64,000 bases of DNA from Candidatus Omnitrophota bacterium (lineage in GTDB: Bacteria; Omnitrophota; Gorgyraeia; Gygaellales; Profunditerraquicolaceae). Below are positions 1 through 64,000 of the stretch, one piece after another; within the stretch, counting starts at the first letter, position 1, and each line of letters begins with the position of its first letter. A program made the position numbers and the translations under genes. The DNA lies in NCBI GenBank assembly GCA_043812955.1, contig JBDRLN010000076.1, positions 4,864 to 68,863 of the forward strand, given 5' to 3'. The notes below the pieces were generated by a model. That model saw nothing but the letters and a program-made list of their open reading frames with translations. It ran no database searches and was not told the DNA's origin.

Positions 1-560
1 TGCGGAACTTATCCGGGAATCAAAAACCACCTGGATTGAATCGATTATTACCAGATCCGGTTTGAGTTTCTGGATATACTCGATAATTAAGGAAAGATCG
101 GTCTGATTAACAATATATAAAACCTCATCCTTTAATCCCGCTCCCAAACGCTTAGCCCTTAACTTAATCTGGGCAACTGATTCCTCGCCGCTGATGTAAA
201 GCACTGTTCGGCCTTGTTGGGCGACGTGATTAGAGATCTGCAACGAAATAGTAGACTTGCCTATTCCCGGGTCTCCCCCGATCAAAACCACAGAACCTGA
301 GACTATCCCTCCCCCCAATACCCGGTCAAATTCTTTGATCTCAGTCTTAATCCGAAAAGAATCTTTAATCACTACATCTTTAAGTAAAACCGGTTCGTCC
401 TTATAAAAACTGGTTCTCTCTTTGCTTTTAATCGAAGCGTTGGAATAATCCTCTTCCACAAAAGAATTCCAGCTGCCGCAATCCGGGCATTTGCCCAGCC
501 ACTTTGGCGACTGATAAGAACAACCCTGACAGCTAAATATAGTCCTGGTCCGAGTAGCCA
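1..560 (-). CDS. radA: DNA repair protein RadA/Sms, N-terminal part (gene runs off the window edge)
   Basis: The reverse-complement translation from the ATG at 560 gives 'MATRTRTIFSCQGCSYQSPKWLGKCPDCGSWNSF', a C4 zinc finger, and later 'LIGGDPGIGKST', a Walker A motif typical of RadA. No stop is reached before position 1, which is why the ORF track omits it. Confidence 0.7.
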
Positions 561-1226
561 TTATTTATTTTTTTTGTTCTCCTTGCCTTTCCAAAAAAGT
601 TTCCAGGGATGAGCTTTAATATCACTGACTAAGGCCTCCAGGTCAGCATAGATCTTATCACCGTAAATAAGCTTGCCTAAAGAGCCCTCCTGAAGCTTTA
701 TCTTCTCTAATCCTTCATCGATATGCTTGCTTAAACCCTTTATAGAAACCAGGGTGTCATCTAATTTTATTACTACCGATTTGGTGAGCTCGCCAACCTC
801 CTGCATAGCCATCGGATCATTACCGATCAATTCGCCGTCATAGGGAACAAAATTAACCAGGTCTTTACCCGGCATAATCTCAATATACTTCTCTCCTAAA
901 AGCCCCAAGGTATTTACCCAGACCGCGGAATCAGCCGGTATCTTAACATCCTGCTTGACCCAACCGACCAGCCGAACCAAAGCATTCTTACCTTCGCCGG
1001 CAGGTACCAGATTTACCTCGCGGATATCGCCGATATCCACACCAGCAAACCTTACCGGAGCTCCAATCTTGACCCCGTTAATAAAACTAAAGGAAAAATT
1101 AATCTTATAAGTAGAGAAGACATTCTTAAAATCACCGATAAACAATACAAACATAACCAGGATAACTATGCCTATAAAAACAAAGATACCGACTTTTAGC
1201 TCTAATTTGCTTTTACCGAATGTCAT
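561..1226 (-). CDS. MCE-domain protein, MlaD-like
   Basis: 221 aa with one N-terminal TM helix followed by an MCE-like domain. It sits immediately downstream of MlaF- and MlaE-like genes. Confidence 0.55.
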   Translation of the reverse strand: MTFGKSKLELKVGIFVFIGIVILVMFVLFIGDFKNVFSTYKINFSFSFINGVKIGAPVRFAGVDIGDIREVNLVPAGEGKNALVRLVGWVKQDVKIPADSAVWVNTLGLLGEKYIEIMPGKDLVNFVPYDGELIGNDPMAMQEVGELTKSVVIKLDDTLVSIKGLSKHIDEGLEKIKLQEGSLGKLIYGDKIYADLEALVSDIKAHPWKLFWKGKENKKNK

Positions 1227-1252
1227 AATCTACCTCCATTATTATCATAGAT

Positions 1253-2005
1253 TTATTCCTCTGTAATCGGGCCTTTAGCTAAACCATTAATGAACTGGTG
1301 GACAAAAGGATCCCGGGAATTCTGGATTTCTTTAGAGCTACCTTCAGCGATAATATTACCTTTATACAGCATCGCTATACGGTTGCCTATCTTATAAGCG
1401 CTCCGCATATCATGGGTCACCACGATCGAAGTTACTTTTAATTTTGCCTGAAGGCTTAAGATCAATTCGTTAATAATATCCGCAGTGATCGGATCAACTC
1501 CGGTTGTCGGCTCGTCATAAAGGATAATTTCCGGATGCATGCAGATTGCCCTGGCTAAGGCAACGCGCTTACGCATCCCTCCGCTAAGCTCCGCAGGCAT
1601 AAGTTTGGCTATGCCGGAAAGGTCAACTAAGTATAACGCCTCCTCAATGTTTTTTTGCAATTCTTTACCGCTAGCTAAACCATGTTCGATCAGCTCAAAA
1701 CCGACATTCTCGCCCACAGTCAAGGAATCAAATAAAGCCCCGCCCTGAAAAACCATATTCATCTTAAATATTATTTTATTAAAGTCGCCCCGGGACATCC
1801 CCCAGATATCCTGACCGTTGACCAGGACCTTTCCGCTGTTAGGCCTTAATACCCCGATAATATGTTTTAATAAGACGCTCTTGCCGCAACCGGAACGGCC
1901 GATAACCACAACGGTCGTTCCTTTTTCTATACTCAGGTTCAAATCATCTAAAACCTTATGGTTATTAAATGATTTATTTAGGTTTTTTAATTCTATGATC
2001 GCCAT
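1253..2005 (-). CDS. ABC transporter ATP-binding protein, MlaF-like
   Basis: Walker A 'GRSGCGKS', ABC signature 'LSGGMRKRVALARA' and Walker B 'ILYDEPTTGVD'. Confidence 0.7.
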   Translation of the reverse strand: MAIIELKNLNKSFNNHKVLDDLNLSIEKGTTVVVIGRSGCGKSVLLKHIIGVLRPNSGKVLVNGQDIWGMSRGDFNKIIFKMNMVFQGGALFDSLTVGENVGFELIEHGLASGKELQKNIEEALYLVDLSGIAKLMPAELSGGMRKRVALARAICMHPEIILYDEPTTGVDPITADIINELILSLQAKLKVTSIVVTHDMRSAYKIGNRIAMLYKGNIIAEGSSKEIQNSRDPFVHQFINGLAKGPITEE

Positions 2006-2150
2006 AATTTTTTATATGATTTCACAGATTTGCAAACTGATTACGCGGATTATTCTTTTTTTATTTATCTGCGCAATCCGCTCTTTCCCGCTAGATAAAA
2101 GATTGTTGAACGGAATAATCAGTGTAATAATAATTTTATTAAATCCTATT

Positions 2151-2939
2151 CTAAGGAAAAATAAAATAAAATAAAGCCGTAAATAAACAATCGAAGGCAA
2201 TGATCAGGATAAAAGAAACCACTACCGACTTAGTAGTTGCTTTGCCAACGCCTTCTGCCCCGCCTTCTACGTTAAACCCCTGATAACAACTTGTTAAAGC
2301 GATAAGCATACCGAAAACAACTGTTTTAGACAGGCCCGTAAAAAGGTCTTTGAATGTCAGGGCTTCGGAGGCAATATTCCAGTACATGTTTGAAGTTACC
2401 CCTAATTTAAACACACAGATCATCCAACCTCCCAATATTCCGACAATATCGGCATACAAGGTTAAAACCGGAAGCATCAGGCTTAAAGCGATAAATCGCG
2501 GCACTACCAGGTATTTTATCGGGCTGGTAGCTAAAGTTGACAAGGCATCCACTTGTTCAGTCACCTGCATTGAGCCTATTTCCGCGGTAATAGCCGCACC
2601 TACCCTTCCGGCAACTACCAGTGAAGTTATAACCGGTCCTAACTCCCTGACTATTGATAAAGCAACAATGCTGGCGATATACATCTCCGAGCCTAAACGG
2701 GTCATCAGGTAAGAAACTTGAAAAGCAAAAATCACACCGATAAAAAAAGAAATCAGCGTAACAATCGGCAGGCTGTCCACGCCGGCTTTTTTAGCCTGTT
2801 CAAATATACGCTCACGTTTAAAGGGCGGCTTGAGGAGTTGATAAAAAGTCTGCAGAAACAGATAAGTCAAGCCTCCTAAAAAATAAATAAGTGAGATAAG
2901 CTTACTCCCCAGAATATGAAAGGTATATTTTAATTTCAT
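2151..2939 (-). CDS. ABC transporter permease, MlaE-like
   Basis: 262-aa polytopic membrane protein in an operon with the MlaF- and MlaD-like genes. Confidence 0.6.
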   Translation of the reverse strand: MKLKYTFHILGSKLISLIYFLGGLTYLFLQTFYQLLKPPFKRERIFEQAKKAGVDSLPIVTLISFFIGVIFAFQVSYLMTRLGSEMYIASIVALSIVRELGPVITSLVVAGRVGAAITAEIGSMQVTEQVDALSTLATSPIKYLVVPRFIALSLMLPVLTLYADIVGILGGWMICVFKLGVTSNMYWNIASEALTFKDLFTGLSKTVVFGMLIALTSCYQGFNVEGGAEGVGKATTKSVVVSFILIIAFDCLFTALFYFIFP

Positions 2940-5380
2940 CAGACTGTCTCTGCTGGCTGCGCGCCTTCTTCAAAAACCAATTCAGTATTACGACGCTCTA
3001 CCCTGATTATCGAACCCTCTTTAAATTTCTTAGAAATGATATCCGAAGATAAAGAATCTTCTAAGAACCTCTGGATAGTCCTTTTTAAAGGCCTGGCCCC
3101 GAACACCTGGTCAAAACCTTTTTCAATCAGGAAATCCTTAGCCTCCGCGCTGACCTCTAAAGAGAGTTTATGTTCTTTTAACCTGCCTGCTAAAAATCCT
3201 ATCTCAATATCAATGATCTTCTGCAAATCTTCCTTAACCAACGGCCGGAAAACTATAATGTCATCAATACGGTTTAAGAACTCCGGTTTAAAAGTATGTT
3301 TAACCTCTTCTAGGAGTTTATCCTTCATCCCCTGGTAGGTTACTTCATCTTTCTGGCTCTTAAAACCGATTGAACCGGATTTACGGATAAGCTCCGCCCC
3401 CACATTAGAGGTCATAATCACGATACTATTTTTAAAATCAACTTTGCGGGCAAAACTATCGGTAAGCCGGCCTTCTTCAAAAACCTGAAGCAGAAGGTTA
3501 AACACATCCGGGTGGGCTTTTTCAATCTCATCCAGAAGTATTACCGAATACGGCCTGCGCCTTACTCTTTCAGTAAGCTGGCCGCCTTCTTCGTAGCCGA
3601 CATATCCCGGAGGAGCGCCGATCAGACGCGAGACATTGAATTTCTCCATATACTCAGACATATCCAGCTGGATAAGCGAGTCTTCATCCCCAAACATAAA
3701 TTCAGCCAAGGCCCGGGCTAAAAGAGTTTTGCCTACGCCGGTCGGCCCTAAAAATATAAATGAACCGATCGGCCTTTTAGGATCTTTTATCCCAGCTCGG
3801 GACCTGCGCACCGCATGGGCAATCGCGGATATCGCCTCTTCCTGCCCAATAACTCTCCTGTGTAATCCTTCTTCGATCTTTAATAATTTTTCGCCTTCTT
3901 TCTCCTCTAGCCTGAAAATAGGAATACCGGTCCACTGAGCAACAATTTTGGCGATCTCCTCTTCGCCGACTTCCGGCCTCATCTTGTCTTTAGCCTGGGA
4001 CCACTCCCGGTTAAACTGCTCCAAGTCCTGACCTACCTGCCACTCCTGGTCCCTTAAGGCCGCTGCTTTTTCAAAATCCTGAGATTTAATAAAAGACTCT
4101 TTTTCTTTGCGGATCGTTTCTACTTTCTCTTCCAGCTTTTTTATTTCCGGAGGCACCACCAGGACATTTAACCGGGCCCGGGAACCTGCCTCGTCCATCA
4201 GATCAATAGCCTTATCCGGCATAAACCTTCCGGAAATATAACGGTCGGATAATTTAGCCGCAGCCTCTAAACCCTGGTCAGTAAACACTACCCGGTGATG
4301 GGCTTCATACTTATCCCTCAGGCCTTTAAGAATCTCTATAGTCTGATCTACTGCCGGAGGCTCAACCATAATAGTCTGAAATCTTCTCTCTAATGCCGCG
4401 TCTTTTTCAATGTATTTGCGGTATTCATCCAGGGTGGTGGCGCCGATGCATTGCATCTCTCCCCGGGAGAGCGCGGGCTTTAAAATATTCGAAGCGTCAA
4501 TCGCCCCTTCAGCCGCGCCTGCGCCGACTAAAGTATGAAGTTCATCGATAAAAATGATTACGTCCTGCGACCGCTTTATCTCCTCCATTACCGCCTTAAT
4601 CCTTTCTTCAAACTGACCGCGGTATTTTGTCCCGGCAACCATCAAAGCTAGATCTAAAACTATTAAACGTTTATGCCGTAATACTTCTGGGACATTCCCC
4701 AGGATAATACCCTGAGCCAGGCCTTCGACAATAGCAGTCTTGCCCACACCTGCCTCGCCTAATAAAACCGGGTTATTCTTAGTCCTGCGGCTTAAGATCT
4801 GAATTACCCTTTCAATCTCATTGCGCCGGTTGATCACCGGATCAAGTTTACCATCCTTAGCTAAAACAGTTAAATCCCGGCCAAAGGCGTCCAATGCCGG
4901 GGTCTTAGTCTTAGACTGATTCTGGGTAGCGCCGGGTAATGCCGAACCTAAGACTTCCATTACTTTATTCCTGACGGTATTTAAATCCATCCCTAAATTC
5001 AACATTACCTGGGAAGCTACGCCTTCTTCTTCCCGAATCAAACCTAATAATAAATGCTCGGTACCGATATAGTTATGCCCTAAAGCCCTGGCTTCTTCAG
5101 CTGCCAGTTCCAAAGATTTTTTAGCCCGAGGAGTAAAAGGGATGTCGCCAATAATCTGGGTAGTTGGCCCGGGCTGGACTAACTTCTCAATCTCTAAACG
5201 GATATTCTCCAAAGATATTCCTAGTTTTTCCAATACAGTAGCCGCTACTCCTTCTCCTTCCCGGATCAGGCCTAAAAAGATATGTTCAGTTCCGATATAA
5301 TCATGATTAAAACGCCTGGCTTCTTCTTTGGCCAATATAATTACCTTTCTCGCCCTTTCAGTAAAACGATTGAACATCAC
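2939..5380 (-). CDS. clpC: ATP-dependent Clp protease ATP-binding subunit ClpC
   Basis: 813 aa with two N-terminal Clp_N repeats ('FTERARKVI', '[10 protein letters not shown]'), two AAA modules ('GEAGVGKT', 'GPTGVGKT') and a UVR motif between them. Confidence 0.9.
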
Positions 5381-5397
5381 TTCCTCCCTGTATAATG

Positions 5398-5432
5398 TCC
5401 ACCCCGTAGGTGTATGACACCTACGGGGTGGA
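5398..5432. repeat. REP-like palindrome CCACCCCGTAGGTG-N5-CACCTACGGGGTGG (copy 1 of 4)
   Basis: Perfect 14-nt inverted repeat located between the mcsB stop and the clpC start, 18 nt upstream of the clpC ATG. The same element recurs at 37105, 42035 and 63960. Confidence 0.7.
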
Positions 5433-5437
5433 AATGG

Positions 5438-6487
5438 TTATTTTTGCAACCTCTGCCTGATAATCTCAGCCCTTTTGATATCCCTTTCCTGGGCTGTAAG
5501 TTTCTTATTCTCTATTTTTTGTAAATGCGCCGGCTGGATCACGATAAATAATTCATTTACCTGCCTACGGTCCAGGTCTTTAATAATCCCTAAATCGCAT
5601 CCCAGCCTGAGCATGGATAATAATTCAATGGTCTCCTGACTGGAAATAATATAAGCGCTTTTTAAAATACCAAAACTGCGGTTTATCTTATCTTCTAACA
5701 TCGCCCGGTTACGGGCTAGCAGCGCTTCCCGGGCCTGATTTTCCTGCTCAATTATCTGGCGGATCAAGCCATTTATATTTTCAATAATATCGGTCTCACT
5801 GTGGCCCAAAGAAACCTGATTGGAAACCTGAAAAAGATTTCCGCTGGCCTGGGTCCCTTCGCCGTAAAGGCCGCGGGTAGTAAACTGTAGTTTTGAGATC
5901 GCGGCCAGCACCTGATTGATCTGGTTAATCATTACCAGCGCCGGCAGGTGCAGCATTACTGAACCCCGCATGCCGGTCCCGGTATTAGTCGGGCAGGCAG
6001 TTAAATAACCCCAGTCCGGCAAAAAAGCGAAAGGCAATTCCTTGGCCAGAAAATCATCGATGGTACTAATAATGTTCCAGGCTTCAAAAAGATTAAAACC
6101 TGACTGCATTACCTGGGTCCGTAAATGATCCTCTTCATTAACCATTATTGAGATTATCTCTTCATCGTCTATAATAACCGCCTTGGAATCGCTCTTCTGG
6201 GCATGCTCATAGGACATCAAATGCCTTTCAATCAAGAATTGTTTATCCAGATTATCCAAGTCAGCCAGCCGAAAGACTGTTACCTTCTTTAATAGATCAA
6301 TCCTGGAGACCGTTTCTTCAACCGCGTCTAAGACATCCTTAGTCTGCTTTTTACTCGCCCAATGCGGGAAGGCGAGTTTATCCAGATTACGGGCTAAGCG
6401 GATACGGCTGGATAAAACAATATCCGAATTAGGCCCAGAGCCTTTTAACCACTCGCTGCCATGATTAACTAAGTCGTTTAAATTCAT
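5438..6487 (-). CDS. mcsB: Protein arginine kinase McsB
   Basis: ATP:guanido phosphotransferase domain with 'CPTNTGTGMR' around the active-site Cys. Encoded between mcsA and clpC. Confidence 0.8.
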   Translation of the reverse strand: MNLNDLVNHGSEWLKGSGPNSDIVLSSRIRLARNLDKLAFPHWASKKQTKDVLDAVEETVSRIDLLKKVTVFRLADLDNLDKQFLIERHLMSYEHAQKSDSKAVIIDDEEIISIMVNEEDHLRTQVMQSGFNLFEAWNIISTIDDFLAKELPFAFLPDWGYLTACPTNTGTGMRGSVMLHLPALVMINQINQVLAAISKLQFTTRGLYGEGTQASGNLFQVSNQVSLGHSETDIIENINGLIRQIIEQENQAREALLARNRAMLEDKINRSFGILKSAYIISSQETIELLSMLRLGCDLGIIKDLDRRQVNELFIVIQPAHLQKIENKKLTAQERDIKRAEIIRQRLQK

Positions 6488-6513
6488 AATTAGGCTTTAC
6501 TTTATTTATTAGT

Positions 6514-7020
6514 TTACGGGCCTGTTTTAGGCTTGGTTTCTAATTCTTTGATCTGATCCCTGAGCAAAGCAGCCTCTTCGAATTGTTCAGCCTCAATTGC
6601 CTCCTGTAATTTATTCCGTAAATCCTCAAGCCCTATCCTCTCCTTTAAATCCCCGGTGATCTTAGAGGGAGATTTTCCGATATGTTTATTGGCGCCATGG
6701 ATCCTTTTAAGTAAAGGCCCCAGGTAACGCCGGAATGAGGTATAACATTCGCTGCAGCCCAGCCTGCCGATTTTCTTAAAATCCTTAAACGCCAGTCCGC
6801 AATTAGGGCATTTCATATTCAGGGTATTTTTGTCCTCACCCTGGGGCTTGCCGAATTCAGCTAAACCCGCCATAAGGTCAGCCAGACCAAACTGCTGGTC
6901 CATCTGAGCGCTCTTCTGCCGGGCGCATTCTTCGCAAAGATGCAATTCCTTCATGGAATCATCAATTATCTCGGTCAGGTGGACCGTAGCCTGATTTTTA
7001 GCGCAAACATCACAGATCAT
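6514..7020 (-). CDS. mcsA: McsA-like activator of McsB (zinc fingers plus UVR)
   Basis: Several CxxC pairs ('CDVC', 'CEEC', 'CPNC', 'CSEC') and a C-terminal UVR motif ('AEQFEEAALLRDQI'). Confidence 0.7.
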   Translation of the reverse strand: MICDVCAKNQATVHLTEIIDDSMKELHLCEECARQKSAQMDQQFGLADLMAGLAEFGKPQGEDKNTLNMKCPNCGLAFKDFKKIGRLGCSECYTSFRRYLGPLLKRIHGANKHIGKSPSKITGDLKERIGLEDLRNKLQEAIEAEQFEEAALLRDQIKELETKPKTGP

Positions 7021-7021
7021 A

Positions 7022-7891
7022 TTAATATTTTACTCCGTCGGTTTTTGTCAGCTGATGGAATTTTTTGATCAGATTCAAAGTTTTCGGCCCGGGCTTACCC
7101 GATCCAATGACCCTGCCGTCCACCTTAACCACTGAAATAACTTCAGCTCCGGTGCCAGTTAAAAAACACTCATCAGCCACATACAGCTCATGTAGTGTAA
7201 ATGGATCTTCTCTGGCCGGAAGCTTGATCTTTTTGGCTATCTCTAAGATAGCGTCTCGGGTAATCCCGCGTAAAGCGCCCATAGTCTCCGGAGGAGTAAA
7301 AAGTGCTCCTTTACGGACAATAAAGATATTATCGCCGGTGCACTCAGCCACATAACCCTGGTCATTTAACATAAGCGCTTCAGCATATCCGGAATTACCA
7401 GCCTCAATCTTACCCAAGATATTATTCAAATAATTCAAAGACTTGATCTGGGGATTTACAGCCTGGTGGGAACTGCGGGTAGTAGAAACAGTAATAATCG
7501 CCATTCCTTCTTTATACATTTTTTCAGGATAAAGCGCAATCTTATCAGTTATAATAATAACTGTGGCCCCCTTAAGGCATTTGCGCGGATCTAGCCCCAA
7601 GTCCCCTTCGCCGCGGGTAATGATCAGGCGGATATAGCCGTCTTTAAGATTATTTTTTTTAAGGGTATCGACTACTGCCTTAATCATGGCTGGTTTAGTT
7701 AAAGGAATTTTCAGCATTATTGAATGGGCTGATTCGTATAAACGGTCGATATGTTCCTTTAATCTGAAAACCAGGCTGTTATAAGAACGGATACCCTCAA
7801 ACACCCCGTCTCCGTAAAGCAGGCCATGGTCAAACACTGATATCTTAGCGTCTTCTTTTTCATAAAATTTTCCGTTGATATAAATCTTCAT
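7022..7891 (-). CDS. Class IV PLP aminotransferase (branched-chain amino acid or D-amino acid aminotransferase)
   Basis: Class IV fold motifs ('GDGVFEGIRSY', 'ECTGDNIF'). The likely start is the 'MKIYING' Met at 7891, which has an AAGGAGG RBS 7 nt upstream. The ORF-track start at 7912 lacks an RBS. Confidence 0.7.
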   Translation of the reverse strand: MKIYINGKFYEKEDAKISVFDHGLLYGDGVFEGIRSYNSLVFRLKEHIDRLYESAHSIMLKIPLTKPAMIKAVVDTLKKNNLKDGYIRLIITRGEGDLGLDPRKCLKGATVIIITDKIALYPEKMYKEGMAIITVSTTRSSHQAVNPQIKSLNYLNNILGKIEAGNSGYAEALMLNDQGYVAECTGDNIFIVRKGALFTPPETMGALRGITRDAILEIAKKIKLPAREDPFTLHELYVADECFLTGTGAEVISVVKVDGRVIGSGKPGPKTLNLIKKFHQLTKTDGVKY

Positions 7892-7992
7892 CTTTAGCCT
7901 CCTTGAGCCCAAATATGCGTCGCAAGACGCATCTGGCGAAATCCCGCCCTTTTGGCGTGATTTATAAAAATAATTCCAAAAGTGCGGGACTT

Positions 7993-8670
7993 TTAATTAA
8001 ATAATAAGCCGTCTTTTAATTTATAAACCTTATCCGATAGATTGGCTAATTCCAGATTATGAGTTACCAGGGCTACGGCCATCTTTCCTTCTTTATTTAT
8101 CCGGCGGATCAGAGAGATTATTTCACCTCCGCTTTTAGAATCCAGGTTTCCGGTAGGTTCATCGCAAAATAATATCTTAGGCCTATTAATCAAGGCCCGG
8201 CAGATCGCCACTCTCTGCTGTTCGCCTCCGGAAAGTTCAGACGGAAAATGCCCAATCCTTTCGCTTAAAGCTGCCTTATCCAGCAATTCCAAGGCCTTTC
8301 CTTTTATCCCTTGCCCCTTATCATTTAACTCTGATTTTATCAGCGCCGGCAGCATCACATTTTCTAAAACTGTGAATTCCGGCAGAAGATGATAAAACTG
8401 AAATACAAAACCAATGTCCTGGTTACGCATCCGGCAAAGAAGATTGTCGCTTAACTTATAGATATCCTCTCCTTTGAATACCACGCTGCCCTGGGTAGGT
8501 TCATCTAAACCTCCAAGGATATGCAAAAGCGTTGATTTACCCGCTCCCGAAGGCCCGATAATAGCGGCAAATTCACCCTCTTTAATAATTAAATCCAATC
8601 CTTTTAATACCTGGATCTGTTTATTATTAGAGCTGTTATAAACCTTATGTATATTCTTAACTGACAACAT
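7993..8670 (-). CDS. ABC transporter ATP-binding protein, LolD/MacB-type
   Basis: Walker A 'GPSGAGKST', signature 'LSGGEQQRVAICRA' and Walker B 'LFCDEPTGNLD'. Paired with a FtsX/MacB-type permease gene. Confidence 0.6.
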   Translation of the reverse strand: MLSVKNIHKVYNSSNNKQIQVLKGLDLIIKEGEFAAIIGPSGAGKSTLLHILGGLDEPTQGSVVFKGEDIYKLSDNLLCRMRNQDIGFVFQFYHLLPEFTVLENVMLPALIKSELNDKGQGIKGKALELLDKAALSERIGHFPSELSGGEQQRVAICRALINRPKILFCDEPTGNLDSKSGGEIISLIRRINKEGKMAVALVTHNLELANLSDKVYKLKDGLLFN

Positions 8671-8770
8671 ATTCTAACCTCTATAGATATTTCAAAGCGA
8701 AAAGTTTTCCTGCGCAATAATATAATTTCTTAAGCGCTATCCCGCTTTATAACTTAATTACCGGACGGGA

Positions 8771-8828
8771 AAAACTTTTAGTTTTGCGCTTTGCGCTTTT
8801 AGTTTTACGCTTTTAGTTTTACGCTTTA
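8771..8828. repeat. Tandem 14-bp repeats (TTTTAGTTTT[AG]CGC, 3-4 copies)
   Basis: Read directly between the lolC-like stop and the lolD-like start. Confidence 0.6.
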
Positions 8829-10019
8829 TTCGTATCTTAAGGCCTCAACCGGTTTTAATTTACTGGCCTTGATTGCCGGATAAATAGTCGAGGCCAGGGT
8901 AATGGCTAAAGCCGCCAAAACAACTAAGCACAGGTCAGGCCAAACCTCCAAGACCACCGGAATCCTATCCACATAATAAATATCCTGGGGTAATTTTACA
9001 AACTGGTACTTTTTAAAAAGCAGGCATAAAACCACGCCGCCTACCACCCCGGTAAATATCCCTAGGCCTCCTATGCTTAAACCGACAAAGGTAAAAATAT
9101 TCCTGATGCCTTTAGAACTTATCCCGATAGCTTTTAATATCCCGATATCTTTAGTCTTCTCTACTACCATAACCATCAGGGTAGAGATAATATTAAAAGA
9201 GGCCACTAGAATTATTAGAGTCAGAATAATAAACATGGTGATCTTCTCCAGCTTCAAGGCCGCGAAAAAATTCTGATTAGTTTCCATCCAGGTCTTGACG
9301 CCATATTCATAACCTAGCGCTTTATAAATTTCTTTCTGGACTTTTTTTGCCGAATAAAGATTATTTAATTTTACCGCAATTGAGCTTACCTGATTATTTA
9401 TACCCAATATCTCTTGTGCTGATTTTAAATTTACAAAGATCAGATTTAGATCATAATCATACATCCCGGAATTAAAAATACCGGCTACTTTCAAGGAATA
9501 TTTTTCCCCGGCCAGCGGAGAATAAATATTAAGCTCGGAATTTAAATCCAGACCCAGGTAAGCAGCCAGCTCCTTACCGATAACAACTGAACCTTTAGTT
9601 AAATTCTTAAGATCACCTTTCACTAGGTAATTCTTAATCCTGGTTACCTGGATCTCCTTATCCGGCTCTATGCCTCTTAGGCCTATAGCAAAAAATTTAT
9701 CCCCTTCCTTAACTACTACCTGGCCCTGGATGTTAGGGCTTATCCCTTTAACCTCAGGGATGCGGGAGGTTTTTCCGGCGATATCAAGGTATTCGCTGTA
9801 ATCAATACCTTTATAACTGGAGATAGTGATATGGGCATAATTGCCAATTATTTTATCCCGGAGCTCCTGGTCAAACCCGGTCATTACCGCTATAACCACG
9901 ATCAGGGCCATTACTCCGATAGCCACGCCTAAAATCGAGATAAGACTGATCAAAGAGATGAATTTCTCTTTGCGCTTAGTCATCAAATACCTCAGGCCGA
10001 TAAAAAATTCTAATTTCAT
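8826..10019 (-). CDS. FtsX/MacB-type ABC permease, LolC/E-like
   Basis: 397 aa with an N-terminal TM helix, a large periplasmic domain and three C-terminal TM helices (FtsX fold). Confidence 0.6.
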   Translation of the reverse strand: MKLEFFIGLRYLMTKRKEKFISLISLISILGVAIGVMALIVVIAVMTGFDQELRDKIIGNYAHITISSYKGIDYSEYLDIAGKTSRIPEVKGISPNIQGQVVVKEGDKFFAIGLRGIEPDKEIQVTRIKNYLVKGDLKNLTKGSVVIGKELAAYLGLDLNSELNIYSPLAGEKYSLKVAGIFNSGMYDYDLNLIFVNLKSAQEILGINNQVSSIAVKLNNLYSAKKVQKEIYKALGYEYGVKTWMETNQNFFAALKLEKITMFIILTLIILVASFNIISTLMVMVVEKTKDIGILKAIGISSKGIRNIFTFVGLSIGGLGIFTGVVGGVVLCLLFKKYQFVKLPQDIYYVDRIPVVLEVWPDLCLVVLAALAITLASTIYPAIKASKLKPVEALRYE

Positions 10020-11464
10020 TTTTCTTCCTGGGGCCGCAGCAGCGGGAATAAAATAACATCTCTAATTGCCGGCGAGTCAGTTAAAAGCATAACCAACCTG
10101 TCTATGCCAATACCCAAACCTCCGGCAGGAGGCATTCCGTGTTCCAAGGCTAAGCAATAATCCTCATCTACGCTTTTCTTATCATTGCCAACGGTTTCTT
10201 TGATCTCTTCTTCAAAACGGGCTTTTTGCTCTATAGGATCATTTAACTCTGAATAGGCATTGCCGATCTCCATCCCGGCAACATAAACTTCGAACCTCTC
10301 CGAGATCAAAGGATTATCAGTCCTGGCCTTAGCTAAAGGGCAGAGTGAAGTAAAATAATCAGTAATAAATATCGGCGCTTGGCTTACATCATGCTCCAAG
10401 GCATCCTCGATAACCTTATTAATCTGGGAACGAGAGAGCTTAGTGTTATCCCGGGCAAATCCTTTATCCCTCAATTTCTTAAGCATTACCTCGGCAGCGT
10501 CTGAAGGCTTAATATCAAATTTCTCATTAACTAAACCGGCAAAAGAAACCCTCTTCCAGGGCGGGGTAAGGTCAATTTCTTTACCCTGATAGGTAAAACT
10601 GGTTTTTCCCAAAAGCTCAAGGCATGAGCCAACCATGATATCCTGACAAAGTTGCATCATATCCTCATAATTAGCATAAGCCGCGTAAACTTCAAGCATG
10701 GTAAACTCCGGATTATGCCGGGTAGATACCCCTTCATTACGGAAACTGCGATTTATTTCGTAAACCCTGTCCAAGCCACCGACTAAAAGCCTTTTTAAAT
10801 ATAATTCCGGAGCAATCCTTAAATAAAGCTGCATATCATATTCATTATGCTTAGTCTTAAAAGGCCTGCCGGCAGCTCCTCCGGGTATATAATGCATCAT
10901 CGGGGTCTCAACTTCTAAAAAACCCTTTTTATCCAGGATATCCCGGATAGATTTAAGTACCTGGGAACGCTGCAAAAATACTTCTTTTACCTCTTCATTA
11001 GAGAGTAAATCCAGGTAGCGCTGGCGGTAGCGTATATCCACATCCTTTAAGCCGTGCCATTTTTCAGGTAAAGGCCTAAGCGCTTTAGCTAAAATCGTAA
11101 ATTCTTCTACCTTAAGAGTAAACTCTCCGGTGTGGGTTTTGAAAAGTTCACCCTTAGCCGCGAGGATATCGGCAATATCCAAATTATCCAACAAAGCAAA
11201 TTTATCCTTACCGATAAAATCCGCCTTAATATAAAGCTGGATCTTGGCGGTAGTATCCCTTAAATCCATAAATATCACCTTGCCATGCAGCCGTTTAGCC
11301 ATGATCCTACCGCAGAGTGAGGCTTTTTTACCCTCAGCAAAATCCTTAAGCGCCGCAGCAATATGCGTATGCTCAGGCACATTACTAGGGTACAAAGGTA
11401 TGCCCTGGGCCTTAAGAGACTCTGATTTCTGCCTGCGTTGGGCTATAATATCATCTAGTTCCAT
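10016..11464 (-). CDS. lysS: Lysine--tRNA ligase (class II)
   Basis: 482 aa with an OB-fold N-terminal domain and class II motifs ('FRNEG', 'GGLGIGIDRLVMLL'). Confidence 0.85.
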   Translation of the reverse strand: MELDDIIAQRRQKSESLKAQGIPLYPSNVPEHTHIAAALKDFAEGKKASLCGRIMAKRLHGKVIFMDLRDTTAKIQLYIKADFIGKDKFALLDNLDIADILAAKGELFKTHTGEFTLKVEEFTILAKALRPLPEKWHGLKDVDIRYRQRYLDLLSNEEVKEVFLQRSQVLKSIRDILDKKGFLEVETPMMHYIPGGAAGRPFKTKHNEYDMQLYLRIAPELYLKRLLVGGLDRVYEINRSFRNEGVSTRHNPEFTMLEVYAAYANYEDMMQLCQDIMVGSCLELLGKTSFTYQGKEIDLTPPWKRVSFAGLVNEKFDIKPSDAAEVMLKKLRDKGFARDNTKLSRSQINKVIEDALEHDVSQAPIFITDYFTSLCPLAKARTDNPLISERFEVYVAGMEIGNAYSELNDPIEQKARFEEEIKETVGNDKKSVDEDYCLALEHGMPPAGGLGIGIDRLVMLLTDSPAIRDVILFPLLRPQEEK

Positions 11465-11565
11465 AATCGTTTAATTATATAGTATAAACCAGGTTATGTC
11501 AAATTAATTGGCAAAGAGCATAAATTCGCATCTTGATCACCTTGACCTGAAATTACATTGATTTT

Positions 11566-11594
11566 TTGCAATAACTGCATTCTTCTGGTATAAT
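11566..11594 (+). promoter_or_regulatory. Sigma-70-like promoter TTGCAA-17-TATAAT upstream of the polysaccharide locus
   Basis: -35 at 11566-11571, 17-nt spacer, -10 at 11589-11594. The ATG at 11604 is only 10 nt past the -10, so the mRNA may be leaderless. Confidence 0.4.
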
Positions 11595-11603
11595 TTAATA
11601 TAG

Positions 11604-12140
11604 ATGAGTAGAAAAATAGGTAAAAAATTTTTGTTGGTTTGGGCTATAATAACTACCGCATCCTTTAACACTTCTTTAGCGTTCGGTCAAGCGGTTAACT
11701 CAAAACCATCCCTTCCCCAAAAAAGCGGCCTAAAATCAACGATCATCATCTCAACCTTTAAAACATTAGCTAAGGCTGTTGTAGCCAGCGATACAACCAA
11801 TTTTAAAGAAACGCTCAAAAACAAAATATCCGCAATGGATGAAAATAGTTTTTATAGCTATTATCAAGATTTTTTCGAACATCTCCGGGAACGCGATTTT
11901 CTTATTAAAACTTACAACCTTACCAAAAACCTAACCCGGGAAGAAGCTATAAAAATAATAAACTCATTAAACAACCAGAAAATCTTTCAAATCATTGACA
12001 ACCTTCCCAGCCAGACAATATTTGACGAATTAAACCGTTACGCAAAAAAAACTAAGCAGGATTTAAGTAACGACAGCCAGGTCATCATAGTTAGCAACAA
12101 AGTAATAGGCTATCTTAAAAATAAATACCTGGGAAAGTAA
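11604..12140 (+). CDS. Hypothetical secreted protein (signal peptide)
   Basis: 178-aa ORF with a hydrophobic N-terminus. No recognisable motifs. Confidence 0.35.
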   Translation: MSRKIGKKFLLVWAIITTASFNTSLAFGQAVNSKPSLPQKSGLKSTIIISTFKTLAKAVVASDTTNFKETLKNKISAMDENSFYSYYQDFFEHLRERDFLIKTYNLTKNLTREEAIKIINSLNNQKIFQIIDNLPSQTIFDELNRYAKKTKQDLSNDSQVIIVSNKVIGYLKNKYLGK

Positions 12141-12162
12141 ATCCTATATGGAATATTAACAC

Positions 12163-13407
12163 ATGGTAAAGAGATCTATCAGTCGGGTTTTTGTTATTAT
12201 CGCTTCTATCGCGCTCTTGCAGATTGTCGGCACAATCATACTTGCCCGGAATTTCACCAAACCAGAGATGGGATTTTATAGGCTTGTCCTAACTATGATT
12301 GAATATGGCAGCCTCTTGGCTATCGTGGGAATGGACCATTCAATAGTGCGCTTTTTCTCATCAGCCGAATCTCAATTCTCTCAATATAACTGGAAAAAAT
12401 TCTTAGGCTTTTTTCCCTTCTCTCTCATTCTTATTAGTTTCGCTTTTATTTTATTAATGAGCGTAGCCTATAAATTAAACCTTCAAATCAGCATATTAAT
12501 ATTCACCTCGATTATCCTCACCGGCTTCGCGGGGATATTATCTTCTTTTTTGCGGGCACAGAAAAAATATACACTCTCAGCATTTCTGGGACGACTTAAT
12601 TTCCTGATTTTTTTCGCGGCCGTTCTTTTATTGGTGGTTTTAAAAAGTCTCTCTGTAACAAAAACCATCCTGGCTTATCTCATCTCTTTATTAATTGCCT
12701 TAAGCATCCTAAAAACCTATGTTTTTAATAAAATTCCTTCCGGAGTGCATAATCTTCCCTCCTCAATTTTTAGAAATCGCAGCTATTATTTTGGCATGGG
12801 CCTAGCCTTCATCACAATAATACAAGCGGGTAACTTTTTTATCGCCAAAATGCTCTCCTTAAAAGACTTGGGGGTTTACGCTGTATTATTCGGAATTATG
12901 CGGCTCTTTGAATTCACCCAAGATTCTATATATTATGTTTTGGTGCCCGCGCTTAACGCTAAAAAACATATTCCGGCCAAGAATATATTCTTATCCTTAT
13001 TATTAATCGGCATAGTTATCGGTTCCTTCTATCTTGCTTTCGGCGGGATGATCGTACACTGGCTTTTTTCCGGACGCTATGATGAAGGAATACCGCTTAT
13101 CCCGTTTTTTATTATTATCGGCATAATCAAAACACTGCTTATCCTACCGACAAGCATAATCGGAGGAAAAAGTTCTGAACAAACACTACAAAGTCAATGT
13201 TATCTATTTATCTTGACCGCGTTAGTGAATATTGTATTGACCATTGTCTTTATTCGGCAATGGCAGTTAAAAGGCGTGCTGCTGGCAAACCTGGTAAGCT
13301 GGTCGCTATTGTTATTATTCACTACCCTAGGTACAAAAAAGTACTGGGGAAGCCAAACCGCTGAAAACAATCTGCAAAAAGATGCATTTTTTTATGGAAA
13401 AGGTTAA
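12163..13407 (+). CDS. Polysaccharide flippase (MOP/Wzx family)
   Basis: 414 aa with about 12 predicted TM helices, typical of Wzx. Located in a glycan locus. Confidence 0.6.
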   Translation: MVKRSISRVFVIIASIALLQIVGTIILARNFTKPEMGFYRLVLTMIEYGSLLAIVGMDHSIVRFFSSAESQFSQYNWKKFLGFFPFSLILISFAFILLMSVAYKLNLQISILIFTSIILTGFAGILSSFLRAQKKYTLSAFLGRLNFLIFFAAVLLLVVLKSLSVTKTILAYLISLLIALSILKTYVFNKIPSGVHNLPSSIFRNRSYYFGMGLAFITIIQAGNFFIAKMLSLKDLGVYAVLFGIMRLFEFTQDSIYYVLVPALNAKKHIPAKNIFLSLLLIGIVIGSFYLAFGGMIVHWLFSGRYDEGIPLIPFFIIIGIIKTLLILPTSIIGGKSSEQTLQSQCYLFILTALVNIVLTIVFIRQWQLKGVLLANLVSWSLLLLFTTLGTKKYWGSQTAENNLQKDAFFYGKG

Positions 13408-14410
13408 GCTTTCGGTTATTATTCCGGCTAGGAATGAAGAAAATAATATTGACAGGTGTGTAAATTCACTTTCCGGGGCAATCCCCGGAAATTATAGCGC
13501 TGAAATAATCCTGGTCGATTGCTCTTCTTCAGACAACACCATACTAAAAGCCAAAAGTTTTCCCATAAAAATACTGGGAACTAAACCAGACTGGCCGCAA
13601 TCACCAGCTGCCGCCCGTTACCTGGGCACTAAATTTGCAACGGGTGACTTTATTTTTTTTATTGACGCTGATATGAAATTGGAGCGCGGATTCTTAGACA
13701 AGGCTATGCGATTACTGGATGAAAATCAGCTGATAGCCGGGATAAGCGGGATCGGCAAAGAAATATATATACGCGATAACAAGGAGATCGGTTATAAACC
13801 AGATATATACCAGACTGATAAATTTAATAAAAAAGCTACCTTTCTAGGAGGAGCAGCTTTATATAGAAAGAGCTGCCTGGATGAAATAGGCGGATTTAAT
13901 CCTTATTTAAGGGCAGGGGAAGAAAGGGAATTAGCCCAACGGCTACGCAAAAAAGGTTATGACCTGCTCTTGATCCCCTTCCCGATGATCTGCCACTATA
14001 CCGCCTTAGTCGAGGTATGGGATGAATTTCTCCGGCAGAAAAGAACGCGTTTATTCTTAGGCATTGGTGAAGCTATACGCAGCTGCCACTCATTTAAATT
14101 CTTGGCGGAAACCCTGTTTTATTATAAAGAGTTTACCTTATTTTTAATTATCTCATTATATATCTTATTGATCTTAACTTATTCGCTTTTTACAGTTTCC
14201 TTAAAATATATTTATTTTTGCCTGCTGCCTTATTTGATATTATATATATTTCTAGCAGTTAAAAAACAATCTTTTAAAAAACCGGCAGTGGCAATAGTAA
14301 AATGGTTAATTATATCATCCGATATTATGCGCGGCATCAGCCTTAAGCCCAAAGACCCTTCTTCCTATCCAACAGAGGTTACTATTATTCAAGGTGAATT
14401 CAATGTTTAA
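13382..14410 (+). CDS. Family 2 glycosyltransferase with C-terminal TM helices
   Basis: 'LSVIIPARNEENNI' N-terminal GT-A motif, a DxD at 'FIDADMK', and C-terminal membrane helices. Confidence 0.65.
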   Translation: MHFFMEKVKLSVIIPARNEENNIDRCVNSLSGAIPGNYSAEIILVDCSSSDNTILKAKSFPIKILGTKPDWPQSPAAARYLGTKFATGDFIFFIDADMKLERGFLDKAMRLLDENQLIAGISGIGKEIYIRDNKEIGYKPDIYQTDKFNKKATFLGGAALYRKSCLDEIGGFNPYLRAGEERELAQRLRKKGYDLLLIPFPMICHYTALVEVWDEFLRQKRTRLFLGIGEAIRSCHSFKFLAETLFYYKEFTLFLIISLYILLILTYSLFTVSLKYIYFCLLPYLILYIFLAVKKQSFKKPAVAIVKWLIISSDIMRGISLKPKDPSSYPTEVTIIQGEFNV

Positions 14411-15569
14411 AAACCGCGATATTGTCTGCATCTCAACTATAAATTGGGATTTTTTATATCAGCGCCACCAGATACTTATGGAGCTATTTGCCAAATCCGG
14501 AAGCCGCGTCTTTTATCTTGAAAACATAAATCCTTCACCCGTAATCAATTTATCACTGCTACCTAAATTATTGAAACAGGGCAGAAAAATATTTTTTAAG
14601 CCTGCTAAAGCAGGCCTATCTAATATCCGAATAATTTCACCTTTTATCCTGCCGTTAAAAAACAAGGTCGCCGGCTGCATTAACCAGAAAGTTTTTATAA
14701 AATACCTATCGTCTTATTTAACAGGTAAAGGTGTTAAAAATCCCATGATCTGGACATACCTAGCCACTTCTTTAGCTATAGATTTAATCGCTAGACTAAA
14801 ACCTTCGCTTTTAATTTATGATTGTGTATTCGATGCCCCCCTTCATCCTTCCTCGCCAAAGGATATTTTTCAATCTGAAGTAAAATTAATCCGTTTAGCG
14901 GATGCGATTTTTACCGATAACTCCCTGCTCTTGGAAAAATGCGCTAAAATAAACCGGCAGTCTTATCTTATTCCCCCGGGAGTTATATTTGAAGACTTTG
15001 ATCAGGCATCCTTCTTAACAAAAACTAATAGTTTTTTACATATCCCCGGTCCAAGGATATGCTTTTTCGGAGGAATCGATAACCTGCGCCTGGATTTAGA
15101 GCTTATCCGCGGCATCGCGCTGGCTAAGCCTCTCTGGAGCATAATACTTCTCGGTCCGGTAATAAAAACCGATGTCTCTTTGCTTAAGCTAAAAAATGTA
15201 TATTTTAGAAGCGCTGTCGACCACAGCCTGCTGGGGTCATACCTGGCTTCAGTAGATGTTTTAATCCTGCCTTATAAAATAATCCCCTTTTCCAACTCGA
15301 TCTTTCCTGCTAAAATATTTGAGTGCCTGGCAACGGGCAAACCGATAGTTTCAACTCCCTTGCCGCAACTAAGCCTTCTAAGCCGGGGTTTGATAAAGAT
15401 AGCGGAAAATCCGAAAGAATTCATTGATTCTATTACAAGCTGCCTTAATTATGACAGCGATACAGATAAAGAAAAAAGACGCATTGCCGCGCGGGAGAAT
15501 TCATGGCTAAAACGAATTAATGAAATCCGGCGCGTATTAAATGAATTGCCGGATAGAAAGGCCAGGTAG
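14394..15569 (+). CDS. GT-B fold glycosyltransferase (group 1-like)
   Basis: C-terminal 'FECLATGKPIVST' resembles the GT4-type E-x7-E region. Confidence 0.5.
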   Translation: MNSMFKNRDIVCISTINWDFLYQRHQILMELFAKSGSRVFYLENINPSPVINLSLLPKLLKQGRKIFFKPAKAGLSNIRIISPFILPLKNKVAGCINQKVFIKYLSSYLTGKGVKNPMIWTYLATSLAIDLIARLKPSLLIYDCVFDAPLHPSSPKDIFQSEVKLIRLADAIFTDNSLLLEKCAKINRQSYLIPPGVIFEDFDQASFLTKTNSFLHIPGPRICFFGGIDNLRLDLELIRGIALAKPLWSIILLGPVIKTDVSLLKLKNVYFRSAVDHSLLGSYLASVDVLILPYKIIPFSNSIFPAKIFECLATGKPIVSTPLPQLSLLSRGLIKIAENPKEFIDSITSCLNYDSDTDKEKRRIAARENSWLKRINEIRRVLNELPDRKAR

Positions 15570-15575
15570 AAATAG

Positions 15576-16979
15576 ATGAATATTTTCTATATATTTGCGG
15601 TCGGATCTGGAATTGCAATCGCTTTTTTTTCACAAGCAAGAGAGTTCTATTATCTGGCAGTATTATGCGTAATCGCGGGATTATACTTTTCTTTTAAGAA
15701 AAAGGAGATCGGATTAACCGACCTTTTAATTCTTTTTATCACAACCATCCCCTTGCATACTTTCCGTTTCGGTAGCCAGGAGCAGTTCATCCGCCTGAGC
15801 GAAATTGCCTTTATCCCCTTAGCCGCCTGGTGGTTAATAACCCGTTTTTTAAACCGGACCCAGCGGCCGCTTAAAATAAACCTGGAATCGCTTTTTATTC
15901 TGGCCTACATCATAATCAATGTCCTGGCTACAAAAAACTCGATGTTGCCTCTTATAAGTGTTAAACGGATCATTATCCTATCTTACTTATTTCTATTTAC
16001 CATAATAGTATCTGATATTATTAATACTAAAGATAAAACGGCCAAGATCTTAACCGCGATGGCGCTGATATCCGGCATTTCAGCTATAATTGCCATATTG
16101 CAAAGTATAATCCCGCAATTACTTTTTTTTAACCGAGTCCCGATCGGCAGTATTTTTGGCCTAACCTTCTATAGGGCCGGGGTAGGCTGGCATGACCCCA
16201 ATTACTACGCCCTCTATTTAGGGATGAACGCCGCAATGACATTCTGTTACATTTTAGCCACCCCCAAGAATAAACAGCTCTTATTTAAGGCCTGTTTTGT
16301 TTTACAGTTGCTGGGAATTATGGCTACATTTTCCCGCACGGTGATGGGAAGTCTTATCTTAGTTTGCCTTTACCTATTATTTTATTACGGCAAGAGGAAA
16401 TCAGCTTTAGCAATACTAACTTTAATTTTACTAAGCTCCATAATAATAACTACTACTATTCCTATAATATATAAAAAATATCCGCTGCTGGCGTCTATTA
16501 TATACAGAATCCCGGAAAGAGAAAAATTAAAGGAAGATCCAGTGTTAATTATGGGGCATCGTTATGCCGCCTTTAAAGCTAACTGGGCGATGTTTTTGGA
16601 CCACCCTATTTTAGGTGTCGGGCCATTTATGGCCATGTATAATTATGATAAATACCAACCAATCGGCTATAAATACGAGATGACGCAGCTGGCCTCACAC
16701 AACCAATACCTGCAACTTTTATCGGAAAAAGGAATATTCGGTTTTATAATATTCCTCTGGCTGATTCTATTGATTCTAAAAAAGATCTCGGCCGGCTTAA
16801 AACAACCCTTAGGCCCCGATAAAAAAACTTACCTTATGGCGCTTAAATCAGCTATATTTGTTTACCTAATCTCGTCTTTTTCTCTAGAGACCTCATACGA
16901 ATTGCAGTTCTGGCTTACAATAGGCCTAAGCCTGGCAATTCTAAAATTAATAGAAAAAGAGCGGTCTAATGTTTTATAA
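15576..16979 (+). CDS. O-antigen polymerase/ligase family protein (Wzy_C domain)
   Basis: 467-aa polytopic membrane protein with 'SRTVMGS' and 'HNQYLQLLSEKGIFG' motifs characteristic of the Wzy/WaaL family. Confidence 0.6.
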   Translation: MNIFYIFAVGSGIAIAFFSQAREFYYLAVLCVIAGLYFSFKKKEIGLTDLLILFITTIPLHTFRFGSQEQFIRLSEIAFIPLAAWWLITRFLNRTQRPLKINLESLFILAYIIINVLATKNSMLPLISVKRIIILSYLFLFTIIVSDIINTKDKTAKILTAMALISGISAIIAILQSIIPQLLFFNRVPIGSIFGLTFYRAGVGWHDPNYYALYLGMNAAMTFCYILATPKNKQLLFKACFVLQLLGIMATFSRTVMGSLILVCLYLLFYYGKRKSALAILTLILLSSIIITTTIPIIYKKYPLLASIIYRIPEREKLKEDPVLIMGHRYAAFKANWAMFLDHPILGVGPFMAMYNYDKYQPIGYKYEMTQLASHNQYLQLLSEKGIFGFIIFLWLILLILKKISAGLKQPLGPDKKTYLMALKSAIFVYLISSFSLETSYELQFWLTIGLSLAILKLIEKERSNVL

Positions 16980-18138
16980 AACTATATTATTCATTGACCA
17001 ATACCCTGGACTCTCTGGCGGGCAAAAAGTCCTCTTTACTATTATTGCCGACTTTGTCAAAAAAGGTTACCATTGCTTAGCTATACTCCCGGAAAAAGGA
17101 GAGTTATCGCAAAATTTAGCTGAACTTAAAGTAGATTCAATTTTTTTTCCAATAGGCTATTATTCGATTACCCAAAAGACTATCTTTGATTTGTTAAATT
17201 ATGCCGTCAGGCTGCCTATATTGATCTTTTTACTTACCAGGCTGATCATAAAAAAACGTCCAGGCCTAGTCTATGCTAATGGCGCCCGGACTTACTTCTG
17301 GGCTACCTTAGCCTGCTTTTTTACCAAAACCCAGCTGGTCTGGCACCTGCACAGCATATTCAATAAAGGCATGATGAAACAATTATGCATTATTTTTGGC
17401 GGCTTCCCGGTTGTCAACAAAATCATAGCGGTATCGATCGCTGCCGCAGAGCCTTTAGCAAAACTCGGCCCTAAAATTAAGATAATCTACAACGGAGTCA
17501 GCTTAAAACACGATTCGCCAAAAAACAACACTTTTAAGGATGAATTTAATATCCCTGCCGGTTCATTCCTTGTAGGAAATATCGGAATTTTAGAGGATTG
17601 GAAGAATCAAGAAGACCTGATTCAAGCGGCAAATATTATCAAGAATAAAGGAAAAACCAATATTTACTTTTTTATGATCGGAGATTCATTGTATCCAGAG
17701 CCTTCCCGCCAGAAATACAAAAAACACCTGTTAAAATTAACCGGCGAGCTCGGCCTTAAAGAAAAGGTCTTTTTTCTGGGTTTTCGTAGCAACGCCCAGG
17801 AAATTATGAAAGGTTTAGATTTAATGGTTATTTGTTCTAAGGACCCTGACCCCTGCCCGCTGGTAAGCCTGGAGGCTGCCTCTATCGGCTTGCCGATTCT
17901 AGCCGCAGATCTAGGCGGAGTAAAAGAAATGTTTATCCCGGATAACGAAGCCTTATTCTATCCCCCTTTAAAATATCAGATACTCGCAGAAAAGATAATC
18001 GCCGCTTCAGAAAATAATCCAGATCTAAAAGCCATTTCTAAAGCCGCGCTGGATAAAGTACAAAAAGAGTATACCATTGATCAATTTTTAAACAAGATCC
18101 ATTCTTCTTTAAATAGGCTACTAAACAATAATGAATAA
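16969..18138 (+). CDS. GT4 family glycosyltransferase
   Basis: GT-B fold with a C-terminal 'EAASIGLPILAADLGGVKE' motif. Confidence 0.65.
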   Translation: MFYKTILFIDQYPGLSGGQKVLFTIIADFVKKGYHCLAILPEKGELSQNLAELKVDSIFFPIGYYSITQKTIFDLLNYAVRLPILIFLLTRLIIKKRPGLVYANGARTYFWATLACFFTKTQLVWHLHSIFNKGMMKQLCIIFGGFPVVNKIIAVSIAAAEPLAKLGPKIKIIYNGVSLKHDSPKNNTFKDEFNIPAGSFLVGNIGILEDWKNQEDLIQAANIIKNKGKTNIYFFMIGDSLYPEPSRQKYKKHLLKLTGELGLKEKVFFLGFRSNAQEIMKGLDLMVICSKDPDPCPLVSLEAASIGLPILAADLGGVKEMFIPDNEALFYPPLKYQILAEKIIAASENNPDLKAISKAALDKVQKEYTIDQFLNKIHSSLNRLLNNNE

Positions 18139-19621
18139 CCATATTCATAAAATAATGTTAATCGTCCCTGCGGCCACTATTTCTTCAGAATATTCTAAAG
18201 AAATACAGCCCCCACTCGGGCTGGCTTATATTGCAGCCTGCTTAGAAAAAGACTACCAGGTAAAAATCCTGGATGCCGCATGTGAAGGCTGGTATGAAGA
18301 AAGAAAAGAAACCAACGGTTTTTTAACCTACGGCCTTGACTACACGCAGATCAGTAAGCGGATTCAGGATTTTAATCCGGATGTGGTGGGAGTTTCCTGT
18401 TTATTCAGTATGCAGCATAAAAATGCCCACCGGGTTTGTCAGGTCGCCAAAAAAACCAATATAAACATCATTACAATCATGGGCGGCGCCCATCCCAGCG
18501 TATTAGCAGAAGAAACGCTAAAGGATGATTCCGTAGACTTCGTAGTAATCGGAGAGGGCGAACAAAGCACTAAAGAACTATTGGATAGCCTGCGTGATAA
18601 TAAAGATGTCTCCTCTATAGACGGTATTGCTTTTAAGGTAAATAATAAAATATTAATTAACCCCAAAACTAAATTTATCGAAGATCTAGATAGCCTCCCC
18701 TTGCCTGCCAGACACCTCTTACCTATGGATAAATATTTTAAGATCAATCTTCCCCATGGGATATCTTCGCGTTATAGACCAAATACGCCCGTAGTTACAT
18801 CCCGGGGATGCCCGGCAAATTGCATATTCTGTTCTATCCACTCAATATGGGGATATACCTTTCGCGGACGCAGAGCAGAAAATATCATTCAAGAATTAGA
18901 ATTTATTAAAGATACCTACGATATAAAAGAAATCCAGTTTGAAGATGACAACCTTACTTTCGATAAAACCCGGGCTATGCGTTTATTCCAATTAATGGTC
19001 GATAAAAAAATCGGTCTGGCCTGGACAACTCCTAACGGCGTATCCTTATGGAATCTGGATAAAGACCTACTTTCTAAAATGAAAGAGGCGGGCTGCTACC
19101 GCTTATGCCTGGCAATTGAATCCGGCGACCAAAAACTTCTATCGGAAACAATAAAAAAGCCCTTAAGGCTACAGAAGGTACTTGAGCTCATGCGCTGGAT
19201 AAAATACTACGGATTTGAAACTGACGCTTTTTTTGTCGTCGGATTCCCCGACGAGACCAAAGGACAGTTAAAAAATACATTTGAATTTGCCAGTAAATTA
19301 AATACGGATAACACAACATTTTATTTAGCCACCCCCTATCCCGGGACCGAGCTTTTTAAAATTTGCAGCCGGGAAGGATGGCTGGATAAAGATTTCTCTT
19401 TAAGTAACCTAGGAGTAAAAAAAGCCAATATATACACAAAATATTTTTCTAGAAACGAACTTGAGAAGATAGTAGCTTATCAGACTTTAAAGTTAAAAAT
19501 CAGCCTGCTCTGGCGTAACCCGAAAGCCTTTTACCGAAAAGTACTTAAAAGATTTTTTAAAACTCCGGGCCAATTCATTTCACTGGTAAATAAATTAGTC
19601 GAAAAAACATTCTCAAGATAA
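18131..19621 (+). CDS. B12-binding radical SAM protein (class B)
   Basis: N-terminal cobalamin-binding Rossmann-like domain, then radical SAM motif 'CPANCIFC'. Confidence 0.8.
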   Translation: MNNHIHKIMLIVPAATISSEYSKEIQPPLGLAYIAACLEKDYQVKILDAACEGWYEERKETNGFLTYGLDYTQISKRIQDFNPDVVGVSCLFSMQHKNAHRVCQVAKKTNINIITIMGGAHPSVLAEETLKDDSVDFVVIGEGEQSTKELLDSLRDNKDVSSIDGIAFKVNNKILINPKTKFIEDLDSLPLPARHLLPMDKYFKINLPHGISSRYRPNTPVVTSRGCPANCIFCSIHSIWGYTFRGRRAENIIQELEFIKDTYDIKEIQFEDDNLTFDKTRAMRLFQLMVDKKIGLAWTTPNGVSLWNLDKDLLSKMKEAGCYRLCLAIESGDQKLLSETIKKPLRLQKVLELMRWIKYYGFETDAFFVVGFPDETKGQLKNTFEFASKLNTDNTTFYLATPYPGTELFKICSREGWLDKDFSLSNLGVKKANIYTKYFSRNELEKIVAYQTLKLKISLLWRNPKAFYRKVLKRFFKTPGQFISLVNKLVEKTFSR

Positions 19622-19622
19622 A

Positions 19623-21071
19623 ATGAAGATATTACTTCTCAATCCTCCGTTTCTTCCCAGATACTCCCGATCCCAGCGCAGCCCCGCCGTCACAAAAAGC
19701 GGAACCCTCTATTACCCTATTTGGCTATGTTATTCGGCGGCAATCCTAGAAGAACACGGCTTTGAGATCAAAATAATCGATTCTCCTGCAGACAATTTGT
19801 CAAACCAGGAAACTCTGGAGATAATCAAAGAGTACTCCCCTGAGTTAGCAGTGATAGATACCTCAACACCCAGCATTTATAACGATGTCGAAATCTCAAG
19901 CCTTATCAAACAACAAAACCCCGAGTGTTTTACTCTGCTTGTTGGCACGCACGTTTCTGTCCTGGCCGAAGAAACATTGCTTCTATCAAATTCTATAGAT
20001 TGTATCGCCAGGGGCGAATATGATTTAACCATTCTTGAAATAGCCAATAGAATAAAACATAATGATCTAAACCTAAACTTCATAGATGGAATAAGCTACC
20101 GCGAAAATAATACTCTCCGACATAATCCCGATAGACAGCATATCGCTGAGCTCGACAAAATCCCCTTTGTTTCAAGAATATATAAAAAACATCTCAAGAT
20201 CAAAAACTATTTTTTTGCGGCGTCGCTATATCCCGAAATACAGATAATCACTGCTAGGGGATGTCCGTTTAAGTGTTTTTTTTGTCTCTGGCCGCAAACT
20301 TTTCAAGGCAGGGACTACCGCACGCGCAGCCCGGAAAATATCCTGGCTGAATTTATATATATAAAAAACAACCTCCCCATGGTTAAAGGCGTAGTTATTG
20401 AAGATGATACGTTTACGGTTGACAATAATAGAGTCCGGCGGATTTGTGAACTTCTCATAAAGGAGAAAATCGGCATAAAATGGAACGCTAACGTCAGAAC
20501 AAACCTGGACCTAGAGACCATGAAAATAATGAAAGCTGCTGGTTGTTACCTATTGATCGTGGGGATTGAAAGCACATCCCAAGATATACTGGACAATATC
20601 GATAAAGGGCTGCATTCTACCAATATAAAGACATTTTTCAATAATGCTAAAAAAACCCGCTTGCTGGTCCACGCGGCGTTTATGGCCGGAAATCCAGGCG
20701 AAACCGAAGAGAGCCTGCGGAAAGATTTATCCCTGGCTAAGATGCTCCTTCCTGATACTATTCAATTTTTCCCCCTTATGCCCTATCCGGGGACTAAGGC
20801 ATATTCCTGGGCAAAAAACAATGGTTATCTTAAAATAAATTCATTCCGGGATTACTTAAATGAGCATGGCCTACATAATACGGTAATTGACCTTCCCGGG
20901 TTATCGGGCAAACAATTGGTAAAATGGTGCAATTACAGCCGGCGCTCTTATTATTTAAGCCTTTCTTATTTCTGGTATAAATTAAAACAGGTAATTACAA
21001 ATCCCTGGTCTTGTACCCGGACACTCAGGGCATTGGCGACATTCAGAAAATATATTTTAAAACCGGACTAA
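19623..21071 (+). CDS. B12-binding radical SAM protein (class B), paralogue of the upstream gene
   Basis: Same domain architecture, with radical SAM motif 'CPFKCFFC'. Confidence 0.8.
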   Translation: MKILLLNPPFLPRYSRSQRSPAVTKSGTLYYPIWLCYSAAILEEHGFEIKIIDSPADNLSNQETLEIIKEYSPELAVIDTSTPSIYNDVEISSLIKQQNPECFTLLVGTHVSVLAEETLLLSNSIDCIARGEYDLTILEIANRIKHNDLNLNFIDGISYRENNTLRHNPDRQHIAELDKIPFVSRIYKKHLKIKNYFFAASLYPEIQIITARGCPFKCFFCLWPQTFQGRDYRTRSPENILAEFIYIKNNLPMVKGVVIEDDTFTVDNNRVRRICELLIKEKIGIKWNANVRTNLDLETMKIMKAAGCYLLIVGIESTSQDILDNIDKGLHSTNIKTFFNNAKKTRLLVHAAFMAGNPGETEESLRKDLSLAKMLLPDTIQFFPLMPYPGTKAYSWAKNNGYLKINSFRDYLNEHGLHNTVIDLPGLSGKQLVKWCNYSRRSYYLSLSYFWYKLKQVITNPWSCTRTLRALATFRKYILKPD

Positions 21072-21073
21072 AA

Positions 21074-22225
21074 ATGGCGAAATTGGTATTCTGGGTATCC
21101 TTAATAGTTATATTATACGTTCATTTTGGATACGGCGCCTTGTGTGTATTAATCAGCGTAATTTTCGGTAAAAAAACAACTAAAAATAAATCTTTTTACC
21201 CAAAACTATCACTGCTAGTCCCTTGTTACAATGAAGAAAAGATAATCAAAGCAAAGATCGAAAATATGCTAGCCTTAGATTATCCCCAAGATAAACTACA
21301 GATCATGATTGCTTCGGAATCAAATGATGCAACCAATGCGATTGCGGAAACGTACAAAAAAAGCGGAATTGAACTTTATATAAATAGCTTGAGAATCGGC
21401 AAACCTACTCTCTTATTCAACACTATTCCTTATGCCCGCGGAGAGATCCTAATATTCTCCGATGCTAACGCTATTTTTCAACCGGATGCGCTTTTAAAGA
21501 TCGCGGAAAATTTTTATGATCAATCAATCGGAGCCGTGATTGGCGCGTTAAAAATCAGTAATCCCGCTCAATCTTCTATAAGCCACGGTGAATACATCTA
21601 TAAACAATATGAGACGATAATCCGCAAAGCTAATAGCCGCCTGGGCAGGGTTTTAAACGCTGACGGTTCGATATTCGCGATCAGGAAAAGTTTATATTTA
21701 CCTATAAGCGAAGATCGAGGAGATGATTTCGAACTGATCTTACGGATATTGTTGAATGGCTACAGATGCGTATTTGAGCCTGAGGCAATCTCAAACGAAG
21801 ACGCATCGATAACCGCCAAAGCAGAAATCCTGCGTAAAATCAGAATGGTCCCCTGGTTTTTAAAAAGCTCCGTCATGCTACTGAAAGAAATGATCCATAA
21901 ATCACGCTTCGACTTAATATTTCAATTAATATCCCATAAAATATTAAGATGGTTTATGCCCTACTTCTTCATTTCCCTATTTAGCGCCAATTGCTTTTTA
22001 ATAAGCCAATCACTATTTTTTAAGTTAAGTCTTCTAAGTCAGGGGTTGGTATACCTGGGAGGGTTAATTGGAATGTATATGGCAGAGGTACAAAAAAAGA
22101 AACCCCCGGCACTGCCAGGGGCACTATACTATTTTATTATCTATAACTACGCCTTTTTAATAGGAACGCTTAAAGGGATGTTCGCGCCAGAGAAATCTTC
22201 TTCCTGGGAAAAAGTCAGGTCATAA
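21074..22225 (+). CDS. Family 2 glycosyltransferase, membrane-embedded and synthase-like
   Basis: 'LSLLVPCYNEEKII' GT-A start motif with TM helices on both sides of the catalytic domain. The likely start is the 'MAKLVFW' Met at 21074. The track ORF begins at 21011 and overlaps the upstream gene. Confidence 0.6.
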   Translation: MAKLVFWVSLIVILYVHFGYGALCVLISVIFGKKTTKNKSFYPKLSLLVPCYNEEKIIKAKIENMLALDYPQDKLQIMIASESNDATNAIAETYKKSGIELYINSLRIGKPTLLFNTIPYARGEILIFSDANAIFQPDALLKIAENFYDQSIGAVIGALKISNPAQSSISHGEYIYKQYETIIRKANSRLGRVLNADGSIFAIRKSLYLPISEDRGDDFELILRILLNGYRCVFEPEAISNEDASITAKAEILRKIRMVPWFLKSSVMLLKEMIHKSRFDLIFQLISHKILRWFMPYFFISLFSANCFLISQSLFFKLSLLSQGLVYLGGLIGMYMAEVQKKKPPALPGALYYFIIYNYAFLIGTLKGMFAPEKSSSWEKVRS

Positions 22226-22875
22226 TTTATTTCATCTGGATTAAAGTCTCTGGCTGTTTTAACCGGTTTAGCAAAGATAGTCAGAACAAGTATAAAAAAA
22301 TTAAATAGTAATGAACGTTTTTGGATATAAAAAAGGTCGAATCGCGTACGCTCTTTTATTAAACTGTCTCCTCTCCATCCATTAACCTGTGACCATCCGG
22401 TAAGCCCGGGTTTAATCGTATAGCGCATCTTGTAATTAGACACGCTGATTTCAAACTTTTCGGCGAAATATGGACGTTCCGGACGAGGGCCGACTAGACT
22501 CATTTCTCCTTTTAAAACATTTATCAACTGAGGCAATTCATCAATGTGAGTGACCCTTAAGAATTTTCCGATAAAGCTGCACCGGGGATCTGACTCCGTA
22601 CCCCATACAGGGCAACCGTCACCTTCTGAGCCTTCCGTCATTGTCCGGAATTTATAAATCATGAATCTCTTTTTATCTTTTCCATATCTTTCCTGGAAAT
22701 AAAATATCCTTCCCGGTGAATCAATCCTGACTAAACATACGGCCAGCAGAAAGACCGGAAAACTCAATAAAAGAAAAATAGCGCTTAAAATAAAGTCCAT
22801 TGTGGTATAAATTATTTCCAAGCGCCGCCTATGAAGGTATATACTCATTATCTCTTGAACGTACGTTTTGCCCAT
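22147..22875 (-). CDS. Polyprenyl-phosphate sugar-phosphotransferase (bacterial sugar transferase, WbaP C-domain type)
   Basis: 'MSLVGPRPERPYF' and 'KPGLTGWSQVNG' are hallmark motifs of the Bac_transf family. Confidence 0.8.
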   Translation of the reverse strand: MGKTYVQEIMSIYLHRRRLEIIYTTMDFILSAIFLLLSFPVFLLAVCLVRIDSPGRIFYFQERYGKDKKRFMIYKFRTMTEGSEGDGCPVWGTESDPRCSFIGKFLRVTHIDELPQLINVLKGEMSLVGPRPERPYFAEKFEISVSNYKMRYTIKPGLTGWSQVNGWRGDSLIKERTRFDLFYIQKRSLLFNFFILVLTIFAKPVKTARDFNPDEINYDLTFSQEEDFSGANIPLSVPIKKA

Positions 22876-24547
22876 AGATATATTTTAACAACTTTTCCTG
22901 GTCTGGCAAATCTATTTTTGAAAACTTGAAACCTACAACATACATATCCTTTATCGCAGAATCCCTTACGCATACTACTTCTGCGCTGACATGGATAAAT
23001 TCTTTCTCATTCAAATAAATAGCCAAAGAATACTGACTTCCTTCTTTTAAGCGGTCTCTTGAGCGGACCGCAATACCACTACCGCTGATATCTTCTATTA
23101 TAGAATAATGTTTTTGCGTTACTTTATCCGATGTGAACTCATAGCCTACGGCATAAATCCCCTTTACCCGCGGCATAGAGCGCCTCTCCTGGCTATTTAC
23201 TTTTCTTTCGCTAGATAAAACTCCGCAAATACCCACAAACATACCGAAGAATACGCCTAAGAAAATATTTAAAGGTATATTCGGACTTACTCTTTTAAGA
23301 GGAGGATAGGCTGATTCCAATATCTGGATATTCGGTAATTGTGAATCTAAAAATTTATCCCGGATCAATTCTAACTCGTTCTGTTTCTTAAGAAATAAGG
23401 CGTATATATCCTGGGATGCCTCGTAGGTCTTGGATAAAATACTATATTCTATTTGCTTTACCGCAGCCTCATCTATATAAGCAGAAATTTTATTTAGATC
23501 CTCCTTATATACTGATTTCTCGGCTTTATTGGAACTCTCCTGAACCCCGAGATATCCTATATAATCCCTATAATAATCAGCATAAACAAACATGATCTTT
23601 TCAAGTTCGCTTCTCAGATTATTTTTTAAAAGTGTAATTTGTTCATTAACTCCTATTACTTCGGGATTATTATCAGTATACTCAACGCGTAACCGCGACA
23701 AATGCGCCTCGGCCTCTTGTATCCTGCTTCTTATATCTTGTATCCAAGGGATACTGGTTAAAGATAATGTGGGATTTTCTCCATTCTCTTTACCAGAAAA
23801 ACTGGGTAAGAGAGGATAGCGAAATAATGACTCGCCTTTTTTCAGAACATCATTGGTCTTGGCTAATTCTTCTTTCAAGCGGGCAGCATACTTTTTACTT
23901 TCCAGATTGTTTTTGTCGAGCTCGATCAGATAATTCACATATAGAGGGGTTTGGGCTTGATAAAACTCCAGCTTATCTTTACCGCTGAGCTCCTTAAGGA
24001 ATACCTTGATCTTGTCTAGATCTTCTTTTACCAATACTATTTTATTATTAAGCGCTTTGAGATTGCTGCTCACCGAAGACAGCTTTAACCCGCTGCCGTA
24101 AACAATAAAATTATTTACAATAGCATTAGCCAGTTCTATCGCTTCTTTTTGATTTTGCAGGCTTACGCTCACTTCTAAAACATTAGATTCATTAAGGTAG
24201 CCGATATTGATCTTTTTTCTTATATCTTGATAGCTGAATTTATTCAATAGCCCTTTATCATGCATCTGGCTGAGAGACTTTTCAATAACCGACCGGCTTG
24301 AGATTATCTCGGCCTGACTTGCTAGAAACGCTTTATCATCTAAGGTCTGCGGCAGGAGGCCTGGGGCATAAAGATTTGATTCATTCTGAACGATAATTTT
24401 AGTTTCAGCCCTATAAATCCAAGGTGCTGCAAAAATACCCAGGACCGCAATTGAAAAGACGATAAGAAAAAGGGCAAAAAATTCCACTTTCCTTCGGATC
24501 ATTGCCCTGCCTACCTCGGATATACTTAACTCTGAACTTGATTCCAT
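22829..24547 (-). CDS. Polysaccharide co-polymerase (Wzz/PCP) with C-terminal PilZ domain
   Basis: Wzz-like N-terminal TM helix, a long coiled periplasmic region and a second TM helix. The cytoplasmic tail carries the PilZ motifs 'RRSMPR' (RxxxR) and 'DISGSG' (DxSxxG). Confidence 0.6.
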   Translation of the reverse strand: MESSSELSISEVGRAMIRRKVEFFALFLIVFSIAVLGIFAAPWIYRAETKIIVQNESNLYAPGLLPQTLDDKAFLASQAEIISSRSVIEKSLSQMHDKGLLNKFSYQDIRKKINIGYLNESNVLEVSVSLQNQKEAIELANAIVNNFIVYGSGLKLSSVSSNLKALNNKIVLVKEDLDKIKVFLKELSGKDKLEFYQAQTPLYVNYLIELDKNNLESKKYAARLKEELAKTNDVLKKGESLFRYPLLPSFSGKENGENPTLSLTSIPWIQDIRSRIQEAEAHLSRLRVEYTDNNPEVIGVNEQITLLKNNLRSELEKIMFVYADYYRDYIGYLGVQESSNKAEKSVYKEDLNKISAYIDEAAVKQIEYSILSKTYEASQDIYALFLKKQNELELIRDKFLDSQLPNIQILESAYPPLKRVSPNIPLNIFLGVFFGMFVGICGVLSSERKVNSQERRSMPRVKGIYAVGYEFTSDKVTQKHYSIIEDISGSGIAVRSRDRLKEGSQYSLAIYLNEKEFIHVSAEVVCVRDSAIKDMYVVGFKFSKIDLPDQEKLLKYIYGQNVRSRDNEYIPS

Positions 24548-24567
24548 GTATCTTTGTACTTTCTTCC

Positions 24568-25248
24568 TTATTTGGATGCTATATCGTACAACAAGTAAGT
24601 ATCGGCCGCCGGCCTGATTTTAGACATAAAAAAATCTAGGAAATCCCCTGTGTTGCCGATAAAACTCCTCGGCACATAGATTATATCTTTTGGTTCTAAC
24701 AAAACATTTTCACTTGTATTAGCATGGTCTAAAGCCTTATGCAGATTTACTAAAATAAATTGCGGGCACTCAGAGTAAGGTTTTCTAATTACCAATATAC
24801 TGCGTAACTCAGCATATTTAAGGTAGCCACCGGCAAGGCCGATTGATTCAAACGCCGTCATTTGGTTTTCGAGAGTGTACAATCCCGGCGTTTTTACCTC
24901 TCCTAAAACTAAAACTTTCTTAGAACGGGACTCGATAACATTAACTGAAATTTTAGGATCCTTCAGGTATACCAACAGCTTTTCGTGAATCTGATCAGCC
25001 AGAGCAGTCGTAGTCTGGCCAGCAGCCTGAATTTCCCCGGCAACCGGATAACTTATAAAGCCATCTGGACGGATAGAAAGAGTGCTTTTAAGCTCCTGGT
25101 GATTCCATACAGAAATTTCTATAATATCCCCGGTTCCTAATATATATTTTGACCCGCTTTGCTGTTGGGCATAAGAAGGCGAATTAAGCGCAAATATACA
25201 TACCACGATGTAAAATAGGGTCCTCAATTTACTTTTTAGTCTTCTCAT
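24568..25248 (-). CDS. Polysaccharide export protein, Wza-like
   Basis: Signal peptide and a Poly_export motif ('GTGDIIEISVWNHQEL'), followed by an SLBB-like region. Confidence 0.7.
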   Translation of the reverse strand: MRRLKSKLRTLFYIVVCIFALNSPSYAQQQSGSKYILGTGDIIEISVWNHQELKSTLSIRPDGFISYPVAGEIQAAGQTTTALADQIHEKLLVYLKDPKISVNVIESRSKKVLVLGEVKTPGLYTLENQMTAFESIGLAGGYLKYAELRSILVIRKPYSECPQFILVNLHKALDHANTSENVLLEPKDIIYVPRSFIGNTGDFLDFFMSKIRPAADTYLLYDIASK

Positions 25249-25589
25249 TTTTGAATTATTCTGATACTATATTATTAAGACTTTTTTAAACTTTTTATTT
25301 TCTTTTGAAAAAAAATTTTCCCCACAACTCGTGTATTAACAATATGTTTTAATTCTACTATATAATTTATGAAAGTATAACATAAAAAACAACCACTGTC
25401 AAGTAATCGACCCCTAAATTTTCCGAGATTAGACACCAACTTTACAGACTTAAGCGAATTTGCCTGCGCCAGGCCTGACAGTTTTTTAATATATTCTGCC
25501 TCTTATACCGGAGCAGCAATCGCCACCATAGCCATTGAAGCCGGGATCTTCCTTATAACCTATTTCACCGTAAAAAAACTTTCCTACTC

Positions 25590-26912
25590 CTAAGATAACT
25601 TCAGCAAAGGAATATTCAGCCGGCGGCGGAAAGTCTCTCCTTTTAAAAGCTCTTGTTTGCGCCAGGCTAGATTATTTCTGGGATGAAGCCCTTTCTTAGT
25701 AGCTATGTTTGAGGCGGCAATATGAATAGTGTGTTTTCCAAAAACCTGATTTATTTCATCCACCGCACAACTCAACCTTTGCAGCTGTTCAATTTTAACC
25801 GGGTTTTCAAAAAGGTCCTGTTCATCAAATCCTTCTTCCTTAATATCATTTAAAATAATTCCGGTTGCCCGGTATACCGCTCCCGGTTGAAAAACTTCAT
25901 CAAAGATCCGGAAACAAACAGTAGTAAAATCCAGAGTAGATGAAGAATGCCGGTTGATCCTGCCCTGCATCCCTTTCGCGCTAAAATCAACTTTCCTTAA
26001 ATAAACCGTCAGGTTGCGCGCGCTTAATGAATATCTTCTTAATTTGATAAAGGCTGACTCCAAATTACGCATTAACTGGGCCTTTACCATCTGCTTATCG
26101 CCTGAGGCAGGCATAAAAGTCTTAGTCTTACTTATACTAAGATATTTTTCTTTTTTAGCGGTTGATACCGGATACACTGACGTTCCTCTTAATTCCAGCC
26201 ATAATTCCACCCCAATCTTACCCAGAATTTTTTGAGCGAATTCTTTAGGCCGGCGTACATATTCCAGGACCGAAGTTATCCCGTATTTACCTAAAAGCGC
26301 TATGGTATTCGGCCCGAACCCCGAGACCCGCTCAAGAGGGATATTTTTCAGGTACTCATGCAGTTTATTTCCCGGTAAAGCCTTAAAGCCATCCGGCTTA
26401 TTTTCCCGCGAGCAGATCTTGGCCAGAGTTTTAGAAAGGCTTAAACCCACAGAAACAGTTATATCCAGTTCTTTGCGGACCTCTTCCTTGATCCTTACGG
26501 CAATATCCGGATAAGAAGCGCGATACATCCGGCGCAATCCGGCTAGATCGCAGAAAGCCTCATCGATAGAATACTCCTCAACCTGGGGCGTAAACCTGCG
26601 GATTATATTAAAAAGCCGCTGTGAATATATACTATATAATTCATAATCGCTGGGAAGGATTATTAAGCCCGGATAGATCTTTTTAGCCTCAGAAAGAGTG
26701 ACCCCCCGTTTTATTCCCAAAGCCTTGGCTTCATAGCTGGCCGCAGAAATAATCCCTCTCTCCTGGCCGGTAACCAAAGGCTTACCTTTAAGATTGGGGT
26801 TACGGGCCTGCTCGCAAGAGGCAAAAAAAGCATCGCAATCTATATGCGCGATAGCCTGCGGATATGAAGATAAAGTGATAAAATCAGGAGTATTATTTAT
26901 ACTTACGGACAT
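25590..26912 (-). CDS. dinB: Y-family DNA polymerase (DinB/UmuC-like)
   Basis: 'DCDAFFASCE' catalytic motif, in an operon with lexA (20-nt overlap). Confidence 0.75.
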   Translation of the reverse strand: MSVSINNTPDFITLSSYPQAIAHIDCDAFFASCEQARNPNLKGKPLVTGQERGIISAASYEAKALGIKRGVTLSEAKKIYPGLIILPSDYELYSIYSQRLFNIIRRFTPQVEEYSIDEAFCDLAGLRRMYRASYPDIAVRIKEEVRKELDITVSVGLSLSKTLAKICSRENKPDGFKALPGNKLHEYLKNIPLERVSGFGPNTIALLGKYGITSVLEYVRRPKEFAQKILGKIGVELWLELRGTSVYPVSTAKKEKYLSISKTKTFMPASGDKQMVKAQLMRNLESAFIKLRRYSLSARNLTVYLRKVDFSAKGMQGRINRHSSSTLDFTTVCFRIFDEVFQPGAVYRATGIILNDIKEEGFDEQDLFENPVKIEQLQRLSCAVDEINQVFGKHTIHIAASNIATKKGLHPRNNLAWRKQELLKGETFRRRLNIPLLKLS

Positions 26913-27474
26913 TGGCGATAACTACACCGGCAATAACCAGCTCCTCCTTGGGTTCTATAGGAAGGTATTTCTTATTCGCGGCCCTTAAAATAACTTTACC
27001 TTTAAACTTCTCAAAATATTTCAGGGTCCATTCCTTATCCACGCAAGCCACCACAATATCCCCGCTTTTAGGAGTAAGATTTTTCTGGACCAAGACTAAA
27101 TCTCCGGGATGAATTCCGGCATCGAGCATGGAATCACCGCTTACCTTTAATAAATAAGTTGCCTGAGGATTAGAAATAAGATATTCATCCAGGCTCATTA
27201 AATCCACAGTCTCTTCTTCTGCCGGTGAGGGAAAGCCCGCTTGGATAAATCCTAAAAGCCGCACCGGTTTTTGTACTCCGGCCGGGATCAGCCTTCCGGT
27301 ATTATCTTTAGCGCATAACCCTAAGCCTACCAATTGATTTACCTTCTTGAAAACAGCGTTCTTGGATCTAAACCTAAAGACTTTGAGCATCTCAGAATAA
27401 GAAGGCATCCTTTTATTCTTCAAATAAAACTCGTCTAACTTATCAACCTGCTCTTTTAAATTGTTTTTATCCAT
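26893..27474 (-). CDS. lexA: LexA repressor
   Basis: N-terminal winged HTH and a C-terminal S24 peptidase domain ('SGDSM', Lys dyad). A Cheo-type box lies 17 nt upstream. Confidence 0.8.
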   Translation of the reverse strand: MDKNNLKEQVDKLDEFYLKNKRMPSYSEMLKVFRFRSKNAVFKKVNQLVGLGLCAKDNTGRLIPAGVQKPVRLLGFIQAGFPSPAEEETVDLMSLDEYLISNPQATYLLKVSGDSMLDAGIHPGDLVLVQKNLTPKSGDIVVACVDKEWTLKYFEKFKGKVILRAANKKYLPIEPKEELVIAGVVIANVRKYK

Positions 27475-27483
27475 AGCAGCGCC

Positions 27484-27512
27484 ATTATAGTGAACGTTTG
27501 TTCACCTGTCAA
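27484..27512 (-). promoter_or_regulatory. Consensus sigma-70 promoter (TTGACA-17-TATAAT) with a LexA/Cheo box (TGAACGTTTGTTCA, 27491-27504) in the spacer
   Basis: On the minus strand, -35 is TTGACA (27507-27512) and -10 is TATAAT (27484-27489). The GAAC-N4-GTTC palindrome fills the spacer. The lexA ATG lies about 10 nt downstream of the -10. Confidence 0.6.
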
Positions 27513-27520
27513 GCAAAAAT

Positions 27521-27592
27521 AAAAAGAAAAAGGGGTCAAAAAGAAAAAGGAAAAAGAAAAAGGGGTCAAAAAAGAAAAAGGGGTCAGGTCCC
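27521..27592. repeat. Purine-rich direct repeats (AAAAAGGGGTCA units)
   Basis: Three units read directly. Related units recur at 29228-29290 and 29941-29957. Confidence 0.6.
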
Positions 27593-27655
27593 TTTCATGT
27601 AACCAGTTGTAGTATATGGTATTTACATGTAGTCACTTTGCACTTTTAATCTTCC

Positions 27656-27751
27656 GGGGACACCCTGTCGTAGTAACCCAGGAGACGCCCTGTCAATGTG
27701 TTGCAAGATATTCACGACAGAGTGTCCCCGGTTAGTAGACAGGGTGTCCCC
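27656..27751. repeat. Inverted/direct repeat cluster of GGGGACACCCTGTC-type 14-mers
   Basis: GGGGACACCCTGTC at 27656-27669; GACAGAGTGTCCCC at 27715-27728; GACAGGGTGTCCCC at 27738-27751. The last is an exact reverse complement of the first. Confidence 0.6.
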
Positions 27752-27820
27752 TATCTATTTTATAAAAATGCAAACTGACTCATCAGACCATATTGTATTA
27801 TATAGTGTTAGGATGAAGGG

Positions 27821-27888
27821 GCCTGTCCCCTTGGTCTGTCCCCTTGGCCTTGGCTCCCTTGGCTTTTGGCTCCTTGGCTTTATAGCGT
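27821..27888. repeat. Short tandem repeats (CCCCTTGG / CTTGGC units)
   Basis: 'gtccccttggtctgtccccttggccttggctcccttggcttttggctccttggcttt'. Confidence 0.6.
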
Positions 27889-28020
27889 TTTTTAGGTGTC
27901 CACTTTTAATTTGGAGATGATAATGTTAAAAAAATCTATTGCTATTTTGGAATAGAAGTGATACAACATTATTGCCAATAGAAGTGATATAATAAAACCG
28001 TTAAAAGAAAGAAGGCCGGA

Positions 28021-29196
28021 ATGAAAAGAATGTTTAGCTTAATCATTATCATTTGTTTGGTGTGCGGGTTGGCTGTGCCGCTTTTAGCCGACGAAACTGG
28101 TGTGACGGATACAGAAATCCTTATAGGTTCATCATCAGCGCTAGAGGGTGACGCAAGTTACCTGGGCATACAAACCAACAATGGATTCATGGCTTATCTT
28201 AATTCTGTTAATGCAGCGGGCGGGGTGAATGGCAGAAAACTTAAATTGATTGCCCTAAACGACGGTTACGAGCCTCTTCCTTGCGTAGAGATGACTAAAA
28301 AGTTGATTAACGAATATAAGGTTTTTATGCTTGCCAATTATGTAGGGACTCCGACCAGTGTAAAGGCGTATCTAGTATGGACTTATGCCAAAATTCCTGC
28401 AACAGGTTTTTTTACCGGCGCGGAGGCGCTGCGCAAGCCTTTTAACCGTTATAATATCCATATCCGCGGCTCCTATTATAAAGAACTATCGGCGATTATT
28501 GACGTCTTTGTCAAAGAATTAGGTTTGAAAAAGATCGCCGTATTTTATCAAGATGATGCGTTCGGCGAGTCGGTAAAAAAAGCGGCAGAGATTGCTTTGG
28601 AAAAATTTAAGATGGTTCCTATCGCTTACGGAATTTTTGAAAGGAATACTCTCAAAATTGAGGAAGGTTTGGCCAAGATCAAAGACTCTCAGCCGGAAGC
28701 GATTGTAATGGTGGGAACCTATGCTCCTCTTGCCCGATTTGTCAAAGAAGCAAAGAAGTCCGGATTAACTAAAACGTTTTTCCATACCGTATCTTTTGTC
28801 GGGCCCGAAGCTCTTGCCGCAAACCTAGGAGCGGATTCGGATAATGTTTTTCTTACGCTGGTGATGCCGCCCTACGCTGAGTCAAATTTGCCGATAGTCA
28901 AAGAGTATTTAGGGGCGCTATCGAAATATTATCCTAATGATTCTGCGAACTTTGTGAGTTTAGAAGGTTTTGTGAATGCTAAAGTTATGGTGGAGGGTTT
29001 AAGGCGGGCTGGAAGAGATTTAACTCGAGAGAAGTATATTAATGCTATCGAGACGATTAAACCGGGAGAGATGGGGTCGGGATTAAAATTTAATTACGGG
29101 CCGACTGATCATGAAGGATTAACGGACATCTATATCGCCCAGATCAAAAATGGCAAGTATGTGGAAGTTAAAGATCAGGGGAGTGTTAGAAAGTAA
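28021..29196 (+). CDS. ABC transporter substrate-binding protein, Leu/Ile/Val-binding (type I periplasmic-binding-protein fold)
   Basis: Signal peptide and a type I periplasmic-binding-protein fold. No permease or ATPase gene is adjacent, so it is an orphan. Confidence 0.7.
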   Translation: MKRMFSLIIIICLVCGLAVPLLADETGVTDTEILIGSSSALEGDASYLGIQTNNGFMAYLNSVNAAGGVNGRKLKLIALNDGYEPLPCVEMTKKLINEYKVFMLANYVGTPTSVKAYLVWTYAKIPATGFFTGAEALRKPFNRYNIHIRGSYYKELSAIIDVFVKELGLKKIAVFYQDDAFGESVKKAAEIALEKFKMVPIAYGIFERNTLKIEEGLAKIKDSQPEAIVMVGTYAPLARFVKEAKKSGLTKTFFHTVSFVGPEALAANLGADSDNVFLTLVMPPYAESNLPIVKEYLGALSKYYPNDSANFVSLEGFVNAKVMVEGLRRAGRDLTREKYINAIETIKPGEMGSGLKFNYGPTDHEGLTDIYIAQIKNGKYVEVKDQGSVRK

Positions 29197-29227
29197 CGAG
29201 ATCCTAATTAGCCAATCCAAGGCAATT

Positions 29228-29290
29228 CCTCAGAGCAAGAAAAGGGGTCAAAGAAAAGAGAAAAGGGATCAGGTCAGACCCCCCCCGCTA
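29228..29290. repeat. Purine-rich repeat related to 27521-27592
   Basis: 'agaaaaggggtcaaagaaaagagaaaagggatcaggtcagacccccc'. Confidence 0.5.
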
Positions 29291-29297
29291 TGTCCCC

Positions 29298-29681
29298 TTA
29301 GCTTATTTTGATAATAACTGCGGGGTCTGCTTTTAAGGTATTATGAACCGGGCAATTCTTAATGAACCTGAGGAGCGCTTCTTTTCTCTGTTCTTCAAGC
29401 ACAACGCCTTTAAGATTAATATTAACCTTAATCTCCCTGAAACAATAAGGCGGCTCTTTGGTAAATTCCGCGTCAACGCTAATGCTGAATTGTTTAAGCT
29501 CCACCTTCGCGCCTTGCGCGTACTTATGCAAATACACTCCCACGCAAGTACCTAAAGAGGCTAATAACGCGTCCGGCGGAGTGATCCCATTTCCCTTTGT
29601 ATCAATCATCAACTCATAATCATTTGATTTAACCTTAAACTGTGAATCGCCGTTATTAACTATATCTACATGATACATCAT
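29298..29681 (-). CDS. OsmC/Ohr family protein
   Basis: 127 aa with two conserved Cys ('GTCVGVYL', 'KNCPVHN') spaced as in OsmC peroxiredoxins. Confidence 0.65.
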   Translation of the reverse strand: MMYHVDIVNNGDSQFKVKSNDYELMIDTKGNGITPPDALLASLGTCVGVYLHKYAQGAKVELKQFSISVDAEFTKEPPYCFREIKVNINLKGVVLEEQRKEALLRFIKNCPVHNTLKADPAVIIKIS

Positions 29682-29687
29682 TACCCC

Positions 29688-29936
29688 CTATTTTTTAATC
29701 ACCTCAAATGAACTGGTGCTCTTATCGCTTTTCTGCCCGCTAAAAGAAACCCGAATCAATGACCAGGTGTAAACCTGGGAATCCTCAAATAATTCCGATT
29801 TGATATTTATCGAGTATTCATCAGTAATGGGATATTGTAGCCGCGGCGCAGGCATATCATCATAAGCGCTACTATGTGGAATAAACTCATCATCCGCACC
29901 TAAAACAACCCCAGCTACGGCCAAAATAAAAAACAT
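29688..29936 (-). CDS. Hypothetical small secreted protein
   Basis: 82-aa ORF with a hydrophobic N-terminus. Supported only by its tight packing against neighbouring genes. Confidence 0.3.
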   Translation of the reverse strand: MFFILAVAGVVLGADDEFIPHSSAYDDMPAPRLQYPITDEYSINIKSELFEDSQVYTWSLIRVSFSGQKSDKSTSSFEVIKK

Positions 29937-29949
29937 TATTAAAAGAAAC

Positions 29950-30005
29950 GGGGTCAGAATTATTTTTTTTTATTCTGCTTGCTAGTAAAAAATAATTCTG
30001 ACCCC
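29950..30005. terminator. Bidirectional rho-independent terminator (19-bp perfect stem)
   Basis: GGGGTCAGAATTATTTTTT ... AAAAAATAATTCTGACCCC, with A/T runs on both flanks. Confidence 0.65.
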
Positions 30006-30011
30006 ATTTCG

Positions 30012-30572
30012 CTATCTTATTTTCTTATATAGTCCGATTAATTCGGCCTTATCCAGAATATGCCCCTGCATTGCCGCTTCCAATTCTTTCTTACTGATAC
30101 CCTCTTTTAAATTAAGCTTTGTATCTAAGGCGTATATTTTAAAGAAATAGCGGTGGGTGCCTGATGGTGGACAGGGCCCATGAAAATCTTTTTTTCCGCT
30201 ACTAGTAATCCCCTGTTTTCCAGGAATGCTGTTCTCATCGATTTTATTAATTAGCGGGATATCAAAAACCACCCAATGTACCCAGGTGCCCATCGGAGCA
30301 TCAGGATCATCAACTATCAAGGCCAGGCTTTGGGCATCCTTAGGTAAGACGTCAATAATAAGCGCAGGGTTGATATTTTTACCTTCACAGGTAAATTTTG
30401 ACGGAATAGACTGGTTATGGTTAAATTCAGGGCTGGATATATTCATATTTGGCTCTCCTTTTGCAATGGCTGGGCTAGTTAAAGTTATATAGCTAAAACA
30501 GACTGATAAAATTAAAAAGGCAACACCCCGGATTGGAGAATTGCCTTTAAATTTTTTAATTTTATTACCCAT
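30012..30572 (-). CDS. YbhB/YbcL family (PEBP/Raf-kinase-inhibitor-like) protein, secreted
   Basis: 'DDPDAPMGTWVHWVVFDIP' PEBP signature with an N-terminal signal peptide. Confidence 0.8.
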   Translation of the reverse strand: MGNKIKKFKGNSPIRGVAFLILSVCFSYITLTSPAIAKGEPNMNISSPEFNHNQSIPSKFTCEGKNINPALIIDVLPKDAQSLALIVDDPDAPMGTWVHWVVFDIPLINKIDENSIPGKQGITSSGKKDFHGPCPPSGTHRYFFKIYALDTKLNLKEGISKKELEAAMQGHILDKAELIGLYKKIR

Positions 30573-30639
30573 TTACTACTCCTTATGTGTCTATAGATAA
30601 TTATATCTCTAATATAAAGCTTATCAATATAATTTAAAG

Positions 30640-30671
30640 AAAAATCCGCAATGAATTGTTGCGGATTTTTA
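30640..30671. terminator. Bidirectional rho-independent terminator
   Basis: AAAAATCCGCAA-tgaattg-TTGCGGATTTTT, directly downstream of the spy-like gene. Confidence 0.65.
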
Positions 30672-30687
30672 TTCTACTAATATATTA

Positions 30688-31179
30688 TTAACTCTGTTTT
30701 TGCTGACGCCAGAATGTACCTTTATACTTTTCCCGCCATTGTTGAAACCAGCCCTTTTTGCCTTCCTTGCGCTTTTCTGTCATCTGCTGAAACTTGGCAA
30801 ACTGTTCAAGAGTCAAGACCTCTTTAACCGCAAAAATCCTATTTACCCTCTGGTCGAGCAACTGGGCCTGCAAGGCCTTGATCTCATTTGCTAACGGCTC
30901 AATAGCTGCCCGGGTAACCGCAGAATTATTAAACTCCTCTTGTAATTTCGCCATCTTTTCTTTGATTACCTTACGTATATTAACCGACTCTGCCGCTTGG
31001 GCATTACGAATAAACTCCAGTCTTGTGCTTTGTTCAGAGGTAAGATTTAATTCTTTTAAAATACTCCATTTTGACTCATCTCTTAGGCTGCGGTGTCCGC
31101 CCTTGGTTTGAGCATATACCGCGCCTGTCATCAGAAACACTACTGCCAAACTTATAGTTACTGTTTTTATCTTATTCAT
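30688..31179 (-). CDS. Spy/CpxP family periplasmic chaperone (LTxxQ motifs)
   Basis: Signal peptide and two LTxxQ motifs ('LTSEQ', 'LTLEQ'). Confidence 0.55.
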   Translation of the reverse strand: MNKIKTVTISLAVVFLMTGAVYAQTKGGHRSLRDESKWSILKELNLTSEQSTRLEFIRNAQAAESVNIRKVIKEKMAKLQEEFNNSAVTRAAIEPLANEIKALQAQLLDQRVNRIFAVKEVLTLEQFAKFQQMTEKRKEGKKGWFQQWREKYKGTFWRQQKQS

Positions 31180-31231
31180 CTTTTATCACCCCTTTCACCT
31201 ACTCAGACGCATAGCTATATAAAGAAGTTTC

Positions 31232-31717
31232 CTAAAAGAAATACCGTTCTACATTTGTTCCTAAATTATAAACCAAATCATTATTCCCGCTTTCCAGGCT
31301 ATATTCTAAAATACTTTCTCCGGAATTTTCCGGGATTACAGATTGTCTCTTCTGCATAAATATTCCGCTAAAAACCGCGACACAAAGTATTAACGTAAAA
31401 ACACTAGCTAGGGCAAATGCCGGGCGATGGCCTAAAAGCAGTTCTTTCAGCCGCGACAGGGCCCCCCGGTTTGATTCTTCCTCCCGGACTAATTGTTCCC
31501 CGACAATAGCTTGACGGATATCCTGCCAGAGGCTCTCCGGGGCTTTCGCAAGTTTAAGCTTCTGGAAAAAGGCCCGCTGTAAGAGTAATTCTTCTTCTAA
31601 TTTACGGCATTTGCCACAGTTATCCAGATGCCCCTTAACCAGCTTTTGGTCCCTCTGGCCGGTGAGGCCATCAAAATAATCCGCTTTAAGCAATTCCTGC
31701 ACCTTTTTACAGTTCAT
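31232..31717 (-). CDS. Anti-sigma factor, zinc-finger (zf-HC2) type with TM helix
   Basis: 'GHLDNCGKCRKLEEE' H-x3-C-x2-C motif. Overlaps the ECF sigma gene by 11 nt. Confidence 0.6.
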   Translation of the reverse strand: MNCKKVQELLKADYFDGLTGQRDQKLVKGHLDNCGKCRKLEEELLLQRAFFQKLKLAKAPESLWQDIRQAIVGEQLVREEESNRGALSRLKELLLGHRPAFALASVFTLILCVAVFSGIFMQKRQSVIPENSGESILEYSLESGNNDLVYNLGTNVERYFF

Positions 31718-32270
31718 CTGTCATCAGCCCCTTTCCTGACATTTCCAATAACGCTTCCCGCGCCCGTTTTAAGCGGGTTCGCACGGTATTTATGGGAATC
31801 TTTAAAACGGCGGCGATCTCCTGATAACTCAATCCTTCGATCTCCCGCAATATCAGACAAACCTTATATTCAGGAATTAACTTATCTAATAACTCAGCAA
31901 GCAAGACACTATTATCACTTTTAATAGCTCCTTCAGCTGTTGAACGCCTATCCGGAATAGTTTCGATGACGCCATCATAATCTAACCTGTCTTTTGACTC
32001 CCGGGCGGCCTTACGGTAATGGTTGATGGCCGTATTCACTGTAATCCGGTATACCCAGGTCTTAAATGCCGAGCGAAACTGAAAACCATTTAAGCTATGG
32101 TAAATCTTCATAAAAACATCCTGGACAACTTCCTGGGCATCGGATATATTACGGGTTACCTTAAAAGCCAGGATATAGACAAAATCACTGGTCTGTCTAT
32201 ATACCTCTTCAAAGGCCTGGATATCGCCCTCACCAGCCCGTTCCAATATCTCCCTGGATATATCATTCAT
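31707..32270 (-). CDS. ECF (sigma-70 family) RNA polymerase sigma factor
   Basis: Region 2 ('VQDVFMKIY') and region 4 HTH ('LSYQEIAAVLKIPINTVRTRLKRAR'). Confidence 0.8.
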   Translation of the reverse strand: MNDISREILERAGEGDIQAFEEVYRQTSDFVYILAFKVTRNISDAQEVVQDVFMKIYHSLNGFQFRSAFKTWVYRITVNTAINHYRKAARESKDRLDYDGVIETIPDRRSTAEGAIKSDNSVLLAELLDKLIPEYKVCLILREIEGLSYQEIAAVLKIPINTVRTRLKRAREALLEMSGKGLMTDEL

Positions 32271-32299
32271 TCTATCTTTATATAAAAACCCGGTAAATA

Positions 32300-32854
32300 T
32301 TATCTTCCGTACAAAGCTCTCAATTGTTCTACGCTGGGATGTTCCGGATAATATTCCCCTTGCGGGCCTACATAACCATTGTTACGTTTGGTCAGAGTAA
32401 CGCTGGTGTAACTGCCGTTGATATTAGGAACATTAATTGTGATTGTTTCATTTGAAAACCCCTGATACTGGGTTACAGAAGGAGCAATTACCACATTTTG
32501 GTAAACCGGCGCAGGAACAACTACGTATCCGGAAGGGTAATCTCTATAATAAGCGTTGTTATAGTGATAATACCTGGAACCCCCCACCACCATAACATTA
32601 TGCCCAAACGGAAGAACCCTGACGACTGCCCCTATCGGAGGAGCGACAATAAAAAAATCCAGCCCAAAGAACCCCGGCCTATAGAATCTGCCGTCACGGT
32701 AATGGTACCTTGAATTATTTACCACCACAACTTCTTTTCGGGAAAACCCATGCCTAGACTCGCCTCTGGCAAACGCATCCGTTGACGGCAAGACAAGAAT
32801 TAATCCTAAGATTATCCCTAACCCAATCTTGTTTCTGAAAACATATCTTAACAT
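32300..32854 (-). CDS. Hypothetical Tyr-rich secreted protein
   Basis: Signal peptide and internal 'RYHYRDGRFYRP' / 'RYYHYNNAYYRD' repeats. The first gene of the ECF sigma module. Confidence 0.4.
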   Translation of the reverse strand: MLRYVFRNKIGLGIILGLILVLPSTDAFARGESRHGFSRKEVVVVNNSRYHYRDGRFYRPGFFGLDFFIVAPPIGAVVRVLPFGHNVMVVGGSRYYHYNNAYYRDYPSGYVVVPAPVYQNVVIAPSVTQYQGFSNETITINVPNINGSYTSVTLTKRNNGYVGPQGEYYPEHPSVEQLRALYGR

Positions 32855-32912
32855 TTTTCCTCCTTTTTTAGCCTTTCAGCTACTTTGACAACCTAAAAGG
32901 GGAAAAAGTTCC

Positions 32913-33653
32913 TTAAAAAATTTGGGCTAATGCATAAGCTGCGGGGTTCATAATCAAAAGACTTACGAGCTCGCTATCAAACCTACCGGGTAATTTGGTC
33001 AAGATAAAGATCAGGACGGCAATTCCGCTGCCGAATAAAAATTTTAGCGCTGGTTTTACAGGAGTTGTTTTGGGCTCTATGATCATGATAAAAATATAAA
33101 AATAATTTAAGTACCCTAGGATATGCCAGATGCTGTTTTTTTGCCAGAACGCCTGGATCCCAAATAAACAGATAAAAACAAGGACATAACCGATAATAAT
33201 TTCGATTTTTCTTATCTTATAAATAAAATACATTCCGGCAGGTAAAAGCAAATACCACAGATAGGCGCCTCTCCATTGAGTTGAAACGTTAAATAAAACA
33301 ACTGCGAGAAATATTCCGAAAGCCGCAGGGTTAAAGATAGGCTTATTCTGAAAACGAATCAGGTGTTTAGAAATAATCGCTATTAACGAGGCTGCTACAA
33401 TTACTCGCCAGGCCAGGTTGCTGGAAAGGACAAAACCGATAATTAATCCGGTAATGATCGAACTTTCAGTTATTTCAAATAACTTTTTTTTAAAAAATAG
33501 GGTGGTTGACTCGGCTATCAGGCTTGAAATTACGGCAATGATTAAAGCGGTTAAAAATACCAAATCCCTATCTCTAATAGATAAAAAAACCGCTGAACCG
33601 GCTAAATAGATAATCAGCTGAGTTTTAATAGATCTTAATTTCAACATGACCAA
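32913..33653 (-). CDS. Hypothetical polytopic membrane protein
   Basis: 246 aa with 7-8 predicted TM helices. No confident family assignment. Confidence 0.35.
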   Translation of the reverse strand: MVMLKLRSIKTQLIIYLAGSAVFLSIRDRDLVFLTALIIAVISSLIAESTTLFFKKKLFEITESSIITGLIIGFVLSSNLAWRVIVAASLIAIISKHLIRFQNKPIFNPAAFGIFLAVVLFNVSTQWRGAYLWYLLLPAGMYFIYKIRKIEIIIGYVLVFICLFGIQAFWQKNSIWHILGYLNYFYIFIMIIEPKTTPVKPALKFLFGSGIAVLIFILTKLPGRFDSELVSLLIMNPAAYALAQIF

Positions 33654-33654
33654 T

Positions 33655-34149
33655 TTAACGGTAATTGCAGAAACTTAAAGGCAGGGAGAAATCCAAACCC
33701 CTCAGATGGCTAATAACTGCCTGTAATTCGTCTTTTTTAGGCGAACTGACCTTGATCTTCTCGCCCTCGATCTGAGTCTGTACTTTTAAACCTAGTTTTT
33801 TAATGATCCCGACTAATTCTTTGGATTTTTCTTTATCAATACCCATGCAAATATCCACTTTCTGACGAAGATAACCCTCAAACGCCTTTTCCGGTTCGTT
33901 GAACTTCAAGGACTTAAGAGAAATTCCCCGTTTAGCCATCCGGGCAACCAGAATATCGGTCAAGGCCCGCAATTTAAAGTTATCATCCGCTATCAAAGTA
34001 ATTGTCTTTTCTTTTCGGTCGTAGACGATGGAGGCCTTACTGTCTTTAAAATCATAGCGTTGAGCTAATTCTTTATTCGCCTGGTTTACCGCATTATCCA
34101 TCTCCTGTAAATCCACCTCCGAAACAATATCAAAAGAAAAATTGGGCAT
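33655..34149 (-). CDS. yajQ: YajQ family nucleotide-binding protein (UPF0234)
   Basis: 'MPNFSFDIVSEVDLQEMDNAVNQANKELAQRYDFK' is a near-canonical YajQ N-terminus. Confidence 0.8.
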   Translation of the reverse strand: MPNFSFDIVSEVDLQEMDNAVNQANKELAQRYDFKDSKASIVYDRKEKTITLIADDNFKLRALTDILVARMAKRGISLKSLKFNEPEKAFEGYLRQKVDICMGIDKEKSKELVGIIKKLGLKVQTQIEGEKIKVSSPKKDELQAVISHLRGLDFSLPLSFCNYR

Positions 34150-34182
34150 CTAATATTCCTCCTTGAAAGTTTATAAATAACG

Positions 34183-34671
34183 CTAGTAGACCTGTTTATT
34201 CTCCAGGGCCTTCCAGTCCTCTAAAAGTTTTAGACACTCATTAATTAAAAATGCTCTCGTAAGTTTAATCCGGCTTCTACCCATGGCCTTCATCTGGGCG
34301 CAAGAAACCGGCAATTCATCAAATCCTAACTTCTTAACGTCCGCGACCGCAGTCCCGTAAAAAACAGACTTAATCCGCGCCCAATGAATTGCGGAAAAAC
34401 ACATCGGACAGGGTTCAGTGGTAGAATAAATAACGCATCCGGATAAATCAAAAGTCTTTAATTCTCTGCTGGCTTGGCGGATGGCGTTAACTTCGGCATG
34501 ACAAGTAGCATCCTGAGATAGCACGGTATTACGGCTAAAGGCTATTACTTTATTACCCCTAACAATGCATGCGCCGAACGGGCCGCCGGCCAAAGTTTTG
34601 AAATTCTTCCTAGCCTCGGATATGGCCAAGCGCATATATTTAAAATTTACTTGATGTTTTTCCACAAACAC
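34183..34671 (-). CDS. tadA: tRNA-specific adenosine deaminase TadA
   Basis: CDA-fold zinc motifs 'CHAEVNAI' and 'PCPMC'. Confidence 0.75.
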   Translation of the reverse strand: MFVEKHQVNFKYMRLAISEARKNFKTLAGGPFGACIVRGNKVIAFSRNTVLSQDATCHAEVNAIRQASRELKTFDLSGCVIYSTTEPCPMCFSAIHWARIKSVFYGTAVADVKKLGFDELPVSCAQMKAMGRSRIKLTRAFLINECLKLLEDWKALENKQVY

Positions 34672-34674
34672 CTC

Positions 34675-35346
34675 TTAGATAATCAGGGCGGGTTGGACTT
34701 GGGATTCTTCAACCTGAGAAAGAGATAGAGAATCTTTTATGTTGAAGCGGCCGATGCTTAATCTTTCGATCTGAGATACAAAGCCTACACAACCTAATTT
34801 CGCGGCGATATCTTCTGCCAGCTGGCGGACATAAGTCCCCTTGGAACATTTAACCTTAAACTGGATATCGGGAAGGGAGAATTTTAAAAGGCTTAATTCT
34901 TTAATCTGGACCTTGCGCGGGGCACGCTCAACCTCTTTTCCTTTACGGGCCAGCTCATAGAGCCTTTTCCCTTTGTGCTTCAAGGCTGAGACCATTGGGG
35001 GAACCTGCATATTTTCACCGATAAATGTAACCATAGTTTTACTCACATTTTCTTCGGTCACATGGCTGAATTCTTTTTTCTCAACCACCTCACCCTGAAT
35101 ATCGCCGCTGGTAGTCCGGGCGCCCAAAGTAAGAGTTGCCGAATATTCTTTATCGAGGATCATAAAATGATTAAATAATTTAGTACATTTACCGATTAAA
35201 ATTACCAGGACTCCGGTAGCGATCGGATCCAGGGTGCCGGAATGCCCAACCTGTTTTATTTTTAATTTCTTACGCACAAAATCTACTACATCATGCGAGG
35301 TTACGCCTTTAGGTTTGTTTATGACTAAAATGCCATCCCGGATCAT
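34675..35346 (-). CDS. truB: tRNA pseudouridine(55) synthase TruB
   Basis: 'GHSGTLDPIATGVLVI' contains the catalytic Asp motif. Confidence 0.85.
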   Translation of the reverse strand: MIRDGILVINKPKGVTSHDVVDFVRKKLKIKQVGHSGTLDPIATGVLVILIGKCTKLFNHFMILDKEYSATLTLGARTTSGDIQGEVVEKKEFSHVTEENVSKTMVTFIGENMQVPPMVSALKHKGKRLYELARKGKEVERAPRKVQIKELSLLKFSLPDIQFKVKCSKGTYVRQLAEDIAAKLGCVGFVSQIERLSIGRFNIKDSLSLSQVEESQVQPALII

Positions 35347-36077
35347 TTCTTAATTACCTCTTCCTTTAAAGGATACCTCTTGCAGGTAAACTGGGCTAAT
35401 TCCGGGCAATAGCTTAATTTAACGCATTTAGCCCCGGCTTCTGCGAATACTGCCGGAAGTTTATCCTGGCAGACCTTAAGCATTTCTAAAGCCAGGCCCC
35501 GAATCTCCCATTGGGCCCGGTTGCAACAACGTTGTTCAAAAAAATGGAGCAATTCCCGGCAGTTCATAGTAACCACGATTTTAGTCTCAGCTGCCTGCGG
35601 TAAAAGGAACCTGGCATCCTGATTAACCTGTTCTCCAGATTTATCTTTTTTCTTAAAACTCTCCAGGAAATCATTGTAACCTTTTTGGATCTCTTCCATC
35701 ATCCGGATAAATTTATCTTTTAAATCTTTATCCTGTTCTACTGAGGGAGGAATAATGTAATTAAAATTAACGGCCTTGACATAACGTTGACTTTGCTGAC
35801 TAAAAGAAGCAATCCTGTGCCTGACCAACTGATGAGTCAAGGCCCGGGATACGCCCTCAATGGCAAAAGTAAATTTCACATGTTCGATCGGGCTTTCATG
35901 CCCAGAGGAAACAACCTTGCGCACAAACTCCTCCTGTTTTTTGAGGTCGGATTTTACCTCTTCGATTAAATCCCCGGCAAATTTCGGCGAGTAACACTGC
36001 CTGCAGGCAGCGTAAATTATCGAGATTGCGTCCTTAGTCAGATCTAAAAGTTTAACATTCAATTTAACCTGTGGCAT
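35343..36077 (-). CDS. thyX: FAD-dependent thymidylate synthase ThyX
   Basis: ThyX signature 'RHRIASFSQQSQR' (RHRxxSxxxxSxR). Confidence 0.85.
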   Translation of the reverse strand: MPQVKLNVKLLDLTKDAISIIYAACRQCYSPKFAGDLIEEVKSDLKKQEEFVRKVVSSGHESPIEHVKFTFAIEGVSRALTHQLVRHRIASFSQQSQRYVKAVNFNYIIPPSVEQDKDLKDKFIRMMEEIQKGYNDFLESFKKKDKSGEQVNQDARFLLPQAAETKIVVTMNCRELLHFFEQRCCNRAQWEIRGLALEMLKVCQDKLPAVFAEAGAKCVKLSYCPELAQFTCKRYPLKEEVIKK

Positions 36078-36105
36078 TACCTGACCTCTTTCTTTGTAGT
36101 TATTT

Positions 36106-37074
36106 TTAAAGGTAACTGTTATTCTTTAAATACCCGGCGTAATCTTTTATTGCTTTTTCCAGGCTGTAAAATTTATGCCGACACCCTGCTTTTCTTAATT
36201 TAGTCAAATCCGCCTTAGTAAAATACTGGTATTTATCTCTAATGGCTAAAGGCATAGGGATATATTCTATCCTGGGCAACTTATCACAAGCGAAAAATAA
36301 AGCGCGCGCTAACTCATTCCAGGTCCGGGCCCTGCCGGTTCCCAGGTTAAATATGCCTTTTTTATCCGGGTGCTCAATAAAGTAATTTACTACCTCTATA
36401 GCATCTTTAACATATACGAAATCCCGCATCTGCTCTCCGTCAGCGTATTCTTTTTTGTAGGACTTAAAAAGCCGTATCTTCCCCTCTTTATTTACTTGAG
36501 AATAGGCCTTGGTAATAACACTCTCCATATCCCCTTTATGGTATTCATTCGGGCCAAAAACATTAAAAAATTTAAACCCGGTGACTTTTGACGTAAGCTT
36601 ATTTTTAATCAGCCATAGGTCAAACATCTGTTTGGATAATCCATACAAGTTCAAAGGCTTAAGTTTTAAACTCACTTTATCTTCGTCGCTATAGCCAAGT
36701 TCGCCATCCCCATAAGCAGCAGCCGAAGAAGCGTATAAAAAAAAGACTTTATTTTTTAAGGCCCACTTACACATCCTCTGGGAATAAAGATAATTATTCC
36801 TCATTAAATAATCCCTGTTTTGCTCAGTCGTGGAAGTACAGGCGCCCATATGCAGGATTAGGTCCACCCTCCCTTTTAATTTATTGGACTCAAGGTAACC
36901 TAAAAATTTATCCTTCTCCAGATAACCTGCAAAATCCTTACCCACCAGGTTTTTCCACTTTTCCGACTTCTCCATATGGTCAACTACAATAATATCTTTA
37001 ATCCCATTTTTATTTAACTTCCAGAGAAGGCAGCTTCCAATGAATCCCGCTCCGCCGGTCAATATAACCCTCAT
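36106..37074 (-). CDS. hldD: ADP-L-glycero-D-manno-heptose 6-epimerase
   Basis: 'MRVILTGGAGFIGSCLL...IIVVDHM' and overall length match HldD/RfaD. The call implies LPS heptose, hence a diderm. Confidence 0.75.
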   Translation of the reverse strand: MRVILTGGAGFIGSCLLWKLNKNGIKDIIVVDHMEKSEKWKNLVGKDFAGYLEKDKFLGYLESNKLKGRVDLILHMGACTSTTEQNRDYLMRNNYLYSQRMCKWALKNKVFFLYASSAAAYGDGELGYSDEDKVSLKLKPLNLYGLSKQMFDLWLIKNKLTSKVTGFKFFNVFGPNEYHKGDMESVITKAYSQVNKEGKIRLFKSYKKEYADGEQMRDFVYVKDAIEVVNYFIEHPDKKGIFNLGTGRARTWNELARALFFACDKLPRIEYIPMPLAIRDKYQYFTKADLTKLRKAGCRHKFYSLEKAIKDYAGYLKNNSYL

Positions 37075-37104
37075 TAATAACTCCTTTTCTCCTTAACCTC
37101 TTGT

Positions 37105-37160
37105 CCACCCCGTAGGTGGAAACCACCTACGGGGTAAAGACATGGTTGCCACCTACGGGG
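37105..37160. repeat. REP-like palindrome, copy 2, with a duplicated right arm
   Basis: CCACCCCGTAGGTGG-aaa-CCACCTACGGGGT, then a second CCACCTACGGGGT 14 nt later. It lies 31 nt upstream of the hldD ATG. Confidence 0.7.
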
Positions 37161-38016
37161 TAAAAGTAAGGTATTCTTCGGCCATATAGGAACTACGCAC
37201 ATAAGGATTGCTGGCTACGTAAAGAAATCCCAGCTTTAGGGCCTCTTCTTTATAATACCTAAATTTTCCCGGAGCAATATATTCCTTAACTGGATAATGC
37301 TTTAAGCTGGGAGCCAGATACTGGCCCAGGCTTAAAAAATCACAACCGATTCCGCGTAAATCCCGTAAGACTTCCAAGACTTCCTGCCCTGTCTCGCCCA
37401 GGCCCAGCATCAATCCGGATTTAGTATGAATACCGAGGAATTTTTTGATGGTATCTAGGACTTTTAAAGAGCGGACATAATCCGCTCCCTGTCTAATCTC
37501 TTTATAAAAATTAGGGACGGTCTCCAGATTATGACTAATCACCTGCGGTTTCGCCTGAATGATTTTTTCTAAATTTTCTGCCTCTCCTTTAAAATCCGGA
37601 ATAAGCGCCTCAATATTAATTATGGGATTTTCTCTACGGATAGCGGAAATCGTCTTGGCAAAAATATCCGCTCCCCCATCAGCCAGGTCATCACGAGTGA
37701 CACTGGTGACTACTACATATCTCAAACCAATTTTTTTAACTGCTTGAGCTATCCTTTCCGGTTCGCTTTTGTCAACCAACCCGGGTATACCTTTTTTTAC
37801 AGCACAGAACCGGCAGTCCCGGGTACAAATATCTCCTAAGATTAAAAAAGTAGCCGCATTCCTGGAGAAGCACTCATTAATATTCGGACACATCGCTTCC
37901 CGGCAAACCGTGTTGACGGAAAATTCTCCTAGAATATCCTGCACCGGTCCACTTGAGCCTTTGCTGATCTTTTTATTTAACCAATGCGGTTTCTTGAGGG
38001 TATTTGCGTAAGACAT
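37153..38016 (-). CDS. lipA: Lipoyl synthase
   Basis: Auxiliary cluster 'CREAMCPNINEC' and radical SAM motif 'CTRDCRFC'. Confidence 0.85.
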   Translation of the reverse strand: MSYANTLKKPHWLNKKISKGSSGPVQDILGEFSVNTVCREAMCPNINECFSRNAATFLILGDICTRDCRFCAVKKGIPGLVDKSEPERIAQAVKKIGLRYVVVTSVTRDDLADGGADIFAKTISAIRRENPIINIEALIPDFKGEAENLEKIIQAKPQVISHNLETVPNFYKEIRQGADYVRSLKVLDTIKKFLGIHTKSGLMLGLGETGQEVLEVLRDLRGIGCDFLSLGQYLAPSLKHYPVKEYIAPGKFRYYKEEALKLGFLYVASNPYVRSSYMAEEYLTFTP

Positions 38017-38800
38017 TCCACTCCGGGCTCTGGTATTTTTCTTTTTTTAGCCTATCTGCGGACTCTGATTCCTTAAAACTTAAGTCCCCCTCGATCAGTT
38101 CTACTTTAAAAACTTTTTCAAACGATTCTTTTAATAACTTCTCCAGGTCATTAAACGAAATCCGCGTTCCCAAGGCCTCTTCTAAAGAAATAACCTTATC
38201 TCCTAAGCCATATATATCCTGATTTAAAAAAGGCTTAAATTTATTAAAATCAAATTTTATAGGTATGGAGCCGTGCTGAAAGATAATATTTTTTATCCTT
38301 CTTTGGGAGCTACCTCCAAGTTTCCTCCCCCTGACCATAATATCATATTCTTCGCTGGATTCAAAGCAGAGAGCTTCGGCAGGACCACGGGCTCTTTGCG
38401 ATAATCCTTGAGATACAAAACCGGCATCTAGTCCTAGTTTACGGTAAGCCTTTAGGATAAAAGAAGAATTAATCTTAAAACTCTCTTTTACCGTATTAAA
38501 TAAGCCAGGGGTTATCTGAGGAAGACTTAATGAATAAGTCAATTCCTGGTCGTGAAAAATCGCTTCTCCGCCGGTAAACCTGCGTACAAAAGGAATCCTC
38601 GCTTTTTCGCATTTAGGAATATTTAAAACCTTAAAAGCATCCTGAAAATAACCTAAAGAGAAACTAGCCGGACTCCAGCCATAAAAACGTAAAGTAGGCA
38701 GCTCATATCCGGCTAATTGCTCTCTGGCAATAGCCTCGTCAATCGCCATATTGGTGTAGGGGTCGTTAAAACGGCCGGGGATTATTCGCCACTTACTCAT
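37973..38800 (-). CDS. Lipoate-protein ligase / octanoyltransferase family protein (BPL_LplA_LipB domain)
   Basis: 275 aa with an LplA-like catalytic domain ('FTGGEAIFHD'). There is no C-terminal accessory domain. Confidence 0.6.
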   Translation of the reverse strand: MSKWRIIPGRFNDPYTNMAIDEAIAREQLAGYELPTLRFYGWSPASFSLGYFQDAFKVLNIPKCEKARIPFVRRFTGGEAIFHDQELTYSLSLPQITPGLFNTVKESFKINSSFILKAYRKLGLDAGFVSQGLSQRARGPAEALCFESSEEYDIMVRGRKLGGSSQRRIKNIIFQHGSIPIKFDFNKFKPFLNQDIYGLGDKVISLEEALGTRISFNDLEKLLKESFEKVFKVELIEGDLSFKESESADRLKKEKYQSPEWNVLRKYPQETALVK

Positions 38801-38815
38801 TAGTAAACAAAAGAT

Positions 38816-40267
38816 TTATCGCGGCTGCCACCTCAGGTCCAGATCCCGGATTGCCTTAGTTTCATCCAGCCTTAAAACCGGGGTATTTTGGGGAGCGTCT
38901 TTAAGCCTTTGGGGATTGCTGATCGCTAAGCGGGAAGCTTCTTTCATTATTGCAATAAAATTATCCAGGGTTTCTTTGGATTCAGTCTCTGTCGGTTCAA
39001 TCATTATTGCTTCCGCAACGATCAACGGAAAATAAATGGTCGGAGGATGGATTTTTTTCTCGATCAAATACTTAGCAATATCCAAAGCGCTGACATCATT
39101 CTGCTTCTGTTTAGAGGCTGAAAAAACGCATTCATGCATACAGACCCGATCGTAAGGCAAGTCAAAATATTCCTTTAATTTTACCCGGCAGTAATTGGCA
39201 TTTAAGACCGCAGCCTCGGCAACTTCAATCAAGCCACTCTTGCCCAGAAATAAAATATAAGCATAGGCCTTAAGCATTACCCCAAAATTACCGTAGAAAG
39301 GAGCGATCCTGCCGATAGACTTAGGTTTATTAAATTCCGGCTTTATAGTTCCCTCGGCATCCTTAACTAACCTGGGCACCGGAAGAAATTCAACTAATTT
39401 TTTACTTACCCCCACCGGACCGGATCCCGGGCCCCCTCCTCCGTGAGGAGCGCCAAAACTCTTATGCAGGTTTAAATGGACTACATCAAAACCAAAATCT
39501 CCCGGCCGGGCCTTACCTAAAATAGGATTAAGATTAGCCCCGTCATAATAAACTAAGGCATCCACCTTATGCGCTGCGTCGCAAATCTGCTTGATCTGGG
39601 ATTCAAAAATCCCTAAAGTATTCGGGCAGGTCAGCATTACCGCAGCCACATCCGGATTTAACTTGGACTTAAAAATCTCCAGATCCATAAACCCATTCTT
39701 ATCCGAGGGAATAACTATTACTTCATAACCGGCAATAGCTGCGCTGGCCGGATTAGTCCCATGCGAAGAATCCGGGACAATTACGTATTTTCTCCTGTTG
39801 CCTTTAGCTTTATGATAAGCAGCGATCAACATAACTCCGGTCAGCTCTCCGTGGGCTCCGGCTAAAGGCTGGGTAGTAAAAGCATTCATCCCGGTTATCT
39901 CTGATAATAACCCTTCTAATTGATAGACAACTTCCAGCGCTCCTTGAGCAAATTTTTCTCCTGCCTCAAGCTGACAGATTAAGGGATGGATATCAGCAAA
40001 ACCTTCCATCCTGGCTATCTTCTCGGTAAATTTAGGATTATATTTCATAGTGCAGGAACCTAACGGATAGAAATTAGTATCTACGGAAAAATTCATCCGG
40101 GAGAGATTGGTAAAATGCCGGACTACGTCCAACTCCGAGGCCTGCGGTAAATTAGCTTTTTTGTTGCGTAGATATTTGGGGGCTAACCCGGGCTTTAGCG
40201 AAACATCCAGATTAGGCAACTTGACTGCCCTGCGCCCATCTTTACTCTTTTCGAATATCAATTGCAT
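38816..40267 (-). CDS. gcvPB: Glycine dehydrogenase (decarboxylating) subunit 2
   Basis: PLP-lysine region 'HLNLHKSF' in the context of a gcvT-H-PA-PB operon. Confidence 0.9.
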   Translation of the reverse strand: MQLIFEKSKDGRRAVKLPNLDVSLKPGLAPKYLRNKKANLPQASELDVVRHFTNLSRMNFSVDTNFYPLGSCTMKYNPKFTEKIARMEGFADIHPLICQLEAGEKFAQGALEVVYQLEGLLSEITGMNAFTTQPLAGAHGELTGVMLIAAYHKAKGNRRKYVIVPDSSHGTNPASAAIAGYEVIVIPSDKNGFMDLEIFKSKLNPDVAAVMLTCPNTLGIFESQIKQICDAAHKVDALVYYDGANLNPILGKARPGDFGFDVVHLNLHKSFGAPHGGGGPGSGPVGVSKKLVEFLPVPRLVKDAEGTIKPEFNKPKSIGRIAPFYGNFGVMLKAYAYILFLGKSGLIEVAEAAVLNANYCRVKLKEYFDLPYDRVCMHECVFSASKQKQNDVSALDIAKYLIEKKIHPPTIYFPLIVAEAIMIEPTETESKETLDNFIAIMKEASRLAISNPQRLKDAPQNTPVLRLDETKAIRDLDLRWQPR

Positions 40268-40280
40268 TGAGCACCTCTAT

Positions 40281-41618
40281 TTAAGCGGATAAAACTTCCT
40301 CCAGGGCCGAGGCATACTGAACAATATCATCCTTCGATTTAATCTCAGTAACCGTAACCAAAAGATAATTATCCATGCCTTTATAATATCTACCTAAAGG
40401 AAATCCGGCAATAAAACCTTTTGCAACCATCTCCTTAATCACCTGGTCCACTCTTTTAGGCAAGACTACCGTAAATTCATTAAAAGTAGGAGAGCTTCTT
40501 TTAACCTCGACTTTAGGTATTTTAGCTAAAAGTTCTTTAGCGAATTCACTCTTCTGATAATTTAGCTCGGCCAGCTCTTTTAAGCCTTCTTTGCCGATCA
40601 AAGAAAGATATATCAGGGCCCGGAGCGCGCACAAAGCCTGGTTAGAGCAGATATTGGAAGTAGCTTTTTCCCTACGGATATGCTGCTCCCTGGCTTGCAG
40701 GGTTAAAACAAAACCTCTTTTACCTTTCTTATCCACAGTCGCGCCCACGATCCTACCGGGCATCTTACGCACAAAATCTTTTTTCGCGCTCATAAAACCC
40801 AGATAAGGCCCGCCGAATGAAAGCGGCAACCCCAGGCTCTGACCTTCGCCAACAGCAATATCCACGCCCATCTCTGCCGGAGACTTCAGCATCCCCAAAG
40901 ATATAGGATAAACCGATTCAATAACCAGGCTTCCGTATGAATGGGCCTTTTCAACAATATCCGTATGATCATCAACCGCTCCGAAGAAATTCGGGTTCTG
41001 AAGTATTACTGCCGCGGTTTTATCATCTAAATGTTTATAGATCTCCTCCCGACAGCTCTGGCCGTGGACTACCTGGGTCTCTACGAATTCAATATTTAAA
41101 TTTGCGGTATAGCTATAAAGCATACTGCGGTAAATAAAATTTACCCCGCTATCCAGAACAATCTTATTCCTACCGCTAATCCTTAAAGCCATCATAGCCG
41201 CTTCAAAAATAGCTGTGCCGCCGTCATATAATGAGGCATTGGCTACATCCAAACCAGTTAGCTCACAGATCGCGGTCTGGTATTCGTAAATTGACTGCAG
41301 CCACCCTTGGGATGACTCCGGTTGATAGGGAGTATAGGCGGTATAAAATTCCGAACGACTGGCTAATTCATCTACTGCCGCCGGAATAAAATGCTGATAA
41401 AACCCTGCTCCCAGGAAATTCTTTAGGCCGGATACATTTAATGAAGCGAGCCTACGGCAATATTCAACTACCTCTAATTCAGATATACCCTCTGGTAGCT
41501 TTAAAGATTTAACCCTTAATTCCGGCGGAATATCCTTAAACAGGTCTTCGATCGAAGATACACCAATGGCCTTAAGCATCTCCTGAACATCAGCCTGAGT
41601 ATGTGGGACAAAATTCAT
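40281..41618 (-). CDS. gcvPA: Glycine dehydrogenase (decarboxylating) subunit 1
   Basis: 445-aa GcvP N-terminal-type protein adjacent to gcvPB and gcvH. Confidence 0.9.
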   Translation of the reverse strand: MNFVPHTQADVQEMLKAIGVSSIEDLFKDIPPELRVKSLKLPEGISELEVVEYCRRLASLNVSGLKNFLGAGFYQHFIPAAVDELASRSEFYTAYTPYQPESSQGWLQSIYEYQTAICELTGLDVANASLYDGGTAIFEAAMMALRISGRNKIVLDSGVNFIYRSMLYSYTANLNIEFVETQVVHGQSCREEIYKHLDDKTAAVILQNPNFFGAVDDHTDIVEKAHSYGSLVIESVYPISLGMLKSPAEMGVDIAVGEGQSLGLPLSFGGPYLGFMSAKKDFVRKMPGRIVGATVDKKGKRGFVLTLQAREQHIRREKATSNICSNQALCALRALIYLSLIGKEGLKELAELNYQKSEFAKELLAKIPKVEVKRSSPTFNEFTVVLPKRVDQVIKEMVAKGFIAGFPLGRYYKGMDNYLLVTVTEIKSKDDIVQYASALEEVLSA

Positions 41619-42008
41619 TTATTTCAACCCCTTTAAATAATCCTTATAAGCGCTTGAGTCCATTAAATTTTTCTTCTCAGCCTCATTCTTAATCTCAACT
41701 TGCACAAACCAGGCCTCGCCATAAGGAGCTTTATTAATCAACTCCGGTTTATTAACCAGGTCAGAATTTACCTTTACCACTTTACCGGATAAAGGCGCGA
41801 ATACATCCGAAGCCGCTTTTACTGATTCCACAGTAGCAAACATTTTGCCTTGGGATAATTCAGCGCCTAGCTTAGGTAATTCCACAAAAGTAACATCGCC
41901 TAAGGCATGCTGGGCATGATCAGAAATGCCAAAGGTAGCCAGATTACCTTCGATCTTAACCCATTCATGTTCCTTAGTATAAAATAATCCTTCGCATACC
42001 TCTTCCAT
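41619..42008 (-). CDS. gcvH: Glycine cleavage system H protein
   Basis: Lipoyl-lysine motif 'ESVKAASD'. Confidence 0.9.
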   Translation of the reverse strand: MEEVCEGLFYTKEHEWVKIEGNLATFGISDHAQHALGDVTFVELPKLGAELSQGKMFATVESVKAASDVFAPLSGKVVKVNSDLVNKPELINKAPYGEAWFVQVEIKNEAEKKNLMDSSAYKDYLKGLK

Positions 42009-42034
42009 TATCTTCCTCCTTATTATACCATTAT

Positions 42035-42069
42035 TCCACCCCGTAGGTGGGCTCCACCTACGGGGTGGA
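42035..42069. repeat. REP-like palindrome, copy 3
   Basis: CCACCCCGTAGGTGG-gctc-CACCTACGGGGTGG, 27 nt upstream of the gcvH ATG. Confidence 0.7.
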
Positions 42070-42077
42070 TACGGTTA

Positions 42078-43163
42078 TTATGACCTTAGGCTGCTGTTTT
42101 TATAAAATGGCTTATCGGTGATAGTCGCCTCAATCTCAACATTATTATCCTTAAGAATTATTTTATCTCCTTTTTTTACGCTATTTTTAACATAACCCAT
42201 CCCTATGCTAACCCCCAGGCTAGGAGCAAAAGATCCGCTGGTGACAAAACCTATTTCCCGGTCCTTAGCCCAAATCTTATAATTATGCCGGGCAGACCTA
42301 CGAGAAGCAGTAACAAATGAAACTAAATTTCTAGTTAGTCCTTTTTTTCTTTGTCCCAAAAGAGCATCTTTACCGATAAAATCTTTATTAAAATCTAAAT
42401 ATCTCTCCATACCAGCTTCTAGGGGAGTAATATCTTGGTCAATATCCTGTCCGTATAAGCTATACCCCATTTCCAGGCGCAGGGTATCTCTAGCTCCTAA
42501 ACCGGCAGGCTTAACTAATTTATTCTTTAATAACAACTCCCATAGTTCTTTTATTTTAGGATTAGATAGGTATATCTCATATCCTAATTCTCCGGTATAT
42601 CCGGTGCGACTAATGATATTTTTCTCCCCTAAAATATCAAAATAGTCAAAGGTATAATATTTTAGTTTATTTATCTGCGAACCTACGATACTATTCAGTA
42701 CTTCCCGGGAAAAAGGCCCCTGCAAATCTAGTTTTCCAATTTTAGAAGAAACATTTTTTAAGTCAACATCTTTAAAAAGATGTCCTCTTAGATTACCCTC
42801 ATCGGCGGCTGTGGTAGCGGCATTAACTACTAACATCCATTCATCCGGCTTAATCTGGTAAACAATCAGGTCATCGATTATGCCGCCCTTTTCATTAAGC
42901 ATTGAGGTGTAACGGCACTTTCCGCAGGGCATATCTTTTAAATTCACCGTTAAAATCCTGTCTAACCCGCTTTTAACCGGATCTGCCTTAAGCAAAAACT
43001 CTCCCATATGGCAGATATCAAACACGCTGGTCTTATTCCGAGTCCAGATATGCTCATTCAGGATACCGCTATATTGGATCGGCATCAACCAACCGCCAAA
43101 AGCAGCCATTTGGGCTCCCAACTTTTCATGTTCGAAAAAAAGAGGAGTCTTTTTTAGGTCCAT
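42078..43163 (-). CDS. gcvT: Aminomethyltransferase (glycine cleavage T protein)
   Basis: 361 aa with 'GYTGELGYEIY'. Confidence 0.9.
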   Translation of the reverse strand: MDLKKTPLFFEHEKLGAQMAAFGGWLMPIQYSGILNEHIWTRNKTSVFDICHMGEFLLKADPVKSGLDRILTVNLKDMPCGKCRYTSMLNEKGGIIDDLIVYQIKPDEWMLVVNAATTAADEGNLRGHLFKDVDLKNVSSKIGKLDLQGPFSREVLNSIVGSQINKLKYYTFDYFDILGEKNIISRTGYTGELGYEIYLSNPKIKELWELLLKNKLVKPAGLGARDTLRLEMGYSLYGQDIDQDITPLEAGMERYLDFNKDFIGKDALLGQRKKGLTRNLVSFVTASRRSARHNYKIWAKDREIGFVTSGSFAPSLGVSIGMGYVKNSVKKGDKIILKDNNVEIEATITDKPFYKNSSLRS

Positions 43164-43205
43164 ATTAAGGCATTATAAGAAAAAACAAGAGATTAGTCAA
43201 ATGGT

Positions 43206-43541
43206 TTACATACCGACCATAACAGGAACAGTGATATAAATATAACGTAACTTCTGATTGCGGCTATTTCTTATATCGTGGTTGGTTTCGGGAGGAATGT
43301 AAACCAGGCTTTCTTTGCCGGCGGTAAATACAAAGGCGCCTTCCACATAAACATCCGCTTCCCCTTCTAGGACAATAATCGCCTCTTCTTTACCTTGAGT
43401 TTTATGCTCTCCCACGGATTCGCCAGGTTTCAAAGTCACGCATCCAGATTTCATTCCGGCGGTAGAAGGCGCGCCATTAAGCAGGCGCTGATATTCATCG
43501 GTTTGGGTTAATTTTATAAGGACCGGTGACTTATCATTCAT
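43206..43541 (-). CDS. Cupin domain protein
   Basis: 111 aa with two-His cupin motifs ('GESVGEHKTQGKEEAIIVLEGE', 'PPETNHDIRN'). Confidence 0.5.
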   Translation of the reverse strand: MNDKSPVLIKLTQTDEYQRLLNGAPSTAGMKSGCVTLKPGESVGEHKTQGKEEAIIVLEGEADVYVEGAFVFTAGKESLVYIPPETNHDIRNSRNQKLRYIYITVPVMVGM

Positions 43542-44293
43542 TTGGAATTCTTATTTATCAGGGCAGCGATATATCCCGCGCCAAAACCGTTATTAATATT
43601 AACTACCGATACATTCGGGGCGCAGCTATTAAGCATAGTTAATAAAGGCGCGATACCCATAAAATTAGCCCCGTAACCGACTGATGTAGGCACGGCAATT
43701 ACCGGGCAAGCAGCCATCCCTCCGATAACCGAAGGTAAAACTCCGTCCATTCCAGCCAAAACTATGATGCAACGGCTCTTAGAGATCCGTTTAAAACAAT
43801 CCAAAATCCGGTGGATTCCGGCTACACCCACATCATAAACCCTTTCAACATGGCTGCCAAACACTTGAGCAGTTACTGCCGCTTCTTCAGCAGCCGGTAT
43901 ATCTGCTGTGCCTGCGCAAACCACCGAAACTAACCCCTTACGCGTGGTGAGTTTTCCTTCTAAATAAATAGCCCTGGCCAAAGAATTGTAGGTAACTTTG
44001 GGATTTATTTTCTTAATTTGAGTATAAATCTTTTCGTCCGCCCGGGTTAATAATACAAACTTATTTCTTTTAGCCAGCGACTTAAAGATAGCTTTAATCT
44101 GCTCCTGAGTCTTGCCCGGACAGAAAACAACTTCAGGAAATCCAACCCGCATCTGGCGATGGTGGTCAACCTTGGCAAATCCTAAGTCCTCATAAGGCAA
44201 ATGCCTTAATTCTTCAAAGGCGTCATTAATTGAGATACGCTTAGCCTTTACCCGGGAAAGCAGATTAATTATCTTTTTCTTTTCCATCCCCAA
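43538..44293 (-). CDS. larB: Nickel-pincer cofactor biosynthesis protein LarB-like (PurE-like pyridinium-3,5-biscarboxylic acid mononucleotide synthase)
   Basis: N-terminal 'AKVDHHRQMRVGFPEVVFCPGKT' region plus a PurE-like C-terminal half ('VVCAGTADIPAAEEA'). Adjacent to a LarE-like gene. Confidence 0.55.
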   Translation of the reverse strand: MGMEKKKIINLLSRVKAKRISINDAFEELRHLPYEDLGFAKVDHHRQMRVGFPEVVFCPGKTQEQIKAIFKSLAKRNKFVLLTRADEKIYTQIKKINPKVTYNSLARAIYLEGKLTTRKGLVSVVCAGTADIPAAEEAAVTAQVFGSHVERVYDVGVAGIHRILDCFKRISKSRCIIVLAGMDGVLPSVIGGMAACPVIAVPTSVGYGANFMGIAPLLTMLNSCAPNVSVVNINNGFGAGYIAALINKNSK

Positions 44294-45078
44294 ATCTCAT
44301 TCATTGAGCCTATCCGGTAACCTTCAAGGTCTATTGTAACATAAGTAAATCCCAAAGATTTCATTTTTTTTATAATCCGGATTCTATCTTTAAGGATAAT
44401 CGACACATCTTCATTCCCAGCCTCAATACGGCACAAATTTGAGTGATTACGCACTCTGAACTGCGTAATTCTTAGGGCGCGCAAGAATTCTTCCGCCTTC
44501 TCAACCATCAAAAGTTTCTTTCTAGTGATTCTCTCTCCATAAGCAAAGCGTGAGCCTAAACAAGCCATTGCCGGCTTATTCCAAGTATCTAAACCCATAT
44601 CTTTCGAAAGTAAGCGAATATCTTTCTTAGTCAACCCTACTTCCTGCAAAGGGCTCCTGATCCCCAGCTCCTTGAGCGCTTTTCTACCCGGACGATAATC
44701 CATTAGGTCATCGGCATTAGAGCCGTCTATAACCGCGGAAAACCCTTTACAACGGGCAATGCCGATAAGACCGGAAAAAACTTCCTTCTTACAATAATAA
44801 CAACGATCCTTAGGGTTATTCAGCAACTCCGGGACCAATCTCTGTTTAACAAATTGATGAGAAATCTTGATTTTCTTGGCCAGGCGCCGGGCTTCTTTCT
44901 TTTCAGACTCAGACAGGAACGCTGACACACAAGTCACTGCTAAAACTCTATTCTTTAATGTATCAACGGCTGTTTTGGCCAGAAAAGTGCTATCAACCCC
45001 TCCGGAAAACGCGATAACCGCTGAACCAATATCTTCAAGAATATATTGGAGTTTCTTTAATTTATTATTTATCTCCAT
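44269..45078 (-). CDS. larE: LarE-like PP-loop ATP pyrophosphatase (sacrificial sulfur transferase family)
   Basis: PP-loop 'AFSGGVDSTFLA', plus 'DRCYYCK' and a candidate sacrificial Cys in 'AMACLGSRF'. Confidence 0.55.
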   Translation of the reverse strand: MEINNKLKKLQYILEDIGSAVIAFSGGVDSTFLAKTAVDTLKNRVLAVTCVSAFLSESEKKEARRLAKKIKISHQFVKQRLVPELLNNPKDRCYYCKKEVFSGLIGIARCKGFSAVIDGSNADDLMDYRPGRKALKELGIRSPLQEVGLTKKDIRLLSKDMGLDTWNKPAMACLGSRFAYGERITRKKLLMVEKAEEFLRALRITQFRVRNHSNLCRIEAGNEDVSIILKDRIRIIKKMKSLGFTYVTIDLEGYRIGSMNEIWGWKRKR

Positions 45079-45099
45079 GACTGCTTATTTTACCATTAA

Positions 45100-45211
45100 T
45101 TAGGGGACGTTTCTATTTAAAATTAGGGGACGTTTCTATTTTTCAATGTTTAGATAGACAGAAAAATAGAAACGTCCCCTAATTTGTCCCCTTATTTACG
45201 TCCCCTAAAAT
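45100..45211. promoter_or_regulatory. Array of five AGGGGACG(T) boxes (two direct, three inverted), including a 19-bp hairpin
   Basis: TTAGGGGACGTTTCTATTT at 45100-45118 and 45123-45141. Inverted copy AAATAGAAACGTCCCCTAA at 45164-45182. Further GTCCCCTTA and ACGTCCCCTAA units at 45185-45211. The array lies between the stop of the last hydrogenase-operon gene and the larE start. Confidence 0.5.
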
Positions 45212-45221
45212 ATCCGCTTTT

Positions 45222-45506
45222 TTACCTTAATTTTGCATATTCGGCTAAGGTTGAATTCTTCTTGCTGACAAAAACAACCATAACCCAACAGGCAAATATA
45301 GCAGCCGTAATCGTTATGCCTAACATCAAGTCGCCGATAATATTTTTTGAAATAAAGAATATCTCGCCATTCCATAAGTGGTCAATAAGTCCGAATAATG
45401 AACCACCCAAAAACATCAAGCTAAGCCACCCTATCTTGATGTTTTTTGTCTTATGCCAAACTGCAGATGTAATTATAGCGCTTGCGGTTGGAAAAATATA
45501 ACACAT
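45222..45506 (-). CDS. Hypothetical small membrane protein
   Basis: 94 aa with 2-3 TM helices. Preferred over the overlapping + strand ORF (45184-45501), whose sequence is low-complexity. Confidence 0.3.
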   Translation of the reverse strand: MCYIFPTASAIITSAVWHKTKNIKIGWLSLMFLGGSLFGLIDHLWNGEIFFISKNIIGDLMLGITITAAIFACWVMVVFVSKKNSTLAEYAKLR

Positions 45507-45579
45507 CGTTGCACCCTCCTCTCGTCAAACCTTATGCATTACTAAATTAGCACGCCCCAAAATGCCTGTCAATAAAAAG

Positions 45580-46761
45580 CTAAATTCCTAAATCTGTCGG
45601 CGCCCTGCCGATAGAACGCAGCAACTGAATAATTGTCTCGATTCTTTTCTCAACATCCTCTTTTACTCCCGCACGATCAGGGTAAATATCATAAAACTGC
45701 TGGTATTTCCTGGGCGTTACATTAATCATTAAGGAATTCGCTCCGGCCATCAGCCCTAACCTTAAAGCATTTACTCTATCTAAGGTCTCAAATGAAGTAT
45801 TTACTAAGATCTGGGCTTTAGGATTTAAAATTCTCGCATTAGCAATTGTATTTAAGACTGTCTCAGTTGAAACCGTGGGAGTATTTGCCATAGGCGTATC
45901 CGGATGGGATATAAAAGGACCGAAAGAGAACATATCAGCCCCAAGGGTATTAGTCAATTCAATATTCTTTTTTACATCCTCTTCTTTTTCGCTAGGTAAG
46001 CCAATAAGAAAACCAGTCATGACTAAATACCCTATATTATGAAGTCTCCTGATCAACTCCAGCCTATCTTTAAGATCCCGGCCTGGCCTTAACTTAGCGT
46101 AAAATTGCGGATTGGCAGTTTCGAAACGTAAGAGTACGCCCCTGGCCCCTTCTTTATACAACCTTTCATATAGGCTGAAGTCTCTTTCGCCTAAGCTTAA
46201 TATGATCAAAGAAGGTGAATCTTGCCGGATCTTCTTTATCAGATAAACTAATTTCTCCTGGTCATACCAGGGATCTTCTCCGGACTGCAATACTAGGGCC
46301 TTAAACCTTAATTTATGCACGGCAAGGCTAGCCGTCTCTAATATCTCATCTAAGCCCATCCTGTATCGGGTGAGTTTTGAATTGCTTTGCCGGATCCCGC
46401 AATAAAAACAATCCATTTGGCAATAATTTGAGAATTCAATAATAGCGTGGGTGCAACAGGAATTTCCATGGTATTTCTGGCGCAGGTTATTGGCCCTCTG
46501 ATAAAGGGTCTTGGGGTCTTTTTGGATTAGCTGGCTATCGATCTCCTGAAGCTTAAAAAATAATTCCTTCCAGCTTTCTAATGCCGGCAAGGCTTCTCTT
46601 TCGCTTACTTTTTGAATAATAAAACCACCCTGGGCATAGGCATAATCGCCTATTTTTAAATCAAAGAATTCATTCCTGGCTTTTTTCTGCTCGCCGAAAT
46701 ATTCGACGCTAACTATATTCTCTTTTATACCGGTGATCTTGCCGGGGATAGCGTAGCACAT
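45580..46761 (-). CDS. Radical SAM maturase HydE homologue with N-terminal HypC-like domain (fusion)
   Basis: Residues 1-60 'MCYAIPGKITGI...IGDYAYAQGGFIIQKVSEREA' match the HypC/HupF pattern (MC-x-[AG]-[IV]-P ... GD[YW]V..H.GFA...EA). The remainder matches HydE: 'CQMDCFYCGIRQSNSKLTRYRM', 'LQSGEDP', 'LLRFETANP', 'GPFISHPDTPMAN' and 'YPDR'. Confidence 0.65.
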   Translation of the reverse strand: MCYAIPGKITGIKENIVSVEYFGEQKKARNEFFDLKIGDYAYAQGGFIIQKVSEREALPALESWKELFFKLQEIDSQLIQKDPKTLYQRANNLRQKYHGNSCCTHAIIEFSNYCQMDCFYCGIRQSNSKLTRYRMGLDEILETASLAVHKLRFKALVLQSGEDPWYDQEKLVYLIKKIRQDSPSLIILSLGERDFSLYERLYKEGARGVLLRFETANPQFYAKLRPGRDLKDRLELIRRLHNIGYLVMTGFLIGLPSEKEEDVKKNIELTNTLGADMFSFGPFISHPDTPMANTPTVSTETVLNTIANARILNPKAQILVNTSFETLDRVNALRLGLMAGANSLMINVTPRKYQQFYDIYPDRAGVKEDVEKRIETIIQLLRSIGRAPTDLGI

Positions 46762-46762
46762 A

Positions 46763-48259
46763 CTAAAAATAAAGGTCTCTTTTGCCCTGTTTTATTTCGT
46801 CTAAATAGGCCCGGGTTTTCTGGCGCAAGGAACTATCTTCTATTTTATCCAGATACGTCCTGATTACCTGATAACCTTTTTCATAAATTCCATAGGCACT
46901 TTGACTCGCTTTCGCTCGCTCAGTGTCAATGGTAGACTCATTTGAAGCATTGAAAAAATCTTCCAAATATTCGGCAAAGGTCAAAATCCCGTTAGACCGG
47001 CAGAAATTATGGATCTCTCCGGGTTTGGAAATCTCCATAAATTCCTCACCAGTCCTGCCTAAGCGGTAACAAGCAGTGCAGAAACTGGGCAAAAATCTAT
47101 CCTTGATCGCGTCATTAACCACTTCCTCTAAGGCGCGCTCATCCTGAACCTTAAACTGAGACAGGCCGGACTCTTTACCATATCCGCCTACCGTGGTACA
47201 GGAACCGGCTGAGGCCTGGGAGATGCCGATTTTAAAAGCCTGAGAACGTATTTCCGGGCTCTCGCGGGTAGAGATAATCATACCGGTATAAGGGACTGCC
47301 AGCCTTAAAATAGCAATTAGTTTTAGAAAATCATTATCGCTGACTTTATAAGGGAATTTTAAATTTACTGTCGCGGCTTCTCTGATCCGGGGAACCGATA
47401 TGGTATGAGGACCGATTTTGTATTTCTGGTCTAAATACCAGGCATGGGTAATAAGGGCCAATACTTCAAAACGCCAATCATAAAGCCCGAAAAGAACACC
47501 TATTCCTAGATCATCGATACCGGCTTCAAAAGCCCTTCCATAGGCAGTGATTTGGCGCAAATAATCGGCCTTAGGCCCATGGTGGATCTTTTCATAAGTA
47601 TTCCGGTGATAGGTCTCCTGAAACAATTGATAAGTCCCAATCTTGGCTTTTTTTAATTTGCGGTAGTTTTCAACTGTAGTGGCTGCGATATTGACATTTA
47701 TCCTGCGGATACTTCCCTTATCAGTTTTCACACTATAAATCTTATCTATAATCTTGGTAACATAATCAATATTATTATTTAAGGGGTCTTCGCCAAACTC
47801 CACCAGAACCCTTTTATGTCCCATACTAATCAAAATTTTAGTTTGTTCCTCTACATCAGCCAAACTCAGACGTTTACGCTTAAAAGCCATATTCCGGCTA
47901 TGAAAATTACAATAATCGCAATCATTGATGCAGAAATCCGAAACATACAACGGGGCGAAAAATACCAACCTCTCTCCGTAAACCTCGTTCTTTACCCAGC
48001 CCGCGGTATCTAATAATTCCTGAATTAGTTTTAAATCAGATAGATTAACCAAAAAGCCAGCATCTTCAGGACTAAGCCCCTTCATCTTTCTGGCTTCTTG
48101 AAGAATAACCCGGACAGCCTCTTTAGAAGGAGTTTTAGTCTCTTCTAGTATTTTATTTATATTTTTTTCGTTGATAATATTCTCTACCATTTTATTTTTT
48201 TGATTACAAAGGATAGGCATTTTATCCGCGGAATCTGTTTTTAAAATCTGTGTAATCAT
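46763..48259 (-). CDS. Radical SAM tyrosine lyase HydG homologue
   Basis: Radical SAM motif 'CINDCDYCNF' (HydG/ThiH type) plus the HydG-specific C-terminal CX2CX22C motif ('CTACYRLGRTGEEFMEISKPGEIHNFC'). Confidence 0.7.
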   Translation of the reverse strand: MITQILKTDSADKMPILCNQKNKMVENIINEKNINKILEETKTPSKEAVRVILQEARKMKGLSPEDAGFLVNLSDLKLIQELLDTAGWVKNEVYGERLVFFAPLYVSDFCINDCDYCNFHSRNMAFKRKRLSLADVEEQTKILISMGHKRVLVEFGEDPLNNNIDYVTKIIDKIYSVKTDKGSIRRINVNIAATTVENYRKLKKAKIGTYQLFQETYHRNTYEKIHHGPKADYLRQITAYGRAFEAGIDDLGIGVLFGLYDWRFEVLALITHAWYLDQKYKIGPHTISVPRIREAATVNLKFPYKVSDNDFLKLIAILRLAVPYTGMIISTRESPEIRSQAFKIGISQASAGSCTTVGGYGKESGLSQFKVQDERALEEVVNDAIKDRFLPSFCTACYRLGRTGEEFMEISKPGEIHNFCRSNGILTFAEYLEDFFNASNESTIDTERAKASQSAYGIYEKGYQVIRTYLDKIEDSSLRQKTRAYLDEIKQGKRDLYF

Positions 48260-48266
48260 TATTTAA

Positions 48267-48866
48267 TTAGGATTTATATACTGCTTCCCGACGGCAGCGG
48301 GGGCAAAGGACTTTGAGGCGGTCGGAGCGCGTAAATTCCTGTTTTTCGTCAATAGCTATTTCTTCTTTGCTGGCGGGATTTAAATTCTGGAGGTAAAATA
48401 ACAAAAGCGAGGCATTGGAAAAGCAAAGCGGGCCTAAACGTTTAGCCACCCACAATATCTGATCATACGGCGCGATTATCTCTTTGCAGCAATCGCAGAC
48501 AACCAATTCCTTTTCTATCTCCTGTTTTAAATCCTGCCTTTTTTCAGTAGTAGCCAGATCAAATTCATTAGACAACATTATTCCTTTGCCGGTCAGGCAA
48601 TTTGCCTGGCACTGGCCGCAGAATATGCATAAATCCCAATGCACAGTAAGTTTCCTCTTGCTTTCTACATCTTGCATTTCAATAGCCTTGGCCGGGCAAA
48701 CCTCAAAACAGGCCCCACAACCAACACAATCATCCTTGTGGAATTCCGACCTGCCCCTAAACCTGGGATAAGGCGTATGCCTCTGATAAGGGAACCGGTT
48801 AGTGTAAGGCCCCTTAATGATGGCTTTAATCGCCTCTTTTAATTCTCTTAATTTCGGATAACGCAT
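48267..48866 (-). CDS. 2x[4Fe-4S] ferredoxin, NuoI/MbhN-like, with extra C-terminal Cys pairs
   Basis: 'CVGCGACFEVCP' and 'CIFCGQCQANC', with additional 'CDCC' and 'CPRC' motifs. Confidence 0.6.
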   Translation of the reverse strand: MRYPKLRELKEAIKAIIKGPYTNRFPYQRHTPYPRFRGRSEFHKDDCVGCGACFEVCPAKAIEMQDVESKRKLTVHWDLCIFCGQCQANCLTGKGIMLSNEFDLATTEKRQDLKQEIEKELVVCDCCKEIIAPYDQILWVAKRLGPLCFSNASLLLFYLQNLNPASKEEIAIDEKQEFTRSDRLKVLCPRCRREAVYKS

Positions 48867-48937
48867 CTTGTTTTCCCTTATGAATAGCAGGTAGTAGATA
48901 GTAGGTAGAATGTAGGGTTTCCCCTAATTACTAGCTA

Positions 48938-49282
48938 CTACATACTATCTACTATTTTTTTATCTTCTTCGTACTTATCACAAACTGATTTTCCCCAGAG
49001 TTTTACTCCGGATTTATGGGCCGCCCGGGCTAAAACATGGGCAGAAACAGGGGCAGTCAATAATATAAATAAGATGCACAAAATTGCCTTTATGCCAGCG
49101 GCAGTAAATCCTTTAAATAGAAATAAACCAAATAATATCCCGCAGGTTCCCAGGGTAACGCTTTTTGTTGAAGCCTGCAGGCGATTATAAACATCCGGTA
49201 AACGGATTAGGCCCAGGCAGCCAAAAAAATCAAAGATAAGCCCGACAACTATAAAGAATATGCCGAATATCTCATTCATCAA
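48938..49282 (-). CDS. Mrp/Mnh antiporter subunit G-like
   Basis: 114 aa. Its N-terminus 'IFGIFFIVVGLIFDFFGCLGLIRLPDVYNRLQASTKSVTLG' matches the MnhG family. Confidence 0.6.
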   Translation of the reverse strand: MMNEIFGIFFIVVGLIFDFFGCLGLIRLPDVYNRLQASTKSVTLGTCGILFGLFLFKGFTAAGIKAILCILFILLTAPVSAHVLARAAHKSGVKLWGKSVCDKYEEDKKIVDSM

Positions 49283-49631
49283 AATTTCTCCCTTCCAGAT
49301 ACTTGGCTAAAGCCAAAGTAGAGATGAAACTTTGCAAGGCCCAGGCAATACCTATATCAATATACCAATCCCTGCCCGTGGAAATAGACAGTATCGCGCA
49401 AAAACCTAAAATTAATATCCCCAATATATCGACAGCCACGGCCCTGTCTGCCGAGGTCGGGCCTTTAATAATCCGCCAGAGGCAAAAAAATGAACAAAAG
49501 AAAAGCGTCATAAAACCATGCCTTAAAAAAGGAGATTGCCATTCCAGTAAAGAATAAAAGGGAATAAAAATAATCGCCCCGAGAATAATTATAATTGCTG
49601 TCAGGCCTAATAACCAACGTAACCTTTTCAT
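49272..49631 (-). CDS. Mrp/Mnh antiporter subunit F-like
   Basis: 119 aa with three TM helices and an 'SADRAVAVDILG' motif. Confidence 0.55.
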   Translation of the reverse strand: MKRLRWLLGLTAIIIILGAIIFIPFYSLLEWQSPFLRHGFMTLFFCSFFCLWRIIKGPTSADRAVAVDILGILILGFCAILSISTGRDWYIDIGIAWALQSFISTLALAKYLEGRNFDE

Positions 49632-50125
49632 TCAAAAATCCTTTTTAAGAGCCGCTCGAACCTGCGGACAATAATCTCTGCGGCTTTCTGGGTATCCTGA
49701 TCTTTAATATAAATCCAGTGGATATATAAAAACCCATTTTCTTGATCTATATCCACGCTCATAGTACCGGGGGTAAGGGTAATAGAGTTAGCCAAAAAAG
49801 TCAGGGCTGTATCTGACTTTAAAATAGTCTTAACCTTGATTATCCCTGGATTAATAAGTAAATCCGGGTGAGCGACCCGATAAGCCACATCAATATTCGC
49901 CTTAATACATTCCCAGATAAATAAGGGGATATAATAAAGAAACCAGAGATATCGGCTGATTTGTTTAAATTTGTGCGGCCTTCTTATAAACATATCGCCG
50001 GTTACAAAAGAAACCAGGGCGCAGACCAGAATCCCGACGATAAAATGCTGCAGGTCCACCGGCCAAGATAAAAAAGACCAGACTATAATCGCAATCATAA
50101 ATAAAATTATTTGGCTTTTTCTCAT
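49628..50125 (-). CDS. Mrp/Mnh antiporter subunit E-like
   Basis: 165 aa. Its position and two N-terminal TM helices are consistent with MnhE. Confidence 0.5.
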   Translation of the reverse strand: MRKSQIILFMIAIIVWSFLSWPVDLQHFIVGILVCALVSFVTGDMFIRRPHKFKQISRYLWFLYYIPLFIWECIKANIDVAYRVAHPDLLINPGIIKVKTILKSDTALTFLANSITLTPGTMSVDIDQENGFLYIHWIYIKDQDTQKAAEIIVRRFERLLKRIFE

Positions 50126-50136
50126 TGCAAATTAAC

Positions 50137-51624
50137 TTATCTTAAGGCGTTAAAAACAACGTCTTTATAACCATTGCCTAATAACAAAACGTCGGCCGCT
50201 GACTGCAAGAATGGTTTAAATAAAGGTATGATCAATAAACCGCCAACTAAGCAAATAATTGCTAAAGCTACCATAGATATTTGCATTGCCCAGGGCACCT
50301 CTTTTACACTAAGCCATTTTTCTTTTAACCTCCCTGAAAAAGCATATTTCTGCACCTTCATAAAAGAGGCTAAGGTAAGAATAGAGGCAGCTACCGCAAA
50401 TATGGCAAAAATAATTTTACCCGATTGGATACAGGCAAAAATTATCAAAAGCTTACTCCAAAAACCGTTAAAAGGCGGGATGCCGGCAATAGACATCGAG
50501 GCTACTAAATTTGTACTAGCAGTAACAGGCATCTTTTCTTTTAAACCGCCCATATCCTTCAGGTCTCTTGTGCCTAAGCTATAATCCAGCGCCCCCGAAT
50601 TTAAGAAAAGCAATGATTTAAATATAGAATGATTAAACAAATGGAATAACCCCGCCAGTATACCTAAGGGAGTACCTAAGCCAATACCTAAAATAACATA
50701 ACCGATCTGGCTTATGGAATGATACGCTAAAAGCCTTTTAAAATCCCATTGGACCAAGGCTAAGATTACTCCCATTAGCATTGAAATTATCCCTAAAAAC
50801 AACAGCACTGAAAGAATGCCGTTATTTATCCCGATAATATTAAAGAATATCCTTATTATGCAATAAACCCCCAGCACCTTTATCAATACCCCGGAAAGCA
50901 TTGCTGAAATAGATGCCGGCGCAGAAGGATGGGCATCCGGCAGCCAGGCGTGAAAAGGAACTAAAGCTGCCTTTAGGCCAAAGCCAGCTAAGAATAATAC
51001 CCCGACTAAACTAATCATTATACCTCCGGGCTTATTAGATAATACCAAAGCAATATCCGCCATATTTAAGGTAGAGGTATAACTATAAAGAAGGGCGATT
51101 CCTAATAACACAAAACTAGAGGCAACTGAGCCCATTATTGCGTATTTAAAAGAAGCCTCTAATTCCTCAGCCTCTGTGCCGAATGCCACTAAGGCATAGC
51201 TGGCGATAGAGGCAATTTCTAAAAAAACAAACAAATTAAATAAATCTCCGGTAATAATTATACCGTTCATCCCAGCCAGCATCAGCATAAATAAGGTATA
51301 AAACCGGTATTTATCCGTATATCTTTCCATATAATTAATGGAATAAATAGCCACCAGAAAACTAACTAAATTAACCGTAACTAACATAAAAGAGGCCAGG
51401 CCATCGAGGACCATGCTAATTCCTACGGGCGGCATCCAGCCTCCTATTTTATAGATAATAACCTTATGGGCCAGGACTTCTGAAATAGAATATACCGATA
51501 GGGCCAATAAACTAAATGTGCCTAAACTAGATAAGGAATCCCCAAGGCCTTTTATCCTCTTACCCAGGAGAGCGATAAGGAATGCTGCCAGCAAAGGAAT
51601 AACCGTAAAGAAAGGTAATATCAT
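50137..51624 (-). CDS. Antiporter-like subunit (MrpD/NuoN/MbhH family)
   Basis: 495-aa proton-pumping-subunit fold with about 14 TM helices and conserved 'FHLFNHSIFKSLLFL'. Confidence 0.75.
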   Translation of the reverse strand: MILPFFTVIPLLAAFLIALLGKRIKGLGDSLSSLGTFSLLALSVYSISEVLAHKVIIYKIGGWMPPVGISMVLDGLASFMLVTVNLVSFLVAIYSINYMERYTDKYRFYTLFMLMLAGMNGIIITGDLFNLFVFLEIASIASYALVAFGTEAEELEASFKYAIMGSVASSFVLLGIALLYSYTSTLNMADIALVLSNKPGGIMISLVGVLFLAGFGLKAALVPFHAWLPDAHPSAPASISAMLSGVLIKVLGVYCIIRIFFNIIGINNGILSVLLFLGIISMLMGVILALVQWDFKRLLAYHSISQIGYVILGIGLGTPLGILAGLFHLFNHSIFKSLLFLNSGALDYSLGTRDLKDMGGLKEKMPVTASTNLVASMSIAGIPPFNGFWSKLLIIFACIQSGKIIFAIFAVAASILTLASFMKVQKYAFSGRLKEKWLSVKEVPWAMQISMVALAIICLVGGLLIIPLFKPFLQSAADVLLLGNGYKDVVFNALR

Positions 51625-51959
51625 CCTTTTAATCTCCGGATTTTGGTAATATCAAAAGTGCCATACTTCTCATAAATTCTTATAGCAATAGCCACAATCA
51701 AGGCAGTAACCGCTAGGCCAATAACGATAGAGGTTAAAACTAAAGCCTGGGGCAAAGGATCAACCATATTTAAAATTATCTGATTCTTGGCTAATATGGG
51801 CGAGCGGCCATGCCAACGGTAGCCGATTAAGATTAAGAACAGGTTAACCGCGTATTCAATTATGCCTAAACCGATAACAATCTTAATAATATTCCTTTTT
51901 CTTAAAACACAGTAAAGCCCAATGGAAAATAAAATAAAACACAAGAAATATTCAATCAT
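51621..51959 (-). CDS. MrpC/NuoK-like subunit
   Basis: 112 aa with three TM helices. Confidence 0.55.
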   Translation of the reverse strand: MIEYFLCFILFSIGLYCVLRKRNIIKIVIGLGIIEYAVNLFLILIGYRWHGRSPILAKNQIILNMVDPLPQALVLTSIVIGLAVTALIVAIAIRIYEKYGTFDITKIRRLKG

Positions 51960-52408
51960 TACTTATCTCCCCGGCCTTTAAATAAAATCAAGGCCGCAAA
52001 TATGGCAAATAATCCTGCGCCTACCTTAAGGGATATAGCGATATTGCACAAAGGTATAATCCCGGCTGAGAATAAAGCAAAAGGACTCCCTTTATGCAAG
52101 AAAAAATTAAAAAATAAATATCCCCCTGAAAAACCAATCAAGGCAATAGCTAAAAACATTAAAGCGCCGATATTCTCTAAAACCGAAGCCCGGCCCTGGG
52201 ATAATTTTTTTAAAACCGCTTCCCGGCCAAAAGCAAGCATAAGGTGGATAAAAGAAAGGGCAATGATTACTCCGCCGGCAAATCCTCCGCCAGGGCTTAA
52301 GTGGCCATGCAGAACAATATAAATCCCGTAGAGCAGGATAAGCCCTACGGTAAGCCGGGTAACTGTCTTAACAATCACAGTCATTCCTGTTTCTTTTTTA
52401 TTTTTCAT
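51959..52408 (-). CDS. MrpB/MnhB-like subunit
   Basis: 'HGHLSPGGGFAGG' MnhB motif. Confidence 0.65.
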   Translation of the reverse strand: MKNKKETGMTVIVKTVTRLTVGLILLYGIYIVLHGHLSPGGGFAGGVIIALSFIHLMLAFGREAVLKKLSQGRASVLENIGALMFLAIALIGFSGGYLFFNFFLHKGSPFALFSAGIIPLCNIAISLKVGAGLFAIFAALILFKGRGDK

Positions 52409-52919
52409 TTATCCTGCCCACTCTCCTTATAACCGCTAATACCCCGATCACTGCGGCAAAAAGGACAGTGACCTCTCCTAAAGTATCATAACCTCTATAA
52501 TCTAAAATTATAGCTGAAACGATATTAGCTGCCCCGGTTTTTTCTAATCCATTATTAATATACCCTTGGGCTACGCGCATAATCGGCTGGCCAAAAACCG
52601 GCAATTCCTTTAAACCAAAGTAGACCAGCATCAAAAAAACAACAATAAATAATAATGTAGAGCTGGTGTTAAAAAACCACCGGCCATCCCGAATCACCGG
52701 TAGGTCTTTATTTATAGTTGCCCGAATAAGGATAATAAGGCAGAGGATTTCTACCACCAGCTGAGTAATGGCTAAATCCGGGGCCTTTAAAATCAAAAAG
52801 GCCATAGATAAACCTAAGCCCACTGCCCCTACAGCAATGACGCTGGAAAGCAAATCTTCTACTTGAACAGCTACAATTGCCGCGCCGATCATGAATAATA
52901 AAAGTAATTGCAGTTCCAT
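52398..52919 (-). CDS. MnhB-domain subunit (MrpA C-terminal-like, MbhD/E-type)
   Basis: 'GAANIVSAIILDYRGYDTLGE' motif. Confidence 0.6.
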   Translation of the reverse strand: MELQLLLLFMIGAAIVAVQVEDLLSSVIAVGAVGLGLSMAFLILKAPDLAITQLVVEILCLIILIRATINKDLPVIRDGRWFFNTSSTLLFIVVFLMLVYFGLKELPVFGQPIMRVAQGYINNGLEKTGAANIVSAIILDYRGYDTLGEVTVLFAAVIGVLAVIRRVGRINEK

Positions 52920-52928
52920 ATAATAATC

Positions 52929-54584
52929 CTATCTTAATAAAACCCAGAACAATCCCACCATGCCTAATAAACACCAAACTAAATATGTAGGCAATATCCC
53001 GTTATGTAGATACTGGAATGCACTACCAATAGAAAACACTAAATTCTTTCCTTGCTCGTAGATATCAAATAGCCCGGCCTGGGCCTTTTTGTAAATTAAA
53101 GCCAATACCGGCAGCTCTTTGATGGTGTTATAAAAATCAGTCCCGCTAATTTTATTCTCCTGGATATCCCTGGTTTCGCTTCCGGTAAAAGAACTATCCT
53201 GACGCACAACAAACTTTAGGCCTTTTAATTTAAATATTAAAAACCCTAAAACTAAACTAATGATGATAAGCCAGGTAGATAACAAAGCAGACCAGGTTCC
53301 GATAAAAGAAACTCCCTTTATAGCCGGAAATATAAAGTATTTAAGCGGAATTTGATAAGCTAATACGCCGAATACCACACAGGTAATTGCCAGTATTAAA
53401 CAGGGCAGCCACATCTGCCAGGAAACCTCTTTTACTTGCCTGTTTGTTTTCCGGCCTAAAAAAACCGCATGAATTAGTTTCATAAAACTGGCTAAGGTCA
53501 AACCCGAACCAAACATTGCCGCGGCCAGGCTGAAGATTGCTATAATCCGTAAAGTCTGATTCCCGGCTCCTAATAGGCTGACCAAGCCCTGATAGATCAT
53601 CCACTTAGAGACAAACCCGTTAAAAGGCGGAACGCCGGATATAGAAAGGCTGGCGACCAAAGAAGAAATAAAGGTAATAGGCATGGATTTACTTAAACCG
53701 CCTAATTCATCAAGTTCAGAGGTTTTGGTCCGATATTCTACGTTTCCGGCAGTCAAAAATAAACAAGATTTATACACGGCATGATTAAGCATGTGGAATA
53801 TTCCACCAGCAATACCAATAGGATTACCGGTGCCTATACCTAAAACCATATATCCTACCTGCGAAACCGCATGATAACCCAGAAGCCTCTTCATATTATG
53901 CTGGACTAAAGCCATCATTACTGCGGCAATAATAGTAAAGGCCCCGGTAATCATAAGAAATATATTCAGGGCCTGATTCATCGTAAATAGATTCAAAGAA
54001 ATCCGGGTTAATAAATAAATCCCCAGTAACTTATCTAAGGAAGCGGGTAAAAATGCCACAACCGGAATAGGTGCGGATTTAGCACAATCAGGAATCCAGG
54101 AGTGAAAAGGCATTGCTCCGGCCTTGGCAAAACAGGCAATGGCTAAGCATAAGTACGCCAAAGTAGGTAGTAAGTAGTAATTAGTAGATAGGGCGATTTT
54201 TATTTTGTCTATTTGAAAAGTACCGGTTAAATAATAGATTATGCCTATGCCAAACAACATCAGGGCATCCGTCCCTCCCACGATTATAAAAGTCTTTTTT
54301 GCCGCTAAACTTGACTCATCATTACCCATAGCGATAAGAAGATATAAGGTCAAGCCTAAAAAACCCCAACAGATTAAAAGCAGAATAAGATTGTTGGCCA
54401 GCACGGTTCCTATTGCTACCAAGGCAGTCAAGACTACATATACATAATACTGGGCTGCCTGGGGTTTGCCTTTTCTAAACTTAAATGAATAAACTAATAT
54501 TAAAACCGAAAAGGCAGCTATAGCCAAAGCAACAAAACCGCTTAGCGCGTCTAATTTAAACCAGGGATAGAAAATATTAGTCAT
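52929..54584 (-). CDS. Antiporter-like subunit (MrpA/NuoL family)
   Basis: 551 aa with 'HMLNHAVYKSCLFLTAG', the conserved NuoL/MrpA helix. Confidence 0.75.
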   Translation of the reverse strand: MTNIFYPWFKLDALSGFVALAIAAFSVLILVYSFKFRKGKPQAAQYYVYVVLTALVAIGTVLANNLILLLICWGFLGLTLYLLIAMGNDESSLAAKKTFIIVGGTDALMLFGIGIIYYLTGTFQIDKIKIALSTNYYLLPTLAYLCLAIACFAKAGAMPFHSWIPDCAKSAPIPVVAFLPASLDKLLGIYLLTRISLNLFTMNQALNIFLMITGAFTIIAAVMMALVQHNMKRLLGYHAVSQVGYMVLGIGTGNPIGIAGGIFHMLNHAVYKSCLFLTAGNVEYRTKTSELDELGGLSKSMPITFISSLVASLSISGVPPFNGFVSKWMIYQGLVSLLGAGNQTLRIIAIFSLAAAMFGSGLTLASFMKLIHAVFLGRKTNRQVKEVSWQMWLPCLILAITCVVFGVLAYQIPLKYFIFPAIKGVSFIGTWSALLSTWLIIISLVLGFLIFKLKGLKFVVRQDSSFTGSETRDIQENKISGTDFYNTIKELPVLALIYKKAQAGLFDIYEQGKNLVFSIGSAFQYLHNGILPTYLVWCLLGMVGLFWVLLR

Positions 54585-55198
54585 GATTTTATTTTGGCTA
54601 AATTCCTAGCGATATTTTTAGTATGATGATAAACCTCAGCCGTAAAATCCAGCATATTTATATACATATTGCAGGACATCGGGCTGCAGACTCCTTCGAT
54701 CACCCTCTCGGTATGCCTCCTACGATAATCATCAACTAAGTTATTCACACCCTTATGCCCCTGAGAAAGCTCTTTTAATACACCAACCTCATCTTTAGAA
54801 AAGGCATCGACTAATTTCTTTAATTCATTTTCGACTATATTATACAAAGCAATATATTCCTTTACTGCCTCATCGCTAAAAAGCAGCCTCTCTTCAATCT
54901 TAATCTGGACCCTCTCCAATATATCTTTGCAATAATCTCCGATAAGCTCTAGGTCTCCCGTCACGTCGGCATAGATAACAGCGCTTTGTTTAGTCTGGCC
55001 ATTCGTGGCCTTGACTAAATTAATCAACCCTGTATTAATCTCTTTTTCATAGTTATTTAGCCTGTCTTCATCTTTTAAAACCTCTGCCAGCAAATCCAGG
55101 TCATGCTCCATAAAAGTTTTAAAAGTTGTCTGCCACATCTTTAAAGTTAAAAAAGCCATTTTCACAACTTCACCTTTGATAGTCTCTAGGTCAGCCAT
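54581..55198 (-). CDS. PhoU-like domain protein inside the hydrogenase operon
   Basis: 'DVTGDLELIGDYCKDILERV' resembles the PhoU 'DxxxERIGD' repeat. 205 aa, no TM helix. Confidence 0.4.
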   Translation of the reverse strand: MADLETIKGEVVKMAFLTLKMWQTTFKTFMEHDLDLLAEVLKDEDRLNNYEKEINTGLINLVKATNGQTKQSAVIYADVTGDLELIGDYCKDILERVQIKIEERLLFSDEAVKEYIALYNIVENELKKLVDAFSKDEVGVLKELSQGHKGVNNLVDDYRRRHTERVIEGVCSPMSCNMYINMLDFTAEVYHHTKNIARNLAKIKS

Positions 55199-56381
55199 TC
55201 TCCAACCCCTTTTTTAATCTTTCAGTCTTATCCTGAGACAATTTAATTAAATCAAACCCATTTAAAATCTTCTTATCGCTTAATTTATCGATCACCGCGG
55301 TCCTTTCAGTACAACAATAACAGGGATCAACCGCAGCCAGGGTAATTGCCGCATCCGAGATAGTCCCGCCAACTGCGCCTACTTTATTGGAAGCTACATT
55401 CACATAGCTAGGGGCGCGGATCTTATGCCTTATTGGCCGGTTAGTCCCATCAGATTTAACATAATGGAAACATTCACCCCGAGGCGCCTCGATCCTGCCA
55501 ATACCTTCACCAGGCGGTATCTGCTTAGGATTAGCGTCAATCTCTCCCTTGGGCATCTTATCTAAACATTGACGGATAATACTTATGGACTCTCCTAATT
55601 CCAAAACTCTCACTACTGTTTTAGCAAAGATATCCCCTTCTTCCTGGACAATAACCTTCCAATCTAACCTAGCGTAAGCAGCATAAAGATCATCCCGGCG
55701 CAGATCAATATTTAATCCTGAAGCCCGGGCTGTAGGCCCAACTACGCACCAATCTATAGCCTGTTGTTTAGTTAAAATCCCTACTCCTTTAAGCCGGGAT
55801 TGAATAACCGGGTCATCCATAACCGCGCCCTTAAACATGCCCACTATCGGGACTAAATCATCCAGGGTCTTCTTTAATACCGGTACGTCTTCATCTAAAA
55901 TATCCCTTCTCACTCCGCCTATTTTCATCATCGCGTAGTGGTTACGGTTACCGGAAATCATTTCAAACATATCTAAGACCGGTTCGCGGTATCTCCAGGC
56001 CCACATCCAAACCGTATTATAACCTATAAAATGGCCGGCTAAACCCACCCATAAAAGATGGCTATGGATCCTTTCTAATTCAGCGATTATAGTCCGGATA
56101 TAAAGAGCTCTTTCCGGCACCTGGATATTAGCTAAATCCTCCATTGCCTGACAATAAGCCATAGGATGGCTATTAGAACAAATCCCGCAAATACGCTCTA
56201 CTAAAAAGGCAACCTGGTCAAAATGCTTAGACTCAGACAGCTTTTCGATTCCCCGGTGCATATAACCTATAACTATATCTATATCAACTACTTTTTCTCC
56301 CTCAACATAGAGCCGGAAATACTCAGGCTCTTCCTGTAAAGGATGGTAAGGACCGATAGGAACAACTATCTTGTGCGACAT
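55191..56381 (-). CDS. [NiFe] hydrogenase large subunit, group 4 (NuoD/MbhL/EchE-like)
   Basis: N-terminal 'RICGICSNSH' (RxCGxCxxxH) and C-terminal 'DPCYCCTER' (DPCxxCxxR) Ni-Fe ligand motifs, followed by about 37 aa. Confidence 0.85.
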   Translation of the reverse strand: MSHKIVVPIGPYHPLQEEPEYFRLYVEGEKVVDIDIVIGYMHRGIEKLSESKHFDQVAFLVERICGICSNSHPMAYCQAMEDLANIQVPERALYIRTIIAELERIHSHLLWVGLAGHFIGYNTVWMWAWRYREPVLDMFEMISGNRNHYAMMKIGGVRRDILDEDVPVLKKTLDDLVPIVGMFKGAVMDDPVIQSRLKGVGILTKQQAIDWCVVGPTARASGLNIDLRRDDLYAAYARLDWKVIVQEEGDIFAKTVVRVLELGESISIIRQCLDKMPKGEIDANPKQIPPGEGIGRIEAPRGECFHYVKSDGTNRPIRHKIRAPSYVNVASNKVGAVGGTISDAAITLAAVDPCYCCTERTAVIDKLSDKKILNGFDLIKLSQDKTERLKKGLENG

Positions 56382-56395
56382 CGAACTCCTTAATA

Positions 56396-56413
56396 CGCCT
56401 GCCGTAGGCAGGC
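56396..56413. repeat. Palindrome GCCTGCC-GTAG-GCAGGC (hairpin) in an intra-operon gap
   Basis: Read directly. It shares the 'CCGTAGG' core with the REP-like family. Confidence 0.5.
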
Positions 56414-56492
56414 ATTCAGTGAGATCCGCCGAAGCGCGCCAGGGCTTTTTTGTACCCTATTAAAGTGCGAAGGCGGATAAAACTCTTAGTTC

Positions 56493-56993
56493 TTAATCCT
56501 TGTGTTCATGTTCATGTTCATGTTCATGTTCATGTTCATGTTCATGTTCATCTTCATGTTCATCTTCATGTTCATGCCTCAAAGGAAATTCGCCCTGCGG
56601 CCATTCTTCAGCCAAAAGCAAACGCTTAAGATTAGGGTGGCCGATAAAATTAACGCCTAACAATTCCCAAATCTCTCTTTCTATCCATTCTGCTCCAATA
56701 ATTATAGGGGTAATTGAATCTACCGTAGGATTTTTCTTATCTTCCAAATTCACCCGTAAAGATATAACTTCACCAGAGGCATCAGCGCTAAAATGATAAA
56801 TTATCTCAAAGCCATCAGGGTTTTCCTGTCCTGAAGCGGTAATAAACCTTAAGCCTAGCTCCTTAAATAATAAGGTTACTGTTGTTTTTAAATCTTTCTG
56901 TTTAATAAAGATGTATACCCTTCTAAGCGAATGCTCATTCCAGTCAATTATGGCCCGGGATAATTTTTCCTTAATCTCTTCGCGAATAGACAT
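56493..56993 (-). CDS. NuoC/MbhK-like hydrogenase subunit with His-Glu-rich C-terminal tail
   Basis: NuoC fold ('IIGAEWIEREIWELLGVNFIGHP') and a tail 'HEHEDEHEDEHEHEHEHEHEHEHEHKD'. Confidence 0.75.
   Translation of the reverse strand: MSIREEIKEKLSRAIIDWNEHSLRRVYIFIKQKDLKTTVTLLFKELGLRFITASGQENPDGFEIIYHFSADASGEVISLRVNLEDKKNPTVDSITPIIIGAEWIEREIWELLGVNFIGHPNLKRLLLAEEWPQGEFPLRHEHEDEHEDEHEHEHEHEHEHEHEHKD
56504..56575. repeat. Hexanucleotide microsatellite (GTTCAT)8 + (CTTCAT/GTTCAT)4 encoding the His-Glu tail
   Basis: 12 in-frame hexamers read directly. Confidence 0.8.
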
Positions 56994-57418
56994 TATTTAT
57001 TACCTTTCACTTTTTCTATTAACTTAACAACGCCGGCAATAATCGCCTCAGGCTTTGGCGGGCAACCCGGTACATAGGCATCTACAGGGATTATTTCGTC
57101 TACCGGACAAGGACTATTGTAAGACTCTCTAAACATTATCCTTCCGCAAGCGCAGCTACCGATGGCAATTACTAAACAGGGCTTAGGCGCCTGTTCATAA
57201 AGCCTTTTCAATATCTCTTTAGTCTTATAATTTGGCACTCCGGTAACCAAAAGCACATCCGCATGCCTGACGCTTCCTACCAGGGTTATCCCAAACCTCT
57301 CCACATCATGACGAGGGGTTAAGACATCCAAAATTTCAATGTCACAGTTATTGCAAGGCGAAGCTGCGGCATGAAATACCCATAATGATTTAGTCAAGGC
57401 CTTAAGTTTAATATTCAT
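56993..57418 (-). CDS. [NiFe] hydrogenase small subunit, NuoB/MbhJ-like
   Basis: Proximal-cluster Cys ligands 'CNNCD', 'GSCAC' and 'PGCPP'. Confidence 0.8.
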   Translation of the reverse strand: MNIKLKALTKSLWVFHAAASPCNNCDIEILDVLTPRHDVERFGITLVGSVRHADVLLVTGVPNYKTKEILKRLYEQAPKPCLVIAIGSCACGRIMFRESYNSPCPVDEIIPVDAYVPGCPPKPEAIIAGVVKLIEKVKGNK

Positions 57419-57529
57419 ATCAAATCAGATTAAAGATTTAAGATTTCCCGCTCAGAATTTTTATGATCAAACGGGATCCCGCATTTGCTCCAATTCTGTT
57501 GCGGGAAAAGATAGCTCAAAGTTAAAAGT

Positions 57530-58474
57530 TTAAAGTCCAAATAGTGCTAGCGTTAAACCGAGTAACGCTGCTAATGTTAATTTTCCCCAGAAAAACCTGA
57601 CCGCCTGATCAATACGTACTCGGGGATTGGTATTTTTTATCAGGATTATTATAACCAATATAGCGATAAATTTCCCGATTAAAAACAAAGGGCTTAAATC
57701 TTTAGCCCAGAATAGCGTTATTAGAAATATAGGCAAAGTATAAAGTAATAGGGCCTTAGTTAGTTTAAAAACTGCCAAAGGAAGACCGGAATATTCAATC
57801 AAGGTTCCAGCCATTATCTCCTGCTCAGCCTCAGAGATGTCAAAAGGGGCCAGGCCTAACTTAGCCTGGATACAAAGTAAAGCCACTATAAAAGCTATTG
57901 CCCCGGAAAAAGAAATCATATTGGAACCAAAACTAACCTGATGGGCCAATATATTACCTAACTGAATACTCCCACCGGATTTTAGGATAACCGTAATTAC
58001 GGATAATATAAACGGCAGCTCATAAGCTAAAACTAATTTCATCTCCCGAGAGGCGCCTACCGAAGCTAGCGGGTTAGCTGATGCAGATGCTCCAATAATC
58101 ATGGCTATCGCCGGCATGGTCATAAGATATATAACTACGATTAAATCCCCTAAAAAACCCTGGCCAGAATAAATAATATTTAATCCTAAAATAGTACTTA
58201 CCAGGCCTAAGCTTAATAACCCTAAGCAAGGGGCCAAAAGAAATGTGGTTTTTGCGCCCTCAGGACAAATAATTTCTTTACCGGATAATTTTATAATATC
58301 CACAAAATTCTGGTACCAAGGCGGGCCTACCCTCCATTGCAAGCGAGCAGTTACCTTTCTATCCACCCAGCAAGCCAATAGCCCGATAACTGCACTGAAT
58401 AATAAACCCGGAAATATTAAATAATAGAGTAGAAATTTCATTTTTTCTTGGGTTGAATATCCTCTTTGGACCAT
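57530..58474 (-). CDS. NuoH/MbhM/HycD-like membrane subunit
   Basis: 314 aa with 8 TM helices and 'LAYELPFILS'-type NuoH loops. Confidence 0.7.
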   Translation of the reverse strand: MVQRGYSTQEKMKFLLYYLIFPGLLFSAVIGLLACWVDRKVTARLQWRVGPPWYQNFVDIIKLSGKEIICPEGAKTTFLLAPCLGLLSLGLVSTILGLNIIYSGQGFLGDLIVVIYLMTMPAIAMIIGASASANPLASVGASREMKLVLAYELPFILSVITVILKSGGSIQLGNILAHQVSFGSNMISFSGAIAFIVALLCIQAKLGLAPFDISEAEQEIMAGTLIEYSGLPLAVFKLTKALLLYTLPIFLITLFWAKDLSPLFLIGKFIAILVIIILIKNTNPRVRIDQAVRFFWGKLTLAALLGLTLALFGL

Positions 58475-58929
58475 TTTCTGGAACGCACTGCCAGGTTTTT
58501 ACCGATTAAATAAATATTCTGTTCAATGTCCTCTTCAATATCTTTAATTTCAACTGCTTTTTCGGGGCAATTGGCAACGCATAACGGTACAATATCTGCT
58601 TTACCTATACAAAAATCACAGCCTGAGTCCAAGTAAGGTATGAAATCCGTTAGAATCGTGCCAAAGGGACAGCCAATTACGCAAGATTTACAGCTGGTGC
58701 AGCGCATATTGTAACGTTTTAATATTCCATCAGGCTGTTTTTCCAGGGCATCATGATAACAGGAATTTAGACAAGGCGCTTCTTCGCACTGCCGGCAAAA
58801 TAAAATAAAAGTGGCGTATTCGCGTAAAGAGGTAATCCCGTTATTCTGCGGGTGGTATAAATAACTGCAGGCTACCCGGCAATCTTTACATTTATTGCAA
58901 ATATCCAAATCTATGTATAGTCTTTTCAT
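58438..58929 (-). CDS. Poly-[4Fe-4S] ferredoxin (HycB/MbhN-like electron-transfer subunit)
   Basis: Four Cys-cluster motifs: 'CNKCKDCRVAC', 'CRQCEEAPCLNSC', 'CTSCKSCVIGCP' and 'CDFC...CVANCP'. Confidence 0.65.
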   Translation of the reverse strand: MKRLYIDLDICNKCKDCRVACSYLYHPQNNGITSLREYATFILFCRQCEEAPCLNSCYHDALEKQPDGILKRYNMRCTSCKSCVIGCPFGTILTDFIPYLDSGCDFCIGKADIVPLCVANCPEKAVEIKDIEEDIEQNIYLIGKNLAVRSRKWSKEDIQPKKK

Positions 58930-58938
58930 AACAACCCT

Positions 58939-59754
58939 CTAGTCCCAGATGTCAGGTAAATCTTTTAACTGCTCATAAGTAAATACCGGACCGTCCTTGC
59001 ATATATAATATTTACCGATACGGCAATGCCCGCATTTACCCAGGCCGCAGGACATACTTTTCTCCATAGATAAATAAATATCCGGCGGCTTAAACCCTAA
59101 GTCGAGTAATTTTAAAGTGACGAATTTCATCATTATCGGCGGGCCGCAGACTATTACCGCGGCATTATTTAAATCTACAGGCAGGTCTTTTAATATAGTA
59201 GTGACCAGACCTACATTACCGTTCCAGGAAGGGTCTCCTACATCAACGGTAACCTTCAGATCTACTTTATTTTTCTTACCCCATTCAGGGATAAGATTTT
59301 TATAGATTATATCATTCGCGGTCCGCGAGCCGTAACGTAAAACCACTTTATTATATTTATCAATTGAGCCGAATAGCGCAAACAATAATGAACGCAAGGG
59401 GGCTAAACCTACGCCTCCACCAACTATCAATATATCTTTTCCCGTAAATTTATCCAAAGGATATCCTAAACCATATGGGCCGCGGATACCTACCGGAGTA
59501 TTTGGTTGAATATCATGCAATAAAGAAGTGATCTTACCGGCCTTCATTATGGTTACATCCATCTTATCTTTAATGTTAGGATCGGATGAAGGAGTAAATG
59601 GGGCCTCCCCAATTCCGGGCAGGGTCAATTCAATAAATTGCCCGGCCTTAAATTCAAATTTCTCTTTAGGCCTTAAGACAAGGGTCTTTATATTTAATGA
59701 CTCCACGATTATATCTTCTATAATTGCCTCTGCCGGCTTATAAATATTTTTCAT
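58939..59754 (-). CDS. FAD/NAD(P)-binding oxidoreductase with C-terminal [2Fe-2S] (sulfhydrogenase gamma / AsrB / PyrK-like)
   Basis: Ferredoxin-NADP reductase-like fold ('GGGVGLAPL') and 'CGLGKCGHCRIGKYYICKDGP'. Confidence 0.65.
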   Translation of the reverse strand: MKNIYKPAEAIIEDIIVESLNIKTLVLRPKEKFEFKAGQFIELTLPGIGEAPFTPSSDPNIKDKMDVTIMKAGKITSLLHDIQPNTPVGIRGPYGLGYPLDKFTGKDILIVGGGVGLAPLRSLLFALFGSIDKYNKVVLRYGSRTANDIIYKNLIPEWGKKNKVDLKVTVDVGDPSWNGNVGLVTTILKDLPVDLNNAAVIVCGPPIMMKFVTLKLLDLGFKPPDIYLSMEKSMSCGLGKCGHCRIGKYYICKDGPVFTYEQLKDLPDIWD

Positions 59755-60809
59755 TTATTCCTAGATAACCTATCTTTAAGATCTTTTAAAACCTCCCGGA
59801 TATCGATCTTTCCCGGGCAAACCTCGATACACCTACCGCAGCCGCAACAGGCCGGTATCCCTAAGTTATCAATAAAAAAGTCAAATTTTTTCATAAACCG
59901 GTTGCGCAGGCGCTGAGTCCTAGTTTTTAAAGGATTTGCCCCTCCGGCAACCCGGGTGAAATTAGCATATTGGCAGCAATCCCAGGCCTTTAACCGGATA
60001 TTTTCGTTTATCTTTTTATTATCTGATAATAGAAAACAATGACAGGTATCGCAGATAAGATTACAACCCCCGCATTCAACGCAGGTAAGCATAAATTTCT
60101 GCCAGGTATCTGCTGTGTAACCTTCTTTCATTAACTTCTGAACTTCGGATTTAGATATCAACCCCTGTGGAATGAGGTGTTTCTTTAACCTCTCAATCAA
60201 ACTATCCCTTTTGGCTTTGCGGGCCAGAACTTGAGTTTCTTTAGCCGGGGTAAAATATTCTTTATGCCGTTGGATAAGCGCACTTCCTTTGTCTGAACCA
60301 GACTCAACAATATAACCGTCGTTCAGAGGCGAAAGATTCAAATCAAAACCAATAGTCGGATGCGGAAGAACCTCCCAGGCCAGGCAATGGCAGACTTTTT
60401 TAAAATCCGTGCAATCACTTGAAATCACTATCGCCCGCTCCCTTTTAACTTTATATAACGAATCTTCTTCCAGGCCTTCTAAAAATACGTAATCCTGGAC
60501 CTTGTGCCCTTGGATATCGCAAGACTTTACCCCGAAAATGACTATCTTTTCGGGCTCTTTAAGATTTACATCTTCTTTGAAATAATCAGATACTTTTTCT
60601 ATGGGACTGGTAAAAAAAGCCTTGAGCGGCTCAATTGCCCTGTAAGCATTGAATTTCAAAGTTCCGGCTTTAGAAAATATATTATAGGTATAATCCGATT
60701 CTTTAACTTCGGGGTCTTTGACTACGGGAGAAAAAACCTTATAATCAGCGCTTAGACTACTAATAAAAGAAAAAAAATCAGTCTCCCGGATATAAAACAT
60801 CTTAGGCAT
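59751..60809 (-). CDS. Iron-sulfur subunit (sulfhydrogenase beta / AsrA-like)
   Basis: 'CVECGGCNLICDTCHC' and 'CCGCGRCIEVCP' motifs. Overlaps the gamma-like gene by 4 nt. Confidence 0.6.
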   Translation of the reverse strand: MPKMFYIRETDFFSFISSLSADYKVFSPVVKDPEVKESDYTYNIFSKAGTLKFNAYRAIEPLKAFFTSPIEKVSDYFKEDVNLKEPEKIVIFGVKSCDIQGHKVQDYVFLEGLEEDSLYKVKRERAIVISSDCTDFKKVCHCLAWEVLPHPTIGFDLNLSPLNDGYIVESGSDKGSALIQRHKEYFTPAKETQVLARKAKRDSLIERLKKHLIPQGLISKSEVQKLMKEGYTADTWQKFMLTCVECGGCNLICDTCHCFLLSDNKKINENIRLKAWDCCQYANFTRVAGGANPLKTRTQRLRNRFMKKFDFFIDNLGIPACCGCGRCIEVCPGKIDIREVLKDLKDRLSRNK

Positions 60810-60854
60810 TTTTAATAAGTTTTAAGGCTGGGTATATTTAGAGGGAAAACTACT

Positions 60855-60872
60855 TTGTGAAATTAATCACAA
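60855..60872. promoter_or_regulatory. Rex operator-like palindrome TTGTGAAATTAATCACAA
   Basis: Matches TTGTGAAnnnnTTCACAA at 17 of 18 positions. It lies 46 nt upstream of the first hydrogenase-operon ATG, and rex itself is 1.3 kb away. Confidence 0.55.
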
Positions 60873-60919
60873 ATTGACCCTAAAAAAAATTATGATTCCT
60901 CTCTTTCTTTAATTTTGGT

Positions 60920-60948
60920 ATATTATCTTATCGGCGCAAAACTGTCAA
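60920..60948 (-). promoter_or_regulatory. Sigma-70-like promoter TTGACA-17-TAATAT for the hydrogenase operon
   Basis: Minus strand: -35 at 60943-60948, -10 at 60920-60925. The Rex box falls in the predicted 5' UTR. Confidence 0.45.
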
Positions 60949-60956
60949 GGGAAAAT

Positions 60957-62183
60957 TTATTCAGCTTTTAAATTTATGGCCCCGGGATAGACCTTAGTCA
61001 GTTCGTAGGTGTCCTGGGCAATACACAACTCTTCATTAGTTGGTATTACATAAATCTTGACCGCCGAGCTATCTTTGCTTATTTCGGCCTCTGCCCCTTT
61101 GGCTACCAATAGATTTTTTTCTTCTGAGATCTCTACGCCTAAGCTCTGCATCCCACTCAAAGTATCTAGGCGGATCTGAGGGTTATTCTCCCCGATCCCT
61201 CCGGTAAATATTATAGCGTCAGTTTTTCCTAATACCGCCAGGTAAGCGCCAATATATTTTCTTAAACGGTAGCAAAATACCTCGATTGCCAGTTTTGCCC
61301 TTTCATTGCCTTTTTCCTGGGCCCAGAATAAATTACGCATATCATTACTTATCCCGGAAATACCCATTAAGCCGCTTTTTTTATTTAGGAGCTTATTCAG
61401 GTCTTCAGGGGTATAACCTTTCCCGGTCAAATAAAAGATTATAGCCGGATCAATATCGCCGCAGCGGGTTCCCATCACTAACCCTTCCAAAGGAGTAAAG
61501 CCCATACTAGTATCTACTGATTTTCCGTGGGCTATGGCTGAAACGCTGCAGCCATTTCCCAAATGACAGGTTATCAGGTTCAATTCTTCCTTGGGCCTTT
61601 TGAGAATCGAAACTAACCTTCTTTTTACATAAAGATGGCTGGTACCGTGAAAGCCATACCTGCGTATTTTGTATTTTTCATATAATTCATAAGGAATACC
61701 GTAAAGATAGGCCTTAGGCGGGATGGCGTGATGAAAAGCAGTATCAAAACAAGCCACCTGGACAGCGCTAGGCAGGAATTTCTTGCAGGCCACAATACCC
61801 ATAAGATTAGGCGGATTATGCAGGGGGGCTAAATCCGCGTATTCTTTAATCCGGTTGATTACCTTTTCATTAATTAAAACGGATTCAGTAAACTCCTCTT
61901 CACCGTGGACAACCCTATGCCCCACGCCCAGGATTTCTTCGACAGAAGAAATTACCCCTTTCTCCTTATCCGTAAGCATATCAATAATAAAATTGATCCC
62001 CTGTTCATGGGTAGCAATAGAGCCTTCTATTTCCAGGCTTCCCTTAACGCTCTTCTGGATAAAAAATGACTTTTCTTCGCCGATCCTTTCTAACAGCCCC
62101 TTGGCGATAACTTCTTCCTGGGGCATATTAAAAAGCTGATATTTTATCGAAGAACTCCCGGAATTAATAACTAGTATTATCAC
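60957..62183 (-). CDS. ackA: Acetate kinase
   Basis: 'ILVINSGSSSIKYQLF' N-terminus, 408 aa. Confidence 0.9.
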   Translation of the reverse strand: MIILVINSGSSSIKYQLFNMPQEEVIAKGLLERIGEEKSFFIQKSVKGSLEIEGSIATHEQGINFIIDMLTDKEKGVISSVEEILGVGHRVVHGEEEFTESVLINEKVINRIKEYADLAPLHNPPNLMGIVACKKFLPSAVQVACFDTAFHHAIPPKAYLYGIPYELYEKYKIRRYGFHGTSHLYVKRRLVSILKRPKEELNLITCHLGNGCSVSAIAHGKSVDTSMGFTPLEGLVMGTRCGDIDPAIIFYLTGKGYTPEDLNKLLNKKSGLMGISGISNDMRNLFWAQEKGNERAKLAIEVFCYRLRKYIGAYLAVLGKTDAIIFTGGIGENNPQIRLDTLSGMQSLGVEISEEKNLLVAKGAEAEISKDSSAVKIYVIPTNEELCIAQDTYELTKVYPGAINLKAE

Positions 62184-62839
62184 AACCGCCCTCTTTTTAA
62201 TTTATAAACCAGGCTCTCTAATTCCGAAGCCATGTCCACATTAGAAACATAAATATTATCGGATAAAACCAGATTCACCGGAGCAAAATTTAGAATAGCC
62301 TTAATCCCGCATCCAGATAACTCTTCGCTTATACCCTGGGCTGCCTCGGCCGGAACAGAAAGAACCGCAATCTCTATATCCCTTTTTTTGATCAGCCCTT
62401 TCATCCTGCGCATATCTTCGATCTTTATCCCGCCGCGGACCTTGCCGATTTTTGCCGGGTCATTGTCAAAGGCCGCGCTAATCTTCAGGTTAAGTTCTAA
62501 AAATCCCGGATAGCCTAAAAGGGCAAATCCCAGTTTACCCGCTCCCACCAAAGCTATTTTGCGGACTACGTTTGTCCCTAATATCTTTTCTATTTCCCGT
62601 CTTAGTGTCTCTACGTCGTAGCCTATGCCTCTACGGCCAAATTCTCCGAAATAAGAAAGGTCTTTACGAAATTGGACCGACGACACATTCAAATATCTAG
62701 TAATCTCTCCAGAGGAAGCGACCTTAATTTTATCCTGAATCAGCCTTCTTAAACTTCTTTGGTAGAGGCTAAGCCTGCGCGCGGTCTCCTGGGGAATATG
62801 TATACTAGCGCCTGATGGCATATATTTTACGGAAAACAT
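62180..62839 (-). CDS. rex: Redox-sensing transcriptional repressor Rex
   Basis: wHTH 'SSVQFRKDLSYFGEFGRRGIGYDV' plus a Rossmann motif 'IALVGAGKLG'. Confidence 0.85.
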   Translation of the reverse strand: MFSVKYMPSGASIHIPQETARRLSLYQRSLRRLIQDKIKVASSGEITRYLNVSSVQFRKDLSYFGEFGRRGIGYDVETLRREIEKILGTNVVRKIALVGAGKLGFALLGYPGFLELNLKISAAFDNDPAKIGKVRGGIKIEDMRRMKGLIKKRDIEIAVLSVPAEAAQGISEELSGCGIKAILNFAPVNLVLSDNIYVSNVDMASELESLVYKLKRGRL

Positions 62840-62978
62840 ACCGCAGGTATACTCAGATTACCTATATTATATATCATATCCTCCTTCTCCTTCGCCAGAC
62901 ACTTAACATATATGGCTTAGGAGGATTATCCGCCGAAGCATAAAATATTTAAACTGACTAACGCGAAAGCGGATAAAA

Positions 62979-63938
62979 TTATGCCTGTATCTGACTGAGT
63001 GCTTTTATCCTTTTGAGCATATTCGGATGAGTGCTGAATGACTCTAATAATTTATCGGCAAAACCCAAATGTACCTGTTTATTCCTTAAGGCTACCAATT
63101 CAGAGGCATCGATTGTTCCGCTATTATCCAGGTCCAGCTGTTTTAATTCCCGGATCTCCTTTAGCCCTTGAGACGGGTCATTTATAAAAAACGCCTTTAA
63201 CCCCTCGACTTCTTTTAAGGATTCTTTATCTGTCCGGGCACTACCGTAAGCTAATTTATATAAACTGGAGGCCAGGAATTTCGGCTGATTGCCCAGAAGA
63301 ACCGAACCCCGGTCAGCAAAATATTCCCGGATCCGGGAAGCATAAAGCACTAAAAGATTAGTGATAAAGTAAAAGATAAAAGCCGCTATACCTAAAAGAA
63401 CCGTACTGCCTCCTCTTTCATCGCGCCGGCGGCCGTAAAATAAAAACTGCCAGGCGATCCGGTACATGATCATCGGAATAACTGAAAGAAGAGTAATGGT
63501 TAAAACATCCCGGTTCTTTAAATGGCTTAGCTCATGGCCGAGCACCGCTTTTAACTCCTCATCGCTCAATAGATTTAAGATCCCCTCAGTAACACAAACC
63601 CTGCCGTCTTTTATACTCCTGCCAAAGGCAAAGGCATTAGGCAAGGGGGTCTGGGCAACGCCGATTCTTGGCTTAGGAATCCCCGCCCTTATAGCCAGGC
63701 CTTCCACCATCTGGAATAATTTAGGATAATCCTGTCTTTTTACGTACTTGACCCGCATAGTCCATTCTACAATTTTAGGCCCGATAAGGTACTGAATAAG
63801 CATAATTATAAGCGAGATAGAAAGGTAAAAACCAAAACCTCCCAGGCCCATATATGAACCAATCATTACAATGACCGCGTAAATAATGCCAAATAACGCG
63901 GTAAGCAAAAGCCACATCTTTAAATGCAAAAACCACAT
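62979..63938 (-). CDS. htpX: M48 zinc metalloprotease, HtpX-like, with EF-hand-like loop
   Basis: 'HELSHLKN' HExxH motif, four TM helices and a C-terminal 'DLDNSGTIDASE' 12-residue DxDxSGxIxxxE loop. Confidence 0.7.
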   Translation of the reverse strand: MWFLHLKMWLLLTALFGIIYAVIVMIGSYMGLGGFGFYLSISLIIMLIQYLIGPKIVEWTMRVKYVKRQDYPKLFQMVEGLAIRAGIPKPRIGVAQTPLPNAFAFGRSIKDGRVCVTEGILNLLSDEELKAVLGHELSHLKNRDVLTITLLSVIPMIMYRIAWQFLFYGRRRDERGGSTVLLGIAAFIFYFITNLLVLYASRIREYFADRGSVLLGNQPKFLASSLYKLAYGSARTDKESLKEVEGLKAFFINDPSQGLKEIRELKQLDLDNSGTIDASELVALRNKQVHLGFADKLLESFSTHPNMLKRIKALSQIQA

Positions 63939-63959
63939 CTTAACACCCCAACTTTAATT

Positions 63960-63992
63960 CCACCCCGTAGGTGTCTTACACCTACGGGGTGG
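63960..63992. repeat. REP-like palindrome, copy 4
   Basis: CCACCCCGTAGGTG-tcttaca-CCTACGGGGTGG, 22 nt upstream of the htpX ATG. Confidence 0.7.
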
Positions 63993-64000
63993 AGATGGTT

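Follow-up and report, generated by a model that had tools for sequence, protein, structure and literature searches.

A Wzz-type polysaccharide co-polymerase with a C-terminal PilZ domain in Omnitrophota and its predicted control by c-di-GMP

The 64-kb stretch of Candidatus Omnitrophota DNA analyzed here (the window) encodes a protein in which a polysaccharide co-polymerase (PCP) of the Wzz type is fused to a C-terminal PilZ domain carrying both c-di-GMP-binding signatures. The fusion, its motifs, and its synteny are conserved across a monophyletic family, which has so far been placed only in Omnitrophota. The gene product is probably an inner-membrane PCP of a Wzx/Wzy-dependent exopolysaccharide (EPS) pathway, EPS production itself being a prediction for this uncultured organism. 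We favor a mechanism, drawn from sequence and models, in which c-di-GMP binding to tethered PilZ domains would gate polymerization or export. No description of a PCP-PilZ fusion was found in the literature searched.

Architecture and membrane topology

The fusion gene and the PCP portion of its product have the following features.

22829-24547, minus strand: PCP-PilZ fusion gene, stop codon included (ORF list; ATG start; 572 aa)
Residues 6-94: Wzz domain, Pfam PF02706 (29.7 bits versus a gathering score [GA] of 25.5)
24425-24481, minus strand: TM helix 1, residues ~23-41 (Kyte-Doolittle peak 2.81; AF2 helix 20-40, pLDDT >90)
23279-24424, minus strand: periplasmic PCP domain, residues 42-423, ~382 aa
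23216-23437, minus strand: GNVR region, PF13807, residues 371-444, a Pro/Gly-rich segment running into TM2 (34.0 bits versus GA 27.7)
23213-23278, minus strand: TM helix 2, IPLNIFLGVFFGMFVGICGVLS, residues 424-445 (Kyte-Doolittle peak 2.29; AF2 helix 424-455)

The initial annotation had called this open reading frame and given it a Wzz/PCP topology. Coordinates, strand, start codon, and length were recovered unchanged, and hydropathy and the AF2 model both placed two TM helices around the periplasmic residues. The Wzz, GNVR, and PilZ domains each exceeded their Pfam gathering scores, and the protein was 100% identical to the NCBI entry [quoted passage not shown] Ahead of TM1 lie 22 cytoplasmic residues, in which alignment of the N-terminal segments showed a conserved S-E-L...RRK pattern. 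The periplasmic domain was modeled by AF2 as an alpha/beta base (44-130) and long helical hairpins (133-401). Toward TM2, residues P416, P422, N427, G435, and G439 were at least 90% conserved in an alignment of 24 PCPs. The sequence after TM2 is rich in K and R (6 K+R in 17 residues), indicating that the C-terminus is cytoplasmic. The full-length AF2 model (mean pLDDT, 86.7) gave Wzc as the best Foldseek match (9r68/7nhr; E 1.7e-12 to 5.7e-11), along with WzzE 8p3p, WzzB 6rbg, and KpsE 8tsh; the TM-scores were low (0.26 to 0.37) because the long helices differ in conformation. The protein thus shares with the PCP superfamily its Wzz and GNVR domains, two TM helices, a mainly alpha-helical periplasmic domain, and Wzx/Wzy/PGT/OPX neighbors.

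Neither the window nor any of loci L001-L011 gave a match at E<=1e-3 when six BY-kinase domains served as tblastn queries, and no BY-kinase was found for them in the Pfam tables. The PCP-PilZ protein contained no AAA_31, CbiA, or ParA match and no Walker A motif. We therefore do not assign the protein to PCP-2a, as its C-terminal domain is a PilZ domain without a BY-kinase. The best NCBIfam models over residues 13-446 (E 4e-20) were TIGR03007 (71.5 versus 278.85) and TIGR03017 EpsF (71.8 versus 422.75). Membership in this chain-length determinant class was likewise rejected, as both bit scores fall far below the cutoff and a partner BY-kinase was not found in the window or in L001-L011. The initial annotation had described the PilZ domain as standing in place of the PCP-2a kinase tail. 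The topology and the structural match to Wzc agree with this description, but the closest sequence models are kinase-less chain-length determinants, and a fused kinase may therefore never have been present in the ancestor.

PilZ domain and tether

The C-terminal domain and its two motifs are located as follows.

22874-23188, minus strand: PilZ domain, residues 454-558 (PF07238, 44.3 bits versus GA 22.5; E 2.4e-11; profile positions 1-101 of 102)
23168-23185, minus strand: RRxxxR c-di-GMP-binding motif, RRSMPR, residues 455-460 (translation)
23075-23092, minus strand: [D/N]xSxxG c-di-GMP-binding motif, DISGSG, residues 486-491 (translation)

Nearly the whole PilZ profile was matched, and both signatures are present as first proposed. 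As a chance control, stop-to-stop segments of at least 60 codons were scanned in all six frames of the window for RRxxxR-(15-45)-[DN]xSxxG; the pattern occurred once, inside the PCP-PilZ ORF. The predicted fold is a six-stranded beta-barrel with a C-terminal helix that bears a family-specific EREKLxNYLY motif. In the AF2 model of the domain (pLDDT, 77.4; pTM, 0.70), the strands span 21-25, 34-42, 46-51, 60-66, 72-84, and 91-100 and the helix spans 102-119 (model numbering). When this model was compared with the PDB using Foldseek, the top ~49 matches were all PilZ domains, among them MotI 5vx6 (E 1.7e-7; TMq, 0.71 to 0.73), YcgR 5y6g, MapZ 5xly, Alg44 4rt0, BcsA 4p00, and MrkH, and most of the top-ranked matches were c-di-GMP-bound structures. 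In a family-profile search of PDB sequences, MotI/YpfA came top (E 2.2e-5), both motifs being aligned, and type IV fimbriae assembly PilZ proteins appeared as weak matches. The C-terminal 127 aa used as a single sequence returned from the PDB only a chance match to RNA polymerase III (E 1.1). Canonical PilZ domains with both motifs have been described as retaining c-di-GMP binding (Galperin and Chou, preprint 10.1101/814665), and binding by the present PilZ tail is predicted.

The RRxxxR motif sits on a flexible tether ~10 residues past TM2, with pLDDT values of <50 at residues 454-457. Across the PCP-PilZ family, tether length ranges between 16 and 33 residues. This variation in length, together with that in composition, points to a switch in which tethered domains associate, and not to a rigid lever acting through TM2.

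Gene neighborhood

The PCP-PilZ gene is located within a complete Wzx/Wzy cluster that includes OPX, PGT, GT, Wzy, and Wzx genes and two B12-radical-SAM genes. These members were identified by Pfam, which upholds the Wzx/Wzy-dependent context claimed in the initial annotation.

12163-21071, plus strand: rest of the Wzx/Wzy cluster (Pfam), made up of the next seven genes
12163-13407, plus strand: Wzx flippase (Pfam)
13382-14410, plus strand: GT2 (Pfam)
14394-15569, plus strand: GT1 (Pfam)
15576-16979, plus strand: Wzy polymerase (Pfam)
16969-18138, plus strand: GT4 (Pfam)
18131-19621 and 19623-21071, plus strand: two B12-binding radical-SAM enzymes (Pfam)
21011-22225, plus strand: convergent membrane-anchored GT2 with a KILRW motif (Pfam Glyco_tranf_2_3 and Glycos_transf_2; TM segments)
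22147-22875, minus strand: small monotopic phosphoglycosyl transferase (PGT, the initiating enzyme), downstream in the operon (Pfam Bac_transf, 197 bits)
24568-25248, minus strand: short OPX (Wza-family) periplasmic export protein, 226 aa, upstream in the operon (Pfam Poly_export, 84 bits, and SLBB_2)

The OPX gene and the start of PCP-PilZ are 20 nt apart, and GGAAGAAAG precedes the ATG. Where the upstream flank of a related cassette was obtained, OPX adjoins PCP-PilZ; OPX is absent in L011. L011 aside, every cassette has the PGT gene directly after the fusion gene, within one operon. The encoded PGT scored 257 bits against TIGR03025, below the cutoff. Alignments to PGT orthologs start at residues 12-27, and translation probably begins downstream of position 22829. 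The 3' end of the convergent GT2 gene overlaps the PGT gene by 79 nt, and the two genes are also adjacent in related loci, with three genes inserted between them in L007/L008. The gene set and order of 12163-21071 are repeated in L004-L006 and L012, and the cassette OPX - PCP-PilZ - PGT <- GT2 <- B12-rSAM <- GT4 <- Wzy ... Wzx is kept at 26 to 86% PCP identity. Rfam and tRNA scans of the window returned nothing, indicating that it contains no riboswitch, including the c-di-GMP type, at gathering thresholds.

Distribution and conservation

Relatives were surveyed for Wzz-PilZ fusions by an exhaustive HMMER search, of which the best 150 of 1224 matches were listed; independent PCP-PilZ fusions from other phyla may lie among the remainder. 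The fusion was common to at least 18 cluster representatives (50% identity), reaching ~20% identity. A PilZ Pfam match was obtained for 18 of 24 candidate relatives, and 17 of these 18 retained both RxxxR and [DN]xSxxG. Word-index searches, run with the query as well as with a profile of the family, yielded only four fusion relatives and missed some members known to be present in the collection. The residues on which the initial annotation had staked its reading were kept: R456, R460, and G491 were invariant, even at ~20% identity, and S488 was at least 90% conserved (15 full-length and 19 PilZ-domain sequences), with the remainder of the PilZ domain having drifted to 19 to 34% identity. In a tree of the PCP part alone, all 15 fusions formed one clade. 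All five taxonomically named fusion members among the matches listed belong to Omnitrophota. A genome survey seeded with eight closer sequences recovered three loci, all from Omnitrophota; this survey relied on one PilZ C-helix pattern and is therefore biased toward close relatives. Orthologs with 20 to 86% identity, drawn from independent metagenomes and MAGs as well as one single-cell genome, are alike in architecture and synteny.

There are exceptions within the family. The L011 copy, which lies in a rearranged context, has Pro at the position of R456, and P0022 has DVGSAG where DxSxxG is expected, indicating that c-di-GMP binding is not universally preserved. P0020 (locus L012) is a natural PilZ-less variant of the same cassette. 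The PCP machine therefore presumably works without PilZ, and the variant fits a role for PilZ as a regulatory add-on.

Comparison with known systems

Among PCPs, Wzc (PCP-2a; Escherichia coli K30 group 1 capsule; PDB 7nhr and 9r62/9r68) has the same overall topology, with a cytoplasmic C-terminal regulatory domain. Both proteins have a short cytoplasmic N-terminus, TM1, an alpha/beta base with a helical periplasmic domain, a GNVR/Pro-Gly segment, and TM2, and the PCP-PilZ gene adjoins an OPX (Wza-family) gene in a Wzx/Wzy cluster. However, the sequences are only ~12% identical, and a PilZ beta-barrel of ~105 aa is found instead of the P-loop BY-kinase of ~250 aa with its Tyr-rich tail. The input to Wzc is autophosphorylation and dephosphorylation by Wzb, whereas the presumed input to the PCP-PilZ protein is a diffusible second messenger. 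TIGR03007 pepcterm_ChnLen and TIGR03017 EpsF (XrtA/PEP-CTERM and Eps systems) have a periplasmic domain of similar length, but these proteins end after TM2 and use a separate BY-kinase, in contrast to the fused PilZ domain described here.

Alg44, the alginate co-polymerase of Pseudomonas aeruginosa, is likewise a bitopic or anchored inner-membrane protein, whose helical domain in the periplasm is large and whose PilZ domain (4rt0) is cytoplasmic and canonical; this PilZ domain is a significant structural match to the PCP-PilZ tail (E ~4e-5). In Alg44, c-di-GMP binding is needed for polymer production. However, Alg44 has an N-terminal PilZ domain, one TM helix, and a periplasmic HlyD/MFP-like domain, and it acts with Alg8 in a synthase-dependent system. 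The PCP-PilZ protein instead has a two-TM Wzz/GNVR scaffold in a Wzx/Wzy pathway, and no HlyD match was found in it by Pfam. Membership in the Alg44 family was rejected because of the different scaffold and the opposite domain order, and Alg44 is regarded as a functional analog only. The C-terminal PilZ domain of the cellulose synthase BcsA (4p00 and 5ej1; E ~2e-5 to the PCP-PilZ tail) is similarly placed after the final TM helix, and its RxxxR lies on the linker between the two. The BcsA domain packs on its own GT domain and frees the gating loop, whereas the PCP-PilZ protein has no catalytic domain. The closest solved PilZ domain by both sequence profile and structure is MotI/YpfA/DgrA of Bacillus subtilis (5vx6), but MotI is soluble, consists of a PilZN-like and a PilZ domain, and has the flagellar stator as its target, with unrelated function and context.

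Proposed mechanism and alternative explanations

PCPs assemble into rings, and several PilZ domains on flexible tethers of 10 to 27 residues would therefore hang under the membrane from a single PCP ring. As its level rises, c-di-GMP would occupy both the barrel face and the RRxxxR-bearing tether, most likely in the intercalated dimeric form seen with Alg44 and BcsA. The tether would then become ordered, and the cytoplasmic domains would associate differently with one another, with the N-terminal segment of the same protein, or with one of Wzy, Wzx, and the PGT, switching the PCP/OPX machine to a polymerization- and export-competent state. The binding, its stoichiometry, and the sign of its effect are predicted. 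If Wzc-type PCPs are a guide, regulation more likely turns high-level polymerization or export on or off than tunes the modal chain length finely. The part played in Wzc by the BY-kinase autophosphorylation cycle would fall to the PilZ/c-di-GMP module, and the output of a methylated or otherwise radical-SAM-modified EPS would be coupled posttranslationally to the sessile/biofilm signal. We suggest more tentatively that, in this Omnitrophota lineage, a c-di-GMP-bound PilZ ring replaced the BY-kinase cycle as the switch for PCP-OPX assembly and activation.

Other explanations for the domain arrangement were considered. The PilZ domain could bind c-di-GMP but act on the PGT or the adjacent membrane GT2, with the PCP anchoring a c-di-GMP-dependent activator or inhibitor in the membrane near the enzyme that commits Und-P to the pathway. 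The near-constant position of the PGT gene after the fusion gene (L011 excepted) and of the convergent GT2 gene (L007/L008 excepted) is consistent with this explanation, and a flexible tether could reach neighboring membrane proteins. There is a precedent in Myxococcus xanthus, where a single-domain response regulator, a small signaling domain of the cytoplasm, activates a Wzx/Wzy pathway posttranslationally at the PGT (PMC12802240). However, PGT adjacency is the usual order in many EPS clusters and therefore unspecific, and stable PGT-PCP complexes are not known. We consider action on the PGT or GT2 unlikely. It is also rather improbable that the PCP-PilZ protein is an Alg44-like co-polymerase for the neighboring KILRW GT2, which would make a c-di-GMP-controlled synthase-type system in or alongside the Wzx/Wzy cluster; we rate this as very doubtful. 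The GT2 is kept in all cassettes, beside the PGT in most, and the known PilZ-controlled polysaccharide machines are all synthase dependent (PMC12220298; PMC12802240). However, the full set of Wzx, Wzy, PGT, PCP, and OPX is encoded, so a synthase is not needed. The GT2 also scored far below the cutoffs of the PgaC, NodC, and BcsA NCBIfam models (e.g., 69 versus 422 bits), the two hydrophobic segments detected in it are too few for a translocating channel, and the Q of QxxRW is replaced by K.

A further possibility is that the PilZ domain is a nonsignaling structural or protein-protein adaptor, an oligomerization or docking module replacing the kinase ring, with no c-di-GMP bound in vivo or none made by the organism. 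Nonbinding PilZ domains exist, for example, in type IV fimbriae assembly PilZ proteins, and one Arg is lost in the L011 copy. In addition, a regular-expression scan, itself a weak test, found no diguanylate cyclase or phosphodiesterase, with no GGDEF, EAL, or HD-GYP motif in the window or in L001-L011 (~110 kb of Omnitrophota sequence), which also counts against the favored mechanism. However, GGDEF domains and small PilZ genes have been reported in Omnitrophota (bioRxiv 10.1101/2023.11.21.568195). Nonbinding PilZ proteins characteristically lack RxxxR and DxSxxG, whereas both motifs are under strong purifying selection here within an otherwise divergent domain, and we regard a purely structural role as quite unlikely. 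The source is a metagenome-assembled genome, and a misassembly, frameshift, or overlong call could in principle have joined a PCP gene to a separate PilZ gene. However, the same unbroken frame is found in Logan, JGI, ENA, and NCBI assemblies and in a single-cell genome, and the TM2-tether-PilZ junction aligns throughout the family. Because these independent assemblies agree, an artifact is effectively refuted, and its probability is negligible. Gating of polymerization or export by c-di-GMP-bound PilZ domains on the PCP itself remains the explanation that we favor.

Implications

Direct control by c-di-GMP is textbook knowledge for the synthase-dependent systems of BcsA, Alg44, PelD, PgaCD, and BgsA. 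In reviews, PilZ/c-di-GMP control has been treated as typical of synthase-dependent pathways, and the posttranslational regulation of Wzx/Wzy pathways is described as incompletely understood and centered on BY-kinases (PMC12220298; PMC12802240). The present case is built from sequence and structure prediction; its parts are well known singly, and the family is small and phylum restricted. The PCP-PilZ fusion would link the biofilm second messenger directly to a pathway not known to be so controlled, and the family would extend direct c-di-GMP gating to the most widespread route of polysaccharide assembly. If the PilZ domain did replace the BY-kinase, this would be the first case in which a second messenger acts directly and posttranslationally on a co-polymerase to control a Wzx/Wzy pathway. 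Such a replacement would also amount to a natural experiment, indicating that the Wzc-type cytoplasmic domain is a swappable oligomerization switch. The role of that domain is an open question on which the fusion would offer a simple handle, as a ligand-switchable domain is far easier to manipulate than a multisite phosphorylation cycle.

Omnitrophota is an uncultured phylum of ultra-small, possibly host-attached bacteria, and their surface polymers are likely to be central to how they live. The PCP-PilZ protein and its polysaccharide pathway would be the first concrete c-di-GMP effector-output pair for the phylum.

Domain architecture of PCP-PilZ

The ORF list places the gene of the polysaccharide co-polymerase (PCP)-PilZ fusion, PCP-PilZ, at 22829..24547 on the minus strand, with an ATG start and a product of 572 aa, in agreement with the initial annotation. 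The protein is identical to the NCBI entry [quoted passage not shown] Its three Pfam matches all exceed the gathering (GA) thresholds.

Pfam domains of PCP-PilZ
Residues 6-94: Wzz (PF02706), 29.7 bits versus GA 25.5
Residues 371-444: GNVR (PF13807), 34.0 bits versus GA 27.7
Residues 454-558: PilZ (PF07238), 44.3 bits, E 2.4e-11, versus GA 22.5

Hydropathy gives transmembrane helices at approximately residues 23-41 (TM1) and 424-445 (TM2) with about 382 periplasmic residues between them, and the K/R-rich stretch after TM2 places both termini in the cytoplasm. The Wzz/PCP topology proposed from the sequence is thus confirmed. The PilZ match spans nearly the whole profile (positions 1-101 of 102), and the two signatures claimed for the C-terminal domain, RRSMPR (residues 455-460) and DISGSG (residues 486-491), were verified by translation of their window coordinates. 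As a chance control, reading-frame segments of 60 codons or more were scanned for RRxxxR-(15-45)-[DN]xSxxG across the entire window in all six frames; the only match lies inside the PCP-PilZ ORF.

PCP-PilZ is therefore a PCP superfamily member containing a canonical PilZ domain. Membership in PCP-2a was rejected because the protein has no kinase. Its scores are too low for TIGR03007 and EpsF, both kinase-less families, and the Alg44 type was also rejected. Wzc is nearest to it in build, whereas Alg44 would be nearest in working, by analogy, as both combine PilZ with a periplasmic helical "co-polymerase."

Conservation and origin

Searched exhaustively with HMMER, 1.84 billion cluster representatives gave 1224 PCP-like matches (E<=1e-3). 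From the 150 of these that were listed we selected 24 sequences, including the query, mainly those reaching into the PilZ region. PilZ is present in 18 of the 24, so that there are at least 18 fusions among the matches listed, and 17 of the 18 retain both c-di-GMP motifs. In 15 full-length fusions, with identity down to about 20%, R456 and R460 (RRxxxR) and G491 ([DN]xSxxG) never vary, and S488 is kept in at least 90% of the sequences. The same holds for 19 aligned PilZ domains, all but the two closest of which are 19-34% identical to the query domain. Conservation of the key Arg and Ser residues, named beforehand as the point on which the reading could fail, was thus found in both sets.

All 15 fusions form one clade on the PCP part (residues 1-445) in a neighbor-joining tree without bootstrap, which is indicative only; this suggests that a single fusion event lies behind the family. 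All five taxon-named members are Omnitrophota, namely the window's own MAG, two marine glass-biofilm MAGs, one single-cell genome, and a MAG with 95% identity to the divergent relative P0018. The gene order across the family is OPX - PCP-PilZ - PGT <- GT2 <- rSAM <- GT4 <- Wzy ... Wzx (OPX, Wza-family exporter; PGT, phosphoglycosyl transferase), with neighboring proteins 45-84% identical.

There are exceptions. The fusion copy of locus L011 (8001-9737, Omnitrophota MAG JAHJHC010000061.1) has the sequence ERPCISR, in which Pro takes the place of the otherwise invariant R456; tblastn detected no homologues of OPX, PGT, or GT2 at this locus, and the fusion gene is followed by one for an Ig-domain protein. 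This copy may be a decaying or repurposed paralogue. The second motif is degenerate in relative P0022. P0020 (435 aa; locus L012, 2164-3471, GCA_043826625.1, JBDRPW010000054.1) stops right after TM2, with the same cassette around it and only 160 nt between its end and the PGT gene, and is a natural PilZ-less variant nested in the fusion clade. Two Omnitrophota genomes encode a conserved 1036-aa protein upstream of their fusion gene (L010, 2843-5953; L011, 4828-7938); in L010 its gene immediately precedes that of OPX, and its product has weak T2SS-K, lamin-tail, and HhH matches.

Predicted structure

The full-length AlphaFold2 model (65-sequence alignment, mean pLDDT 86.7) comprises TM1, an alpha/beta base, very long helical hairpins (133-401), a TM2 helix extending as far as residue 455 or so, a hinge of low confidence at 454-457 exactly on the RR motif, a beta-barrel (466-545), and a C-terminal helix. 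Its best PDB matches in Foldseek are Wzc structures (9r68, 9r64, and 7nhr; E 1.7e-12 to 5.7e-11), followed by WzzE, WzzB, and KpsE. The low TM-scores (0.26-0.37) reflect a different conformation of the long helices in the monomer model. For the isolated C-terminal domain (pLDDT 77.4, pTM 0.70), every one of the ~49 top-ranked PDB matches is a PilZ domain, the highest ranked being mostly c-di-GMP-bound structures; the matches include MotI (E 1.7e-7, TMq 0.71-0.73), YcgR, MapZ, Alg44, BcsA, MrkH, and VCA0042. MotI/YpfA (5vx6) is also the best PDB sequence match to the family PilZ profile (E 2.2e-5), and both motifs fall within the alignment.

A motif specific to this family, (E/D)(R/Q)EKL(L/I)xY(L/I)Y (residues 547-560, nt about 22868-22909), is strongly conserved in the C-terminal helix of PilZ. 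The P0022/P0026/P0064 subgroup lacks this motif or has a truncated form of it; it may serve to bind a partner.

The EPS locus

PCP-PilZ is the central gene of a three-gene minus-strand operon. A convergent plus-strand operon encodes Wzx, GT2, GT1, Wzy, GT4, two B12-binding radical-SAM enzymes, and a membrane GT2, and lysyl-tRNA synthetase and UmuDC flank the locus. An Rfam scan of the window gave no match, c-di-GMP riboswitches included.

Features of the EPS locus
11604-12140, plus: 178-aa ORF, first in the plus-strand operon, no significant Pfam family
18131-19621 and 19623-21071, plus: tandem B12-binding radical-SAM enzymes
21011-22225, plus: membrane GT2 with a KILRW motif, a variant of processive QxxRW
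22147-22875, minus: small monotopic PGT, last gene of the PCP-PilZ operon
24568-25248, minus: short OPX/Wza-family exporter, first gene of the PCP-PilZ operon
25590-27474, minus: UmuD/UmuC pair (S24 peptidase and Y-family polymerase), directly upstream of the export operon

Judged by gene content, the two operons make up a complete Wzx/Wzy-dependent EPS locus, and the earlier placement of the gene in this pathway is borne out by the Wzx, Wzy, PGT, and OPX genes around it. The membrane GT2 and PGT genes share 79 nt at their 3' ends; an overlap of about 80 nt is also seen in loci L001, L002, and L003/L013 and is absent from L006, L007, and L012. One or two B12-binding radical-SAM genes are kept in every related cassette (L001-L008, L012, and L013), which hints that the repeat unit undergoes an unusual radical modification, e.g., C-methylation.

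The OPX protein looks like the short periplasmic OPX type, as it is no longer than 226 aa, has Poly_export and a single SLBB domain, and its best models are XrtA-system export and EpsY, with scores below cutoffs. In Myxococcus, this type depends on an additional beta-barrel protein in the outer membrane, for which the EPS cluster shows no candidate.

The housekeeping genes of the window would fit a member of Omnitrophota that lives anaerobically by fermentation.

Other features of the window
2939-6487, minus: ClpC-like AAA+ protein and McsB-like guanidino kinase
38816-43163, minus: glycine cleavage P and T proteins
45580-48259, minus: two radical-SAM/BATS proteins, one with a HypC-like N terminus (HydE/HydG-like)
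50137-58474, minus: Complex-I/Mrp-like modules and a NiFe-hydrogenase large-subunit homologue (group-4-like)
60957-62183, minus: acetate kinase

Proposed role of the PilZ domain

The PCP scaffold carries a canonical PilZ domain on its cytoplasmic C terminus, with conserved motifs and in this pathway context. In Wzc, a kinase ring and phosphorylation cycle control octamer assembly and are needed for high-level polymerization and export. No BY-kinase (the tyrosine kinase domain of Wzc-type proteins) was found in the window or in loci L001-L011. We tentatively propose, as a quite possible reading, that c-di-GMP takes the place of the BY-kinase cycle as the PCP switch. By analogy with Wzc, the PilZ/c-di-GMP module would gate polymerization and export rather than tune modal length. 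c-di-GMP would bind the RRxxxR tether together with the barrel. The spacer from G439 (TM2) to R456 is 16-33 residues across the family, placing RRxxxR about 10-27 residues past the membrane. Since this tether is variable in length and loose in composition, we favor a tethered association switch over a rigid lever via TM2; the domain might associate with other PilZ domains, with the N terminus of the same protein, or with Wzy, Wzx, or PGT.

An alternative that we consider rather unlikely is that PilZ acts on the co-operonic PGT or on the membrane GT2, in analogy to response regulator-PGT activation in M. xanthus (PMC12802240). That PilZ is an adaptor without a signaling role is contradicted by the motif conservation and appears improbable. 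Still more doubtful is an Alg44-like partnership with the KILRW-motif GT2 working as a synthase, as a complete Wzx/Wzy set is present and this GT2 has only two hydrophobic segments and sub-threshold synthase-model scores. An assembly artefact is excluded for practical purposes, since the fusion recurs in independent assemblies.

As for the supply of c-di-GMP to the proposed switch, regex scans found no GGDEF, EAL, or HD-GYP motifs in the window or L001-L011. GGDEF domains and small pilZ genes are reported across Omnitrophota (preprint 10.1101/2023.11.21.568195), and an Omnitrophota ComFB-CheR protein is counted among c-di-NMP receptors (PMC12448109).

In the literature searched (full text), we found no description of a PCP/Wzz/Wzc-PilZ fusion, and the accessible part of the Galperin and Chou PilZ survey gives other architectures with no mention of this one. 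In recent reviews and papers, PilZ/c-di-GMP control is assigned to synthase-dependent pathways, and the posttranslational regulation of Wzx/Wzy pathways is called incompletely understood (PMC12220298, PMC12802240). On these grounds, we judge PCP-PilZ to be an undescribed and mechanistically suggestive combination of familiar modules, conserved and so far restricted to one phylum, with a predicted function.

Follow-up and report, generated by a model that had tools for sequence, protein, structure and literature searches.

A Hun-type (group 4g) [NiFe] hydrogenase locus with a predicted Rex operator and distal HydG and HypC~HydE genes in an uncultured Omnitrophota bacterium

Hun is a 16-subunit, Mrp-linked [NiFe] hydrogenase of group 4g that is encoded by hunA-P, carries the signature motif pair CGIC/CYCC in its large subunit, and has been reported in Omnitrophica, Elusimicrobia, Atribacteria, Firmicutes MAGs and Kosmotoga (Glass et al., 2021, bioRxiv 10.1101/536078 / Environ Microbiol). 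The HydDB entry for group 4g reads "ferredoxin-coupled (putative)". An "enigmatic" group 4 hydrogenase of Saganbacteria RX5A, with Mrp-like subunits, cooF, asrA and asrB in one region, was stated to have its nearest relatives in Zixibacteria and Omnitrophica (Matheus Carnevali et al., 2019, PMC6349859).

Other known systems resemble Hun in part. P. furiosus MBH (group 4d, PDB 6CFW) shares the MbhD/E, MnhB and MrpC-G-like subunits, but has one antiporter-like subunit and receives electrons directly from ferredoxin without a beta/gamma/HycB input, whereas Hun has two antiporter-like subunits and an input module. In E. coli FHL-1 (group 4a, PDB 7Z0S), a soluble dehydrogenase delivers electrons to the polyferredoxin HycB and on to HycF, HycG and HycE; the input enzyme is the formate dehydrogenase FdhF rather than a flavoprotein pair, and there is no Mrp module. 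P. furiosus sulfhydrogenase I (group 3b, PDB 9NEZ/9NF0) and Salmonella AsrAB have full-length homologues of the Hun beta and gamma subunits that agree with them in their FAD, NAD(P), [2Fe-2S] and poly-FeS components. Their partners are cytoplasmic alpha/delta subunits or siroheme AsrC, in contrast to the membrane-bound group 4 enzyme of Hun.

We analysed a 64-kb stretch of Candidatus Omnitrophota DNA (64,000 nucleotides; the window). A 15.6-kb region on its minus strand (60809-45222) encodes 20 co-oriented open reading frames of at least 90 aa, rather than the approximately 21 genes of an earlier note made from the sequence. The head-to-tail run described there is real: at 15 of the 19 junctions the genes overlap or are separated by at most 11 nt, and the four wider gaps are NuoH-NuoB (111 nt), NuoC-large subunit (111 nt), MrpG-NuoI (71 nt) and HydE-small membrane protein (73 nt). 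Genes 1-17 are hunA-P plus a PhoU-like insert. Genes 18-20 encode no hydrogenase subunits but HydG, a HypC~HydE fusion and a small membrane protein, and count as accessory or maturation genes. The PhoU-like gene and the HydG and HypC~HydE genes, the most unusual features of the region, had been overlooked. The 5' limit is marked by a promoter-like site and a Rex box (60855-60948), and the 3' limit by a hairpin.

62180-62839, minus strand: rex, redox-sensing repressor gene (NF003995, 243 bits against a cut-off of 126)
60920-60948, minus strand: promoter-like site in the ackA-hunA spacer, TTGACA-17 nt-TAATAT (a consensus match only, at 10/12 positions)
60855-60872, no strand assigned: predicted Rex operator TTGTGAAATTAATCACAA, a palindrome with one mismatch to TTGTGAA-N4-TTCACAA
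45100-45208, minus strand: long nested, terminator-like hairpin past the last gene (-54.5 kcal/mol, z -7.3; 0 of 200 shuffles reach this energy)

On balance, we favor the reading that the region is a single Rex-controlled transcription unit for a Hun hydrogenase that takes electrons from NAD(P)H and is ion-coupled. The Rex site and the distal cofactor-building gene pair provide two new, testable ideas about how such hydrogenases are fed and assembled.

The hun gene order recurs in all 80 species-representative loci wherever flank length suffices, so the arrangement is not due to chance. These loci include one from the study that named Hun (L057) and one published as group 4g (L079), and their large subunits are 64-84% identical to that of the window. 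Because of this synteny and identity, the hunA-P gene order and the CGIC/CYCC motifs, we identify genes 1-17 from their sequences as a Hun-type (HydDB group 4g) respiratory [NiFe] hydrogenase, a known and already named complex. The earlier note had assigned no established group 4 subtype, but one exists (Glass et al., 2021, bioRxiv 10.1101/536078). As in the published Hun, there are 16 subunits in the same order, AsrAB-like HunAB without AsrC, a group 4g HunG and an Mrp-type Na module. Unlike it, the window copy has a PhoU-like gene that separates hunG from hunH, a tail of His/Glu repeats on HunF and the three co-oriented distal genes. The RX5A region has in addition a molybdopterin oxidoreductase, for which the window has no counterpart; one related locus (L071) carries a similar insert.

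Pfam and NCBIfam profiles matched the subunits that had been named from sequence, from beta, gamma and polyferredoxin through the NuoH/B/C/D/I-like proteins to the Mrp-type membrane arm. The hydrogenase module and the PhoU insert are encoded as follows.

57530-58474, minus strand: hunD, NuoH/MbhM-like membrane subunit (PF00146, 201 bits)
56993-57418, minus strand: hunE, NuoB-like small subunit with the proximal [4Fe-4S] cluster (PF01058; NuoB subfamily, 135 bits against a cut-off of 116)
56493-56993, minus strand: hunF, NuoC-like subunit (PF00329)
55191-56381, minus strand: hunG, NuoD-type [NiFe] large subunit (L1 RICGICSNSH, residues 63-72; L2 DPCYCCTER, residues 352-360; 36-aa C-terminal extension)
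54581-55198, minus strand: PhoU-domain gene between hunG and hunH (PF01895, 65 bits)
48267-48866, minus strand: hunP, NuoI/HycF/MbhN-like 2x[4Fe-4S] subunit with a Cys-containing C-terminal extension (matches 7z0s_F and 6cfw_N)

Among solved structures, HunG is most similar to P. furiosus MbhL (296 bits); the non-hydrogenase MBS reaches 184 bits. The Ni-Fe cysteines of HunG are intact in 77 of 78 orthologues, in which the C-terminal extension is 31-51 aa long, and a HycI protease gene lies downstream of hun in at least 20 of 44 loci. By these sequence features HunG is a real hydrogenase large subunit, which upholds the reading as an Mbh/Mrp-type group 4 enzyme with canonical Ni-Fe ligands rather than a non-hydrogenase protein of the Mbx/Ehr type. 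MBH also provides the closest solved relatives of an antiporter-like subunit (MbhH) and of HunP (MbhN), and HunC, HunP and HunG match HycB, HycF and HycE of FHL-1. The His/Glu-rich tail of HunF is encoded by a (CATGAA)12 repeat (56503-56576; period 6, 12.3 copies), and is long in only 4 of 76 orthologues. The PhoU-domain protein is outside the 16 published subunits; its gene is found in roughly half of the related loci, two of which (L071 and L082) have it at another position.

The membrane arm that had been proposed, including two antiporter-like subunits, is present.

52929-54584, minus strand: hunH, first antiporter-like subunit, MbhH/MrpA type (best match 6cfw_H, E 8e-48, then MrpA 7qru_A)
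52398-52919, minus strand: hunI, fused MbhD and MbhE (PF13244 and PF20501)
51959-52408, minus strand: hunJ, MnhB/MrpB-like subunit (PF04039)
51621-51959, minus strand: hunK, MrpC/NuoK-like subunit (PF00420)
50137-51624, minus strand: hunL, second antiporter-like subunit, MrpD type (PF00361, 240 bits, and PF00662)
49628-50125, minus strand: hunM, MrpE-like subunit (PF01899)
49272-49631, minus strand: hunN, MrpF-like subunit (PF04066)
48938-49282, minus strand: hunO, MrpG-like subunit (PF03334)

The unit opens with three genes for a cytoplasmic input module.

59751-60809, minus strand: hunA, poly-FeS beta subunit of the AsrA/sulfhydrogenase beta family, 17 Cys (Fer4_22)
58939-59754, minus strand: hunB, gamma flavoprotein with FAD_binding_6, NAD_binding_1 and a C-terminal [2Fe-2S] domain (Pfam and sulfhydrogenase I gamma match)
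58438-58929, minus strand: hunC, HycB/HydN-type polyferredoxin, four Cys4 motifs, 16 Cys (profiles; motifs read from the sequence)

HunA and HunB match the beta and gamma subunits of P. furiosus sulfhydrogenase I over their full lengths (9nez_B, E 9e-40; 9nez_C, E 1e-56), and HunC matches HycB of E. coli FHL (7z0s_B) and HycB3/4 of HDCR (7qv7). Thus, the operon does begin with true sulfhydrogenase beta and gamma homologues and a four-cluster ferredoxin, as had been suggested. The Cys motifs of HunA are kept in 62-63 of 63 orthologues, and the GxGxxP, CGPxxM and CX4CX2C motifs of HunB in 64 of 64. HunA scored 174 bits with the ShyB profile, 158 with HydB and 120 with AsrA, all below the equivalog cut-offs, and both beta and gamma fall short of those of ShyB, ShyC, AsrA and AsrB, which makes them paralogues rather than orthologues of the characterised proteins.

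These matches, and the S0 reduction with which the literature credits sulfhydrogenase beta/gamma, could indicate a sulfur- or sulfite-reducing module, either a separate Asr-type sulfite reductase or a Hun in which H2 or NAD(P)H drives polysulfide reduction, in effect a membrane-bound "sulfhydrogenase". We regard this as very improbable. Profile searches identified no siroheme AsrC in the window or in any related locus examined, and no group 3b alpha or delta genes in the 64-kb window. The hunA, hunB and hunC junctions overlap at start and stop codons or are 9 nt apart, and translational coupling extends from these three genes to hunD. The sole promoter-like site that comes with a Rex box is 5' of beta, so a separately transcribed reductase, which the earlier note had considered, is not what is encoded here. 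The hun order is conserved in 64 of 64 loci. One locus (L042) has a separate, complete group 3b enzyme adjoining hun, whose beta and gamma subunits are 27% and 39% identical to the hun copies, implying that the latter are dedicated paralogues. The module is present in all loci with sufficient upstream flank. Given this conserved presence, the tight junctions and the absence of AsrC, alpha and delta, we conclude that it belongs to the Hun complex.

From the observed gene content, motifs, conserved synteny and operator conservation, we infer an electron path, a nucleotide substrate, a direction and ion coupling for Hun. The complex would comprise a complex-I-like hydrogenase (NuoH, B, C, D and I homologues with a true Ni-Fe site), an ion-translocation module of complete Mrp type (two antiporter-like subunits with MbhD/E, MnhB and MrpC, E, F and G) and the input module of gamma flavoprotein (FAD, NAD(P)(H) site, [2Fe-2S]), poly-FeS beta and HycB-type four-cluster ferredoxin. 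Gamma would exchange electrons with NAD(P)H and the Ni-Fe site with H+/H2, the path between them running from beta to HunC, the clusters of NuoI-like HunP and the proximal cluster of NuoB-like HunE. This wiring would parallel that of E. coli formate hydrogenlyase, in which HycB links FdhF to HycF. The membrane arm may couple the near-isoenergetic NAD(P)H/H2 reaction to H+/Na+ movement. Production of H2 from NAD(P)H is uphill at standard conditions (-320 versus -414 mV), so outward pumping with this donor would require either a low H2 level or a highly reduced NADPH pool. NAD(P)H-dependent H2 release would be assisted by the ion gradient; a gradient would be built up when H2 is low or when the enzyme runs in the direction of H2 uptake.

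The only published model, that of the authors who named Hun, is ferredoxin-dependent: HunABC would pass electrons from reduced ferredoxin to the Ni-Fe site, and H2 evolution would power H+ pumping and Na+/H+ exchange, as in P. furiosus MBH (Glass et al., 2021, bioRxiv 10.1101/536078). The HydDB label agrees with this model, the closest solved large subunit is MbhL, the polyferredoxin HunC and HunP could dock ferredoxin, and electron transfer from ferredoxin to H2 is exergonic enough for ion pumping. However, ferredoxin oxidation does not need a flavoprotein whose NAD(P)-binding fold is strictly conserved (64 of 64), the closest solved relative of gamma is the NADPH-binding gamma of sulfhydrogenase I, and the Rex operator and rex gene link expression to NADH/NAD+. 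Ferredoxin as the donor in place of NAD(P)H thus seems unlikely to us, but the models are compatible, as ferredoxin could be a second donor. To our knowledge, the characterised members of the gamma-type flavoprotein family (PyrK, NfnA, sulfhydrogenase I gamma and AsrB) use NAD(P)(H). The sequence fits NADH and NADPH equally.

The Rex box lies 46 nt 5' of the hunA ATG. In a scan of 64 related loci (1.29 Mb) that allowed up to 2 mismatches, 35 boxes were found, 27 of them within 72 nt upstream of hunA, one in each of 27 loci. The rex gene is two genes upstream of hunA, with ackA (60957-62183) between, and at least 10 other loci have a rex gene as the immediate upstream neighbour of hunA. A rise in NADH/NAD+ would cause Rex to de-repress the operon. 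In other bacteria Rex also governs ferredoxin-linked fermentation genes, and the operator is therefore no proof of the substrate. That the box was found in 27 of 64 loci, rather than in all, counts against the favored reading. The NAD(P)H:H+ oxidoreductase function advanced in the earlier note, which departs from the published ferredoxin model, gains indirect support from the gamma motifs and the operator.

The unit ends with three further genes.

46763-48259, minus strand: HydG radical-SAM tyrosine lyase (TIGR03955, 509 bits against a cut-off of 312)
45580-46761, minus strand: HypC~HydE fusion (PF01455, PF04055 and BATS)
45222-45506, minus strand: 94-aa hydrophobic membrane protein with a strong AGGAGG ribosome-binding site (ORF)

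The membrane protein had no family match in profile searches and is not conserved in the related loci. HydG starts 7 nt past hunP, if the longest ORF is taken, and its sequence includes CX3CX2C and a C-terminal CX2CX22C. In the fusion, residues 1-67 form a HypC domain that starts with MCYAIPGK, keeping the N-terminal Cys (T. kodakarensis HypC, E 3e-8), and residues 83-388 are a radical-SAM domain of HydE type (T. maritima HydE, E 3e-61) that scores 240.8 bits with TIGR03956, under the cut-off of 254.6. The fusion represents a conserved family in which 116 of 120 members start with MCY[AS]IPG[KR]; no description was found in the literature searched.

HydG and HypC~HydE may be ordinary [FeFe]-hydrogenase maturases that share a Rex regulon or a hydrogen-metabolism gene island with hun, with HydA and HydF elsewhere in the genome, and we give this an even chance. 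HydG matches at equivalog level, and the HydE domain aligns with T. maritima HydE over its full length. The pair is 4-10 kb from HydF, HydB and [FeFe] HydA in one locus (L003), HydF is near hun in another (L065), and only 5 of 44 hun loci have the pair. Against this, HydA and HydF were not found within the 64-kb window, and HydE of a canonical HydA-HydG-HydE-HydF set (L050) lacks a HypC domain. Three loci (L092, L093 and L095) have the fusion 3' of a [NiFe] operon without HydG. In the HydE/HydG/HydF system of H-cluster maturation and in [NiFe] maturation by HypC, HydE and HypC are not fused. In 10 of 13 independent contexts, across three hydrogenase classes, the neighbours of the fusion are [NiFe] hydrogenases or HypA/HycI, which are specific to [NiFe] enzymes, and in only one is it near HydF/HydA; in none of the 13 does it occur with HypDEF. 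These contexts hint at an undescribed radical-SAM step in [NiFe] maturation.

We identified 20 ORFs by ORF calling on the minus strand between 60809 and 45222. The gene run recognized in the earlier note is confirmed, but its count of about 21 genes is not. Adjacent genes overlap or lie at most 11 nt apart at 15 of the 19 junctions, and the remaining four gaps measure 71–111 nt.

Genes of the operon (minus strand, 60809-45222), numbered from the 5′ end, with functions assigned by Pfam and NCBIfam
Gene 1 (hunA): beta subunit, AsrA/ShyB-like poly-FeS protein, 352 aa
Gene 2 (hunB): gamma subunit, FAD/NAD/[2Fe-2S] protein, 271 aa
Gene 3 (hunC): HycB/HydN-type polyferredoxin with 16 Cys, 163 aa
Genes 4-6: NuoH, NuoB and NuoC homologues
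Gene 7 (hunG): NuoD-type [NiFe] large subunit, 396 aa
Gene 8, 54581-55198: PhoU-domain protein, between the large subunit and the first antiporter-like gene
Gene 9: first antiporter-like subunit, 551 aa
Genes 10-12: MbhD+MbhE, MnhB and MrpC
Gene 13: second antiporter-like subunit, 495 aa
Genes 14-16: MrpE, MrpF and MrpG
Gene 17 (hunP): NuoI-like 2x[4Fe-4S] protein
Gene 18, 46763-48259: HydG
Gene 19, 45580-46761: HypC~HydE fusion
Gene 20, 45222-45506: membrane protein, 94 aa

Upstream on the same strand are genes for HtpX, Rex and acetate kinase (ackA). The 147-nt spacer between ackA and the beta gene holds a promoter-like site (TTGACA-17-TAATAT) and a near-perfect Rex palindrome (TTGTGAAATTAATCACAA, 60855-60872). 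The palindrome lies some 50 nt downstream of the promoter-like site and 46 nt ahead of the beta ATG. Between the small membrane-protein gene and larE, RNA folding identified a nested hairpin (45100-45208, -54.5 kcal/mol, z -7.3) made of repeated GGGGACG / CGTCCCC units, which probably represents a terminator, or else a repeat element; a scan of the window for intrinsic terminators returned no more sites than in shuffled sequence. Neither a comparable hairpin nor a terminator-like site was found at the hunP-hydG junction, and no riboswitch or other Rfam family was found in the window. Given the promoter-like site and Rex box upstream, the hairpin at the 3′ end and the lack of a break between hunP and hydG, the simplest reading is that all 20 genes may form a single transcription unit.

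Directly downstream on the same strand are LarE and LarB (nickel-pincer cofactor synthesis) and a small cupin (43206-45078), followed by the full gene set for glycine cleavage (GcvT, H, PA and PB), a lipoate-protein ligase and LipA (37153-43163). LarA and LarC were not found within the window. One report describes lipoyl-H-protein as necessary for H-cluster assembly (PMC12752695), so the adjacency of these genes to hydG and hydE looked meaningful. However, it occurs in no related locus, and we rejected a functional tie of the glycine-cleavage and lipoylation genes to the pair as coincidence. The rest of the window (40 kb) holds housekeeping and exopolysaccharide genes, and none for Hyp proteins, HycI, HydF or HydA.

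Judged by gene content and order, the core of the operon is a Hun operon, a known but uncharacterized kind. Glass et al. (2021; bioRxiv 10.1101/536078) gave this name to a 16-subunit complex in which HunAB are AsrAB-like, AsrC is missing and HunC is a ferredoxin, and which they divided into Ni-Fe (HunEFGP), P (HunDHILK) and Mrp-like Na (HunIJKLMNO) modules. They reported it from Atribacteria, Omnitrophica, Elusimicrobia, Bacteroidetes, Firmicutes MAGs and Kosmotoga. The gene order in the window, from the AsrA-like gene to NuoI, is the published 16-gene order, with the PhoU-like gene after the large subunit as the sole addition. No window ORF scanned matched the siroheme domain (NIR_SIR) of AsrC. 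The large subunit carries RICGICSNSH (L1) and DPCYCCTER (L2), i.e., CGIC/CYCC rather than CxxC, the ligand pair described as unusual in HunG (Glass et al., 2021); DPCYCCTER is common to 77 of 78 orthologues. Thus, the Mbh/Mrp-type hydrogenase with a beta/gamma module recognized in the earlier note is borne out, but an established group-4 subtype, which it could not assign, does fit, because Hun had already been named and the window matches it gene for gene.

HunG was placed by HydDB in group 4g, yet is distant from other 4g sequences (Glass et al., 2021), and HydDB describes this group as 'loosely clustered, unknown function'. The window's large subunit probably also belongs to 4g, given this placement and its 66% identity to the orthologue in a published Ca. 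Tritonobacter MAG (L079), itself described as 4g. Related enzymes have been described without use of the Hun name: an 'enigmatic' group-4 enzyme with cooF, asrA and asrB in Saganbacteria, with relatives in Omnitrophica (PMC6349859), and 'Group 4g, Mrp-linked' hydrogenases in Omnitrophota and Ca. Tritonobacter (PMC8542988, PMC9324843). Novel to the copy in the window appear to be the PhoU insert, a microsatellite-encoded His/Glu tail, and the putative co-transcription of HydG and HypC~HydE.

The hunG product is, by its motifs and its gene neighborhood, a genuine, processed hydrogenase and not a relative of the Mbx/MBS/Ehr type. All four Ni-Fe Cys ligands are present in L1 and L2, and a 36-aa C-terminal extension follows; the ligand motifs are kept in 77 of 78 orthologous large subunits, all of which have an extension of 31-51 aa. 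In at least 20 of 44 loci, a HycI-type protease gene lies 3′ of hun. Against solved proteins, the subunit scores higher with MbhL (296 bits) and HycE (266) than with MBS (184). The Ni-Fe ligand motifs named in the earlier note are present, and the non-hydrogenase relationship that would have undone its reading was not found. Three known classes were considered and rejected. MBH-type group 4d enzymes have 14 subunits, of which one is antiporter-like, and take electrons directly from ferredoxin, whereas two antiporter-like subunits and a beta/gamma/HycB module are encoded here. No alpha or delta genes of a group 3b sulfhydrogenase occur in the window. For the sulfite reductase AsrABC, the scores for AsrA (120 bits vs a cut-off of 323) and AsrB (221 vs 289) are too low and AsrC is absent.

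Full-length alignments connect the beta and gamma subunits to those of P. furiosus sulfhydrogenase I, whose structure is solved (9NEZ; E 9e-40 and 1e-56), as expected from the earlier note's comparison with sulfhydrogenase or AsrA/AsrB. The gamma GxGxxP and CGPxxM motifs and [2Fe-2S] Cys are kept in 64 of 64 orthologues, and the beta cluster motifs in 62-63 of 63. HunC is HycB-like, with similarity to the formate hydrogenlyase (FHL) and HDCR proteins, and HunP resembles HycF/MbhN, so the architecture of Hun is FHL-like. Unlike FHL, Hun has an NAD(P)(H) flavoprotein pair in place of formate dehydrogenase, and a full Mrp set in the membrane part. It is unlikely that beta and gamma form a separate sulfite or sulfur reductase, despite their similarity to AsrA and AsrB: AsrC is missing, the two genes appear to be translationally coupled to the operon, and in one related locus (L042) hun adjoins genes for a complete 3b enzyme that has a separate beta/gamma. 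That 3b operon (L042:410-4958; beta, gamma, delta, alpha and protease) lies directly upstream of hun, and its beta and gamma are only 27% and 39% identical to those of hun.

In 27 of 64 loci, a Rex box with at most two mismatches lies no more than 72 nt upstream of hunA, and only 35 such boxes exist in all 1.29 Mb of loci. The rex gene is the immediate upstream neighbor of hun in at least 10 loci. A rex gene and, in the promoter region, a predicted operator (TTGTGAA-N4-TTCACAA) give the window both features expected of a Rex regulon member. The position of the box suggests that transcription starts in front of beta and that expression is linked to NADH/NAD+. On the basis of the beta/gamma homology, the conserved gamma motifs, the FHL-like architecture and the Rex boxes, we lean toward Hun as an ion-coupled NAD(P)H:H+/H2 oxidoreductase under Rex control, in preference to a ferredoxin-dependent enzyme. 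The ion-translocating NAD(P)H:H+ oxidoreductase proposed in the earlier note thus gains a conserved NAD(P) site and the Rex boxes in its favor, with ferredoxin as a rival donor. In the published model Hun depends on ferredoxin (bioRxiv 10.1101/536078), which we consider rather improbable; the conserved Rex operator and NAD(P) site challenge a ferredoxin-only version, and ferredoxin may be a second donor beside NAD(P)H.

If NAD(P)H is the donor, the energetics matter: transfer of electrons from NAD(P)H to H2 is slightly uphill at 1 bar H2 (-320 vs -414 mV). The membrane arm would then spend the ion gradient to drive H2 release; alternatively, energy could be conserved when H2 is low or is being taken up. 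Group 4g is, to our knowledge, the only large class of energy-converting hydrogenases without an assigned function. Conservation of the Rex operator and of the NAD(P) site speaks for a Hun branch that joins the pyridine-nucleotide pool, beyond ferredoxin, to H2 and an ion gradient. If so, fermenters and syntrophs could dispose of NADH as H2 without bifurcation, and metabolic models of Omnitrophota, Atribacteria, Elusimicrobia and others would change; all such models that we know of presently assume ferredoxin. Surveys such as PMC9324843, which recognize 'sulfhydrogenase' from gamma (ShyC) homologues at 35% identity, may catch hunB as well.

Scanning a single genome from each GTDB species yielded 80 loci, with large subunits 64-84% identical to that of the window, for which a gene matrix was made by tblastn and ORFs. 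They derive from Omnitrophota, Elusimicrobiota/Endomicrobia, 'Clostridia' MAGs, Nitrospirota, Chitinispirillaceae and Auribacterota, and include a locus (L057) from the ODP 1244 study that named Hun. The same synteny (beta-gamma-Fd-NuoH-B-C-D-(PhoU)-antiporter-MbhDE-MnhB-MrpC-MrpD-E-F-G-NuoI) is kept in every locus with enough flank. Short variants in five loci (L036, L039, L041, L046, L049) consist of beta-gamma-Fd-NuoHBCD-PhoU, one antiporter-like gene and NuoI, and are without MbhD/E through MrpG. They retain the beta/gamma input module but not the full Mrp module, so the former is the more constant of the two. In two loci (L071, L073) hunB and hunC are separated by extra genes, among them a 668-aa ORF of L071; this insertion probably corresponds to the molybdopterin protein of Glass et al. 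and Matheus Carnevali et al.

The PhoU-domain gene, which is outside the published 16-subunit complex, occurs in about half of the related loci (at other positions in L071 and L082), and we can only guess at a regulatory or metal-binding role. In the window, a (CATGAA)12.3 microsatellite on the coding strand (56503-56576) gives the NuoC-like subunit an HEHEHE... tail. Such a His-rich tail is present in only 4 of 76 orthologues and may bind nickel and vary in length; most of the orthologues finish with a short HEHE(S/P).

The window HydG is confidently identified (TIGR03955, 509 bits vs an equivalog-level cut-off of 312) and has the CX3CX2C motif (CINDCDYC) and a C-terminal CX2CX22C auxiliary-cluster motif (CTACYRLGRTGEEFMEISKPGEIHNFC). 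The next gene encodes a fusion. Residues 1-67 match HypC (PF01455, 46 bits vs a cut-off of 28.5; 2z1c_A; TIGR00074 at 41.4 is under its cut-off of 48), and residues 83-388 match T. maritima HydE over its full length (E 3e-61; TIGR03956 at 240.8 bits is just under its cut-off of 254.6). HypC/HupF is an OB-fold domain of about 75 aa that starts with Met-Cys, the Cys2 being essential. The fusion family is large, with 2206 matches at E <=1e-10; among the best 120 of these (57-100% identical), all have the HypC domain and 116 have the N-terminus MCY[AS]IPG[KR]. The position that we take to be equivalent to E. coli HypC His51 appears to be Gln (YAQGG). No description of a HydE/HypC fusion was found in the literature searched.

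A metagenome scan with the fusion returned 8 loci. Thirteen independent contexts, sampled from the fusion's side as loci rather than whole genomes, place it beside [NiFe] genes in ten cases.

Contexts of HypC~HydE beside [NiFe] genes
Window: hun, then HydG and the fusion
L092: hun-HycI-fusion, no HydG
L093: hun-fusion, no HydG
L094: HdrA/MvhD-type [NiFe]-HycI-HypA-ThiF-HydG-fusion
L095: HypA-3b-HycI-fusion
L096: HypA-3b-HycI-ThiF-HydG-fusion-Rex
L085, L087: 3b-protease-HypA-fusion-HydG (in L087, then a CbiM/NikM-like protein)
L084, L088: HypA adjoins the HydG/fusion pair

The fusion thus follows group 3b, Mvh/Hox-type and Hun enzymes and adjoins HycI and HypA. A ThiF/MoeB-family gene recurs between HycI/HypA and HydG (L017:18033-18812, L094:7647-8558, L096:7834-8586). 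The two genes occur in either order: G then E, with at least 58% identity to the window protein, or E then G, with 45-50%. Only a minority of hun loci (5 of 44) show the association. Where HypF/C/D/E genes lie upstream of hun (eight loci), HypC stands free and both HydE and HydG are missing. HypD/E/F genes were found within 10 kb in none of 22 fusion-bearing loci and may sit elsewhere in the genomes.

In the other three contexts the fusion lies near [FeFe] genes (L003) or elsewhere (L001, L097). Because the pair is 4-10 kb from HydF, HydB and HydA in L003, an [FeFe] maturase role seemed apt at first, and wider sampling of contexts changed this picture. Whether they are nevertheless ordinary [FeFe] maturases is a question on which we are evenly divided: HydF and HydA, not seen in the window or in 12 of the 13 contexts, may lie elsewhere in these genomes, but ten contexts are beside [NiFe] genes and one is near [FeFe] genes. 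In a canonical HydA-HydG-HydE-HydF cluster (L050), HydE is without a HypC domain. Under a relaxed H-cluster motif, neither the 97 loci nor the window yielded a complete [FeFe] catalytic domain. An apparent 'HydA' in L086/L087 is actually an NAD(P)H-linked formate dehydrogenase (NuoE, NuoF/GltD fusion, FdhA).

Tentatively, we suggest that HydG and HypC~HydE, with the recurrent ThiF-like gene, might constitute a radical-SAM route for building or delivering the Fe-carbonyl/cyanide unit of [NiFe] enzymes in Omnitrophota and some Elusimicrobiota. In this scheme CO and/or CN- would come from tyrosine through HydG, the unit would ride on the N-terminal Cys of the fused HypC domain, and the route would substitute, partly or wholly, for the HypD/E/F machinery. 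A role of the pair in [NiFe] maturation in this strong form, with HydG as the supplier of the diatomic ligands, is doubtful; HydG yields 2 CO and 1 CN and the Ni-Fe site holds 1 CO and 2 CN, a stoichiometric mismatch. If true, this route would point to a source of the CO ligand in anaerobic [NiFe] maturation, an old question in the field. HydG and HypC-fused HydE recur in the hypC position behind three [NiFe] classes, by HypA/HycI, and are thus a concrete candidate. This analysis adds to earlier descriptions the conserved Rex operator and NAD(P) site, and the recurrence of HypC-fused HydE with HydG inside [NiFe] maturation clusters. Elsewhere in the window (18131-21071), two neighboring B12-binding radical-SAM genes lie within a polysaccharide-synthesis cluster (glycosyltransferases, Wzy, Wzz-PilZ).

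Follow-up and report, generated by a model that had tools for sequence, protein, structure and literature searches.

The hydrogenase operon and its closing genes

The 64-kb window (the whole stretch of Candidatus Omnitrophota DNA that was analysed) carries on its minus strand the operon of a group-4 Mrp-Mbh [NiFe] hydrogenase, and the closing genes of this operon encode HydG and a protein in which a HypC-like domain is fused to HydE. Listed from the head of the operon to its end, the features are:

58438..60809, minus strand: operon head, with a 4Fe-4S protein, an AsrB/ShyC-like FAD/NAD subunit and an AsrA/ShyB-like subunit
56493..58474, minus strand: NuoC-like subunit, NuoB-like small subunit and NuoH-like membrane subunit
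55191..56381, minus strand: [NiFe] hydrogenase large subunit, group 4 (PF00346, PF00374)
54581..55198, minus strand: PhoU-domain protein within the operon (PF01895, 65 bits)
48938..54584, minus strand: Mrp antiporter-like membrane module (MnhG, MrpF, MnhE, MrpD, MnhC, MnhB, MbhD/E, MrpA-like)
48267..48866, minus strand: NuoI/HycF-like 2x[4Fe-4S] subunit, the last structural hydrogenase gene (NF009053, 91 bits; Fer4 families)
46763..48259, minus strand: HydG tyrosine lyase (TIGR03955; CX3CX2C and CX2CX22C)
46528..46761, minus strand: HypC-like domain of the HypC-HydE fusion, residues 1-78 (PF01455, PDB HypC match, AF2 and Foldseek)
45580..46515, minus strand: HydE radical-SAM domain of the fusion, residues 83-393 (TIGR03956, T. 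maritima HydE match, Foldseek)

The group-4 Mrp-Mbh class is assigned here from the L1/L2 cysteine motifs, the NuoB/C/D/H/I-like subunits and the Mrp module; Mrp-linked [NiFe] enzymes of Omnitrophota have been placed in group 4g (PMC8542988, PMC10066038). The large subunit contains the motifs RICGICSNSH and DPCYCCTER with all four Cys ligands, and it ends in a 36-aa C-terminal extension. Its PhoU-domain neighbour is also kept in two related loci (L010 and L043).

The NuoI-like gene ends at 48267 and is followed by HydG (46763-48259) and then by the fusion (45580-46761). With gaps of seven bases between the NuoI-like gene and HydG and of one base between HydG and the fusion, both maturase genes belong to the hydrogenase operon. 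These gaps and the cysteine motifs of the large subunit bear out the original prediction that HydE and HydG share an operon with a group-4 [NiFe] hydrogenase. The prediction had further stated that hydA, hydF and hypCDEF are missing from the 64 kb. Here it was equally correct: tblastn with E. coli HypA, HypB, HypD, HypE, HypF and HycI and with Omnitrophota HydF and HydA detected none of hypA-F, hycI, hydA and hydF in the window, and Pfam scans of 40 further ORFs across it likewise revealed no such maturation genes.

A HypC-like domain joined to HydE

The fusion protein of 393 aa begins with MCYAIPGK, and its residues 1-63 match positions 1-64 of the 65 positions of the PF01455 HupF_HypC profile with 46.3 bits (E 4.8e-12 in Pfam; cut-off 28.5 bits). 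On the narrower model TIGR00074 the domain scores 41.4 bits, under the model cut-off of 48, and it matches the sequence of the PDB HypC 2z1c at E 3e-8. An AlphaFold (AF2) model of residues 1-82 has a pLDDT of 93, and its ten best PDB matches in Foldseek are all HypC (10/10), led by 2z1c_B (TM 0.75/0.83, rmsd 2.0 Å). The predicted fold is a five-strand OB barrel with a long C-terminal helix that would continue into HydE. All 29 fusions compared have Cys2, the residue next to the initiator Met. At the position of His51 of E. coli HypC, as aligned by eye, the protein has Gln44, which is invariant in the Y-type fusions; the L-type fusions have Thr there. His51 of classical HypC is reportedly used with HypD. 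The domain thus shares with the HypC/HybG/HupF chaperones its fold, its length, the Met-Cys-x-x-x-Pro-Gly N-terminus and a neighbourhood of hydrogenase structural genes, HycI and HypA. It differs from them in the residue at the His51 position, in its TIGR00074 score and in being covalently tied to a radical-SAM enzyme, whereas the chaperones are free proteins of 75-110 aa; nor does it lie beside hypD in the window or in any of the 82 related loci discussed below.

Residues 73-385 score 240.8 bits on the HydE model TIGR03956, narrowly below its equivalog cut-off of 254.6 and far above the scores of the same domain on PylB (131 bits) and BioB (93 bits). The closest solved relative is T. maritima HydE (TmHydE; PDB 3CIW/7O1O), with 210 bits over residues 83-388. 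A model of the full-length fusion (pLDDT 91, pTM 0.90) matches TmHydE in Foldseek at E 1e-31 and TMt 0.83-0.87, and the matched structures include the complex-B-bound 7o1o and 8qmk. The radical-SAM CX3CX2C motif (C114/C118/C121) sits in what is predicted to be a full TIM barrel of the HydE type. Met277 and Met345 correspond to M224 and M291 of TmHydE, which bind Fe(I) (PMC11826987); both are kept in 100% of the fused clade and in 93% of canonical HydEs. Strand beta1, in contrast, reads Cys-Cys-x-His instead of the Val-His-x-Arg of TmHydE. Cys102 and Cys103 are invariant in the fused clade, and canonical HydEs have H, Y or F at the Cys103 position; His105 replaces an Arg (R54 in TmHydE) present in 92% of canonical representatives. 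A neighbour-joining tree built from 143 HydE domains places every HypC-fused form in a single clade. On tree and alignment, the fused HydEs are a distinct clade with its own CCxH signature in which the conserved Arg is replaced; over the whole fusion the signature reads MC[YL]xIP[GA] ... NSCCxHGIIEFSN.

The 498-aa product of the adjacent gene scores 509 bits on TIGR03955 (cut-off 312) over its full length, and has both cluster motifs of HydG, namely CINDCDYC (CX3CX2C) and a C-terminal CTAC-X22-C (CX2CX22C). Judged by sequence, the ORF at 46763-48259 on the minus strand is a bona fide HydG, and it differs from known tyrosine lyases in its context alone, a [NiFe] operon and, in some relatives, a polypeptide joined to HypC-HydE. 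The real start is probably Met24 at 48190, since homologues measure 454-461 aa.

All of this agrees closely with what had been read from the letters of the window: a HypC/HupF-like start of about 60 aa with its Cys in place, a HydE remainder whose quoted motifs are all present, and a neighbouring HydG with both cysteine motifs. Of the checks proposed at the time, the structure prediction of the N-terminal segment came out in favour of HypC, and the HydE part scores far higher on HydE than on PylB or BioB; the HypC profile search gave a score above the cut-off of PF01455 and below that of TIGR00074.

Recurrence among metagenomic relatives

Relatives of the fusion number at least 521 in metagenomes; they come from Omnitrophota, Elusimicrobiota and Margulisiibacteriota and form a large family whose members carry differing database labels ('HydE', 'HypC family chaperone', 'radical SAM', 'biotin synthase'). 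The original prediction knew of no description of such a fusion. This stands in so far as a literature search on the HypC-HydE fusion, or on HydG or HydE in [NiFe] maturation, found no relevant paper, but with this many relatives the window is no rarity.

Gene neighbourhoods were compared in 82 non-redundant fusion loci; 80 of these are metagenome loci picked by similarity to the protein of the window, so that the sample is not an unbiased one. HydG is present in 49 of the 82 loci and lies within three ORFs of the fusion in 46. Genes of [NiFe] hydrogenases (group 4 or 3b subunits, HycI, HypA, HypB) occur in 43 loci, within three ORFs in 40; by type, there are 18 group-4 Mrp-Mbh and 18 group-3b-like loci, and HycI is found in 24, HypA in 17 and HypB in two. 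HycI and HypA are the most frequent immediate neighbours of the fusion, and a NuoI/HycF-like gene comes before HydG or the fusion in many loci. All large subunits adjoining the fusion (28/28) have the Cys motifs of [NiFe] enzymes as well as a tail that could be cleaved off. HydF was found in two loci and [FeFe]-type HydA in three. No HypD, HypE or HypF was detected in the 82 neighbourhoods with E. coli queries, a query set that also detected HypA, HypB and HycI at 26-40% identity. A lone 'HypF' match in one locus (L069) was rejected as spurious, being a 37-residue match within a 124-aa ORF.

Individual loci are instructive. In Margulisiibacteriota, a 3b operon is followed by HycI, the fusion and HydG (L006), while in Elusimicrobia the order is HypA, HydG, fusion (L005). 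Two proteins, P0123 (906 aa) and P0136 (881 aa), unite HypC, HydE and HydG in a single chain, and both sit within 3b-type [NiFe] clusters with HycI or HypA. In L099 an unfused sister HydE and HydG directly follow the gene for a [NiFe] large subunit. L078 and L083 hold, within the same 21 kb, a fusion that follows a 3b operon and HycI, and a canonical HydE (35% identical) with HydG beside [FeFe] HydA; this coexistence implies that the fusion is a paralogue and not merely the host's own HydE. Other loci depart from the pattern. In L008 and L015 the distance from the HydG/fusion pair is 4 kb to hydF and 10 kb to an A3-type [FeFe] hydrogenase, in L001, L002 and L033 the pair adjoins a molybdopterin enzyme, and in L010, L011 and several further loci HydG is not adjacent to the fusion.

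A hidden partner was sought by clustering the unlabelled neighbours, and no recurrent new family emerged from them; the Pfam families among them are MoaA, MOSC, ThiF, Rrf2, hemerythrin and kinase. A functional link to LarE/LarB was considered and set aside because LarE follows the fusion in just 2 of the 82 loci and, in this window, is separated from it by a promoter-like site, a small ORF and a strong hairpin. In the part of the KO tables of Seymour et al. 2023 that was consulted, two Omnitrophota genomes were informative: one has hypACDEF and Mrp with no HydG- or HydE-like KO, and the other has an [FeFe] KO and HydG- and HydE-like KOs with no hyp genes, a contrast that hints at alternatives.

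A putative maturation route and its alternatives

[NiFe] and [FeFe] hydrogenases are a textbook example of convergent evolution, with separate maturation machineries, and to our knowledge HydE and HydG are otherwise known solely from the assembly of [FeFe] hydrogenases. That hundreds of metagenomic relatives share the present arrangement suggests a mode of [NiFe] active-site assembly that has not been described. Based on gene neighbourhoods and homology, the HypC-HydE fusion and HydG may together be a module dedicated to maturing the [NiFe] hydrogenase of the same operon, a reading to which we give a probability of roughly 60%.

Such a module would work as follows. As its full motif set suggests, HydG would cleave tyrosine and assemble an Fe-CO/CN synthon on its C-terminal cluster. 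The HydE domain, in view of its similarity to TmHydE and its retained Fe(I)-holding Mets, would bind and process this synthon; HydE is known to bind the product of HydG (PMC11826987; PDB 7o1o, 8qmk). The tethered HypC-like domain could then take the Fe-carbonyl/cyanide unit on its N-terminal Cys and deliver it to the apo large subunit in the manner of HypC and HybG, HypC-family proteins being established carriers of Fe(CN)2CO via this residue (PMC8692609). Nickel insertion by HypA/HypB and C-terminal cleavage by HycI would proceed as usual, and many relatives have the genes for these proteins next to the fusion. The module would take the place of all or part of the HypD/HypE/HypF pathway that leads to Fe(CN)2CO. 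A more far-reaching version is tentative, and we place it somewhat short of even odds. In it the route is independent of HypD/E/F: both CO and CN would come from tyrosine through HydG, a specialised HydE would process the iron synthon, and the fused HypC domain would insert it into the large subunit; whether the client is a [NiFe] or an [FeFe] enzyme could differ between genomes.

The original prediction had proposed that a HypC-type carrier may receive the HydG synthon for a [NiFe] site. Comparison across genomes backs this idea in part, and far better than one window could. In favour of it, group-4 and 3b operons from three or more phyla repeatedly end with the fusion, mostly together with HydG and next to HycI and HypA, triple fusions exist inside [NiFe] operons, and HypD/E/F are found in 0 of the 82 loci. 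Against it stand L008 and L015, an arrangement of the kind that had been named beforehand as speaking against the hand-over, as well as a mismatch of ligands: the synthon of HydG is Fe(CO)2(CN) and the [NiFe] site contains Fe(CN)2(CO). The loci with a molybdopterin enzyme and those in which HydG is not adjacent also count against a [NiFe] module, as does the Omnitrophota genome with hypACDEF, even though it has no HydG- or HydE-like KO. A further concern is that the known role of HydE, C-S cleavage and formation of an Fe(I) dimer (PMC11826987), does not fit readily into the assembly of a [NiFe] site; both Fe(I)-holding Mets are nonetheless retained.

The same observations bear on three other explanations. 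The polypeptide could simply combine two independent functions, its HypC part acting in the HypCDEF pathway and its HydE part with HydG and HydF on an [FeFe] enzyme, with the partners encoded elsewhere and the fusion and operon position reflecting co-regulation of hydrogen metabolism only. L008 and L015 would fit, as would the canonical catalytic features of the HydE domain; HypDEF could be encoded outside all loci examined, and some Omnitrophota species have both 4g [NiFe] and A3 [FeFe] enzymes (PMC10066038). However, the triple fusions bring HydG itself into [NiFe] operons, L078 and L083 encode, in addition to the fusion, a canonical HydE that adjoins the [FeFe] genes, and both domains show clade-specific changes (His51 to Gln or Thr in HypC; Arg to His and the Cys-Cys in HydE). 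HydF occurs in 2 and HypD in 0 of the 82 loci, although hypC usually adjoins hypD, and the window contains neither hydA nor hydF. We therefore regard this explanation as unlikely.

Still less probable in our view is that the module serves [FeFe] hydrogenase only. The HypC-like domain would then be a protein-bound cysteine carrier, co-opted to ferry the HydG synthon into HydE during H-cluster synthesis, and the adjoining [NiFe] genes would not be its client. An N-terminal Cys can bind Fe through S and N and in this resembles the free cysteine of the HydG synthon, the HydE and HydG features are canonical, and the context of L008 and L015 agrees. Yet [NiFe] genes are found in 43 of the 82 loci against three with [FeFe]-type HydA, the most frequent immediate neighbours, HycI and HypA, are both [NiFe]-specific, and according to surveys (PMC8542988) Omnitrophota genera possess 3b or 4g [NiFe] or else A3 [FeFe] enzymes, and the two types need not occur together. 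We attach equally little weight to a partial hybrid, in which HydG and HydE-HypC would give the CO ligand only and HypE and HypF would still give cyanide on a HypD scaffold. This would remove the problem of ligand stoichiometry and address the anoxic origin of CO, which is an acknowledged gap, HypX accounting only for the aerobic case (PMC6802093). Nevertheless, HypD/E/F are found in none of the 82 neighbourhoods, and the HypC domain does not have the His51 with which classical HypC is said to engage HypD.

The dedicated [NiFe] module predicts that the CO and CN of a [NiFe] site stem from tyrosine, with no HypDEF involved. The more far-reaching version, if true, would link both hydrogenase maturation systems and define an anaerobic source of the [NiFe] carbonyl. 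A four-gene 3b hydrogenase (beta/gamma/delta/alpha) with HycI and the single 906-aa maturase, in locus L094, offers a compact test object. The inference of hydrogenases from metagenomes would be altered, as such genes are now read as [FeFe] maturation or 'biotin synthase', and heterologous production of [NiFe] hydrogenases may become simpler.

Among known systems, the aerobic CO-supplying accessory HypX is comparable in that the module, too, would be an add-on that gives diatomic ligands to HypC-bound iron, but proteins and chemistry are unrelated: HypX uses formyl-THF and CoA, and here the reaction would be radical-SAM cleavage of tyrosine. In contrast to TmHydE, the fusion usually has no HydF or HydA nearby and lies inside [NiFe] operons. 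The fusing of hydrogenase maturases that act in sequence has precedents in the HydEF fusion of Chlamydomonas and in a HydE-HydG fusion found here (P0143); both of these remain within the [FeFe] system, whereas HypC-HydE unites parts of both systems.

The HypC-HydE fusion and its family

The protein under study and its partner are encoded by two adjacent genes, on a 106.7-kb contig of an Omnitrophota MAG:

45580-46761, minus strand: HypC-HydE fusion, 393 aa, N-terminus MCYAIPGK
46763-48259, minus strand: HydG, TIGR03955 509 bits (cut-off 312), with CINDCDYC and CTAC-X22-C

The original prediction of an N-terminal HypC segment is borne out by profile and by fold. Residues 1-63 match the Pfam HupF_HypC model along its whole length (46.3 bits, E 4.8e-12, cut-off 28.5), and the N-terminus also matches T. 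kodakarensis HypC among PDB sequences (E 3e-8). Modelled by themselves with AlphaFold, residues 1-82 (pLDDT 93.3) form five strands and a long helix, and the top ten PDB matches are all HypC, the best being 2z1c_B (TM 0.75/0.83, rmsd 2.0 Å). The domain scores above the Pfam cut-off and below that of TIGR00074. The assignment of the remainder to HydE also stands: residues 73-385 reach 240.8 bits against the HydE equivalog TIGR03956, narrowly below its cut-off of 254.6, with PylB (131) and BioB (93) far behind. The closest solved relative is T. maritima HydE (TmHydE, 210 bits), on which the full-length model (pLDDT 91.1, pTM 0.90) superposes with E ~1e-31; the structures matched include 7o1o and 8qmk, which hold the synthon, the Fe-CO/CN unit made by HydG. 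The neighbouring protein, predicted to be HydG, passed every test, by its TIGR03955 score and both cysteine motifs. Translation probably begins at Met24, judging from homologues of 454-461 aa.

The fusion belongs to a large family and is not a one-off. Of 2,206 relatives retrieved by a word-indexed search, the top 120 are all ~392 aa long and 57-100% identical, contain both PF01455 and PF04055, and are named at source 'radical SAM protein', 'HydE', 'HypC/HybG/HupF chaperone' or 'biotin synthase'. An exhaustive search of representatives gave 407 clusters at E <= 1e-30, JGI metagenomes contained at least 521 relatives, and further fusions occur in species-representative genomes of one Elusimicrobia and one Margulisiibacteriota MAG, phylum names being database labels throughout. 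Besides the Y-type N-terminus of the window's protein (MCY), there is a second, more HypC-like L-type (MCLTIPGK...GDW...), one example of which, from the representative search, is labelled Pseudomonadota. Two representatives are single-chain HypC-HydE-HydG proteins (P0123, 906 aa; P0136, 881 aa), and P0143 joins HydE to HydG but has no HypC. Across 29 aligned fusions, conservation in the HypC part equals or exceeds that in the enzyme part, with M1, C2, Y3, I5, P6, G7, Y21, F22, N30, Y40, Y42, Q44, G46 and W64 invariant. At least two kinds of unrelated N-terminal extension, ~110-165 aa long, occur on other HydE representatives (P0145, P0159, P0254; P0181, P0228, P0240); HydE seems prone to gaining N-terminal carrier-like domains.

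Every HypC-fused HydE, of either N-terminal type, falls into one clade of an NJ tree of 143 HydE domains that carries no support values; this clade, to which some fragments and three unfused sisters also belong, lies apart from 117 canonical representatives. Both halves of the fusion depart from their canonical counterparts at conserved positions. The HypC domain lacks His51 of E. coli HypC, a residue associated with the binding of iron on the HypCD scaffold; this position is Gln44 in Y-type and Thr in L-type fusions. The HydE part lacks the conserved Arg of canonical HydE: strand beta1 of the barrel reads NSCCxHGIIEFSN in the fused clade versus GDxVHLRGIIEFSN, the invariant Cys103 and His105 standing in place of H/Y/F and Arg (92%; R54 in TmHydE). 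M224 and M291 of TmHydE, which hold Fe(I) intermediates (PMC11826987), are conserved as M277 and M345, and K309 is Arg in Omnitrophota forms. The window's HydG is a full member of its family.

The fusion appears to be undescribed. Neither a HypC-HydE fusion nor HydG/HydE acting on [NiFe] enzymes was found in the full-text literature open without subscription; NCBIfam release 20 has no model for the combination, and database names are inconsistent. The nearest published theme is a 2024 report on hybrid hydrogenases and missing maturases in archaea (PMC11216029). The parts come from known families; their combination is outside both described pathways.

Gene neighbourhoods

In the window, the pair closes a group-4 [NiFe] (Mrp-Mbh) operon with the following features:

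58438-60809, minus strand: AsrA/ShyB-like and AsrB/ShyC-like (FAD/NAD) subunits and a 4Fe-4S protein, operon head
55191-56381, minus strand: [NiFe] large subunit, RICGICSNSH and DPCYCCTER, 36-aa C-terminal extension
54581-55198, minus strand: PhoU-domain protein, between the large subunit and a MrpA-like gene

The head is followed by NuoH-, NuoB- and NuoC-like genes, the large subunit, the PhoU-domain protein and a complete Mrp-like module; a NuoI/HycF-like gene, the last hydrogenase subunit, directly precedes HydG and the fusion. Gaps of seven bases before HydG and one base between HydG and the fusion confirm the predicted location inside the operon. From its head, this membrane-bound, ion-translocating group-4 hydrogenase would seem to have an input module linked to NAD(P)H. 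The position of the PhoU gene is kept in at least three Omnitrophota loci (window, L010 785-1414, L043); PhoU is not known to take part in a hydrogenase complex. The expected absence of hydA, hydF and hyp genes from the 64 kb was upheld by tblastn with E. coli HypA/B/D/E/F and HycI and with Omnitrophota HydF and HydA, and by Pfam scans of 40 further window ORFs, which likewise contained no hyp, hycI, hydA or hydF gene. The large subunit has its 36-aa tail, yet no HycI-type protease, HypA or HypB was found in the window, unlike in many relatives, where HycI and HypA/HypB lie directly beside the fusion.

Relatives were compared across 82 loci, obtained after merging near-identical ones; counts cover loci, not whole genomes, and the metagenome loci, many of them short, are the 80 most similar to the window's protein. 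ORFs were called by a simple longest-ORF procedure and labelled by blastp best match against window proteins, E. coli HypA-F and HycI, and HydF, HydA, HycI, HypA and 3b subunits from annotated loci.

Table. Genes at 82 fusion loci (loci with gene; within 3 ORFs of the fusion)
HydG: 49; 46
Any [NiFe]-linked gene: 43; 40
Group-4 Mrp-Mbh genes: 18; 15
Group-3b-like subunits: 18; 11
HycI: 24; 21
HypA: 17; 15
HypB: 2; 2
HypD, HypE or HypF (blastp, E. coli queries): 0; 0
HydF: 2; 0
[FeFe]-type HydA: 3; 0

In 28 loci the fusion is flanked by four or more ORFs on each side; 23 of these contain HydG, 17 [NiFe] genes and two HydF. The E. coli queries picked up HypA, HypB and HycI at 26-40% identity, and therefore the more conserved HypD/E/F would not have been overlooked in these loci. 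Typical strings (FUS, the fusion) are '...MnhG NuoI HycI HypA HydG FUS' and 'beta gamma small large HycI HypA FUS HydG'. Pfam-checked examples are the Margulisiibacteriota locus (3b operon, HycI, fusion, HydG) and the Elusimicrobia locus (HypA, HydG, fusion). Both triple fusions lie in 3b-type clusters, the 906-aa protein after beta, gamma, small, large, HycI and a cNMP-binding protein (L094), and the 881-aa protein between diaphorase genes and small and large subunits, with HypA nearby (L097). An unfused HydE of the sister group, with HydG, begins directly after a large-subunit gene ending ...DPCMSCAAHFLKVRWNEA. All 28 large subunits beside a fusion have both Cys motifs and a 7-41-aa tail. 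No recurrent partner of no known family was found among fusion neighbours.

Some loci depart from this pattern. L008/L015 run from an NfnB/GltD-like gene through HydG, fusion, two genes, Rex and HydF to a NuoF-like gene and [FeFe] HydA. In L001/L002/L033 the pair follows a cluster of molybdopterin oxidoreductase, NrfD and 4Fe-4S genes, and a conserved ~483-aa protein without a Pfam match lies upstream of HydG. L078/L083 hold two sets within 21 kb: a 3b [NiFe] operon with HycI and fusion and, after Rex, an A3-type [FeFe] hydrogenase accompanied by HydG and by a canonical HydE that is unfused and shares only 35% identity with the enzyme part of the fusion. Their HydG is 40-42% identical to the window's, versus 58-83% for HydGs adjoining Omnitrophota fusions. 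Since both sets occur together, the fusion is a paralogue able to coexist with a classical [FeFe] set, and these loci offer a natural test case for telling the two apart.

A proposed maturation route

Gene adjacency and the triple fusions show that HydG and HypC-HydE work together, and the simplest reading is that they make up a single unit which as a rule would serve a [NiFe] hydrogenase. In HypC-family proteins, which bind the large-subunit precursor, the N-terminal Cys carries Fe(CN)2CO (PMC8692609), and the HydG product, an Fe(CO)2(CN)(Cys) synthon, is bound by HydE (PMC11826987; PDB 7o1o and 8qmk). On this basis, the HydE barrel may process the synthon, possibly at the new Cys-Cys-x-His site, and pass it to Cys2 of the tethered HypC domain, which would hand it on to the large subunit, leaving HypA/B and HycI to complete maturation. 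The mechanism is still a proposal, to be proven, and it has weak points. HydG makes two CO and one CN versus the one CO and two CN needed, HydE chemistry has no clear need in [NiFe] assembly, and the HydF and [FeFe] HydA context of L008/L015 fits poorly. As Omnitrophota genera carry 3b or 4g [NiFe] or A3 [FeFe] enzymes (PMC8542988; PMC10066038), one can conceive of a module that serves either class. In the portion of the Seymour et al. supplementary data covered here, one Omnitrophota genome has hypACDEF and Mrp and no HydG- or HydE-like KO, and another an [FeFe] KO with HydG- and HydE-like KOs and no hyp genes; the two are compatible with alternative routes and too thin to weigh.

Genes downstream of the fusion

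The 3' side of the fusion contains, in order:

45222-45506, minus strand: predicted membrane ORF, 94 aa, starting MCY as the fusion does, preceded by a good RBS and a promoter-like site
45100-45215: strong hairpin, repeated AGGGGACG(T)TTCTATTT in direct and inverted copies
43206-45078, minus strand: LarE (316 bits), LarB (284 bits) and a cupin
37153-43163, minus strand: complete glycine cleavage genes (gcvT, H, PA, PB), lipoate-protein ligase and a radical-SAM gene

Because the promoter-like site, the 94-aa ORF, which matches no family, and the hairpin precede LarE, the hydrogenase operon most likely ends with the fusion. The long hairpin could be a terminator or regulatory element, and LarE-LarB-cupin is probably a separate transcription unit. 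The window ORFs that were checked against family libraries included neither LarA nor LarC. LarE also lies 3' of the fusion in L016 (5072-6163).
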